A stretch of DNA of 39,603 nucleotides, taken from positions 1 through 39,603 of the forward strand of contig QPMI01000366.1 of NCBI GenBank assembly GCA_004431415.1. The letters are read 5' to 3'. Position numbers and translations under genes: made by a program. This document shows positions 1 to 39,603 of the stretch, piece by piece; within the stretch, counting starts at the first letter, position 1; the number at the start of each line of letters is the position of its first letter. The DNA comes from Cyanophora paradoxa CCMP329. Lineage: Eukaryota > Plantae > Glaucophyta. Below the pieces are notes generated by a model. That model was given only the letters and a program-made list of their open reading frames with translations, was not told the origin of the DNA and searched no databases.

Positions 1-272
1 TCTAGATCATCGGATCTAGCCTAGTAGCTAGAGATCTATGAGACACCATGATAACGATCACGACGTCGACACCCAGTGGTGATTGATCATTGATTGATCA
101 TTGATGGACCGCATAGCCCAGTGGCTCAGCGGCTTACTCATCCAATCGCGAGCGCTTTTGCGATTCCGGTGGAGATCGAAGCCTTGCACGTTATGATAAA
201 AAGTTGAGAGCGGCCTTAGACAGGCACAGCGGCGCAATGCTCGAGCCACGGTCTCGCTCCGGTAGCCACGCA

Positions 273-364
273 CTAGCCCGCCCCCGCCCGCGGCGGTGCC
301 CGCACGGATCGCGCGGCGGCCCGCGCCTCCACATCCTGCGTGGCCGCATCACGATCAGCCCCCC

Positions 365-395
<31 letters not shown>

Positions 396-3284
396 GCGAC
401 GGGGAAAGGCGTACCCGGACGACGGCGCGGAGGCGGTCGGGGTCCGTGAAGAAGTCGACGAACAGGCGACGCGTGTACCCCATCTCCCCCGCCCCCCGCT
501 GCTCCTCCGCCTGCGCCCCGACCCGCTGAAGCGCTAGCCCGGGGGTACCGTGGGACCTGGGGTACAGTGCGCACGCGGACGCGCTGGCGGTAGTCGTCGA
601 CGTACTTGGCGACCTGCGCGGAGCGTGGGGGGGGGAAGCACCAGCGGGGGGTACGCAGTCCGCGGACCTCCTCGTGCAGCCGCGCGCGGGCGGCCGCCAC
701 TTCGTTCGCCATCTCCGACAGCTCCTGCGGGGCGCCTCAGCGTTGTCGCTCGGGCGGGGAAATGAGGGGGGCGCGGGCGCGCCCGCGGGGTGAGCTCGAA
801 GGGCGTGCCGAGGCCCTCCGGGCAGAGGACGAGCCCGAGCGCCTCGATCCCGTCCTTCCTGCGGCGTTGCGGGGTCAGGGCGCGCGCGCTCGCCGGGCGC
901 GGGGGGTGCGCGCGTGACGGCCGACGCGGCGGCGGCCTCCTCCTCCGCCCTCTTCAGCTGCTCCTTCAGCTCGTCCCGCTGCGACGAGGGCTCGGGGGCC
1001 GGGGGAAGCAGGCGAGGGCGGAGGGGGCGCGGGGCACGGGCCTTGGCGAGGAGGCGGCGGGAGGCGTCGACGAGGGCGGCGGGGTACGGGGCGCCCTCGT
1101 CAAGGAAGCCCCGGAGGAGGGCGGCGGCGGCGAGGGCGTCGGGGTGCCGCGCCGAGATCCGCCGCTCGAACTCCTCCCGCCGGTCCTGCCGCAGCGCTCC
1201 GTACGCCGCCTGCGGGGTCCCGCCGCCGCGCCGCCGCTCAGCGCACGCCGCGCCCCGCCCGGGGCGCCGTGGGGGGCGCACCATGCGCGCGGCGAGCGCG
1301 TCGCTCTCGTTCTGCAGCCACTCCAGCGCGACGCCCACCTGCAGGGCGCCCCCCGGATCGAGGGCGGTGCTCGAACCCAGAGCTGCGCCGGGCCGGGCGG
1401 GGCGCACGTCGGCGGAGTGGTCGAGGAGGCGCCGCCACTCGACGTCCAGCACGCCCTGCGCCGTCGCCAGCCGCGCCTGCCCGGCCCCGCGCGGCGCAGG
1501 CCCGGTCGACCCCACGCGGGCGGGCGGGCCTCGGGCGGGGGCGGGGCGCACGCGCTGGGAGAGGAGGGCCTCTGTCATGGCGCCCACGTGGCCCTCCAGC
1601 CACGCCCGCCGCGCCTCCAGCCCGGCCTCGTACTCCCCCCGGATCGCCGCCGCCTGCCGCCGCCGCTGCCGTGAGGCCCGGCGGGGCGGCGAGGGGCGCC
1701 CCGGGCGGGCCCTGGCGTCGGCGACGCGGGCGGAGCGCTCGCGGAGGGCCTCCAGCTTGGCCTCCACGGCCCCGGGGGCGCCCGGCCCCGCGCCGCCGCC
1801 GCCGCCAGCACCTCCTCCGCCCCCGCCCCGCCCTGCGCCAGCTTCCCCAGCGCCTCGATCTGCGCCCCGCCCCACGTCGGCCGGAGACCGCGGCGGGGCG
1901 GGGGCGGGGAGGGCGGCGGGGCCCACGACGGCCTCGTGGGCGCTGAGGCGGGCCGCCTGCCGCGCCCGCTGCACCTCCACCGCCGGCGTCCTGCGCGGGA
2001 CCGTCGGGCGCCGGGGGCTCCGCGCCGGGGCCGGCGGGGCGCACGCGGCGCGGAGGCGCTCGAGCTCGTCGAGGAGGCCGGCGCTGCGCTCGCCCTCCAG
2101 CCGCTCCGCCTCCGCCACCGCCCGCCGCAGCCGCTCCGCCACGCCCCTCGCCTCCTCCCCGTCCCACCCGCCCGCCCCGCCCGCCCCTTCCCCCTCGCCC
2201 TCGTCCTCCTCGTCATCTTCCTCGTCCTCGTCCTCGTCGCGGCAGGTGCGCTCGATGCGGCGGGCGAGGCGCCTGGCGCGGGCGACGACGGCGGCGGCGA
2301 GGCGGCGCTCGGCCTCCAGCCACGGGCGCACGTCCGTGTAGCAGAGGAACGCCGGCTCCGGCGCCGCCGACTCCGCCGAGCCGGCGGCGGCGGCGGCGTG
2401 GCGGAGGAGGAGGCGGAGGCGCCCGGGGCGGGGCGTGGGCGGGGCGGGGGCGGCGGGGCGCGGGGGAGAGGAGGGGAGGGAGGCGAGGAGGGCGGGGGCG
2501 GGCCGGTGGAGGGCGGCGAGGCGGTGGCAGGCCCCCGCCAGCTCCTCCAGCGCCGCGTTCATCTGAGGCCCCCCCGCGTCAGCCGCGGCCCTCCCGCCGC
2601 GCGGATCCGGAGGGCGGCGCACGTTGGCGTTGGCGGCGTGGATCTCGGTGCGGTGGGAGGAGGGCGCCCCCTCGGCGGCCGCCTCGTCCGCCTCGGCCCG
2701 CGCGGCGGCGGTCTTGGCGTGCACCGCCTGGCAGGCCGCCACCAGCCGATCCCGCGTCCGCACCAGCGCCTCCTGTCGCGCCTTCAGCGGCTGCAGGCGC
2801 GCCGAGAGCTTCTCCACCCGCGCGCTGCCGCCGCCGCCCGTCAGCGGCGCCCGGGCTGAAGCGCGGGAAGCCATAGAAGGCGAACCGGACGGCGGCCGCC
2901 GGCTCCCTCTGCGGCCGCTCCTCGACCTCCCTCAGCGCCGCCTGCAGCGCCTCGCCCGAGAGCGCGCGCCCCGTCCGCACGAGCTCATTGTACCTGGCGT
3001 GGGCGCGGGCGGTGTCAGCGCGAGCGCTGCGCTTGAATTCGAACGCGGGCCGCGAGCGCGCACGCTGCGCGGTCCTCGGAACTGACGAAGTTGCGCTCCT
3101 TCGTCACGTTCTCCGTGAGCCAGTTGAAGAGTGTACGGACGGAGTCTGGCGCGTTCGCGTAGAGCCACTCGACGGCGGCCGGGTCGATGCGCTCTGGGTA
3201 GTCGAGGGCAGCGAGGAGCTGACGCAGCGCCAGGGGCCCCGTCCGCTGCGCGAGGCTCCTGTCGGACTTCGGGTGGTCCGACAT
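273..3284 (-). CDS. HAUS3: HAUS augmin-like complex subunit 3 (AUG3), multi-exon
   Basis: N-terminus LDYPERIDPAAVEWLY..LFNWLTENV..NFVS..YNEL.RTGRALSGEALQAAL resembles the HAUS3 N-terminus. C-terminal RRLFVDFFTDPDRLRAVVR resembles the AUG3 motif VFVDFFCNPERL. Coiled-coil exons are separated by short introns. Last exon 335-273 ends in TAG. Internal exon boundaries only partly resolved. Confidence 0.82.
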
Positions 3285-3472
3285 GGTCGCTGCCTCTCGC
3301 GGACGACCCGCTCAGCTAGGAAACGCCACGAGAGCGCCTCGCACGCCTCGAAACGCCGGAGTTCGTGGAAGTTTAGGGGTACAGGGGCGACGCGACGACC
3401 ACGATACATCAGCTTCAAATCAGCCTCAGCACATCTCGGGAAGGATCACCTCAGCACACACATCAGCAAGCC

Positions 3473-4054
3473 ATGAGCCAGGCCCAGATACACGCGCCCT
3501 CGCGCGGCATCAACAAGCGCTCGAAGAGGAAACGGGTCCTCGCGCGAGGTGCGTCCGCCGCCCGTGCGCTGCCCAGAGAGCCCGGCAGCTCGAGCGCAGC
3601 CCCCGTGACAGCGCCCCGCGAGCGCTCGGCCTCACGATCGCGGGCGTACGCAGGCATCGACCTCATCTACGAGGACGTGAAGCCAGAAAACGCGGAGAAG
3701 TTCAAGAACCTGCCGATAGACGACGACCTGCCTGGACTGGGCCAGCACTACTGCATCCAGTGCAGGCGGGCCGCCCGCGCCCGCCACGCCGCGCTCGCCG
3801 CCAACCGCGCGCCGCAGTCGGTACTTCGTTTCTGATGAGATCCTCAAGGCGCACACGAGGAGCAAAGCCCACAAGAAGCGGTGCGCCCTCGGGGCACGGG
3901 CAGCCGGGCGCACGGGGCCCCCCAGTGATCCCCGCCGGCGCGCAGGCTCAAGGAGCTTAAGGAGGAGCCGTACTCGCACAGGGAAGCGGAGGCGGCGGCG
4001 GGAATGGGACCGCCGGACAACGGGAAGACCTCAAAGGACAAGATGCAGACGTAG
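3473..4054 (+). CDS. ZNF593: Zinc finger protein 593 / Bud20 (60S biogenesis), 4 exons
   Basis: Introns 3549-3653, 3766-3817 (GC-AG) and 3881-3945. Spliced product: ...[72 protein letters not shown], the typical ZNF593/Bud20 C2H2 finger and flanks. Confidence 0.93.
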
Positions 4055-4256
4055 GCCGCAGGCGCCGGGCTGCGGCTGCCGCGGTGCAGCTAGCGCTCGC
4101 GCCCCTTCTCACCCCCAGCGCTCCACCTCCGGCCCTCCAGCGTTCACACTCCGCCTCCTCTCCCGCCGCCCCCCACCGTGGCACCCCTAGCTTAGTAGCT
4201 CTGTCTCAAGTCGACCACGTGCTCCTGGCTTGACCCGTGAAGGTCCTCAGCGATAC

Positions 4257-7200
4257 TCAATAGCGTTCACATAATGCGGGAATAAGGAGAATACTAGGAT
4301 ACACGCAGGGGCGGGCCCGGGCGGTGTCCTCGCTGCTAGGCTGGGCCCCCGCGGCGCCGGCGGGTCGCTCACCGCCGCCGCCGCGGTCTGGACTGCCCGC
4401 TGCCCCTGTGCAGCTGGCTAGGAGCAGACGCGCTTCCGCGCGCACATCTCGCCGCCTGCGGTGCGCAGGGCTCGGCGAGGAGACGCGCCGGGGGGGCAGG
4501 GGCGGGCGGGGGCGCGCACGGGCGGCGGCGGCGGCCTCGTCCTCGTCGGAGGAGTCCTCGGCGCCCTCCTCCTTGGGGTCCGTGAGGATCCACTCGGTGG
4601 CGAACTTGGAGCCCCACGAGCGCATCGCGTCGTGCTCGCTGCCGCCCCCGCGTAAGAGGGCCCCGCGGGGCGCTCCTGTCGAGTGCGGGGGCGGGGCACC
4701 TGCGGCGGCCGCGGAGGTGCCCGACGCGGGTGAACTCGACGGTGCCCGACTTGGGGTTGATCCCGACGATGGGCTCGTGGTGCGCCCTGCCGCCCCCGGC
4801 CGTGAGAGGGGCGCGGGGCGGGGCGGGGCGGGGCGGGGACCCGGCGGCGGCCTCGACGAGCTCGGAGAGGGCCCCGTCGTCGTGGCCCCGGAAGCCCCGC
4901 CCCTCCTCCTCCCGCTGCGTCCCCGGCCGGATCCGCTCCTGCCCCGCCCGGCCTCACGGGCGGCGGCGAGGGGCGGGCGGGGGGCGGGCGGGGCCACGCA
5001 CGGGGCGGGGCGACGGCTGCACGATGACCACCTCGTCGTCGGCCTCGGCGCCGGCGTCCGCCCCGGGGCGCCCCGCCTGCAGCCGCGCAACCGGCTCCGC
5101 CATCGAGCTGCTCCTGCGCCCCGCCGCCTCTTCAGAGCGCCGCCCCGCTGCCGGCCGCCCCGTGCCGGCTCAGAGAACGCACCGGGAGAGAGGCGCGCCG
5201 GCGGTGGCGGGGGTACGGTTGCGGGAGGAGGTGCGGGGCGGGTTGACCTTCGGGAGGGGAGGGGAGGGTGCCGGCCGGCGGCCGGCCGGCTTCCAGGGGG
5301 CGGGGGCGGGGGAGGAGAGGGCTAGGCGGGGGGCGGCGGCGGCGGGCGAGACGGGGGCGCTCCGGGGCTTAGGGGAAGGCGAGGGGCCCGCCTTGCCGGC
5401 AGGCGGGGACGGGGCGGCGGCGGGGGCGCGGGGCCGGGAGGCGGGGAGGCCCCGGGGTGCCTCCGGGGGGGCGGGGGCGGGGGGCCTCCGGGGCGCGCGC
5501 GGCGAGGGCGGCCACCTCCGCCTCCTCCTCCTCCTCCTCCTCCTCGGCCCCCGAGGTGGCCGTGGAGGCGTCCGAGGCGGAGCGGACGCGGCAGAGGGGC
5601 GGCTGGTCCAGCAGCGTGATCACCGTGCAGTCCACCGGCGAGGCCGGCGGCAGCCCGCACGGCACCGCGTGCGCCCCCGCCCCCGGCTTCCCCGGCGTCC
5701 CCGCCGGCGCCCCCGCCGCCGCCTTCCCCGGCGAGGCGGCCGCCGTCTCCGTCGCCGGCGCCGCCTCCCCCTCGGGCTCCGACACCCTGCGCCGCCCGTC
5801 GGGGGCTGCCGAGGCGCCGGCGGGGATGCAGGGGAAGCGAGGTACGTGAGGTCGATGGAGAAGGAAGCGGCGGTGGCGGCGGCGGCGGCGGTGAAGGCGG
5901 AGCCCAGGCCGCCCTGCGCGGGCACGTGAGGCGGGGCGGGGCGTCGGACGCCTCAACGGGCGGGCTCGCCTCGCGGCCGATGAGGGCGGCGGTGCTCGGC
6001 GGGGGCGAAGCCGACGCGATCCGCTGCAGAATCTGCGCGCGCCCGGCGTGAGGGGCGCCCCGGGGCGCGCCGGCCCCGCGGGGTGAAACCTTCGGCTTGG
6101 AGGGAGAAGGGGCAGAGGGCCGTCCCCGTTGGGCGGGCTGGAGGAGACGGCGGGGGCGGGGGCGGGGAGGCGGGCGACCCCTCCCGCTTCTCCGGCGTCC
6201 CCGCCGCCTCCACGCGTCGCGCCGCGCCAGACGGGCCCGCCGCCGGCTCGCCCGCCGCCGCCGCCGCCGCCGCCGCCGAGGGAGAGGACGGCCCCGCCGG
6301 CGCCGGCGCCTGCCCCGCCCGCTCCTTCTCCTTTTCCTTCTCCTTCTCCCGCGCCGCCGCGAGCTCCATGCGCGCCCTGCGCGGCTCAGCGGGCGCGGGA
6401 CGGGGAGCCGGCGGGCGGGGCGGCACTTGTGGCGGGCGAGGCGGCCCTTGTTGTGCGCGTGCCACGTCCGCAGCGCGCGGTCCGAGCGCTCCTGCGGGCG
6501 GGCGGGCCGGCGGGCGGGCGGGCCTCAGCGGGGCGGGGAAGAAGACGGGAGAGCGGGCTCCCCTCGCGGGGCGCGCACGTTGAAGAGGCGGACGAGGTGC
6601 TCGAGGCCCTCGTCGGAGAGGAAGCGCACGTGCTCCCGCATCGTCTCCAGGCACGCCTGCCGGCCCGTCAGGCCCCGGCCAGCGCCCGCCCCGCAAGGCC
6701 CCGGGGTAGTGCGCGCACGGAGATGACGCCGTCGCGGGCGCGGGCGATGATGTCCGCGGCGGCGGCGTCGAAGGCCGCGGGGTCGAGGGGCGTCGCCGCC
6801 CCCCGCACCACCCGCTCGTAGAAGCGCACCTCCACCTGCCGCCCCCGCCGCTCGGCCCCGCCCCCGCCGCGAGCCGGGAGCCGCGTTTGACCCGCGCCGC
6901 CGCACCTCGTCGAAGGCCACGGCGATGACGGCGTTGATGCGGTTGAAGAGCTGCCGGCAGGGGGGCAGAGCGCGCGTCAGCCGCGAGGCAGCGCCGGGCG
7001 GCGCTCGGGGGCGGGGCGCGCACCTCGTCCTTCGCCATTACGTTCTGCTGGTTCGCCCAGTACAGCAGGTCGTCCGCCTGCGCCCGCCCCGCTCGCCCGG
7101 GGCGCGGGGGCGGGCGGGCGGCTGGCCATGGGCTGCTGGGGCCGCACCCGGGCCCGGAAGAGCCGCGCGCAGCGCTTGAGCTCCGACACGTCGACGCCCT

Positions 7201-8038
7201 CGTTCTCAAGGCGCACGCAGGAGCGCGCCAGCGAGGTCAGGCCCCGCGAGATCGCCGCCTCGAAGCGCCCGTCGAAGTCTGCCCCCGCGCGCTCGGCGGA
7301 GCAGGCCGCGGAAAGGACATGCGACCCGCGGACCGGAATTGGAGAGCGGCATCTTGCCAAGAACGTTGCGCTGGAGGTCGCTCTCGAACTCCGCGACCTG
7401 CCTCGTGGCCGCGTAAGCAAACGCCTCCCCGAGTCCCCGCGACACTTCCCGGGCCGCACCGCACGCTGCAGGACCTTGCTGGAGTCGGAGCTAAGCCCCG
7501 CGGCTATCAGCTCGGCCACGCCCATCTTGTGCAGCGCACTGAGGACGCCCGAGCAGCACGCCTGGCGAAACCGGGTTAGCGTGGCGTCTCCAGCAAAGAC
7601 TAGCCCCGCCTGGCGGAAGCGGGACTGCTTTGACTTCTCCCGCGAAGCCTATCCTGTGATCTCTAAAGCAGCGGAATCTCGCGTCGCACAAGGGCTTGGG
7701 CTCTCTTGGCCTGGGCAGCGATCCGAGGCGTGATGGGCGGTGCCTGTGCAGTCGGCGATCCCCGATACGAATTCGAAGCTACGGGCGCGTGCCCGTGTGG
7801 TCGCCGCGCTGGTATGGGCGAGGTTGCGCCCTCTTTCGTGGGTGCATCTTTCGCAGAAGCACGTGCCATAGCAGCGGCGGCTTCTGCAGCGCTCGCCATC
7901 GCTGCAGCCAAGCCCCGTGCGGGGCAGGGGGGGGCGAAGTTGGCACCGAGGGGTACTGCCACTTCGCTCGTTCGCCTGCGAATCCTCGATCCGTCCCTGC
8001 TCGCAGCGACCCGCCCGCTTGCCGGGGAGCTCATTGCA
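4257..8038 (-). CDS. Multi-exon hypothetical protein: helical N-terminal/central domain and long low-complexity C-terminal half (ends approximate)
   Basis: Protein-like exons (VAEFESDLQRNVLGKM; DFDGRFEAAISRGLTSLARSCVRLENEG; DDLLYWANQQNVMAKDE; LFNRINAVIAVAFDE; ACLETMREHVRFLSDEGLEHLVRLFN; WGSKFATEWILTDPKEE) are bounded by GTGCG...CAG introns. No family recognised. Confidence 0.6.
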
Positions 8039-8318
8039 TATGCAGTAGTCGGATACAGCAGCCGGTCCCCACGCGCCCCTCCGGTTGTTGAGCTGTCATC
8101 CTTCAACTTTCACCTTTTCCGCTTCGAGGGGGTACGCAGTTCAACCGGTGAGCAGCGCCCATCAATGCCCGGCCCTAGAGCATAAAAGGCGACTTTGCGT
8201 CGTGCAGAATCGCAATTCGCAAAGCTAGCCTTCTCGAGAATCTATCTCACGAACCCTATCGCGGTTTGCAGACTTCGTCGGTGCTATCCCGGTCGTTCGT
8301 TCGTCTCTAGCGGAAACA

Positions 8319-10159
8319 ATGACTGTCCACGAGGAGGAGATCTTCCTGTTCACTTCGGAGTCCGTCAACGAGGGCCACCCCGGTGCGCTCGCGCGCAAGC
8401 ACGCGGCCTCTAGCGCCCAACTGACTCCGTCGCCCGGGCAGACAAGCTTTGCGATCAGGTGTCGGATGCTGTCCTCGATGCCTGCCTGAAGGAGGACCCC
8501 GCCTCGAAGGTCGCTTGCGGTGTGTCGCGATTGCGGGTTGCGGCCAAGATTCCCGCGCTCATCGGGACTCGGCGCTCCGCGCAGAGACCTGCACCAAGAC
8601 CGGCATGGTTATGGTGTTCGGCGAGATCACCACGAAGGCGAAGGTGAACTACGAGCAGGTCGTTCGCGACACCCTCAAGCACATTGGCTACGATGACGCC
8701 AAGAAGGGTGCGCCGCCGCGGGCTAGTAGTTGAATTGGTTGCGCCTCGTTCTAGAAAAGAGCATTCGTTCGCTCTTCCAGCCCCGGGCTGCGGGGATTTG
8801 GCTCGCCGAGTGCTGACAGTCGTTTCGCCCAGGCATTGACTACAAGGACTGCAACGTCGTCGTTCACATCGAGGAGCAGAGCCCCGATATCGCACAGGGC
8901 GTGCACATCAACAAGGCTGACCTCGAGGTCGGCGCCGGCGACCAGGTGCCATTGCCGGCTTCGCTTCTTGCGTTTCTTCGGCTCACGCTGGGGCGTGCGC
9001 GTGCAGGGCCACATGTTCGGCTACGCTTCGGATGAGACCCCGGAGCTCATGCCCCTCACCCACACCCTGGCCACCCAGCTCGGCTACCGCCTCACTGAGG
9101 CCCGCAAGAACGGCGAGTGCCCGTGGCTCCGCCCGGACGGCAAGACGCAGGTTCGCCATCATTCAGCCGATTCGCACTCTTCGCGCGAGCGCGCAGGCTC
9201 GACCCTCGGCTCACGCGGAACGCGCAGGTCACCGTCGAGTACAAGCGCGTCGGCGGCAAGCTGACTCCCCTCCGCGTCCACACCATCCTCATCTCCACCC
9301 AGCACTCTGAGGAGGTCACCAACGAGGTCATCCGCAAGGTCCGTCGGCCGCCGGCCTGGCCCGACCGCGCCGCCGCGCCGCCGTCCCCGACGCCGCGGCG
9401 CGCAGGAGCTGATGGAGAAGATCATCAAGCCCGTCGTGCCCGCGAAGTACCTCGACGACAAGACCATCTACCACCTGAACCCCTCCGGCCGGTTAGCCCG
9501 CCCGCCCACTCGCGCTCGCGGTGCGAGTGCGGCGCGCCTGACCGTCGGCCGGCCGCGCAGCTTCGTCATTGGTGGCCCGCACGGTGACGCCGGCCTCACC
9601 GGCCGCAAGATCATCATCGACACCTACGGCGGCTGGGGCGCGCACGGCGGTGGCGCCTTCTCGGGCAAGGACCCGACCAAGGTCGACCGCTCGGCCGCCT
9701 ACGCCGCCCGCTGGGTCGCCAAGTCCCTCGTCGCCGCTGGCCTCGCCCACCGCCTCATCGCCCAGGTCCGCCTCGCACGCGCGCGCCTCGCGCTCAGCCG
9801 GCCGGCCGGCCGACCCCTCGCGGCAGGTCTCGTACGCCATCGGTGTCGCGGAGCCGCTCTCCGTCTACGTCGACTCGTACGGCACCTCGAAGCTGACCAA
9901 CGCCGAGCTCCTCGAGATCGTCAAGGCCAACTTCAACCTCAAGCCCGGCTACATCGCCCGCGACCTTGACCTCCTCAAGTGCGCCGTGCCCCCGCGCCCC
10001 GCTCCTCCTTCCTTTTCATCCCTTTCTTACGGCGCGTGCAGGCCGCGGTACCTCAAGACGGCCGCGTACGGCCACTTCGGGCGCGACGACGGCGACTTCA
10101 CCTGGGAGAAGCCCAAGCAGCTCACCATCCCCGAGCACCTCAAGGCCAAGGTCAAGTAG
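8319..10159 (+). CDS. MAT: S-adenosylmethionine synthetase (methionine adenosyltransferase, canonical MAT), 10 exons
   Basis: Motifs [68 protein letters not shown] and [13 protein letters not shown] introns at 8383-8441, 8520-8584, 8708-8832, 8946-9006, 9151-9227, 9339-9405, 9492-9560, 9766-9826 and 9979-10041 give one open frame. Confidence 0.98.
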
Positions 10160-12259
10160 AGCGGACCGCAGGGGCCCCCTTCAACACGGATAGCCTAGTA
10201 GCGAACCAATTTTGTTCTTCTTTGAACATCTAGGGTATCTTGCAGCTGCAGCGTGAAGGCGCGGACGGTGGGGGCCGGGTGGGGGCACTTAGGTTGAAGG
10301 CATTCGATGCGTCGCGAATGCCTTGACACAGAGGCCAACGCGCTCGGGTTCGAATTCTCAATTTGCGGGTGTGACCAACAATGAGGCTTGGCCGGGTACC
10401 GGTACTCTCAGCCCTGGCGCCGGCCCCGGGCAACGCTCGCCTATAGCTACGTAAACAGCTGCAGTAACGGAGCGTCACGGAGCCAGCACAGCTGAGCAGC
10501 CGCTTGTGCAACTGGCCTGATCATGGCAGTGATGTCATACGACGCCAGCGCCGGCCGCGCGCGGCCAGTTGACCAGTGGGCCGGGCAGTAGCGCCGGCAG
10601 GGCGCGGAGTCGTCCCGAGGCTCGTGTGTATGCTTCGATGGCATTCTCGATGACATTGCGGGGCGCTGTTCCCCGGCCCGCACGATTGACGGCATGTCAT
10701 GATCATGTGTCGGTCGCTCCGACATGAGCTCGAGTCGCTCCGAGGCATGACATTGAGGGACGTTGCGGCCTTCAAATCGGACGACATCGCAGCGCGCCTC
10801 GCGGCCGCCGCGAACTGGTTGAATTCGAACATAGCCGCGCCGCGGCGGCGCGCTAGCGCTGCTAGCTGTCTAGATCGATATCTCCTAATCGGCGCCCTCT
10901 GATCGCTTCCCATGGGTGCGTGTCGCTGCTAGCGTCGTATTCGCCGCCCGGCCGCGGACGCTGCCCCATGCATGTGCGCGCCTCCGGCCTCGAGCTCACA
11001 GTGAGCTCCCCGCATGCGCAGGCCTAGCTTCAACCATAGGCCGGCTTGCGTCGGCTTGCGGGCCTTGGGGACGGCTCCGTGTTTCTTCATAGTGGTATGC
11101 TTAAGGAGTGCGCGCGCACCTCCGCCTGCTCGCCGCCCCGCGCCTCGAACTCCCCGATCGCGAGCTCGAGCCCCGGACCGGATCCCCGCAGCAGGCTCCG
11201 GACCGATCCGCTGCCCGTCCGGACTCTACCTCGCCGCGAACGCTCGCCTCACCTTGCGGGGCGCTTGCCTCATGATATCGATCACGGACTGGCGGGCGCT
11301 GGCCGCGTGAACGTGGCCCGCCGGCGCCGCAGCGCCCCGGCCATGTCTCGCGGCCACACCTCGGCCGCGGCCCGCCCGCCCTTGAGCTCGCCCAGCGTCT
11401 CGTCCAAGGCCTTCCTCAGCGCCTCCCGTCCGGGCCCCGCATCCGTGGCCCATATATGGCCAGCAACGTGCGGCGCGGGGCGATCGCCTCGAGCTCCTCC
11501 TCCTCCCGGCGCGGCCCCGCGCCGGCCCGCGAGACCCTTGAGCGGCCCTGCTGAAGGTTGCCCCCCCTCGCCCCGCCGTCTCTCCCTGCCTCATGGTGCT
11601 CGCAGGGCCAGAAGACGATGGTGGGCCGGCCCCAGATGGCCCCCGGGGGGCCACGGGCCCCGGCACTGCTTCAACTCAGCCCGCTTGAGCACGCGCCGGC
11701 ATGAGTCCCCCGGCGGCCGGCGCCCCCATTAGTGGGCGAGTGGCGGGCTGGCGTCCGCGCTTGTTGCAGAAGATCGTCAGCACCGCCTGCTCCAGCTCCA
11801 GCTCCAGCACCCTGCCCCCCCGCCCGCCGCCTCAGGGGCCGGCGGGGAGGGGCGGGGGCGCCGGGGCGGGGCGCCGCCGCGCCGGCCCGCCGCCGGGGGC
11901 GGTGTGCCTGAAGAGCTCGTCGAGGGAGGCCGCGGAGCGGCGGAGGGCTGGAGGGCCAGTGGAGGCGGCGAACGAGTCCACGTAAGAATCGGTAAGATTC
12001 GTAAGAGTGATTTAGTCAATTGCGACGCTTCGACACTCACAGAGGTACGTGTCTTCGAATGAATTCTGGTGGGAATGATCGAACACGAGTAATTATATTA
12101 ATTACGCAAAATATATATATATATATAGTTAATTCTAACGGTTTAAACAAAACTTCAAATTACATATGCTGCATATATATGCGCCTTTTTAGTATATATA
12201 GGCTAGATATATAGCATGCATTACAATTTCCTTTTTTAAATCGACGGGCTTTGTAATTT

Positions 12260-13100
12260 AAATTCTTCCGCGCCAGTGCCGATCCCTATCGTCAATCGAC
12301 GACACCGACTCGAGCTCGGCGACGAGTCGGCGTCGAGTCGGCGTCGACTCGGCCGCGGCGACCGTCGCGGCGTCGATCGCGACGTCGCCGCCGACTCGCC
12401 GGTCCGTGACCGTCCGTCCGACGGTCGGACTCCGGGACAGACTCGGAGTCTCGGACTCCGTGACAGGCACTGACAGCCACTGAGTGGCACTGACAGGCCG
12501 CAGGCCCGCAGGGCCGCAGCCAGCAGGCCCGCAGGGCCGGCGGGCCGCGCCGGCGGCGCGCCGGCGGCCCCGGCGGCCCGGCGCAGGCGCGCGCGCGCGG
12601 CGCGCGGCGTCGACGCTGTCCGCCGACTCGGGGCGCCGAGTCCGATCCGCGGCTGCGCGCTATATATATGCGCGGCAGCCTGCGCCCCGGCGCCGCGGCG
12701 CGTCGACGTCGACGCCCGCGGCGCCCGCGGCCGGCGCGCCGCCGGGCCGGCGCCGGCGCCGGCGCCGCGCCCCGCCGCGGGCCCGCGGCCCGCGCGCGGA
12801 CCGTCACGGCGTACCGGTATGCGATTGCGAACCCATGCCCGGCGGCCGCACACTTTTAGCTTTGACAGGCCCGAGCCGCCCGACCTGCGGCAGTACTAGC
12901 TATATAGCGCTAGCTATAGTACTAGGCTACTAGCTAGTATAGCTATAGCCTATACTATGGTAGTGCGTAGCTCAGAAGTGCTGCTGGTGCATGTGGATCG
13001 GCGCCGAAACTATCATCGTCCTCAGCTCGATCATCGGATCATCTGCCAGGCCTAGGCCTATAGCCGCTGAGCCGCTGAGCTAGGCTGGCGCCAGCGCCGG
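12260..13100. repeat. Low-complexity DNA built from short self-complementary words
   Basis: Blocks of GTCGAC/CGACTCG/CGAGTCG, then GGCGCC/GCGCGC/GGCC, then TAGCTA/CTATAG/AGTACT. Confidence 0.6.
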
Positions 13101-14144
13101 CCATGTTTCGGACAGCCTGGCAGCATTCGCATGCGGAGCGCCCGCGAGCTCGTTCGGGTGATCAGAGCTTCCTGAAGCCAGCGCATATATATGCGTGTAT
13201 GTGCATCGCCATCTCAGCTGGACTCTCGAGTGACCGCGGCGGGTGCGCAGGCGCCGACGTGCACGTGTAGCTATAGGCCTCGCTTTCTTGCCTTCGAACC
13301 GCGCCCGCGGCTGCCTTAAGCTTACACGGGCTGCCGACAGGCTGCTGACAGTTCTAGCTTGTGCATGTGCCAATTTCGCAAAGGAGCTAACAAGTAACCA
13401 TCCGATCGATACTGGTGAGATGGGGCCCGGGGCCGGAGCTTTTCGCGCCGGACCGTCGGATAATGGCGCCCCCGGCCCGCTTCGCGCGCGCCTCTATAGC
13501 TAACGCGAGGCCCGCGCGCCCCAGGAACGCAGCGAAGGGGAGATCATGCAAGCTGCAAAGAGGTCCTGAGGCCAGCACCTCAGGATCCTTATGATCAATT
13601 GCAAGAGGGCGCGCAACGGAGGGAGGCGGCCGCGTAATCAGCTCAACAGCAAAATGCCACCAATGATCATGAGGTATGCTTGATCAATTGCAAGCTGCAG
13701 ACTCGACTTCTCATTGCGGCTTGTGCTGATGGCCTCGGAGGGCTTCCAGCTGCAAGCCTGGACAGACAGAAAGGGGGGTCGCTCCCAGGACCACGTGGCG
13801 GGGACGGAGCAGCGGCGTCGCCTTCCCTGCGCCGAGCGTCTGCAGCGGAGACTATGCTGCTTGTCTTGTGCATGGCATAAGGCGCGAGCCTCGGGGACGA
13901 AGAGGGAGGGATCCCGATCGCACCATGGCCAGTACAAGTACTGCCGCCCTCACCGGGTCCCCCGTGATGCGCTTCAGTCATCCCTTCGGTGCCCTGCCTG
14001 CGAGCGGCACTGCGCCTGATGCAAGCCCTCACGCACACTTCCCACACGCGCAGCACGAGGAAGATCGCAAGTTTCACGTGCACGAAGCCGAGTCGCCGGG
14101 CGGAGGACCCCGCCTCTGCCGTCCTTGGACATCAGAGTGCGTCT

Positions 14145-14490
14145 CAGGGGTGGGGTGCGGGGGGAGGGGGGAGGGGGAAGACGGGGAGGGGCGGGAGGGG
14201 GAGGGGCGGGGGGGGGAGGGGGGAGGGGGCGTGCTGGGGAGGGAGGGGGCGTGCTGGGGAGGGGGGAAGAGGGGTGTGTGTGGAGGGACGTCCTTGGACA
14301 ATCGCTAGGCGCCGGTGGCCAGGGCCATGGGGAAGGGGGCAGAAGGGGAGGGCGGGAGAGGGGGATGGGGTAAGATTGCCCTCGACGAGAAAGAAGAGAA
14401 GACCTAGGGGGGCGACGTCGACGTGTGAGGGGGTGGGAGATGGGGGGAGGGGGGGGCGGGGGGGGAGGGATTGGGGGGGATTGGGGGGAA
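14145..14490 (+). repeat. G-rich polypurine tract (G-quadruplex-prone) upstream of the surface-protein gene
   Basis: Many G3-G8 runs, including a duplicated GGGGGCGTGCTGGGGAGGG unit. Confidence 0.6.
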
Positions 14491-14577
14491 TTGTGACAGG
14501 GTGAATTAACCGTGTGACCGCAGCACCTACAGAGGCCTAGGGGTCGAGAGGATTCGACAAGATGCGGGCAGTTGACA

Positions 14578-15839
14578 ATGCATATGCTCGTTGCCTTCAG
14601 CTTGATCTGCCTGCTATTCGCGAACGTGGACATGGCCAACGCGCAAGTATCAGCAACAATATCAGCCGCAATTGCTACCTCCACGGCACCCACAGCGACC
14701 ACAACGAGTGCAACGTTTGCGTGGACATTTACGTTTGCAAGGACACAGGGAACCGGAACTCCTCCGACGATTACTGTGACCTCACCAAAAGGCACCTGCG
14801 CCCATCCGTACGGCGTGACAGCGACCCAGACACACGTGACAGGCAGCGCTACTACAAATACAGGCTCATGGACGTCTTCTGCCCTCGCATACAGCTCCTT
14901 TCCGGAAACGGGTACTGCCCAGCAGCTCTCCTGCGCCGTGACCTTCACCGCTTCATGCTCAACGTGCACAACTACTGGTACTTTCACTTGCACTAACTGC
15001 GTTGCGGGTTCTTGTACGCTTTCAACGACTACTCCAATTACGCTTACGAACTGCGTGAGTAACACATTAACCCTCTCAACAACTCTCACTGCAGGTGGTC
15101 TCTTTATTTGGCTTTTGAAAAGCACGTGAGTTATCTAACGAGCCCTGCAGTGAAAACAATCACAGCGATTGGTTCGCCAACGGTTACGACTGCGAGCACT
15201 ACCAGCGTCAACGTTGGATCGGTGACCGTCACGCAATCATCTACCCCGACAACGCTGTACACGAACGCATTCCAATCTGTAACATGCACAAGCAACTCCA
15301 TTTCAGTGATTGTCGGCCCGACCGCGCTTGCCAGCACGGCAACCACAACTGCGGCTGTCAATGGCGCATCGTCGGCTTTGTGGGCCACTTCATCGTACCC
15401 CGTCAGCTGCAGGGTCACCGTCACCTACTCATACAATGGTACGATCACCAGCTCTGCAGTTTCAACCACTGGTGAGCGCCTTTAAATTTGCACGTCAGTT
15501 CATAAATGCATGTTGCAGTTGCCGCAATTCCTCACCGTCGCAATTGCTCCAGTTCCTTTCAAGACCGCATCGTCCTTGACATTCGGGACGCTCTTGGCCG
15601 CATCGACCACTTCAGTAACAGTCCCGTTCAGCTGGACGCTCTCGACGGGGTACGCGGCTTCCCCAACGTACGGCAGCTTGACTGTTACTTGCTCGGGATC
15701 CCCCGGAAGTGGCGTCGAGGTCACGAAGACAGGGAGCACGGTTCTTTCAGCCGGAGCCAGCAGCGCCTCTTTGGATGTGACTGGGTTTCCGGAATTGAGC
15801 TCACCCTACACAATATCGTGCTCCTCAGCACACATATGA
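14578..15839 (+). pseudogene. Secreted Thr/Ser-rich beta-strand-repeat surface protein, interrupted by the viral insertion
   Basis: Signal peptide MHMLVAFSLICLLFANVDMANA-Q. Introns 15095-15150 and 15472-15552 keep the frame. Three roughly 100-aa units end in similar motifs (FPETGTAQQLSCAVT / SSYPVSCRVT / FPELSSPYTISCS). The third is cut at ~15828 and reads into a stop inside the viral hairpin. Confidence 0.7.
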
Positions 15840-15903
15840 ATATTCATATTTTAATCCCTCGGCGTTCCGCCTCAGGATTAAAATATGAATATTCATATGT
15901 GTG
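15829..15903. repeat. Terminal hairpin: perfect 29-bp inverted repeat with a 17-nt loop
   Basis: CACACATATGAATATTCATATTTTAATCC (15829-15857) is the exact reverse complement of 15875-15903. Each arm contains the 16-bp palindrome ATATGAATATTCATAT. Confidence 0.95.
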
Positions 15904-16290
15904 ATTCGATGTTATATCAATAAAATCGATTAATTTATTTGAATTTTCACATGAATTTTCATATTTTTAAATGCATTTTCAATTAATTTAATCGATTTTA
16001 TATCGATAAACTCGATTAATCGATATTGTATCTTAATTGTAGTTAATCGGAATTATATCTATAACTTCGATTAATCTTAATTGAATCCTAAATGAATCTA
16101 ATCGGAATTATATCAATAAATTCGATTAAATCATGTTCTTTTCCTATTAAATCAATTAAATATTTAACTTTGTTACCATAAGTGGTCTAAGTTGACTCAC
16201 TTTTCATAAACATTTTGAACTCTTAGTCTCCTTGAATTTCTTAAGATGACTCAACTTAGTCAACTTAGTCAACTTTGTTACCATAATCAA

Positions 16291-17060
16291 TCAGGGTGGA
16301 CTCACTTTTAGATCAACTTTGAAATTTCAAGCAAAATCAACTTATATTTCAAAAGTGGATCTTCTAAGTGGACTCATAATGTTCACTTTGTGATACATTT
16401 AAGTTCTTATGCTTACTGTATATGGTCAGGGTTGACTAAGTGGGGGGAGTTGACACATTTTTCAAAATCTTTTATAGAATATTCTTTGGATCTCAAAATT
16501 TCCTCTGAAATTTGAGTCAACTCAACCCACTTAGTCAACCTTAGCATTGAAATGGTCACATTTTTATATACATTTACTCCTTTTACGATTAATATGAATC
16601 AACCATGAGTCCACTTAGTATTAAATATTAATCAATGTAAATATAAACAAGGGGATTAAGAGGAATGCTTATTGAATATGGTCAGGGTGGACTCACTTTT
16701 TCATACAAATCGAATTCCCAAGTAAATTTGACTCTAAATTGTTAGGTGGATCTTCTAAGTGGACTCAAAATGTTCACTTTGTGATACTTGTTAGCTCAAA
16801 TCCTTACTGTTTATGGTCAGGGTTGACTAAGTGGGGGGAGTTGACACATTTTTTCAAATCCTTTTTAGAAAACTTTAGGTCCCAAATATTTCCTGTGAAA
16901 TTTGAGTCAACTCAACCCACTTAGTCAACCCTTGCATTGAATTCGTAACAAAATCCATATACTATTACTACTTTTACGATTAATATGAGTCAACCTTGAG
17001 TCCACTTAAATATAAATATAATATAATAGGGGGAATCTAGGGGAGATGCTTACTAAATGC
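16291..17060. repeat. Two imperfect ~390-bp tandem direct repeats, each with an internal inverted repeat
   Basis: GGTTGACTAAGTGGGGGGAGTTGACACATTTT at 16430 and 16821. TTTGAGTCAACTCAACCCACTTAGTCAACC ends at 16540 and 16930. Motif blocks are conserved and spacers diverged. Confidence 0.9.
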
Positions 17061-17591
17061 AGTGTTAGATTGATGATTTCACATATGTAATCACGATTAT
17101 CTCTAAAGTAGATTTGGGTTGATTATTCGATGTTATCAGGTGATTGAGTTGATAAGTATTTGATGTAGATCTTTAACTCTTTCGTTATAATCGAATTTAA
17201 TCGAATTAGTTTTGAATTTTCAAAATCGGTTTAATCGTAATAGCGATGTATACACATCGAGATTCGTAGATGTGATTGCAATTTATTGTTATGTATGATA
17301 TTGGTGATTATATTGAATCGTTGGTGTATCGATTTGATAACTTCCTGGTGATCTGTATTAAAAACTCACGTTTAATGGATTTTAATCGAATTTAAAATCA
17401 AAATTCAAAATCGGTTTCATCGCGATTTGGAGTCACAGGTATCGAAAATCCTAGATGTGATAGTAGCGCTGTGACCGCCTTAAAATGCTCGATTTTATGA
17501 CGTTTTAAGCGCATCGATTTGAGCATGTGGTGTTGAGATATCGTAGCAAACGTGAATAGTGAGTTTCTAGACGGGTACAGCATTAATCTAG

Positions 17592-17716
17592 AAAAAACCG
17601 CGTTTTTTTTTTACTTTTCAAGTTTCACGGCGAACGAAGTAAAGGTTCCCGGTCGGATTTGAACCTCGTAGTTCTGAGTCAGTAATCTAGCGCTTTATTG
17701 TCTGAGCCAAAAACGG
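17592..17716 (-). ncRNA. tRNA-derived Pol III-type unit (A box, B box, A-tract, T6 terminator); not a functional tRNA
   Basis: Minus strand: TGGCTCAGACAATAAAGCG...GAGGTTCAAATCC...A10-CGCGG-TTTTTT. A/B box spacing is tRNA-like, but the acceptor, T and anticodon stems are mismatched. Confidence 0.5.
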
Positions 17717-17942
17717 CTTGCCATCTAGTCGACTCCTGGGCTAGTGTTTCACCAAGTCTACTATGGCAAGTGACTTTTGCATCTTCAAACTGTTATATCT
17801 CATCACCAGATCATCAAAACGCAACGTTCTGCATATCGCTGTGAAGCGCTTGATAAGATCTACAAGACTATGTGTATATCATGTGCATATATGTATATCA
17901 GTCATACATATATTTGGAAAAAACGAGTTTTTGCCTAGCAAA

Positions 17943-19328
17943 CTAGCTAGTTTTGGTCCTTTCTCTTAGTGTTCTCTGAGGTTTAGGGGCTGTATATGAC
18001 TCCTTAGTAGTCTGAAAGTCATTATACCATCTCTGGCTATTAACCTCAGAAAGTTTCTGTGTCCCTGCTATAGTGAGCTTTTTGAGTTCCCTATTAACCT
18101 TGCCAGTCTTCTCCTTTCTAGCCTCTATCAAAGGCTTATCTGGGACTTCATTAGCAGCTTCTATGCCTTCTCTCCTTATAGCAGCATCAACCTTGGCTTC
18201 CTCTTTGGCTTGCTCTAATGCATCCACTGTAGGGGTTTCTAGATATTCAACTGAATTCACAGGCAACAGCTCATGGAAAGCAAACCTGTTATCTATGATC
18301 TCACCAGTGGGACTCCTTAGCTTAAACTTAAAGCCTTCCCTACTATCAACAGTGTAAACTATCCTAGACCAATTGTTACCCTGTTTGGCAAAGGGGTTCT
18401 TCTCAACTTTCACTCTAACAAACATGCCAGGCTGCATGGTATCAAGGTAAGCTATTGATTTCTTGAATCTTTCATCTTCTAATCCCACTATATACCTATA
18501 ATGCTCCTCTGTAGTTTCGCCTGGCTTCATCTTAGTAGCTGAGTGGACTGTATTATTGTAATTATACTCAATATCACCTAACACATCAAAGAATCTAGCT
18601 GTGTTATTAGCTATGCAGTAGTTTGTGATCAGTCTCTTAATCTGCTTGTTAAAGGCTTCAATTCGACCTTGGCTTCTATGGTCAGCAGTTCCACTCACTT
18701 GGTGTTCTATGAATTTACTAGATAAATACTCCTGGAATATTCGATTTTGGAACTCACTCCCAGCATCTGATTGAACTTTTACTATGGGTCTTGCCACTCT
18801 CATTTCAAGCTGCTTAAATGCAGCCAATGTAGTGAGAGCTGATTTATCTCTTATAGGTATAATATACCCAGTTCTCAGTGTTGATTCCATTGCAGTCATA
18901 AATGTATCATAGCCATTGTTTTGTTTCTTATAAGCTGGGAAAAAGAGCAAATCAATCACATAGGTATCAAGGGGTTGCCTAATTGGGACCATGGGATCTC
19001 TCTTTCTAGATATAGCAGGTGCATTGATCTGAACAACTTCTTGTTTTTTATAGAACTCTTGCAACTGCTTATAGGATTCATCTGGTAACTCAGCCCTCAT
19101 AGCTTGAAGCCCTTTATAACCAGTTCTCACATCATAGAATCTCTTGGCAATCTTGCTGGTTTCTTTCACTGCAATAGCAACTGGGATCTCTACTGGGACA
19201 AGCTCTTTCATCTCTGACTTTTTTACAATTCGAGATTCCCCCTTTTCCTCCTTTGGAATTGTGATGGGCAGTAGGTTACCTTGCAGTTGCTCAGTGGTTC
19301 TCCTAACTATTCTTCCAGTTGCTGGCAT
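17943..19328 (-). CDS. Retrovirus-like (rve, DDE) integrase of Polinton type
   Basis: DDE triad in VIDLL...VQSDAGSEF...QGRIEAFNK. YNNTVHSATKMKP and G.FVRVK..K.PFAK..NWS motifs are typical of Polinton integrases. Intact 461-aa ORF. Confidence 0.95.
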   Translation of the reverse strand: MPATGRIVRRTTEQLQGNLLPITIPKEEKGESRIVKKSEMKELVPVEIPVAIAVKETSKIAKRFYDVRTGYKGLQAMRAELPDESYKQLQEFYKKQEVVQINAPAISRKRDPMVPIRQPLDTYVIDLLFFPAYKKQNNGYDTFMTAMESTLRTGYIIPIRDKSALTTLAAFKQLEMRVARPIVKVQSDAGSEFQNRIFQEYLSSKFIEHQVSGTADHRSQGRIEAFNKQIKRLITNYCIANNTARFFDVLGDIEYNYNNTVHSATKMKPGETTEEHYRYIVGLEDERFKKSIAYLDTMQPGMFVRVKVEKNPFAKQGNNWSRIVYTVDSREGFKFKLRSPTGEIIDNRFAFHELLPVNSVEYLETPTVDALEQAKEEAKVDAAIRREGIEAANEVPDKPLIEARKEKTGKVNRELKKLTIAGTQKLSEVNSQRWYNDFQTTKESYTAPKPQRTLRERTKTS

Positions 19329-19331
19329 CTC

Positions 19332-22300
19332 TTAATTAAAAGGAACAGAATTAATACCATCTGGTAAGATGTATCTCTTTGCATCAAAGCAGTTCAGGGC
19401 AACCCTTCTACTCACAGTGTCTATTATTGTGTGATCTGCCCTTCTCTTCTGCTTGGCAGTCACAGTCTTGCTTATACCTGCAAATAAACACTGCTTAAAA
19501 TCATTAAATTGGAGTTCCTCAGTTGAAGTCCCAGAGAGCATACTTCTCTCAATCTCAGCAGTTCTGAAACTGTAAACTTTGGCTCTCAGACCCACATATT
19601 CCAATATAGCAGAACCTGGCATCTCATTTTTGTATTTACCTGGGGTCATTCTGTTGGATCCCCCTAGATCCAGATTAAAGGATATATTCTCTAGATCCTT
19701 TTGGAGGGTCTTAGATTCGATATATAGACAAAAGGAATCAGTATCATGGAACAGTAATTTGGCTTTGGACCATTGGGACCTTACAGTATCATAGAAGAAC
19801 TGGTAATTATGCAGTTTGGCTGCATCCAAAACATAAGCCCCAATTGCAACAGGCTTATCTAGTTTCACATGCTTTGTGTAAAACTCAAAGGCAACTGCTT
19901 TTTCGTTTATGGGACTTGTTGATTTCACCAATGGGGAAGCTGCATATTTCATAAACAGTTTCTCACTGTTTGCAATCTTAACCACAGATCTACCTCTGCA
20001 AGATTCAATGCATTTCCCATAGATTGAGTTATTCATGAGTTTATAGAAATCAGCCTCGAATTTATTCACTGCTTTCCTTCTCATCTCAGTATTCAGCTCA
20101 ATGTAGGGTTTCATTACAGGAGCCACAGTAAATGAGAGGACCCTGTGAATTTTCTTTAATTTCACACCTTTGTCCAACAGATATTGCAGAAGAGGCTCAG
20201 AAATCACATAGTTTGCCACAGAACCAAAGGTTGCAGTTAGCTTTGGGGTTTTATCAAGCTCTTCTCCTGAAAGATCTAAAAGGCTCTTTTGATATTGTGA
20301 TAATTCGGCATAATCTATTATTTTCTTGTTAATGATTAGGGGGAAATCACTGTGATCTAGAAACAGCCTAATTGGGTAATCCAGATCAACTTCCAGGAAA
20401 CTGGATCTGTTATCTTGTGGGTTGAATTCGGTCTCCCATCTAAAATCACCAACTGGGATTGGCTGACTCAAACAGTAGCCATACAAGTTGTTAGCATCAA
20501 ACAGCATAATGTGGGAGTTTTCACCATCAGCCTCAGCATACCTACAAGGCATTGTTGCAAAGCCACCCCTGATTCCCCTCTCAACAAATTCATATTGCTC
20601 TACATCACTTATAAGCTCTATTTTTGCCTTGGTGGTCCTAAGCATAGCATCCCAAGATAACCCAGGTGCAGATACATAATGAACTGGGTCAAGTCCATAT
20701 ACTGAGTGTGAAAGCCTTCTGAAGGCTTGGAATTTGTCCATTAACTCATCTACATCAGCAGCTCCAAAGTCCATGAAATTACTTGCATCAATGAACTTGT
20801 AAAGTCCCCATTGCAATGAAAGGTATTGATCAAAGTTTTTTGAAAGGATTTCGATTCGCTTTTTATCCCCTAAACCTGCTATTTTTCTGAAAATGAATGT
20901 CCCACAGTCATCCATTTGGTCAACAACCACTGCAACTTTGGTTTGCTTTGAGATTCTCCTATGCAGATTGCAGTTTCTGCATGCAGGAGCAATGTAATGA
21001 CCTGTGTGGTGGTCATGATCTCTGCATTTGAAGTTCTCCTTGGTGAACCTCTCACTGCAAAGGTAACAGTGTTTAGTAGCCCTGTAAACAGCCTTTTGCT
21101 CATCTGTGAGTTCATTCATGGGAATATTGGTAAACAGAAAATCGATCAGCTCTCTTGCTTTGGACTCCAAGCATTCAAAGAGACCTCCCATTGGATCCTG
21201 CCCCTCAAATCGAAAATCTTGAACATCTTCCCCAGTGACTACTCTAAGGTTCACTGCTGAGACTTCCCTCTTAGATTTTGATGCATCAATGGGGATGCTT
21301 CTATGTTCAATCTTGCAGTAAACCACAACAGGAAGCCAAACAGTTTTCCTGAGGTTTTTCAGTCCAAACTCTATGGTGGTCTCAGGTTTTGGTGTGATTC
21401 CCTTTGAGAGTCTCCAATCAATGCATCTATTTGAGTCCACATGAGCAGTGAGTTTAGCCTCAGACCTGAATCGAGATAAGCATGTGTCACAGTAGTGTAA
21501 CTTCTGATCATTGTATGTTTCATGGTTTACTTTCAATAATCTTGAAAGGGACATGATTGTAATATAATGACCATTCCCTTCATCATCAAATATCAGCATG
21601 AGATTAACCTTATGCTTTCTGCCTGGGTTACTGGATTGATGCAGGGGATAAATAACCTCTCCATCGATTCCAAATATATTAATGCTAATGCCTGCATTTT
21701 GAGCCTCGAATTTATCAATAATCTCAGCATCACAGGCAACAGGGAATGGGATGTTATCGAAATTCAGAGCCAGCGGATTATAAGCGATTGCTGAGTATTT
21801 CCATTTGCGATATTGTGAAAGCTCATTCCTCTTATGGGAGTTTATCGCTTTTCTGTGAATATATGCCAAAATTGCATTTTCGAAGCAGGAATCATCAATA
21901 TTTCGAATATTCACTGTGGCTCTCTTCCTAGCAATCCACTCTGGGGTTTGTAGAAAGCATCCACCAGTTGGAGCATAACTCATAATAGCCACTCTGAGTA
22001 TTTCAATTCTTTCTAAGCGATAGCTATCAACCACATTCATCTGCTCCTGGCATATTTGGGCTGCTTTATTCAGCTCAGTTCGAATATTTCTCGATCTGGT
22101 TAGTACAAAATAATCGCTGTAAATGTATTTCGATATCCAAACCTGCGGATTGCTTACTTTTACGAACTTGCAGATAAAAGACAAGCGAACCTTGATTGCC
22201 CTGAATTGATCTAAACCCTGCTTTAATCGATTAGGAAGGGATGTAGCAATTCTGTCCAGGAATTCAATCACATCTACAACAACTTCCCTTCTGGCTCTGT

Positions 22301-22577
22301 AAGTGAGCCAGCGATATAATTCATTCATGGCTGTTCCATCTTCTGCCTCAGGTTCTATTTGCCTTAGGCGATCCAGTTCATCCAAGGTTTCAATTTTATC
22401 ATATAGGTTATTTGCTTTTCTGGTTAATCTGGCTAAAGTGGGTCTACCCTTTGCAATTAAATCTATTTCCCGGTCATATTCAGCCTCTGTTATTTCATGG
22501 GCTGCATAAAGTGTTCCCAGCAATCCCATGAGTTCCCATTTCTTCTCCCTTATGAGTTTGTTGGTAATTCGGGGCAT
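19332..22577 (-). CDS. Protein-primed family B DNA polymerase with putative terminal-protein region, vOTU-like protease, C2H2 finger and endonuclease VII-like insert
   Basis: Polymerase motifs FDANNLYG, KLMNNSIYGK, HDTDS and GLRAKVY. NIDDSCF...GHY is the vOTU-like Cys/His pair. CYLC..RDHDHHTGHYIAPACRNCN is EndoVII-like. Intact 1081-aa ORF. Confidence 0.96.
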   Translation of the reverse strand: MPRITNKLIREKKWELMGLLGTLYAAHEITEAEYDREIDLIAKGRPTLARLTRKANNLYDKIETLDELDRLRQIEPEAEDGTAMNELYRWLTYRARREVVVDVIEFLDRIATSLPNRLKQGLDQFRAIKVRLSFICKFVKVSNPQVWISKYIYSDYFVLTRSRNIRTELNKAAQICQEQMNVVDSYRLERIEILRVAIMSYAPTGGCFLQTPEWIARKRATVNIRNIDDSCFENAILAYIHRKAINSHKRNELSQYRKWKYSAIAYNPLALNFDNIPFPVACDAEIIDKFEAQNAGISINIFGIDGEVIYPLHQSSNPGRKHKVNLMLIFDDEGNGHYITIMSLSRLLKVNHETYNDQKLHYCDTCLSRFRSEAKLTAHVDSNRCIDWRLSKGITPKPETTIEFGLKNLRKTVWLPVVVYCKIEHRSIPIDASKSKREVSAVNLRVVTGEDVQDFRFEGQDPMGGLFECLESKARELIDFLFTNIPMNELTDEQKAVYRATKHCYLCSERFTKENFKCRDHDHHTGHYIAPACRNCNLHRRISKQTKVAVVVDQMDDCGTFIFRKIAGLGDKKRIEILSKNFDQYLSLQWGLYKFIDASNFMDFGAADVDELMDKFQAFRRLSHSVYGLDPVHYVSAPGLSWDAMLRTTKAKIELISDVEQYEFVERGIRGGFATMPCRYAEADGENSHIMLFDANNLYGYCLSQPIPVGDFRWETEFNPQDNRSSFLEVDLDYPIRLFLDHSDFPLIINKKIIDYAELSQYQKSLLDLSGEELDKTPKLTATFGSVANYVISEPLLQYLLDKGVKLKKIHRVLSFTVAPVMKPYIELNTEMRRKAVNKFEADFYKLMNNSIYGKCIESCRGRSVVKIANSEKLFMKYAASPLVKSTSPINEKAVAFEFYTKHVKLDKPVAIGAYVLDAAKLHNYQFFYDTVRSQWSKAKLLFHDTDSFCLYIESKTLQKDLENISFNLDLGGSNRMTPGKYKNEMPGSAILEYVGLRAKVYSFRTAEIERSMLSGTSTEELQFNDFKQCLFAGISKTVTAKQKRRADHTIIDTVSRRVALNCFDAKRYILPDGINSVPFN

Positions 22578-22635
22578 TATTCCTAACTTGTTCCTATTCT
22601 AAGGGGATATTTTATTTTAGAGCATTTTAAACGCA

Positions 22636-22820
22636 AGTGGACTAAGTGGGTGGAGTTGAGGCACTTTTTATTTCTTTTTAGGGCAGAGTCCTTTTTTAGA
22701 ATCTGTGAAAAAATGAGTCAACTCCCCCCACTTAGTCAACCTAATCGATAAATAAACCATAAATAAAAGACTGTTTGGGTCTTTTATGATAAATTTGAGT
22801 CAACCATGAGTCCACTTTTG
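22636..22820. promoter_or_regulatory. Third copy of the inverted GTKGACT motif cassette, upstream of pPolB
   Basis: GTGGACTAAGTGGGTGGAGTTGAG...GAGTCAACTCCCCCCACTTAGTCAACC...GAGTCAACCATGAGTCCACTT matches the cassettes at 16.4-17.0 kb. Function is inferred. Confidence 0.65.
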
Positions 22821-22827
22821 AGTAAAC

Positions 22828-25420
22828 CTAAACTTCAACATCAGAATCATAATCTGATGCATCAGGATCAGCAGCAGGTAGGTCCTGTTTCATCCTTGGA
22901 TTAGCTTCTTCCTCAATAGTCTCATCATCTACAAGCTTCATCTTTCTGAATTCCTCAAATACTTGTGGGAATAGGAAATGATAGTATTGTTTGCCATTTG
23001 TAGTTTTCACTTGGATATATGTAACACTTCTCATTTCAGTATAATATCGGCGACTATTATAATCGTTTTTATATTTATTGCTGGTAATAAACTCCTGGAA
23101 CCACTTCCAGGTTTCCACAAGGCTACCAGACTTGCATTTATTCTCGGAAATTAAGCCTCGATCCACAAGCCACTTAGTGAACATAAGAATGATTGGAGCG
23201 CACACCTGTTGGGCTAAATAGTATTTATTTGTAAGGGGTCTATCAGCAATCCAGTTCACATCCTCACAGTCAACTTTGGTTCTCAAATAGTGGGCAATGT
23301 TTCGAATATTGCAGTGATCATTTAGCCATTTTACAAGTGGAAGGAAGTATGACCTATCCTTTGCGAATTTCTTACTAACTTCAACAACCACAAATCGCCT
23401 ATCTCCAGCTTCAATTTTCACTGGAATGTTGTTATTGCTGGTGAATATAATCCTGGCAAAGTTGCTTTTTGTGTATGAATCTATCCCTTTGTGTTCAATT
23501 ACAATCTTATCAGAAGTTATGAGATCTTTGAGCATATCATTATTTTCGAATGTGTCCTTGCCTGAGGCTTCATTCACAACAATCAAGATCTTATCCTCTC
23601 TATTGTGGGCAAATCGACCAAACAGATCCTCTTTTGGCTTTCCAGTTGCATAACTTAGGGCATCTCCAAGTATCTTCTTTTGGAAAGTATCAACCAACAC
23701 ATTTTTACCAGTTCCCTGCTCACCAATGAAGATTAAGGATACTCCATTGAGTTCCCCAGGCTTTTGCAGCATGTGGGCAAACCATTTCAACAGATATTCA
23801 TAGGTATTTTGATCCTCACCAGACATTAAGAACAAGTGATCTAGGAAAGGCTTAATCATCTCAGCAGTTACATCCTCTGGAGCATTTTCGAATTGCTGAT
23901 GGTCGACCTTCATTCCTGGATAGAGATTAAATACAGACTTGCATTTTGCACTGAGAGTAGCAGGAGGGGGAAGGAAATCCATGTAAGTTGATCTTGTGGC
24001 TGTTGGATCCACAATCCATTTCCTAAATGATTGCTCCCATTTCTCTTTCTCATTATCTGTTCCCTCATTGACAATCACCTTATGCATCAAATGGGGAAAT
24101 GCTTTGTAGAGAGCTTCCCAATATCTTTGGGCATCCAGCAAAGTAGTTGTTCATCCCAGAGCATCACACAACCAACATTTTCAACATGATGCATTCGAGC
24201 ATTGAAATACCTCTTATGCACATTGTAATGTTCAGCCAAAGGAGGGATACTTGCAGTCTTGTAATCGATTTCATCTGTGTCCTCTGGTAGGAATGCATAC
24301 TTTTTGGGAAGAGTTCCTTGAAAAGCTCATTGTTATCTTTGCTCAACCAATAAACCAAGGATTTGAAGGTCAACACTTTGCCAGGCTCAGCCTTCTTCTT
24401 GCTTCTGCGAAGCTGTGTAAACTTTTCCTGGCATTCATCATAATCATACTTGTCACTCTGTTCTGAGAATTGGTGGAAGAGTTCAGCCTGCATTTTAGGG
24501 GTAAATTTGTTGTCTTCCCCAACATTGATGATGACCAGTCCAACATCAATCCAAGTCTTATACTCGCTGGCTCTTTCAGCATTGAGACCCATTATAACAC
24601 TTTGTAGCAGTTCGAAAGTAACAGGATTTTCGGGTTCAGTGTCTTTTTCAGCTTCTACCTTCTCAGTCTTCACTTTATCACTTTTTGGCTCCTTTTTAAC
24701 TGGTTTTGGCTCAGGAGTATAATTTGCAAATGCAGAAATATTTGATTCATCCACAAGTTTAGTAGTAGCTGAGAAGTAAGATACAAAGAAGTCCTCATTT
24801 CGCATTAACACTTTGTCACAGTCAACGAATTTCTTAAAGCAAACGTTTTTATCAACATCTTTCTTTGATTTATTTTGAGCATCCAGAGTCTCACCTTTGC
24901 AGCAATTGAGGCAGATAAGGTTCTGTGTGGAGCTGTAAACTCCACTGTCATAATCCTCATTTTTCACCAATCCCATAGCTTTGAAAAGCTTGGGGATATC
25001 TTCATGTTTGCAAGCAAGTGTTTTAATGATAAAGTGGGCTGAGATCTTGAACTTGGTGACATCCTCCTTGATCAAATAAACCCTTCTATGGCGAACTGCA
25101 ACAGCAATATCGTTAATAGAAGTGGTACCAGATCGCTTCCATAGCTTATCTCTCATCTCTCTTACAACAGTTTCCGCCTCAGCATAGTTATCAGCAATGT
25201 TCTCCTTCAAATCAGCGAATTTATCCAGGTCCAGGTAAACTCTGGTCACTTGCTCAGGTTGAATGCATTCAGCCCAGGTCTTAACCTTGCTATTATCAAT
25301 GGCTTCAAGGGCATCTTCGGCAGAATCAAATACATGGGTGACCTTGTTGCGATCACCAATGAGAGTACTAAGGAATGTAGCATTTTCAACAGGGGTGGCG
25401 AATTTCTCGATTTTGTTCAT
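22828..25420 (-). CDS. AEP-type primase + PriCT-2 + superfamily 3 helicase (D5-like); two homopolymer frameshifts at ~24303 and ~24093
   Basis: AEP motifs VYLDLD, KISAHF and DSGVY. PriCT-2 segment YKTWIDVG..FHQFSEQSDKYD. SF3 motifs GEQGTGKN, VVNEA and IIFTSNN. A bridging frame KYAFLPEDTDE...KHFP links the two ORFs. Confidence 0.88.
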
Positions 25421-25637
25421 TTTCGATTTTGGGGACTTCTACCTTTAACGAAGAAAATAATTTCGGAAGGAGGAATTGTCTTTTATATATATCCTATTAT
25501 TTGCCAAGTCCTTAAGTAGTTTTGGGTCGGGATACTGTCTCGATATATAGGTACAGTTTTAAAAAAGAGGGAAGAAAGCTGTCATTTTTTTGCCTCCGAT
25601 CAAATCGATTTCTACAAAATTTGTTTCGATCGAGAAT

Positions 25638-25964
25638 TTATTCTTCGATATATTTCCGAGGTCTTCCAACCGGTTTATGCTCTTTGGGTTTCTTGGGCTG
25701 TTCATCTTTCTTCTTGTGGTAATATTCCAGCGCTTTTGCCTTTTTTTGCTCGCGATATTCTTCATTTTCCCTGTATTTCCTCTGGTGTCTGAGGGCAATC
25801 TTTTTGAGTTCTTCTGGTGTGTGAACTGTAGCGGCTCCTTGGGATAATCGTTCCTGCTTCTTTTTATGATAGGCTTCGCGTTTTCTTTGGGCATCTTGCT
25901 CCCTTTTCAGTCTCAGCTTCTCTGCTTTTTCATCATCTGTGAGTATCTTGCGGATATTCGGCAT
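25638..25964 (-). CDS. Small basic helical protein with a C-terminal AT-hook
   Basis: QRKYRENEEYREQKKAKALEYYHKKK...KPVGRPRKY; ATG start after an A-rich leader. Confidence 0.7.
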   Translation of the reverse strand: MPNIRKILTDDEKAEKLRLKREQDAQRKREAYHKKKQERLSQGAATVHTPEELKKIALRHQRKYRENEEYREQKKAKALEYYHKKKDEQPKKPKEHKPVGRPRKYIEE

Positions 25965-26116
25965 CTCTCTTTAATAGTAGATACGAAAATAATTTTTCCT
26001 CAATACAATCTATCTACTTTTTCCTTAAGTCATTTTTTGTTGCGAACACCAGTTCCTGTCTGTAAACTTTAATAGCTGCCTCAGTAGCATACTGAGACCG
26101 CTTTTTCTCAAGTATC

Positions 26117-26362
26117 TTATAGACCTGTGGGTCCATTGCTACTATCAGTAGGCAAATAATATTTAATCGGTCTCCCTCTGGGTCTCTGCTCCTCTTTTTG
26201 GGCTTTTCTGCGATAATAGGATGCCAGGGCTTGTTGTTTCTTATACTCTCTATATGCTGGGTCCTCTCTATATCGTTTCTGCTTTGCTAGAATGTGTCTA
26301 ATAGCACCCTCAGTTAAAGGCTCATCACTAGTAAACTCGATCAAACTAATTGTATCCTCCAT
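26117..26362 (-). CDS. Small basic protein with an AT-hook-like motif, paralog of 25638-25964
   Basis: MEDTISL...QKRYREDPAYREYKKQQALASYYRRK...RPRGRPIKY. Confidence 0.65.
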   Translation of the reverse strand: MEDTISLIEFTSDEPLTEGAIRHILAKQKRYREDPAYREYKKQQALASYYRRKAQKEEQRPRGRPIKYYLPTDSSNGPTGL

Positions 26363-26627
26363 TAATATTTGCTGAGAAAACGTTTTCTGCTGGCAGAGAA
26401 CTTCTCCTTGGATACTCCTGTTGCTCCTGTTGCTCATATGTATACTCTGTGGGGTCTGCTGGCATTGACTCCACAGAAACTGTAGACCTCCTTCTCTCTC
26501 TTGCTTCTGAGGCATTATCCTCATTATCTGACATCTCAAACTCCACTGTTGTCTCACAACATCCACTGTGGCAATTGCTCACCACATGCAGACTGAACAT
26601 CTCGAAGAACTTTCGTATTATGTCCAT
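26346..26627 (-). CDS. Hypothetical 93-aa protein with an N-terminal CHSGCC motif and acidic tail
   Basis: ATG-initiated ORF packed tightly between neighbours, preceded by the shared A-rich leader. Confidence 0.6.
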   Translation of the reverse strand: MDIIRKFFEMFSLHVVSNCHSGCCETTVEFEMSDNEDNASEARERRRSTVSVESMPADPTEYTYEQQEQQEYPRRSSLPAENVFSANINGGYN

Positions 26628-26649
26628 ATCTCTAATAAAACAGAGATAA

Positions 26650-27384
26650 TTAAAGCCAAACTCGTCTTTTATATACTGCTGGGGCTACTCCCTTTTCTAC
26701 TTCAGCTTTGGTGGCACCAGGTTCAATGGTTCCCTTTTGGGTCTTTGTTTTCATTTCATCTACTGCCTGCTCATCGATTTGGTTCTCTTTCTTAGCAATA
26801 AACTGTTTATCTGGGACACCAGTAATACCCATTTTATAAACTTCCTTTCGAAGCATCTCCTTTAGCTTGGCTCTCTCTTTCTTCTCAGTAACATACTGCT
26901 CCAAAGCACTGGATTTGGCTTCCAGATCTTTGAGTTTAGCAGTCATCTCATCCCATTGAGCCTTGGGAATTCGATGAATATTTTGAGTGGGAGCAGTCTT
27001 GTATGTGACTTCACCAGCCATAGACTGAATTACCTTGTCTGATTCCTTACTAAGACCCTCACCTTTGCGAGCCAGTGAAAGATCTTGCAAGCCTAAACCT
27101 TTGTCATCAGCAGCCCCAATAATTCGCCTGGCACCCTCAGCAACAGCCTTCATCTTTGAGGCTTCAGGTGAAATGTTGAGTTGGTCACTGGTTGAAGCCT
27201 GTGGGGCTTTGTCATCAAATGATTCCTCATAGGCAGCATTGAGGGGGTCTTCTTGTTGTTGAGAGGGCTTCACTTCATTCATACCATTGAATTTCAGTGG
27301 GTCTGTGTTAATGGATCCATTGTTTCCACCACCTGAATAGCCAACAGCCCCAGCTGGGATCCCTATCTTTCGTTTGGGAGGCAT
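26650..27384 (-). CDS. Hypothetical 244-aa protein (N-terminal PPKRK NLS-like motif, coiled coil)
   Basis: Intact ORF co-oriented with the morphogenesis cluster; no family recognised. Confidence 0.7.
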   Translation of the reverse strand: MPPKRKIGIPAGAVGYSGGGNNGSINTDPLKFNGMNEVKPSQQQEDPLNAAYEESFDDKAPQASTSDQLNISPEASKMKAVAEGARRIIGAADDKGLGLQDLSLARKGEGLSKESDKVIQSMAGEVTYKTAPTQNIHRIPKAQWDEMTAKLKDLEAKSSALEQYVTEKKERAKLKEMLRKEVYKMGITGVPDKQFIAKKENQIDEQAVDEMKTKTQKGTIEPGATKAEVEKGVAPAVYKRRVWL

Positions 27385-27412
27385 TGTATCTTTATTAGAA
27401 TGAGAGATAATT

Positions 27413-28193
27413 TTATAAACCGCGTTTATATCGCATCAATTTATTGCTATGGACTTGGCTTTTCACTTCTTTGGGGGCTTCCTCTTTCTCTGGTGGTTTC
27501 AGTTCATCTTCTTTCTTTTTTGGCTTCCTGTGGAAGCGAGGAAATGGGAAATCTTTCACAAGCTCAGCTTTATCTACATAGTATTTAACTGAGTAGTTTG
27601 CAGAGGACCAAATGATATACTGATAGGAGTGAACATACTCTTCAAACATCTTGTAGAAATCCTCTTTATTTCGCATTATATTGTATTCTTCCTCTATGGC
27701 TTCCAGTTCTTTGCGATTTGCAGCACTTAGAAACATTGCATAATCCGAATTTACTCGAATAGTCGAAGAGACTTTTCTTAGCTTTTGTGTGATGCAGATA
27801 ATGGATATTTTCGAATGGCGACCTCTGGAATACAGAGATCCGATTATTTTATCCCTTGTGAGATCGACTATCTCATTATCGATTAAATCATCTAAAACCA
27901 CACACAATTGGTTAACAGGTTCACCTTTCTCTATTTTCTCTTGCCTCTCATCTAGCAATTTAGCAATGTAAGGGCATCCCATTTTCCCAGTTGCAGTGTT
28001 GCCACTTTATCCCAGAAATGATTGAAGCTGGTTCCACTCACAACTAATACAACATCAATCTTTTGGCATCATGTAATTGCTTTAACCAATACTTTACAGC
28101 TTCTGATTTACCAGTTGCTGATTTTCCTATTGCCAATACACGAAATGGTGGTTCTATCATTTCACCAGCCACAAATTCATCCAAATCAGTCAT
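27413..28193 (-). CDS. A32/FtsK-like genome packaging ATPase (two homopolymer frameshifts)
   Basis: MTDLDEF..PPFRVLAIGKSATGKS (Walker A, upstream frame), VVLDDL (Walker B), RGRHSKISIICITQ and IRVNSDY. Confidence 0.92.
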
Positions 28194-28258
28194 TGTTGTA
28201 TATCTTTCTTAATAAAGACATATAAAAATAATGCAGGGAGACTGAAAATCGTAACAAT

Positions 28259-29628
28259 CTATAAATTAATTCTGCGTAAACCATCTTTGTCGACAATAAT
28301 AAAGCTATGCATGAGAGCGCGAACATTAACATCGATTACCTTATCTGAAGGCATGTAGAGGGTGAGGAATGAAGAGGAGGAATTTGTTAAATCAACATAA
28401 CCAGACTGGGCAATATTTCGAATCGCCTTTTCTCCATCAAGGCAGAAAGGCAATCCTGAAAGGACATAGCGATCAGCAACCTTATCCATGTTAGAGCATT
28501 TGAAGGCATCAGCAATTAGCTCAGCACCTTTGAGTAGGGAAATTGGCTCAGTGGCAAAAAGTCGCTGACCATTTATTTCAGTTGTAAATGTTATGTCTTT
28601 GGAGTTGGCATAGGTCTTAAGAACACTGTGGGAGCCATTGGATTTGTCAACAGTTGCATTATCACGAACTGAAACAAGCAGAGCATATACAAGACCTGAG
28701 ATTTGAGAGAGGTTAATTCGATTGGGTTGGGCATTGCCCTTAGCAGGGAAAGCAATAGCATCAACAAATCCAATATCAAGGGAGGGAATAGCCATGCCAG
28801 TAGTCTTAACTTTTTCAATTACAGTAGCGAAAAGCTCATCAGAAACATTAATAGCATGCATATAAAGGCGAGAGAAGTAATTGAAATTTCAGGAGTTGTT
28901 GCACCAAGAGTAAAGTCTGTGATGTTTTGACCAACATTTGCCAGAACAGTTTCAGCAGGGGCAGTTCCAAGACCATCATCTTTTGAATAATCTACATCAG
29001 CTGCTGCAACAGTAAGACCACGACCACCATAGGATGTTTCAACATAGCCTTTTCCAACATCCTTAAACCAAACAGTAACAACCATTTCACCAGATAAAGC
29101 ACCAAGGGGAAGGTAGTGATTTAGCCAAGGCACTGGAATTTCAACGAAAAATGAGCCACCAAGTCGGTTGGTTCCATGAGCAGGGATGCCATGAACCATG
29201 CCCATTGATCGTTTCTTTTTAGCTAGTTGATCCTCCGAATAATAGACCAGGGGGAAATGAGCAAGGAAATCAGATGGAATATGGTAGGTGTAAGATCCAT
29301 AGGTAATTTCAAGTCGCTGAACTAAAGCACCAACTGGGCGAGTGTATCCATTGCGAACTAGATCAGTATCACCAGCAAAAGTGATAGCTGGAAGGTCAAA
29401 AGCAAGTTCGAGTTTTCCACAGAAATTGTAGCGAGGTAGCTTGAAGGAAATGCGATTTCCTACATTATTTGTGAAAGTATTACTAGGATTCACAACAACT
29501 AGAACTGGCTTAGACTTGGATTCGAGACCAAGCATAAGGGAGTTATCCAGGAAAAAGGCTTTCGCCTCCTCTGGGGTTGTTAGGGCTTCTTTCAGCGAAA
29601 GTCTTTGAAGAGTGGAAGTGATATCCAT
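28259..29628 (-). CDS. Double jelly-roll major capsid protein (one frameshift at ~28870)
   Basis: About 455 aa when joined. ISFKLPR..KLELAFDLP, LVQRLEITYG, FFVEIPVPW..YLPLGAL..MVVTVWF and GYVDLT are DJR-MCP-like. Located between the ATPase and a penton. Confidence 0.82.
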
Positions 29629-29731
29629 TATATTCTCTTTTATTATACTGCAACATAAAAAATCTACCAATGATCCTTAATTTATGCGAAGTTTGTAATA
29701 ACTGGATAGGAAGGGTGAAGCTGCGACATTC

Positions 29732-30691
29732 TCATCTTATAGTATTCATAAACTGGTCCCCAGCTGGCTCATCACCATAGCGAATTTCAAAGGTAAGATG
29801 AACAGGTTGACCCTCGAAATCAATTGGTTCATTAACAGCATTCACAATATCAACCGAGAAAGTGGATAATCCAACCTTCTTATTATAGTATTTGTAAAGT
29901 GGATGAGCCTCTGTCGAATTGTAAACTACATGCTCACCATAATCTTTGTCAGGGACCACTATTTTATGGAAGTAACCAGTCAGGAGACCATCCCCACATT
30001 GCACCAGATCACCCAGCTCCTTTACTCTCACAAACAAAACACTGTCCCTGGTCATTTCAGGCTCAAATGAAGATATAATACCGTTTACTCGAGTTCCAGT
30101 AAAGATTCCATCAGTGAGAGCATCATAGACCTGTGATTTGATTGGGGAATTACCATATCTTCCAGGGTCAAGACCAAAAAGTCGAGCTGAGCTTAACAGC
30201 TTTTGGATTGTTTTCAGGTTTGGGTCTACAGCAAGTGAGAAAGCCAGGTAAAACTTTTTTTCGGAATGGAATATAATTCGTTTCAGTGACTCATCCCATT
30301 TGCAGCGAACAGATGGTTTAGGATTTCTGTCATTAAACTTTTCATTTATAACATTCACCAGCTGTTGGTGGTTTTGAATGGGGGTTTCGCGATTTACAAT
30401 GAATTGTTTTCATTGTTCAAAATCAGCAGCTGGGCGAGTTGTTGGAATTCCTGTAGTTCCAGCTCCCGCAAGCTCTTCAGAATAATAAATACTAAAAGTG
30501 TTGTCAACTGTTATATCTCCTGCTTTGGTTTCACCACTCACCATAGGGATGCTGTTATAAAATTCGGCTGAGACCAGTCTCACAGCCCTCACATTCTCAT
30601 AAGTACTGGGGAGTCTAGCCACAAAGCTTGATGTGGGACCATCACCAGAGATTGTATTAAATGAGCTAACCTCGATGTAATCCACAGGCAT
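29732..30691 (-). CDS. Minor capsid protein (penton) 1, frameshift at ~30410
   Basis: N-terminal YIEVSS..SSFVARLP..YENVRAVRLVSAEFYNS and C-terminal LSTFSVDIVN..IDFEGQPVHLTFEI are single-jelly-roll penton signatures. Confidence 0.8.
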
Positions 30692-30720
30692 TCTTCTTTT
30701 ATCTATATTTATATATTAAA

Positions 30721-31653
30721 ATGAACCGGCTCGTTAATATTGATAGCAGGGATAGAAGCCAAGGACAAAATGAAAACTCTTACAGGGTCACCCTCACAAC
30801 TCCAGTAGAGAGACCAAGGGAATGCAGGGTTCTATATGCAGAGATTCCAAACAGCATCTATAACAGTGTGGGAACTGATCATCTAACAGTTCAGTTTAAT
30901 TACCAAGATGGTTCATATAACCAAGTGATCACACAACAAGTGTATCCCCTTCCCAGTGGCTACATCAATCAGGGTCATTTTGGGGTAACACACCCTTATA
31001 ATTATGGGCTGAACTATTCAAGCTTCCAAACCATTGCAGGCAAAACAGTAGCTTTTGAGTTCAAGATATTCTATAACCCAACTACCTATAAAGTGGAGTT
31101 TTACAGTAACCATGAGTTTCGTTTTATTGCAAGCAACCAGAGAATAGGGAAGCTTTTGGGTGTAAGTTCTACTGAATACACCAATGGGTATTATAGCACT
31201 CCTCCTGTTGGTGGATCACCCTATCGACCTGAGAACCTGTTAAAGTATGATGGCAAACCTATTACACCTGATCACCCAGCATGGGGAATCACCTTCTCAG
31301 GACCCAGACTCTCCTCAAAGCCCTTGCAGTATTATTTCACCAGTAATAAGATGTCTGATATGAATGCTGAGCAGTATCTGTACATGCATATTAAAGAGCT
31401 TGCCCCCTTTGCCAGCAGACACAATATAATTCCGAAATCGCAACCACAAAACCAGGGAGCTATCCTAAGATTGCAATTGAGTAAGGATATAGGTGGCTAT
31501 GTTTACCATAGTGGTGAGCATGCAGAATTTATTCAAATCAATGACAGAAACCTGGTGATAAGGGAACTCACAGTTGAGTTTAAAGATTACTTTGGTGAAC
31601 TGATTGATATGAATGGAATCGATAATTCGTTTCAGTTGGAGTTTATCGAATAA
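30721..31653 (+). CDS. Minor capsid protein (penton) 2
   Basis: VNIDSRDR..SYRVTL..VLYAEIPNSIYN and IRELTVEFKDYFGELIDMNGIDNSFQLEF; intact 310 aa. Confidence 0.85.
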   Translation: MNRLVNIDSRDRSQGQNENSYRVTLTTPVERPRECRVLYAEIPNSIYNSVGTDHLTVQFNYQDGSYNQVITQQVYPLPSGYINQGHFGVTHPYNYGLNYSSFQTIAGKTVAFEFKIFYNPTTYKVEFYSNHEFRFIASNQRIGKLLGVSSTEYTNGYYSTPPVGGSPYRPENLLKYDGKPITPDHPAWGITFSGPRLSSKPLQYYFTSNKMSDMNAEQYLYMHIKELAPFASRHNIIPKSQPQNQGAILRLQLSKDIGGYVYHSGEHAEFIQINDRNLVIRELTVEFKDYFGELIDMNGIDNSFQLEFIE

Positions 31654-33195
31654 AGGCACCTGTGAAATCAACTCTCATTGTGGGAGCATTCACATACACA
31701 AGGGATAAATGCGAATATATTTGATTCTGAGAGAGAAACCTATGTAAAAAGCATCCTTGATGCTGAGAGGAAATCCACTCAATAGAGCCACATCACCAGA
31801 GTTGTGAGCATTGTTAATGTTCTCACAGACATATATTTTGTTTTGCCCATCTGATCGAATAAAAGACCAGTTGATCCCATCAGTGGATGTTGCCACATTG
31901 AAAGTCTTAATAAAAGCATTTGTTTCCCCTGATCCATAGGCAATCACAGATGAGAGTTCAAAAGTATATGGAAAAGCAACTTGAAGGTATTCAGTGGGAG
32001 TTTCCCATATTTGTTCAGGAGCATAGGCTCCAGCTTCCCAGCCAAATGCTGAAGGTCTTGCCATGAAAGGCTCTTTACCTGTCACAGAGGATGAGGCAGT
32101 AAAGGCATCATCTGCAAGCTGATACCAATTAGCATCTAAAGGAGGTGACTCTGTGAGAGTGGATGAGATGTAAGCCTTTGTAGGGTTCTTTAGTTCATAG
32201 TTTGCTACTAGAAGACTGCAAAGCTTATTAATCATATCATTGTTTGCTGCTATGTATGTTTCAGTGAATGCTAGCATATCTGGGATCTTAGATGTGTCAT
32301 CCAGAGAGCTTACAATGTGATTTGGAAGAGGGACTGATAGCCTATAGTATCTTCCATAATCCTGATCATAGTTGTAGGGTAACAACTCCTCCATCTTATC
32401 AAGGGCAGAAAGCTCACTTGCAGCCATGAGCATGTTAATCAATGGGCTTCCATCTGTTGAGGCAATCCATGAGAGAATTCCCCAGCTGTTCACAGTCTCA
32501 TAAGCATAACCCACATAATCAGACTCTAAATGTGGTCCACCTCACCACAAGAGATGCTTATTACTATAATATCATCATCATCACTGTAAATCTTCTTTGC
32601 ATGGCTGTAACCACACACACTGGGATTATTGTTTCCCGAAATGGCACCATCAATGAGACAGACAAATACCCCTGATTGAAATCAACAATGCTTACAGGAG
32701 AGAAATATGTAGGAGCAGCAGAAGTAGCCCTAGCAGCAATCTTACAAGGCAGAAAGCTGTAATTGTTATCATTTGTGATAAATATTGGTTTCATATTCTG
32801 AGTATCAAAGGATGTAATCACAATGTCCTTTAAGGAATCCTGTATTAGTGATTCACCAGTAACTGAATTGATTGCAGTCTCCAAGGGTCCCACATCATAT
32901 TTTGTATTAAAAAGGGCATTTTCGATGATATTTCGAGGATTTGCGAAAATCAAGGGCAGTTGAGTTAGGTAAATATTGTGTAAATCGTTTGCTGTCAGTT
33001 TAGGTTCACCTGGTTTATCAGGATGCCTTATATTCAAACCTATTGCAATGATCCCACCAGTGGAAGTTCCACTCACAAGATCCACAAGATCGATTATTCT
33101 CCTGCCAGTTCGATTTTCGATTTCTTTGAGCAGCCTGGTTATGATAATGCCCTTGCACCTCCCCCTGACAAACTGAGAACTACTTTGAGAGGCAT
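31643..33195 (-). CDS. Patatin-like phospholipase fused to a C-terminal discoidin (F5/8 type C) domain; several frameshifts
   Basis: Patatin motifs LSLSGGGARG, GTSTG, ARATSAAPTYF and LIDGA. Discoidin motifs FTASS, YLQVAF, TSTDGINW and KYIRIYP. Confidence 0.85.
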
Positions 33196-33238
33196 CTTTT
33201 ACTTATCAGGAATTTTATAAATCCATATAGTAAAAGCC

Positions 33239-36200
33239 ATGAGCTTCAATTACCCACCCAATCTAGAAACCATTCAAGATGATAATGCAAGCAGCACCAA
33301 GCATGTGAACTTTGATAATATTAAAGTAAAGGGTTCAGTTTCGATTGACCACAGTTCCGATAATTCATCCAAGACTCAATCAAGGGAGCATGCTTTATCT
33401 GTGAATCAAACCGATCCAGATAAGGAGGAAGTCAGTGTAGCTTTTAGCTTGGGTAATGTGAAAGCAAACCAAGTGGCAGAGATCAAAGCAACAAGAAGGA
33501 GACCTAGGAAACTAAAAACCAGTGGCACTCACCCAGATATACCTTCTAGGTTTGATAGTGGTCGATTGATTTTCAATGTTCAAGATGAGCAGGGCAAACA
33601 GAACACAGGTTTGCGAATTTACAATGAGGGCAGCACTGCAAAAGCTGAGGTCCCCCAAGTATTGCAAGTGGGTCCCATTGCCAACACAAATCAGGTCTCC
33701 TACACAAATGATGTCTACCCCAAGGATATTACATATGACTTTGCAAGGAATGAGCCTTTTGGGTTCTTTACTCCAAAAGATGTCCATCAAAAAAAGCCAT
33801 CAATTACAATCAACAGTACCCCAGTCAACCAGTAGCAATCCATTTACATCCTGATCTTGTTGAAATGGATAGGCACCTTTTGCCTTTGTATAGCAATGTG
33901 AAAGACCTTGGAATTCGAACCAGGCAATGGCGAAATATCCATGGCAGCAATGTGTATGCAAATGGAGAGAAGCTTGTAAGTGAGAAGACCATAAGAGAGA
34001 TCTTGAGTATTATGGACCTGTCCCAGTTCCCTTCCCTCTTCCATGGGATCCACCGGATTTAACACCGAAAAAGCAACCAGGCAGAGAGTACACAGCAACT
34101 GAAGATGTAGCCTTTGGGCAGCATATTGTGAGTTGGGAGCAAGTTCGCAATAAACCTATAATTGAACCAGAAAGCAAATAGATGAGCAGTATTTACCTCC
34201 TGAAGTCGATATATTAGAGCTTGATGAATATCAATTCGTCCCAGATGAGGAAGAGTATTTACCAGATGGTTTTGACCCACAAGAATATGAATATGATCAA
34301 TTTGACCCCAATGAGGAGGAGATACTACCAGATGGCTTAGATCCACAAGAGTTTGAGTATGAGCAGAACTATGAACCTGATGAGGAGTATTTACCTGATG
34401 GTCATGATCCACCAGCTGTTGACTATGAGCAACCTTATGAACCCCATGAGGAATTGTTACCAGATGGATTTCGACCTGAGATCTGGGAGTTCTTTCCTGA
34501 TTATGAACAAATTAATAATAAACCTGCAAAGTATCCCCCAGAGGATCACAATCATGATTGGGATGAGATCTTAGGCAAACCTCAAAAGTATCCACCAGAG
34601 GATCACAGGCATGATTGGGGAGAAATTGATGGAATACCAGAAGAATTTCCACCAATCAAACATGAACACACTTGGGATGAGATTAATGACCAACCAGAAT
34701 TCGCAAAAGTGGAGCCTCTTGATAACTTGGGGGTTTCTCTTTATCAGACTTGTAATGTCCCAGAAAGAATCTTTTTGAATGAACACTATGTACATGTGAA
34801 TGGGACACTTGCAAATTCAGCTATGAGAGGACCACTTCATATTAGGACATTACCAGGCTCTTATAATCCACCACCTGAACCAGGAGCAACCATACCAAAT
34901 ATCTTTGTGTCAAGCTACATGGAGGCTGACATTCCCACAGATACATTCAGAGTCCCAACAGACCCAGCAACCTACCAAAACTTTAACTCTGCTATACAGG
35001 TTCATGTTGCAGATGTAAGCAGTTTAGATGGCTCAAGACCAATGATAGTTTTCAGTCGAGATAAATATTCCTACATTCCCACAGTGGGAACTGCAAATGA
35101 TAACTATGGGAGGGCAGAGCTTGCATGGATCAAAACGAATTATGGTGGGTTCTTGAAGCCAATCAAAGAATGGCTGCAAAAACATACACAATGAGAGCAT
35201 TTCGAGAGTGGTCACAGAGATTACCTTACTGCAGTAATCCTTGTTAATTTGTAACCCTTGCTATGCTTGATCAATTATTACAGAAGCTGAACTTGCAGCA
35301 GAACTATCCAAATATCTCCCTCTTGTGGTGGGACAATCACAGGAAACCTCACAGTTAATAGTAATATTTACAGTAGCAATATAGAGACCAGCAATTTGAA
35401 AGTAAATGGAATCCTCACAATTGGCTCTTGCAATTCAATACCATGAATCAGTTTACGAAGAATGTATGATGTCCCACCAAGCTTTGATCCAGCATCAAAT
35501 ATCTCGAACTGCATTTTTGCTTGGAAGGCATCAGGAGTACCAGGTCAATCAGCAATGTATACAACTATAGTAAGCAGAGTCCGAATTCAGTTGTTCCAGA
35601 CTTGTTATCTCCGGAGCCAGTTCCTATTACACCAATCCCGAAATCAACAACCAAGTTAGTGTTTCAAACCCAACAGCACTTTTATGCATATACCTCTGCT
35701 GCAAGAACTATTGATTTCTCAAATGGCTTACATTTTCTTTGTGGAAAATATCATCCAACTGCTCTTCTATGCAAGTTCACTTGAGACTTTACAGAAGCGC
35801 CTTTCCATCACGATATTGTTATTATGGGGCAACATCTTCTACTGCTATTGGAATGAACCAGTTCACTATTAATGAGCATCCCAAACCCGCCCAGTTATTA
35901 CGGTTCCTTCTTTAATAAATACATGTATTACACTGACCAAAACAATTACTTCCAGCAGCTACACATCGGGTTAAATGAGTAGATATTGAAACACTTGTAG
36001 AACAAATTATCTACCAGATAATACTGTCAATCATTTCGGATTTGGTAATATTGTGAATGGTGTATTTCCGAGTTGATTGTTTTCAATAGGGCTTTGACAA
36101 CTTCTGAAAAGAATGCTGTGAGGTATTACATTCAACAAAATATGGATTCACTCATACCCAGACTCTGAATATTTACAGAGGATTAAAAATAACCTCACCT

Positions 36201-39200
36201 GATACTGTAATAGATTACCTTACAGTTACAAGCAATGCAAATTTACCACATCATCCAACCTCTAATGTGGTTCAAGGTTGGATTCAAAATCACACTCACA
36301 CAAAAGCCCAGATTACAGATTTGCCCATACTCACACAAAAGACCAAATAACAGATTTTGCCCATACTCACACAAAAGACCAAATAACAGATTTCGCCCAT
36401 ACTCACACAAAAGACCAAATAACAGATTTCGCCCATACTCACACAAAAGACCAAATAACAGATTTCGCCCATACTCACACAAAAGACCAAATAACAGATT
36501 TCGCCCATACTCACACAAAAGACCAAATAACAGATTTCGCACATACTCACACCAAAGATCAGATCACAGATTTTGCCCATACTCACACCAAAGATCAGAT
36601 CACAGATTTCGCCCATACTCATTTATGGGAGCATATCACAAATCCTCCATTAACCTTCCCACCTGATTCACACACTCATGATTACTCAACAATAACCAAT
36701 AGCAACCACAGACACCCTTGGAGTCAAATAGATGAACAACCAACTTTTGCATCATCAGGCAATATTTTGACAGACTTTACAAATGGTGTGAGTCTCTACC
36801 AGAGTAATACCATACCTGAAAGGCTACAACTAAATGATTATTATGTCAATCGAAAAGGCATTGATGCAGGGACCACAATGGAAGGTGAATTATACATCAA
36901 ACAACCAACAAGAATCCAAATGATTTCAGCAGGTGGTGTTGGGGTGATTGATACCAAACCAGGCATCTTCTTAACAAGTTATTATAATGAGGACATCCAT
37001 TGACATCAGGATTACCACCTCTCCCATCTGATCCAGCAGCATATGATGACAAGGATGCCATTATGCAAGTAAATGTAACAGATGTCAGTGCAACTGATGG
37101 CTCCAGACCTAAAATAATATTCAGTCGATCCAAATTCAATTATGTCCCACTTGCGGGACAACCATCAGATAACTATGGGAAATGCGAAATGTCCTGGATT
37201 AAAACATTAGCAGGAGGAGCCTTAGAAGTCAATCAGAGGATGGCAGCAAAAAACTTACACAATGAGACCCTCTCTGGTGTTGTTACAGATGATTATTTAG
37301 AAAACAAAGATTATGTAACAAATACAGAATTACAATTAGCTCTTACAGATGTTGTAACAGATACCGAATTAACAGCAGCTCTTGGGAATTATTTACCTCT
37401 TACAGGTGGAACTGTAACAGGAACTGTGAATGCTACCACTTTACAAATTGGTGGAACCACAATACCAAAAGGTTACGATTTCGACCAATTAGATGTGGTT
37501 TCGACAGATAGAAGCGCAAATAATTGGAACTTAGGATGGACACCAAGAACCGGACAAACAGGATGTTATACAACACCACAAAATGATGAAGATTGTAGCG
37601 CTTGTTGGATGAGGTGGAATGTCCCCACAGGAATGAAAACGTTTTATATTCAAACCATGTGTTGGTCTAATTGTAGATATTTTGACATCTATGGTCAAAC
37701 AGCTAATGGTAATCAACATTTCCTTCGGCGTTTAAATGTTTATCAAGGTATTCAAGCATCAGTACATGATGGAACACAATCCAGTATACTTTTCATCTCT
37801 ATTAACTGTGAGTTTTACACAAAAATATATGTTCAAGGTCGAAAAGGTAGAATCCATCTTACAGGTGTTTTGGTGGAGTAGACAGAGAGCAACAGATAAT
37901 GAATTGGGCTGATCTCTTGGGATAATATATTTAGAACCATCATTTTACTCAGCCGCAGACCTTCCACAAACCGCAACATGGGCAACAATACATGGTTAAA
38001 ATCAGTAGATGCAGTCGAGCGAATTTGGTTTGGTAATGGCGATCACATATATTCGAGGGAGAAAATGGTGATGGTGTCTCAATTGAATTTAGAAACTCAG
38101 CGAATGCAGCAATCTTAAAATCATATGGTAATGGTAACTTTTGGGTGAATAACACTATTACAGCACCCACTATTAATGCTACTACCAAACTCCAAATAAA
38201 CGGTAATGATGTCCCAAAGTTTCACACAGCAGATAAAACAGTAGGAGGTATTGCATTTAATAGATGTTCTGAGGGTTGGACATGGGCATGGAGTACAGCA
38301 TGGGATCCATATTATAATTATGGTTCATATGTCCATAATAATCAATCTGATGACGAAACTTCTACCGCTTGGATTGACTTCGATATACCCGATGGATACC
38401 ACAGGAACAGCATTTTTAACTATTTACCTTGGACTAACTCACGACTTTTTGAAATTTGGGGAGTTAATAGACAAGGGAATGAAGTTTTTATTACATCAGT
38501 GAATAGTTATCAACCATACGCCACATGCCTGATGGTAACCACAGTGGTTTAAATAATGTTCCAATACATCTTGGAAATAGATTCCTCACTATTCGGATTA
38601 GACCAAAGATTGGAAGAGTTCATATTATGGGTATTAGTTACATGAAAATTTGGGTAGGAAATAGTTATGGTGGTCACACCGGCTATATTCATTGGAATAA
38701 CGTTTATAGTAAACCAAATATCTTAACAGGATGTGGGGACTTGGTTTAGTTCAAGTGATGGATATAATCGTATCCATTTCGGTAACCAAACTTCTACATA
38801 TTTGAAAGGAGGGGGAGATATTCCCCTTGTATTCCGAAATGAACAAGATACTGATATTTGTTACATGTATCATGGAGGATGGATGTGGATTGGAGGTTAT
38901 TTAACACAAGGAAGTGACATAAGATACAAAACCGATATTAAAAAGATATCCGGCGCTCTTTCAGCAATAGAGAAATTAGAGGGAGTGAGTTTTTAAACGA
39001 ATTGGAAGTGAAAAAGATGGAGTTAAATTAGGTTTAATTGCACAAGATGTTCAAAAGGTAATACCAGAGGTAGTTAATGTTAAAAAAGACGATGGCTACC
39101 TATCTCTTGAATACCAGGTTTAATTCCAGTTCTCATTGAAGCTGTGAAGGAGTTGTCCCAAAAATGCAAAGATCTACAGGATCAAATAGACCAAATTAAA

Positions 39201-39257
39201 AATGTCAAAGTATATATAAATGGCGACCTATCCTCTTGGTGGAACCACCTATTCTAA
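33239..39257 (+). CDS. Giant tail-fibre/receptor-binding protein (fragmented; may be more than one gene) with a C-terminal peptidase S74 chaperone
   Basis: HxHxWxEI and FAHTHTKDQITD repeats, YLPLTGGTVTG fibre motif, LamG-like ISELIVFNRALT..E..., and GSDIRYKTDI...GLIAQDVQKVIPEVV...LIPVLIEAVKEL. Confidence 0.75.
34190..34500 (+). repeat. Acidic coding repeats (E-E-x-L-P-D-G-x-D-P-x-x-x-E/D-Y), about 4-5 imperfect units
   Basis: Recurrent TTACCAGATGG / TACCTGATGG at intervals of roughly 63-66 nt. Confidence 0.7.
36291..36621 (+). repeat. 36-bp tandem coding repeat (about 9 units) encoding FAHTHTKDQITD
   Basis: Contiguous units GATTTCGCCCATACTCACACAAAAGACCAAATAACA with synonymous variation and no spacers. 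Confidence 0.95.
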
Positions 39258-39470
39258 CTGAGCCGTTGCGCTTTCTTTTGATACAATCACCCTTGTAAAC
39301 GCATTACAAACAGTTGAAAAGACGATTCAGCAAACTAACAAGCTCTCACCAGTTGTAAATGAGTATAAAAACCTCTTGGTTAATGTCCTTGCCAATCTGG
39401 CTCATATGGTGACCCCAGCTAAATACACCTGAATATGTGATAACAACATCAAAGCAATGACATCCAACCT
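39220..39470 (+). CDS. Small hypothetical viral protein (frameshifted)
   Basis: TATATATAAATG start MATYPLGG..., continuing in another frame as SFDTITLVNALQTVEKTIQQTNKLSPVVNEYKNLLVNVLANLAHMV. Confidence 0.35.
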
Positions 39471-39603
39471 TCACACTTTCAGTTGCCTACCAATCCCTTG
39501 GATCGAATTTAATCACTTTGGCTTGATTGCAGTTTATTTTTCTTTCTTCTTAGTAAAAAGAAGCAATGGGTGAATATAATCGAGTTCAACTTCCATATAT
39601 TCC

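What the first reader, a model, noticed from the sequence alone, without database searches (positions are those of the whole stretch)
15829..39603. Endogenous Polinton-like virus with an unusual combination of modules
Seen: integrase, pPolB, AEP-SF3 helicase, ATPase, MCP, two pentons, patatin-discoidin, an S74-capped fibre, a hairpin end and a Pol III-type unit, in AT-rich DNA inside a very GC-rich protist genome. Known: canonical Polintons carry pPolB, rve, ATPase, an adenain protease, MCP and one penton. No adenain is visible in this window. Inference: a distinct, recently integrated lineage with an elaborate entry apparatus that may be able to reactivate.
Basis: partly seen in the sequence, partly recalled or inferred. 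Interest (0 to 1): 0.85.

Follow-up and report, generated by a model that had tools for sequence, protein, structure and literature searches.

The report
Algal provirus with proofreading-less polymerase
This is one of dozens of related copies of a small DNA virus inserted in the genome of a likely glaucophyte alga; its gene set is largely catalogued already, but its DNA polymerase has lost its proofreading motifs and likely works together with a neighbouring primase-helicase.

Summary
The element is real: 15,830 to past the window end, 39% GC against 72%, with rve, pPolB, primase-SF3 helicase, A32 ATPase, double-jelly-roll MCP, two likely pentons, patatin-discoidin, S74 fibre and a 73-nt terminal hairpin. 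Short-read data confirm the junction, suggest roughly 45-100 related copies, and indicate that the ~34 frame breaks are mostly assembly errors. The 'unusual combination' is mostly known: its MCP family is listed for Cyanophora paradoxa (Bellas 2023), and a 156-element glaucophyte tally shows no protease with frequent rve, pPolB, lipase and S74 (Bulzu 2025). Beside an SF3 helicase, it looks like a further independent case of the published 'exonuclease loss, helicase gain' pattern. Origin-like repeats bracket rve+pPolB. Reactivation is untested; CpG depletion points to methylation silencing. This scan noted a similar G·A hairpin and replicase mosaicism on other DNA of this genome.

The parts
15830..15902 (.). 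Terminal palindrome: 28-bp perfect stem; on the minus strand (3' end here) the tip has GA/GA mismatches and a GAA loop
   Evidence: junction contigs 14267/14477-15855 at single-copy depth in X1 and X6
15886..16136 (.). Four AT-rich ~55-nt subterminal repeats, CpG not depleted
   Evidence: (D3)
16291..16628 (.). Origin-like unit 1 (internal inverted repeat, GAGTCMAC motifs); function inferred
16682..17019 (.). Origin-like unit 2, 84% identical to unit 1
17592..17710 (-). tRNA-like Pol III-type unit (A-box-like, B box, T-run); not a tRNA; untested
17943..19328 (-). rve (DDE) integrase, 461 aa, unbroken, D-D-E motifs present
19332..22577 (-). pPolB, 1081 aa, unbroken: TP-like N-terminus, vOTU Cys/His, EndoVII-like insert, degenerate and shortened exonuclease, polymerase motifs A/B/C present
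22637..22829 (.). Origin-like unit 3, a shorter direct copy (60-64% to units 1 and 2) between pPolB and the primase-helicase stop
22828..25420 (-). Primase (AEP by motif)-PriCT2-SF3 helicase, ~860 aa, two frame breaks absent from laid short-read contigs
25638..25964 (-). Small basic protein with AT-hook-like tail; likely DNA-binding
   Evidence: AT_hook E 0.13
26117..26627 (-). Two short overlapping ORFs, one resembling the 25638-25964 protein by eye
26650..27384 (-). 244-aa orphan with basic N-terminus; possible core protein (inference)
   Evidence: no informative hit
27413..28193 (-). A32 packaging ATPase, two frame breaks; Walker A and B present
28259..29628 (-). [quoted passage not shown]
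29732..30691 (-). Likely minor capsid protein 1, frame-broken
   Evidence: weak
30721..31653 (+). Likely minor capsid protein 2, 310 aa, unbroken
   Evidence: weak
31690..33195 (-). Patatin phospholipase followed by discoidin (F5/8) domain, likely one protein, three frame breaks
33239..39220 (+). Fibre of about 2,000 aa: acidic repeats, phage-tail-like 12-aa repeats, a duplicated module, two paralogous tip domains, C-terminal S74 chaperone; middle part varies among copies
39220..39603 (+). Short ORF and unfinished sequence; the element continues past the window
   Evidence: (loose ends at 39591-39601)

Best explanation
This is an integrated, multi-copy Polinton-like virus of a capsid lineage so far listed only for the alga Cyanophora, whose protein-primed-type polymerase has lost its proofreading motifs and likely copies the genome together with the adjacent primase-SF3 helicase. 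Shown: gene set, left junction, many related copies, exonuclease degeneration, hairpin, repeats, CpG depletion. Inferred cycle: rve inserted the linear genome; host CpG methylation likely keeps it silent; on activation the helicase would load at the GAGTCMAC-rich palindromic units and unwind DNA, the exonuclease-less pPolB would elongate, primed by its terminal-protein domain (released by vOTU) and/or by the 3' fold-back hairpin; the A32 ATPase would fill a double-jelly-roll capsid that matures without an adenain protease; the S74-chaperoned fibre and discoidin would bind cell-surface glycans and the patatin would breach a membrane. It encodes no RNA polymerase in the window, so it would rely on host or helper-virus transcription.
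For: Identity and host link. Junction and copies: flank contigs at depth 84 (X1) and 32-40 (X6); single contigs over the helicase gene 3,800-4,100 (X1) and 1,524 just upstream of it (X6), about 40-50 fold in both; fibre start 8,444 and part of pPolB 9,826 in X1, about 100 fold. Breaks: both helicase breaks carry an extra base in all laid depth of X1 and X6; fibre contigs differ by 12 gaps and 0 substitutions over 621 bases. 34 of 48 listed differences between copies are silent, none a stop. Exonuclease: Asp at the ExoI column in 96 of 97 homologues with a residue (window K), Asn at ExoII in 111 of 114 (window Q); a marker span is 44 aa in the window and P0009 against at least 135 in the other 113 measurable proteins and at least 129 in 45 measurable loci; an X15 contig bridges the deletion without gaps. 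Window + P0009 form a long-branched pair (SH-aLRT 100, quick tree). PMC11161782 ties exonuclease loss to helicase gain in mavirus and Tlr1-like enzymes. CpG observed/expected 0.07-0.54 in genes against 1.09 in the flank; viral genes are methylated and mostly silent in C. paradoxa (PMC12344493).
Against: No activity, transcript or particle evidence. The genes next to P0009 could not be seen, so co-occurrence of exonuclease loss and helicase rests on this one element. Short-read contigs show the family majority, not this copy, which could be truly broken. Depth is a rough copy measure. Two priming systems (terminal protein and hairpin/primase) are redundant, and the bracketing repeats fit a separately acquired rve+pPolB block equally well. 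Parts of pPolB appear at about twice the depth of the helicase gene, so some copies pair this polymerase with something else or a diverged helicase. AEP catalytic domain and pentons are weakly supported. Right end missing.
Confidence: 0.6

Rival explanations
1. Composite element: an rve+pPolB cassette (transpoviron-like) was acquired between origin repeats by a hairpin-ended virus that replicates with its primase-helicase alone; the polymerase is a passenger or is being phased out.
For: Direct repeat units flank exactly rve+pPolB (13 of 15 GAGTCMAC matches lie in the two repeat clusters, 1.5 expected in all). rve and pPolB are among the most CpG-poor genes (0.07, 0.25). The same rve-pPolB pairing occurs with unrelated capsids (rve in 37 of 85 loci). 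Repeats bracketing one replicase are described in bioRxiv 10.64898/2026.10.13.758929; terminal palindromes go preferentially with non-pPolB replication in Halocafeteria. X15 and X20 hold a form lacking rve.
Against: Unit 3 is only 60-64% like units 1-2, so any insertion is old; rve is the only integrase seen; pPolB is unbroken with silent-biased variation (12 of 20) and intact polymerase and vOTU residues; its N-terminal part has depth similar to the helicase (2,500-3,500).
Confidence: 0.25
2. A decayed provirus: the breaks and the exonuclease loss are pseudogenisation, and the family no longer makes particles.
For: At least 34 frame changes in the window; strong CpG loss; internally deleted forms in X15/X20 (joins 17522-19513 and 17368-31470).
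Against: Breaks are single-base losses with almost no substitutions against short-read contigs, while the single-copy flank 14477-15855 has none; the exonuclease deletion is in frame and shared with a protein only 47-51% identical; differences among copies are mostly silent.
Confidence: 0.12
3. The high read depth reflects a freely replicating virus or episome in the cultures rather than many insertions.
For: Depth alone cannot tell the two apart; hairpin ends would suit a linear episome.
Against: Similar ratio to the flank in a 2012 and a 2024 run; 366 MCP genes are counted in a public C. paradoxa assembly; copies are 88-99% alike rather than clonal.
Confidence: 0.05

Closest known systems
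Cyanophora paradoxa endogenous PLVs (MCP clusters MMPC21 and MMPC29, PMC10120064; gene tally in PMC12220804 Table S6)
   Same: MCP family (P0001 is listed there); of 156 elements 139 Pox_A32, 85 rve, 49 DNA_pol_B_2, 15 PriCT_2, 37 S74, 89 lipases, 0 protease; discoidin-patatin fusions named for glaucophyte PLVs
   Different: These are tallies; in the parts I read there is no description of the exonuclease state, dual replicase, hairpin or repeats. Whether this locus is among the 156, and which cluster it belongs to, was not determined
Group 1 Polintons/Mavericks (Polintoviricetes)
   Same: pPolB with TP-like, vOTU and EndoVII-like parts (32-39% identical over the polymerase region), adjacent rve, ATPase, DJR capsid
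   Different: Exonuclease degenerate; extra primase-helicase; no adenain seen; unrelated MCP lineage; two likely pentons; terminal hairpin
Mavirus-type virophage replication module and Tlr1-like pPolB-S1H (PMC11161782)
   Same: pPolB without a working exonuclease plus a helicase; rve
   Different: Here the loss is partial, the EndoVII-like insert and both motif C aspartates remain, the helicase is fused to a primase, and the capsid is not virophage-like; so likely independent (no tree with mavirus was built)
Dual-replicase polisuviruses (bioRxiv 10.64898/2026.10.13.758929) and palindrome-ended elements of Halocafeteria (bioRxiv 10.64898/2026.07.28.741278)
   Same: Internal repeats bracketing one replicase set; terminal palindromes proposed to prime replication
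   Different: Here a palindrome coexists with a pPolB that keeps its TP and vOTU parts

Membership tests
Polinton-like viruses in the broad sense (Polisuviricotina) | [quoted passage not shown] | tested here: met
   on homologue P0001; link it to the window
Polinton-like viruses in the broad sense (Polisuviricotina) | A32/FtsK packaging ATPase | tested here: met
   Pox_A32 E 8e-8; Walker A
Polinton-like viruses in the broad sense (Polisuviricotina) | [quoted passage not shown] | tested here: inconclusive
   weak hits only; hhalign negative (115-117); fold pLDDT 32 (88)
Polinton-like viruses in the broad sense (Polisuviricotina) | TIR pair and target-site duplication | not testable with these tools
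   right end outside the window; no genome held
Polintoviricetes (canonical Polintons) | pPolB and rve integrase | tested here: met
   exonuclease degenerate
Polintoviricetes (canonical Polintons) | Adenain/Ulp1 maturation protease | tested here: inconclusive
   none in window; right end missing; 0 of 156 glaucophyte elements
Polintoviricetes (canonical Polintons) | Maverick/Polinton-type MCP | tested here: not met
   only 6 hits at E<=0.001 among 1.84 billion representatives; no match in 85 pPolB-bearing loci; both Cyanophora clusters are unnamed in Table S4
Virophaviricetes (virophages) | Virophage-type MCP | tested here: not met
   PBCV-1 E 5e-19 ranks above Sputnik 2e-13 and mavirus 5e-12; MCP-VIR 0 of 156
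Virophaviricetes (virophages) | Replication dependent on a giant virus | not testable with these tools
   needs co-infection experiments
Cyanophora PLV MCP clusters MMPC21/MMPC29 | MCP within the cluster (25% identity threshold in that table) | tested here: met
   56-62% to P0001, which is listed in Table S2; which of the two clusters is not resolved
Mavirus-like exonuclease-less pPolB with SF3 helicase | Exonuclease lost and SF3 helicase present | tested here: met
   works like it
Mavirus-like exonuclease-less pPolB with SF3 helicase | First Asp of motif C missing, most of exonuclease gone (PMC11161782) | tested here: not met
   both Asp present, EndoVII-like insert kept; not a member

The most novel reading that the evidence does not exclude
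A virus caught changing replicases: an independent loss of pPolB proofreading in a Polinton-1-type enzyme, now dependent on a primase-SF3 helicase and on self-priming G·A hairpin ends, present as dozens of intact, inducible proviruses with swappable fibres in a culturable alga. It would make the proposed exonuclease-for-helicase trade directly testable with closely related exonuclease-positive controls.
Probability: 0.3. Interest if true: 0.75.

Novelty: new variant of a known kind. Interest (0 to 1): 0.52.

Why it matters
The virus family itself is catalogued, so the gene list is not news. The polymerase is: exonuclease loss with helicase gain has been proposed from two highly derived enzyme groups, and this enzyme is still 32-39% identical to proofreading relatives, so it can show what is lost and what the helicase makes up for. 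If the frames are open in most copies, a laboratory alga holds many candidate inducible proviruses without a maturation protease, useful for asking how such capsids mature and enter cells. It also warns that assembly errors in repeats make such elements look dead.

Tried and rejected
No whole genome was held, so the right end, TIR, TSD and other copies could not be read. MCP, helicase, rve and the repeat motif found no relatives in viral contigs; a 'longer' protein search with the MCP piece found none; MCP alignments were too diverse for locus scans. The pPolB scans returned only exonuclease-length relatives (45 of 85 loci measurable, 18 of 85 at least 8 kb, so absence of helicase hits there is weak). 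No RNA holder listed; runs guessed to be RNA (X15, X20) hold 90-95%-like, partly deleted forms and say nothing on expression. tRNA reading of the Pol III-type unit rejected; Rfam miRNA hits on the hairpin are far below gathering scores. PDB sequence searches gave nothing for the EndoVII-like insert or AEP part. Penton fold unusable. Fibre tip fold not obtained (Atlas unavailable). The pPolB tree is a quick tree of 40 of 125 sequences (one more dropped for lacking the anchor motif), midpoint-drawn, with no mavirus or Tlr1 row, so it does not prove independent origin. Nested insertion with its own TIR/TSD at the repeat units: none seen. PMC8502044 was not read.

Full report
Observation. The window is host DNA at 72% GC with intron-rich genes up to about 14,500, a 54% GC gene for a Ser/Thr-rich protein cut off at 15,829, and then 39% GC DNA to the end. 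The element starts with a 73-nt palindrome at 15,830-15,902 (z -14). Contigs of two public DNA runs run from the flank 26 bases into the element at single-copy depth (X1 84, X6 40), so the junction is real. The element continues past 39,603. Pfam, PHROG and NCBIfam scans support rve, pPolB with an EndoVII-like insert, PriCT2 plus SF3 helicase, A32 ATPase, patatin, discoidin, phage-tail-like repeats and S74. The capsid gene is 56% and 62% identical in two pieces to P0001, a 456-aa protein with a Cyanophora paradoxa accession; its model (pLDDT 63, 8 rows) matches PBCV-1 capsid protein at E 5e-19. The host is therefore likely that glaucophyte; earlier notes of this scan say the same of this genome. 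Pentons, the AEP catalytic domain and the Pol III-type unit are only weakly supported.

Broken frames. rve, pPolB and the second penton candidate are open; the other six large genes need at least 34 frame changes, 24 in the fibre (shuffled fibre 77-97). Short-read contigs carry an extra base at both helicase breaks in all laid depth; in the fibre one contig differs by 12 gaps and no substitution over 621 bases, another by 15 gaps and 2 substitutions (12 of 76 indel rows were shown). The single-copy flank 14,477-15,855 has no gap in X6. This is the pattern of unpolished long-read errors in repeats (inference); it does not prove that this particular copy is intact.

Copies. Single contigs over the helicase gene have depth 3,800-4,100 in X1, and one just upstream of it 1,524 in X6, about 40-50 times the flank; the fibre start and part of pPolB reach about 100 times; the fibre middle only about 17-21 times, and X6 holds a form skipping 35,149-37,230. 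Depth is a rough guide only. Of 48 listed differences in coding regions (best-supported rows only) 34 are silent and none is a stop, which fits purifying selection.

What is known. PMC10120064 (passages; supplement 2 rows and parts 28, 29) lists P0001 as a validated MCP and counts 366 MCP genes in C. paradoxa in two unnamed clusters. PMC12220804 (passages, sections 11 and 16, supplement 1 part 33) tallies 156 glaucophyte elements: 139 Pox_A32, 85 rve, 49 DNA_pol_B_2, 15 PriCT_2, 37 S74, 89 lipases and 0 in all nine protease columns, and names discoidin-patatin fusions. bioRxiv 10.64898/2026.06.19.733378 (passages, section 6) says Gosseviruses are the only major PLV group with a core protease. 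bioRxiv 10.64898/2026.10.13.758929 (parts 1-4 of 5) describes dual-replicase genomes with repeats bracketing one replicase. bioRxiv 10.64898/2026.07.28.741278 (passages) reports terminal palindromes.

What is new. The pPolB keeps vOTU Cys231/His337 and polymerase motifs A, B and C, but has Lys where 96 of 97 homologues with a residue have the ExoI Asp, Gln where 111 of 114 have the ExoII Asn, and a marker span of 44 residues against at least 135 (median 138) in 113 of the 115 measurable sequences; the only other short one is P0009, 49% identical in the polymerase region (motif names ExoI-III are recalled). None of 45 measurable loci out of 85 has the deletion. A contig of X15 bridges it without gaps. 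Window and P0009 form a long-branched pair in a quick tree. PMC11161782 (passages) states that exonuclease loss goes with helicase gain in mavirus and Tlr1-like enzymes and proposes compensation; PMC12721341 (passages) adds a fusion that keeps the exonuclease. Searches gave no report of this state in an EndoVII-type pPolB or in Cyanophora. The neighbours of P0009 are unseen, so the pairing with a helicase rests on one element.

Cis elements. Three direct copies of a palindromic unit lie at 16,291, 16,682 and 22,637 (84%, 64%, 60% pairwise); GAGTCMAC occurs 15 times against 1.5 expected, 13 in these clusters. They bracket rve+pPolB and end at the helicase stop. An origin bound by the helicase is the likely role (inference). 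Genes have CpG observed/expected 0.07-0.54, the terminal region 1.08 and the flank 1.09; PMC12344493 (passages) reports 32% CpG methylation and methylated, mostly silent viral genes in C. paradoxa.

Mechanism and rivals. Best reading (0.6): a silenced provirus whose exonuclease-less pPolB works with the primase-helicase, with terminal-protein and/or hairpin priming, packaged by A32 into a protease-independent capsid and entering by fibre, discoidin and patatin. All activity steps are inferred. Rivals: rve+pPolB as a separately acquired cassette (0.25), a decayed family (0.12), free episomes (0.05).

Verdict. Real, not canonical Polinton or virophage by capsid, member of an already catalogued Cyanophora PLV capsid family; a new variant through its polymerase and origin anatomy. 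Interest 0.52.

Noticed in passing
window 14578-15829 (+): The insertion cuts a gene for a Ser/Thr-rich, probably secreted protein at 54% GC, well below the 72% of the other flank genes; no useful family hit.
   Followed up: partly
window, 8-19 bases upstream of starts at 25964, 26627, 27384, 28193, 29628, 30691 (-): A motif WTA(1-4)GADA precedes six consecutive structural-block genes (6 of 13 starts tested; 10 of 953 other ATGs; 48 of 899 AT-rich windows), not rve, pPolB or the helicase. The pattern was made after seeing these sequences, so it is a lead for a late promoter only.
   Followed up: partly
window 17368/31470 and 17522/19513: Runs X15 and X20 hold internally deleted relatives (one joining the left end to the penton region, one lacking rve and the Pol III-type unit), and X15 shows the same terminus in another flank.
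   Followed up: no
window 37420-37878 and 38037-38549 (+): Two paralogous fibre tip domains (30% identical, E 7e-15) with no family hit; many short joints in this region suggest tip variation among copies.
   Followed up: partly
window 20960-21100 (-), within pPolB: The EndoVII-like insert keeps a DHDH and CxxCN pattern (recalled as catalytic in T4 endonuclease VII) although the surrounding exonuclease has decayed; it could cut hairpin or branched ends. Untested.
   Followed up: no
window 8320-10159 (+): Host S-adenosylmethionine synthetase-like gene with many short introns, recognised by eye from translations.
   Followed up: no
window 17700: Laid contigs differ from the window at this base of the A-box-like stretch; single contigs here have lower depth (about 7-20 fold) than the coding genes.
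   Followed up: no

Follow-up and report, generated by a model that had tools for sequence, protein, structure and literature searches.

A 73-base terminal palindrome with a strand-specific G·A apex in a Polinton-like element of Cyanophora paradoxa, a possible self-priming hairpin

Introduction

How is the end of a Polinton-like element copied when that end can fold back on itself? The question is raised by a 39,603-nt stretch of Cyanophora paradoxa CCMP329 (assembly GCA_004431415.1, contig QPMI01000366.1; hereafter the window), in which host DNA gives way to such an element at a long hairpin. In the literature covered, the copying of Polinton and PLV ends is modelled and not demonstrated. End palindromes as such are already known in virophages and PLVs: the available text of bioRxiv 10.64898/2026.07.28.741278 describes palindromes at the tips of terminal inverted repeats (TIRs), with a proposal of hairpin priming, for endogenous virophages of subtypes 1, 2, 5 and 6 and PLVs of subtype 4 in Halocafeteria seosinensis. 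This preprint was the only source on PLV end palindromes in the literature searched, which lay outside subscription journals, and the search returned nothing on G·A apexes and nothing on a priming loop of reduced length. What is new here, with no such description in the literature searched, is a corrected element end, short-read counts of ends and of their orientation, a junction at the inner tip of the palindrome, and the link to a polymerase (pPolB) with a short priming loop and no proofreading motifs. We consider it probable that the palindrome is a single-strand end signal, which folds on a single-stranded 3' end during end replication.

Results and discussion

The element and its genes

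By its gene content the element is Polinton-like, with an intact rve integrase, a pPolB with an EndoVII domain, a primase and a helicase, and an A32 ATPase (Table 1). The earlier note on this DNA, made from the letters alone, had likewise placed the hairpin at the end of a Polinton-like element, and the integrase, polymerase and ATPase alongside bear this out. In the integrase alignment, D126 and D188 are invariant in 7/7 sequences and E224 is present. A capsid candidate at 28819–29628 had no Pfam, PDB or homologue match (none at E ≤ 0.001), and its model reached a pLDDT of 46; because a capsid gene was not identified, the label "virus" rests on the ATPase and gene order. Among 19 ORFs or ORF pieces of the left part of the element, which the window holds, no Pfam match to an HUH/Rep nickase was found. 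The hairpin stands at the host/element border, with a GC fraction of 0.54 in the 1.3 kb before it and of 0.25–0.36 after it; the host is a eukaryote rich in GC, and its DNA further left of this flank has a GC fraction of 0.6–0.8.

Table 1 Features of the element end and of the genes next to it, in window coordinates.
Position	Strand	Feature	Basis
15824..15829	+	host bases adjoining the element and a candidate for the left copy of a target-site duplication of 6 (or 5) bp	end position; window covers left end only
15830..15902	.	terminal palindrome, 73 nt, 28-bp perfect stem to the element's last base	fold, depth and simulation
15830..15857	+	outer arm, opening with the dinucleotide repeat ACACA	sequence
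15834..15849	.	16-bp perfect palindrome in the outer arm, possible protein-binding site	sequence
15858..15874	-	apex	pair table; sheared pairing predicted from the available text of PMC10085684 and PMC13037366
15875..15902	+	inner arm; tip 15902 joined to host-like DNA in one contig in runs X8 and X5	contigs, simulation
15830..16330	.	probable TIR of ~0.5 kb with an approximate inner border	inferred from depth step; left end only in window
16291..17019	.	repeat block in two copies of ~390 bp, each containing inverted repeats; a third copy lies at about 22635–22829	repeat families
17943..19328	-	rve-type DDE integrase of 461 aa with D126, D188 and E224 in place	Pfam rve, E=2.6e-4, below gathering score
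19332..22577	-	1081-aa family B polymerase of the Polinton type, with a terminal-protein fold, a vOTU (C231, H337), an EndoVII insertion, intact palm motifs and a degenerate exonuclease	profiles, alignment, model
22020..22034	-	short alpha2-beta4 loop in the terminal-protein domain (residues 182–186), site of the predicted linking residue	alignment, model
20964..21101	-	EndoVII-like domain, residues 493–538	Pfam Endonuclease_7, E=5.1e-4, below gathering score
22828..24087	-	D5-like helicase ORF (DUF5906)	E=9.7e-22
24164..25420	-	primase-like ORF with PriCT-2 domain	E=5e-10
27413..27982	-	A32-type packaging ATPase	Pfam Pox_A32, E=7.4e-8, above gathering score

The exact end of the element

The hairpin had been described as a perfect 29-bp stem at the end of the element, beginning CACACA. 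The fold of 15829–15903 is exact: a 29-bp stem encloses a 17-nt loop, which in turn contains the previously noted 4-bp GGCG/CGCC stem with a 3-nt loop. Its stability of −31 kcal/mol (z −14.5) was equalled by 0/200 shuffles, and it is the sole perfect stem of more than 16 bp (loop ≤60 nt) in the window. The outermost C, however, belongs to the host. In run X2, depth falls from 5000 for the piece that begins at 15830 to 1800 for the 31-mer that begins one base earlier, at 15829. This ratio of 0.36 matches both the C fraction of the host (0.352) and a k-mer simulation with 86 ends set in random host flanks, in which an end at 15830 gave 0.36 ± 0.05 and one at 15829 gave 1.00. C15829 is therefore a host base and the element starts at 15830, so that its own hairpin is 73 nt long, with a 28-bp stem that pairs through the terminal base of the element. 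The dinucleotide repeat at the tip stands, but in the form ACACA. Polinton tips generally start with 5'-AG.

With the end in this place, the flanking six bases are 15824–15829, and the CCTCAG (15823–15828) previously put forward as a target-site duplication lies one base off, not flush with the end. Its recurrence at 15870–15875 is due to chance, because the loop is common to all ends, where it is identical despite different flanks, and because 2.6–6% of host 6-mers occur in the hairpin anyway. Both arms do carry the 16-bp palindrome that the earlier note had reported, the copy at 15883–15898 being an exact mirror of that in the outer arm, and a degenerate third copy lies at 15948–15967. The alternative cruciforms that had been suggested for the arms are unfavourable: a fold of the arm palindromes ("rabbit ears") reaches −13.4 kcal/mol against −30.6 kcal/mol for the long hairpin, i.e., about 17 kcal/mol worse. 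After the terminal hairpin, at 15920–16001 and inside the probable TIR, comes a second inverted repeat, imperfect and AT-rich (14-bp perfect core, z −2.9).

Copies, orientation and junctions in short reads

The region is present in 20 of 22 listed short-read runs, all from one organism, and five of these were examined in detail; two runs from the same study as X8 contain almost none of its sequence words. A contig leading from the host flank to the element end with 0 differences was found in 5/5 runs, and because this flank is identical in all five, the runs may represent one strain, and one of them may be the source of the window.

The hairpin is the end of a many-copy element, with tens of ends. 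Loop-spanning contigs with 0 differences were recovered in 4/4 runs, at depths of 4936, 4071, 2595 and 4410 compared to 57.8, 31.2, 39.9 and 48.6 for the host flank. This corresponds to about 85, 130, 65 and 91 ends per flank copy, which are rough figures since depth is not copy number and is subject to GC bias, in a comparison that drew on the best 32 of 224 pieces. The earlier note had proposed looking for the hairpin in sibling copies, and the sibling ends do carry it, with an unchanged loop. Its suggestion of an origin-type role is likely. The depth of the terminal region is 1.7–3.9× that at two inner sites, with a step near 16313–16360; this excess and the step near 16330 would fit a TIR of ~0.5 kb at both ends.

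The same contigs bear on whether the hairpin exists at all. Several ORFs of the window have probable indel errors, as in long-read assemblies, and a fold-back artefact of sequencing or assembly would be in keeping with these. It is ruled out by the unchanged loop in short-read contigs of 4/4 runs (depth about 2400–4900), and only an identical library artefact shared by all of them would remain.

The ends are not mixed in orientation. In X2, the sole run listing it, the 31-mer leading from the loop through the inner arm into the interior reaches a fraction of 0.97 of the depth of the loop, whereas simulations gave 1.00 for a single orientation and 0.53 for half of the ends inverted. About 97% of the ends in this run are in one orientation, unlike the flip-flop telomeres of AAV and poxviruses, in which the two forms occur in similar amounts; flip/flop loops of that type, which the earlier note had raised, are thus not the rule here. 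In one contig of X8 and X5, the loop end and inner arm run directly into host-like DNA at 15902, the point at which the X8 piece breaks; no such contig was among those listed for X2 and X17 (hence two of four runs). In simulations, the X8 contig break was reproduced by one inverted end in 116/200 cases, by one solo hairpin in 130/200 and by neither in 0/200, an inverted end and a solo hairpin giving the same signal with 31-mers. Inner-tip junctions account for at most about 3% of the ends in X2.

Such junctions, in which the inner tip, of the same sequence as the end, adjoins host-like DNA, would follow if the palindrome served excision or recombination. The arms would then act as direct repeats across the element, and recombination or a cut by the integrase would free a circle carrying a single palindrome, which would be a cruciform for EndoVII, while a solo hairpin stayed behind. 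The solo-hairpin simulations and the intact integrase and EndoVII motifs are consistent with this explanation, but it accounts for a small minority of ends, and a duplex or cruciform role needs no motifs on one strand, such as the G·A pairs described below. We consider it distinctly unlikely.

At a share of 1%, no variant letter was found in 15790–15945 in the short-read runs, and no compensatory change was seen; the few contigs with one change have depths of 5–32, below that of a single flank. This invariance of the hairpin is not significant when compared to 5 differences in the next 438 bases. Two further types of contig leave the hairpin. In 4/4 runs, one contig follows it to the apex loop at 15865 and continues into at least 255 bases of unrelated DNA absent from the window, which marks a copy that was broken, or invaded, at its axis of symmetry. 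In X2 and X8, and not in X17, contigs break at the end of the inner 16-bp palindrome (15869/15898), with no listed variant or loose end, which may reflect a fold-back at the small palindrome or an error branch.

A G·A apex on the 3'-end strand

A feature overlooked in the first reading is the strand specificity of the apex. Read on the minus strand, the one with the free 3' end, the apex would pair as T·G, G·A and A·G, followed by four Watson–Crick pairs and a GAA triloop, whereas the plus strand offers C·A, T·C and C·T mismatches and a TTC loop. In an enumeration of 82,944 apexes, made post hoc and with uniform bases, the chance of tandem G·A and a GNA loop on the same strand was 0.0023, or 0.0004 with the wobble pair included. 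In a pyrimidine-GA-purine context, tandem G·A adopts sheared pairs with cross-stacking (PMC10085684, available text), and the mini-hairpins formed by GNA triloops resist nucleases and are missed by nearest-neighbour models (PMC13037366, available text). Two properties limit the likeness: the GAA loop is closed by G-C, against C-G in the GCGNAGC mini-hairpin, and nearest-neighbour folding separates the two strands by only 1.1 kcal/mol. Judged from these letters, the G·A apex points to selection on a folded single strand.

Two other explanations run into difficulty at this apex. The palindrome could be a functionless accident, a fold-back in a founder end that was copied to all members of the family. 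Accidental annealing is offered as an alternative in the available text of bioRxiv 10.64898/2026.07.28.741278, the invariance is not significant in a young family, and searches of viral contigs returned no related end (0 matches). A fold-back copy, on the other hand, would not yield three mismatches that are all G·T or G·A on the 3' strand, together with a GAA loop; the apex is not a random loop, and an accident seems very unlikely. Less credible still is a hairpin processed from a transcript, in the manner of a miRNA, or a site that only binds protein as duplex. Three copies of the 16-bp palindrome motif and seven sub-threshold Rfam matches to miRNA precursor models could be cited in its support, but all of these matches score below half the gathering score and occur on both strands, and thus reflect hairpin shape only, while tandem G·A and GNA triloops are DNA motifs (available text of PMC10085684 and PMC13037366).

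A polymerase with a shortened priming loop

The earlier note had expected protein priming from the repeat at the tip, and the ACACA start does suit a slide-back mechanism. The polymerase complicates this expectation. A word-indexed protein search returned no match for its residues 90–480, nor for the capsid candidate, and a HMMER search succeeded for the polymerase. We modelled residues 1–440 (70 sequences, pLDDT 85); in this model, residues 75–202 match Y-family little-finger domains (Z 9.2, rmsd 2.6, 106 aligned) and residues 210–343 match OTU proteases (Z 7.1, rmsd 4.0, 105 aligned). The vOTU catalytic residues C231 and H337 are kept, the Cys/His pair being invariant in 70/70 sequences. This corresponds to the TP-vOTU layout in the available text of bioRxiv 10.1101/2024.03.18.585575, where the linking Ser/Tyr is predicted in the alpha2-beta4 loop, near Gly/Pro.

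Among 69 of 150 HMMER matches, picked for coverage and length, this loop has 6 residues in 65/69, contains Gly/Pro in 67/69 and shows a Ser column in 65/69. Here it is cut to two residues (Asp-Ser), with Asp in the Ser column and neither Gly nor Pro, so that the conserved Ser-Gly is gone. The palm motifs and the CxxC, DHDH and CxxCN motifs of EndoVII are kept, the latter bearing out the EndoVII-like domain that had been proposed for the polymerase; in contrast, the acidic residues of Exo I and II are replaced and about 100 residues before and around Exo III are missing. A short loop and an exonuclease deletion of the same kind are seen in the nearest relative, P0001 (45% identical), and because this relative shares both, we regard them as a lineage trait and not as the decay of a single copy. 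Ser185 is still found in the loop, both here and in P0001, and because it could be the linking residue, protein priming by pPolB is only doubtful.

Protein priming through Ser185, or priming by a primase at the tip, could thus be retained, with the hairpin serving as a nuclease-resistant cap that refolds the 28-bp duplex origin on displaced strands or 3' overhangs, as in end patching in Streptomyces or a local panhandle of the adenovirus type. Such an arrangement would explain the single orientation without an extra step, more simply than self-priming does, and it fits the terminal-protein fold, the vOTU catalytic pair, the ACACA tip, and the presence of a primase-helicase and internal repeat blocks in the element. 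It also has a precedent, since Streptomyces combines G·A-closed hairpins on 3' overhangs with protein priming (PMC4513846, available text). Against it stand a loop of two residues lacking the Gly/Pro of 67/69 homologues and a rabbit-ear fold of the Streptomyces type that is 17 kcal/mol worse, and the inner-tip junction is not explained by protein priming alone. On balance we hold it to be rather unlikely, if the most serious of the alternatives.

How the end may be copied

The explanation we favour, tentatively and as somewhat less than an even chance, is that the 73-base palindrome is a self-priming hairpin with strand-specific resolution. Because the G·A motifs are found only on the 3'-end strand and the predicted priming loop is shortened, the hairpin itself is likely to prime the copying of the end. 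The 3'-end strand would become single-stranded after excision or strand displacement and fold; its last base would pair with the inner arm, placing a 3'-OH on a template with no need for a protein primer; and pPolB, helped by the D5-like helicase, would extend this 3'-OH to a hairpin-closed or dimer intermediate. In the weakest step, the junction would then be cut on the G·A-marked strand only, by the EndoVII domain or the integrase, and new 3' ends would again carry the G·A loop. An asymmetric cut must be assumed because simple hairpin transfer or cruciform resolution predicts both orientations, whereas X2 shows 0.97 in one. The rare inner-tip junction could represent an occasional cut on the other strand or a product of recombination.

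Several observations agree with self-priming: the stem is paired through the terminal base, the apex motifs lie on the 3'-end strand only, the loop is unchanged at 65–130× flank depth in 4/4 runs, and one junction falls exactly at the inner tip in two of four runs. Within the polymerase, the priming loop is short here and in P0001, and the EndoVII motifs persist where the exonuclease acids and the Exo III region are lost. From outside, end palindromes in Halocafeteria favour non-pPolB replicases (bioRxiv 10.64898/2026.07.28.741278, available text), and the parvovirus left end offers a precedent for asymmetric resolution into one orientation (PMC1185569, available text). On the other side, the single orientation demands that extra asymmetric step, and no HUH/Rep nickase was matched in the 19 ORFs and ORF pieces. 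Protein priming may survive, since the terminal-protein fold, the vOTU pair and Ser185 are kept, and the tip suits slide-back. The G-C closing pair and the small energy difference between strands weaken the apex argument, no compensatory change was seen and the invariance is not significant, and the runs with identical flank may be one strain.

A bolder form of self-priming is that of a Polinton-like lineage switching from protein to hairpin priming, with a pPolB that has lost its priming loop and proofreading, a built-in EndoVII, and G·A-capped ends that are copied and resolved on one strand only. We regard this as unlikely, slightly more so than the retention of protein priming; if true, it would be a replication mode undescribed for protein-primed polymerase families in the literature searched. 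Should the polymerase extend the hairpin while its terminal-protein domain is inert, the element would document a route from protein-primed to hairpin-primed replication and connect the ends of Polintons with the hairpin telomeres found in other DNA viruses; should protein priming survive, it would be a eukaryotic-virus parallel to Streptomyces telomeres. Either way, the locus is a tractable system, combining a 73-nt end with a strand-specific apex, a priming loop that diverges from 65/69 homologues, and a nuclease in the same protein.

Comparison with known systems

The closest counterparts are the palindrome-ended virophages and PLVs of Halocafeteria, which share a palindrome at the TIR tip adjoining the target site, an rve integrase and proposed hairpin priming. 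According to the available text, they have mostly non-pPolB replicases (a preference and not a rule) and, in subtype 5, a palindrome of 52 nt, whereas here it measures 73 nt and occurs with pPolB and a primase-helicase; that text makes no mention of an asymmetry between strands, of counts of orientation or of G·A motifs. Polintons/Mavericks with a TP-vOTU-Exo-palm pPolB (bioRxiv 10.1101/2024.03.18.585575, available text) are alike in domain order, vOTU Cys/His, palm motifs, rve integrase, A32 ATPase and a short tip repeat, but differ from the present element in its priming loop of 2 residues and not 6, its lost exonuclease motifs, its fold-back end and its 5'-AC tip.

Streptomyces telomeres (PMC4513846, available text) resemble this end in having G·A-closed hairpins on the 3'-end strand, here by sequence only, and a fixed sequence orientation. 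They consist of several short palindromes with proven Tpg/Tap protein priming, whereas a single long hairpin and a doubtful priming protein are found here. The left-end hairpin of parvoviruses (MVM, LuIII; PMC1185569, available text) is likewise a 3' hairpin with an internal mismatch in one orientation, and its dimer junction is resolved asymmetrically, as is proposed here; unlike our element, these are ssDNA viruses with an NS1/HUH nickase, a gene not found in the 19 ORFs and ORF pieces scanned, and our element integrates through a DDE integrase. Finally, the GCGNAGC mini-hairpins of the phage G4 origin and of RSF1010-type ssiA (PMC13037366, available text) also place a GNA triloop at a likely replication signal, with a primase near in function, but in our case a G-C pair closes the loop, and the motif sits on top of a 28-bp stem at the end of a genome.

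Searches for related ends

An exact 21-mer of the arm occurs at 9 metagenome loci, all in (AT)/(AC) microsatellite DNA and 0/9 with a hairpin, and not in viral contigs (0 matches); a 25-mer of the apex also had 0 matches in viral contigs. Searches by protein yielded related loci for 0/10 candidates with the integrase as query, and for 4/10 and 1/2 with polymerase queries (L010–L014, 30–35% identity). A comparable terminal stem is absent from these five loci, outside which the element ends probably lie. One of them, L013, starts with AGTAG after an (ATA)n run (positions 1–90) and possibly shows a plain Polinton-type end with no long hairpin.

Other features of the window

The insertion interrupts a Thr/Ser-rich host reading frame at 14562–15829, with a weak DUF4402 match (E=7.8e-4) and the same junction in 5/5 runs; further left, 9412–9969 encodes the C-terminal domain of a host S-adenosylmethionine synthetase (E=1.6e-35). 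Within the element, the primase and helicase region (22828–25420) and the capsid candidate region (28259–29628) each fall into two ORFs that do not share a frame, probably through indels (assembly error or decay). The three copies of the repeat block bracket the integrase–polymerase pair as direct repeats and make the block a candidate internal origin or promoter; repeats bracketing replication modules are reported in the available text of PMC11296320 and bioRxiv 10.64898/2026.10.13.758929. A fibre-like gene region contains repeats of 57–66 bp at 34246–34633 and a 36-bp tandem repeat array at 36248–36679. An F5/8 type C domain lies at 31690–32433, which fits the F5/8 domain reported in glaucophyte PLVs (PMC12220804, available text).

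What the first reader, a model, noticed from the sequence alone, without database searches (positions are those of the whole stretch)
20740..21330. pPolB with an apparently dead, partly deleted proofreading exonuclease
The polymerase motifs and the ORF are intact. However, ExoI (usually YADFE) reads YCKIE, and ExoII (HN..GYD) reads DQMDDCG. The long segment that normally separates FIDS..FM from ExoIII Y...DV (containing KG.FPY) is reduced to FIDASNFMDFGAADV. Inference: a mutator polymerase, or one specialised for priming or end synthesis while other enzymes do bulk replication.
Basis: partly seen in the sequence, partly recalled or inferred. Interest (0 to 1): 0.75.

Follow-up and report, generated by a model that had tools for sequence, protein, structure and literature searches.

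The report
Proofreading-dead Polinton polymerase beside a helicase
A multi-copy DNA virus integrated in a eukaryotic genome encodes a conserved DNA polymerase whose error-correcting site is mutated and partly deleted, as in a distant relative, and it likely copies DNA without proofreading behind the neighbouring helicase, repeating in a new polymerase lineage a loss already known from mavirus.

Summary
Confirmed and lineage-wide. The 1081-aa pPolB (19332-22577, minus strand) of this Polinton-like element has Lys at the ExoI Asp, no ExoII Asp, and lacks about 95 residues carrying the KGxYPY motif and the ExoIII Tyr (spacer 33 aa against a median of 127; 5 of 374 homologues are under 70). ExoI Glu424 and possibly ExoIII Asp608 remain. 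A 47%-identical relative has the same deletion and none of the four carboxylates. Sister copies in public DNA runs bridge the junction without gaps, and their variants are mostly synonymous (31 of 38 over the gene; 29 of 40 in the exonuclease remnant), so this is not decay. Polymerase motifs and the vOTU dyad are intact; the model matches phi29 polymerase (Z 20.5). A primase-like/SF3 helicase gene and iteron block lie directly upstream; no such helicase was found in 28 long homologous loci. A second exonuclease-dead pair branches elsewhere, but one origin is not rejected. Likely mechanism: a non-proofreading polymerase that leaves unwinding to the helicase. Exonuclease loss with helicase gain is published for mavirus and Tlr1-type enzymes; I found no report for this clade. 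'Mutator' is a plausible consequence, not shown.

The parts
19332..22577 (-). pPolB ORF, 1081 aa: helical leader, TP-like domain, vOTU, zinc finger, degenerate exonuclease with EndoVII-like insertion, polymerase
   Evidence: PF03175, PF02945; phi29 Pol Z 20.5, rmsd 3.4, 486 aligned
21306..21320 (-). ExoI remnant YCKIE: catalytic Asp replaced by Lys422, Glu424 kept
20964..21101 (-). EndoVII-like zinc-binding insertion (residues 493-538), Cys/His kept (8 of 10 conserved columns)
20901..20921 (-). ExoII remnant DQMDDCG: His, Asn, Tyr and catalytic Asp columns lost, one-residue gap
20751..20795 (-). Deletion junction FIDASNFMDFGAADV: about 95 aa missing, including the KGxYPY motif and the ExoIII Tyr; Asp608 may be the ExoIII Asp
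   Evidence: bridged without gaps by sister copies
19530..20573 (-). Polymerase motifs IRGG, A (D694), B (K846), C (D945, D947), KxY (K1000) intact; the lysine before the thumb-region Gly is Ser1015
21543..21965 (-). vOTU-like protease domain, Cys231 and His337 present
   Evidence: (12 of 14 conserved columns); domain name from PMC11161782 section 8, assigned by position and motif
21969..22325 (-). TP-like (D1) four-stranded alpha/beta domain; the usual Gly-Ser-Gly-Trp loop reads Asp-Ser-Tyr
   Evidence: D1 description in PMC11161782 section 6; assignment inferred
22828..24150 (-). SF3 (D5-like) helicase part of a primase-helicase gene
   Evidence: DUF5906 E 1e-21; phage DNA primase families
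24164..25420 (-). Primase-like and PriCT-2 part; separated from the helicase part by two frame changes in this copy
   Evidence: PriCT_2 E 5e-10; fused relative P0394: AEP_C962R, PriCT_2, DUF5906. No AEP profile hit for this ORF itself
22625..22829 (.). Mirror-image repeat block between helicase stop and pPolB start, candidate origin
   Evidence: function inferred
16161..17019 (.). Two to three further copies of the same repeat block near the element's left end
15829..15903 (.). 75-nt hairpin palindrome at the left end of the low-GC element
   Evidence: (z -12.3; 0 of 200 shuffles)
17943..19328 (-). rve-type integrase directly downstream of pPolB
27413..27982 (-). A32-like packaging ATPase, C-terminal part

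Best explanation
This is a conserved protein-primed-type family B polymerase of a Polinton-like virus whose 3'-5' exonuclease site is mutated and partly deleted across its lineage, and it likely works as a non-proofreading elongating enzyme that depends on the adjacent SF3 primase-helicase to open the template. Shown: loss of the ExoI and ExoII Asp, the auxiliary Lys and the ExoIII Tyr; the shared deletion; intact polymerase motifs; an excess of synonymous variation; the helicase and repeat block next door. Inferred: (1) no exonuclease activity; (2) polymerase activity; (3) weakened strand displacement, because phi29 exonuclease metal-ligand mutants lose it; (4) the helicase loads at the repeat blocks and unwinds, which would have made the exonuclease site dispensable; (5) the remaining beta-sheet core and zinc insertion are kept as a scaffold for the template tunnel; (6) a raised error rate follows as a by-product.
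For: Motif loss and deletion (4 of 31 conserved ExoII-ExoIII columns kept against a mean of 28.9 in 317 intact proteins). P0002, 47% identical over the full length, has the same 33-aa spacer and no carboxylates. Contigs from runs X2, X13, X15 and X20 with 7-11 differences bridge the junction with no gaps; no joint or indel is listed in 20660-21400. Variants: 31 of 38 synonymous across the gene and 29 of 40 in the remnant, against 21% of sites. Motifs A, B, C intact; fold matches phi29 Pol. Helicase adjacent, none detected in 28 homologous loci of 9 kb or more, 24 of them with all four carboxylates. Precedent: mavirus pPolB plus S3H (PMC11161782). phi29: exonuclease metal-ligand mutants lose strand displacement (PMC6351526).
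Against: No activity was measured. The helicase link rests on one exonuclease-dead locus; neighbours of P0002, P0177 and P0196 could not be seen, and the 28 comparison loci are partial. None of 46 loci with a related helicase carries this polymerase type, so that helicase normally works without it. The primase-helicase is frame-broken in this copy and was not checked in sister copies. The polymerase domain has also drifted (24 of 37 conserved palm-C columns against a mean of 33.9), which could mean a reduced role. Glu424 and perhaps Asp608 remain. Hairpin ends and the changed TP loop fit poorly with ordinary protein priming. Two listed variants read as stops when scored singly. The model is weak over part of the palm-thumb region (pLDDT under 50 at 967-1019).
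Confidence: 0.58

Rival explanations
1. The polymerase is an accessory enzyme for priming, end completion or gap filling at integration, while the primase-helicase with host polymerases copies the bulk of the genome.
For: Related helicases occur without this polymerase in 46 of 46 loci, several of them virophage-like. Hairpin end; palindromic ends go preferentially with non-pPolB replication genes in Halocafeteria elements (10.64898/2026.07.28.741278, passages). Polymerase domain among the most divergent. The gene abuts the integrase.
Against: Motif A-B spacing 152 (median 161) and B-C spacing 99 (median 100), so TPR1 and TPR2 are kept; fingers, palm and thumb are complete. The local primase part has no AEP profile hit.
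Confidence: 0.22
2. Loss of proofreading is adaptive: the virus family is a selected mutator.
For: Long stems (0.59 and 0.51 changes per column); ranks 2, 7, 8, 9 of 204 for divergence; P0177/P0196 faster than their sisters in 30 of 36 non-independent tests; very diverse sister copies.
Against: Only 9 of 48 tests significant for P0001/P0002. Protein divergence cannot separate mutation rate from changed constraint; P0177 and P0196 have biased composition. No comparison with an exonuclease-intact family in the same host.
Confidence: 0.1
3. The gene is a redundant passenger in the middle of being replaced by the primase-helicase, and the exonuclease damage is early decay.
For: Such two-replicase genomes are read as transient states in 10.64898/2026.07.28.741278. 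Other genes in this copy are frame-broken.
Against: The same deletion in a 47%-identical protein implies great age; pN/pS about 0.06 over the gene and 0.10 in the remnant; catalytic polymerase residues intact.
Confidence: 0.05
4. A rewired or residual exonuclease site is formed by Glu424, Asp556/557 and Asp608.
For: These acidic residues lie at or beside the three Exo motifs.
Against: The ExoI Asp is Lys; the auxiliary Lys and ExoIII Tyr, which set up the site in phi29 (PMC4974454), are deleted; P0002 has none of these acidic residues.
Confidence: 0.05

Closest known systems
Mavirus pPolB (TP-vOTU-palm, exonuclease remnant) with separate S3H; PMC11161782
   Same: Exonuclease function lost, TP and vOTU kept, SF3 helicase encoded separately, rve integrase present.
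   Different: Different pPolB clade (mavirus pPolB is only rank 35 in the viral fold search, 10% identity). Here most of the exonuclease fold and its zinc insertion remain under selection; the protein is 1081 aa against 617.
Tlr1-like pPolB-S1H fusions of PLVs and transpovirons; PMC5499653, PMC11161782
   Same: Exonuclease lost, helicase gained.
   Different: There the domain is missing altogether, motif 4 is missing, and an SF1 helicase is fused; here polymerase motifs are canonical and an SF3 helicase is a separate gene.
EndoVII-containing Polinton pPolBs ('group 2', label recalled; relatives in adintovirus, MELD virus and bidnavirus-like entries)
   Same: Domain order, vOTU dyad, zinc finger, EndoVII-like insertion, polymerase motifs; 30-37% identity.
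   Different: 326 of 335 keep four acidic Exo residues; no helicase was found in their loci here.
Bacillus phage phi29 DNA polymerase (PDB 2pyj)
   Same: Fold of residues 413-1062, Z 20.5.
   Different: phi29 proofreads and strand-displaces alone; its TP is a separate protein.

Membership tests
[quoted passage not shown] | Motifs A, B, C and KxY with catalytic Asp residues | tested here: met
   D694, K846, D945, D947, K1000
[quoted passage not shown] | phi29-like fold with TPR1 and TPR2 insertions | tested here: met
   Z 20.5 to phi29, other family B at most 9.7; spacings 152 and 99 near the medians 161 and 100
[quoted passage not shown] | Terminal-protein-primed initiation | not testable with these tools
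   TP-like domain present with Ser185/Tyr186 but without the usual Gly; needs an assay
Proofreading DnaQ-like 3'-5' exonuclease | Four carboxylates in ExoI, ExoII, ExoIII | tested here: not met
   K422, E424, gap, D608 or gap; P0002 has 0 of 4
Proofreading DnaQ-like 3'-5' exonuclease | ExoIII Tyr and auxiliary Lys | tested here: not met
   Both lie in the deleted segment; equivalence to phi29 Tyr165/Lys143 inferred from motif order
EndoVII-containing Polinton pPolB clade ('group 2', recalled label) | TP-vOTU-zinc finger-Exo with EndoVII insertion-Pol order | tested here: met
EndoVII-containing Polinton pPolB clade ('group 2', recalled label) | Placement with named group-2 references in a tree that includes group 1 | not tested
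   Trees held only homologues found here
Polinton / Polinton-like virus | pPolB with rve integrase and A32-like ATPase | tested here: met
Polinton / Polinton-like virus | [quoted passage not shown] | tested here: inconclusive
   Candidate ORFs at 28259-29628 had no Pfam or PHROG hit and were not folded
Polinton / Polinton-like virus | Terminal inverted repeats and target duplication | not testable with these tools
   The right end lies outside the window and no genome is held
Mavirus-type exonuclease-less pPolB | Most of the exonuclease domain lost | tested here: not met
   About 190 residues of the domain and its insertion remain; it works like mavirus pPolB but is not a member
Tlr1-like pPolB-S1H | Fused SF1 helicase | tested here: not met
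   ORF ends after the thumb; the neighbouring helicase is SF3

The most novel reading that the evidence does not exclude
Proofreading has been discarded repeatedly and in the same way in this polymerase clade (ExoI Asp lost, the same subdomain cut out, the same thumb-region Lys lost), each time after a helicase took over strand displacement. This element would then be a preserved intermediate on the road to mavirus-type and Tlr1-type replicases, and a natural error-prone, helicase-coupled replisome of a multi-copy eukaryotic virus.
Probability: 0.3. Interest if true: 0.72.

Novelty: new variant of a known kind. Interest (0 to 1): 0.5.

Why it matters
PMC11161782 proposed from modelling that exonuclease loss and helicase gain compensate each other in this virus group, on two highly derived cases. 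This lineage is a further case in another polymerase clade, with exonuclease-intact relatives at 30-37% identity and most of the fold still in place, so the idea becomes testable with a matched pair of enzymes. The phi29 data suggest a different reason than fidelity compensation: the exonuclease site also supports strand displacement, which a helicase makes redundant. If the enzyme is error-prone, it would also help explain the diversity among integrated copies.

Tried and rejected
No whole genome is held, so sister copies were seen only as short public contigs. Private deletion or assembly error: rejected. Sequence searches of PDB gave no polymerase hit, so residue-level mapping onto phi29 was not obtained. 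A single-sequence fold of the exonuclease remnant was unusable (pLDDT 39). Searches for more exonuclease-dead members or their loci found none: shorter proteins (best 120 of 140 listed), metagenome scan (best 80 of 252 kept), viral scans. Independent origin of the two dead pairs: supported branches force two changes, but AU tests do not reject one clade (p 0.133; p 0.164). P0146 has a shorter deletion (spacer 66) and no lengthened branch; it is a single sponge gene model and may be a splicing artefact, so I left it out of the dead group. The 600-aa ORFs beside related helicases are phage PolA, not mavirus-like pPolB. The N-terminal match to Y-family little-finger domains (Z about 9) is more simply the TP-like domain. 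No RNA holder is listed on record, which says nothing on expression. The ESM Atlas did not hold the sequences. The substitution spectrum among copies was not interpreted, for lack of a control. Earlier findings held nothing on this exonuclease.

Full report
Setting. GC falls from 61-83% to about 40% near 15.8 kb and stays there to the window's end. The low-GC part begins with a 75-nt hairpin (15829-15903) and carries, on the minus strand, an rve integrase, the pPolB, an SF3 helicase, a PriCT-2-bearing ORF and an A32-like ATPase. This is a Polinton-like element integrated in an intron-rich eukaryote. Earlier unreviewed notes name the host as the alga Cyanophora paradoxa; I did not test that. 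No capsid gene was confirmed, and the right end is outside the window.

Observation. The pPolB is one open frame of 1081 codons. In a MAFFT alignment of 271 proteins over 800 aa, the ExoI Asp, ExoII Asp, KG lysine and ExoIII Tyr are present in 264-266 rows; here they are Lys, gap, gap, gap. After adding fragments and locus ORFs, 374 of 492 sequences span the FxDS and LDP anchors: median spacer 127, five under 70 (33, 33, 45, 51, 66), next 115. Of 335 sequences covering the whole domain, 326 have four acidic Exo residues. This copy keeps Glu424, and Asp608 aligns with the ExoIII Asp under the profile alignment only. Of 31 columns at least 80% conserved between ExoII and ExoIII it keeps 4, against a mean of 28.9 in 317 intact proteins; it keeps 12 of 14 in vOTU, 6 of 6 in the zinc finger, 8 of 10 in the EndoVII-like insertion, 33 of 41 around motif A and 24 of 37 around motif C. 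The damage is concentrated on the exonuclease site, with milder drift in the polymerase.

Not private. P0002 is 47% identical end to end, has the same 33-residue spacer and none of the four carboxylates. Fourteen runs hold at least half the sampled words of the region. I laid 6 of the 24 listed runs. Hundreds of short contigs per DNA run lay on the gene at 80-100% identity, as expected of many diverged copies. Contigs with 7-11 differences bridge the junction without gaps in X2, X13, X15 and X20 (the last labelled as another organism, depth 2.5); in 20660-21400 no indel or joint is listed and none of the 18 listed loose ends (of 19) lies between 20664 and 20900.

Selection. Of the 40 best-supported differences (197 not shown), 38 are in the ORF and 31 are synonymous; of 40 shown of 49 in the exonuclease remnant, 29 are synonymous; 21% of sites are synonymous, giving pN/pS near 0.06 and 0.10. 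The two lists share 11 positions, each change was scored alone, and two read as stops that I could not resolve. No listed variant restores an Exo residue. Met1013 is peculiar to this copy: the three DNA runs show Lys, as in P0002.

Structure. The AlphaFold model (11 sequences, pLDDT 75) matches phi29 polymerase over residues 413-1062 (Z 20.5, rmsd 3.4, 486 aligned), other family B enzymes at Z 9.7 or less. The remnant keeps its beta-sheet. Motif spacings across TPR1 and TPR2 are near normal. Residues 85-203 and 205-345 fit the TP (D1) and vOTU (D2) domains described in PMC11161782 sections 6 and 8; Cys231 and His337 are present.

Other dead relatives. P0177 and P0196 also lack the ExoI Asp and ExoIII Tyr and have spacers of 51 and 45. 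All four dead proteins lack a lysine that 310 of 317 intact ones have before the thumb-region Gly. On polymerase-domain trees P0001+P0002 form one pair (100/100) and P0177+P0196 sit with three intact proteins (100/99; likewise), but AU tests do not reject a single clade (p 0.133 and 0.164). So one or two origins. The four rank 2, 7, 8 and 9 of 204 for divergence; rate tests are significant in 30 of 36 comparisons for the second pair and 9 of 48 for this one, none independent.

The helicase. Directly upstream lies a primase-like/PriCT-2/SF3 helicase gene in three frames; relatives are single fused proteins, and the middle piece aligns only weakly to the linker. Whether the breaks are decay or sequencing error is unknown. 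Between helicase and pPolB is a mirror-image repeat block that recurs near the left end. In 28 fetched loci of 9 kb or more, 24 with all four carboxylates and 4 with fragmentary polymerases, no helicase or primase family hit appeared among 93 ORFs scanned (of 97 selected), and tblastn with the window's helicase and primase found nothing in 101 loci. These loci are partial. Conversely, none of 46 loci with a related helicase carries this polymerase type. The dead side of the comparison is this one locus.

Mechanism. phi29 polymerase uses four carboxylates, Tyr165 and Lys143 for exonucleolysis (PMC4974454, passages), and mutants of the metal ligands also lose strand displacement, which needs the exonuclease-TPR2 tunnel (PMC6351526, passages). 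A Polinton-derived pPolB from Entamoeba proofreads and strand-displaces (PMC3511435, passages). I therefore infer an enzyme that polymerises, cannot edit, unwinds poorly, and relies on the helicase; the scaffold would be kept for the template tunnel. How synthesis is primed (TP, hairpin or primase) is open. Whether the lost thumb-region Lys corresponds to phi29 Lys529 (PMC3762793, abstract and passages) was not established.

Known or new. PMC11161782 (sections 5, 6, 8 and passages) reports exonuclease loss in mavirus and Tlr1-like pPolBs and proposes compensation by helicases; PMC5499653, PMC12721341 and PMC13215967 (passages) repeat this. Searches found no report for the EndoVII-containing clade. 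10.64898/2026.10.13.758929 (section 12 and passages) maps stand-alone SF3 helicases on a pPolB tree in a figure I could not see, and its text has no occurrence of 'exonuclease'. PMC10120064 and 10.64898/2026.07.28.741278 (passages) do not mention the exonuclease. No supplements were read, and subscription papers are not searched. The label 'group 2' is recalled.

Verdict. Real, old, selected, and a new variant of a known kind. Exonuclease-dead about 0.93; helicase-coupled elongation about 0.58; interest 0.5.

Noticed in passing
window 15829-15903: 75-nt hairpin palindrome at the element's left end, unusual for a pPolB-encoding element; matches earlier notes on sister copies.
   Followed up: partly
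window 16161-17019 and 22625-22829: The same mirror-image repeat block lies after the helicase gene and two to three times near the left end; a second, different repeat type at 15886-16136 and 17188-17461.
   Followed up: partly
window 24090-24326, 27980-28260, 28819-28890: Frame breaks in the primase-helicase, the ATPase region and the candidate capsid gene, while pPolB and integrase are intact.
   Followed up: partly
window 32567-33202 (-): Patatin-like phospholipase domain (PF01734, E 2e-12) inside the element.
   Followed up: no
window 36248-36679: About twelve copies of a 36-nt tandem repeat in an open frame rich in His and Thr.
   Followed up: no
window 31690-32433 (-): F5/8 type C (discoidin-like) domain protein, possibly a virion fibre.
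   Followed up: no
   Followed up: no
L095:13596-15323 and L100:8167-9594: EndoVII-type pPolB in the same contig as Sputnik-type virophage capsid genes.
   Followed up: no
P0146: Sponge Polinton pPolB model with two internal deletions in the exonuclease domain; true loss or gene-model artefact.
   Followed up: partly
window 9412-9969 (+): Host S-adenosylmethionine synthetase gene fragment with short introns in the GC-rich flank.
   Followed up: no
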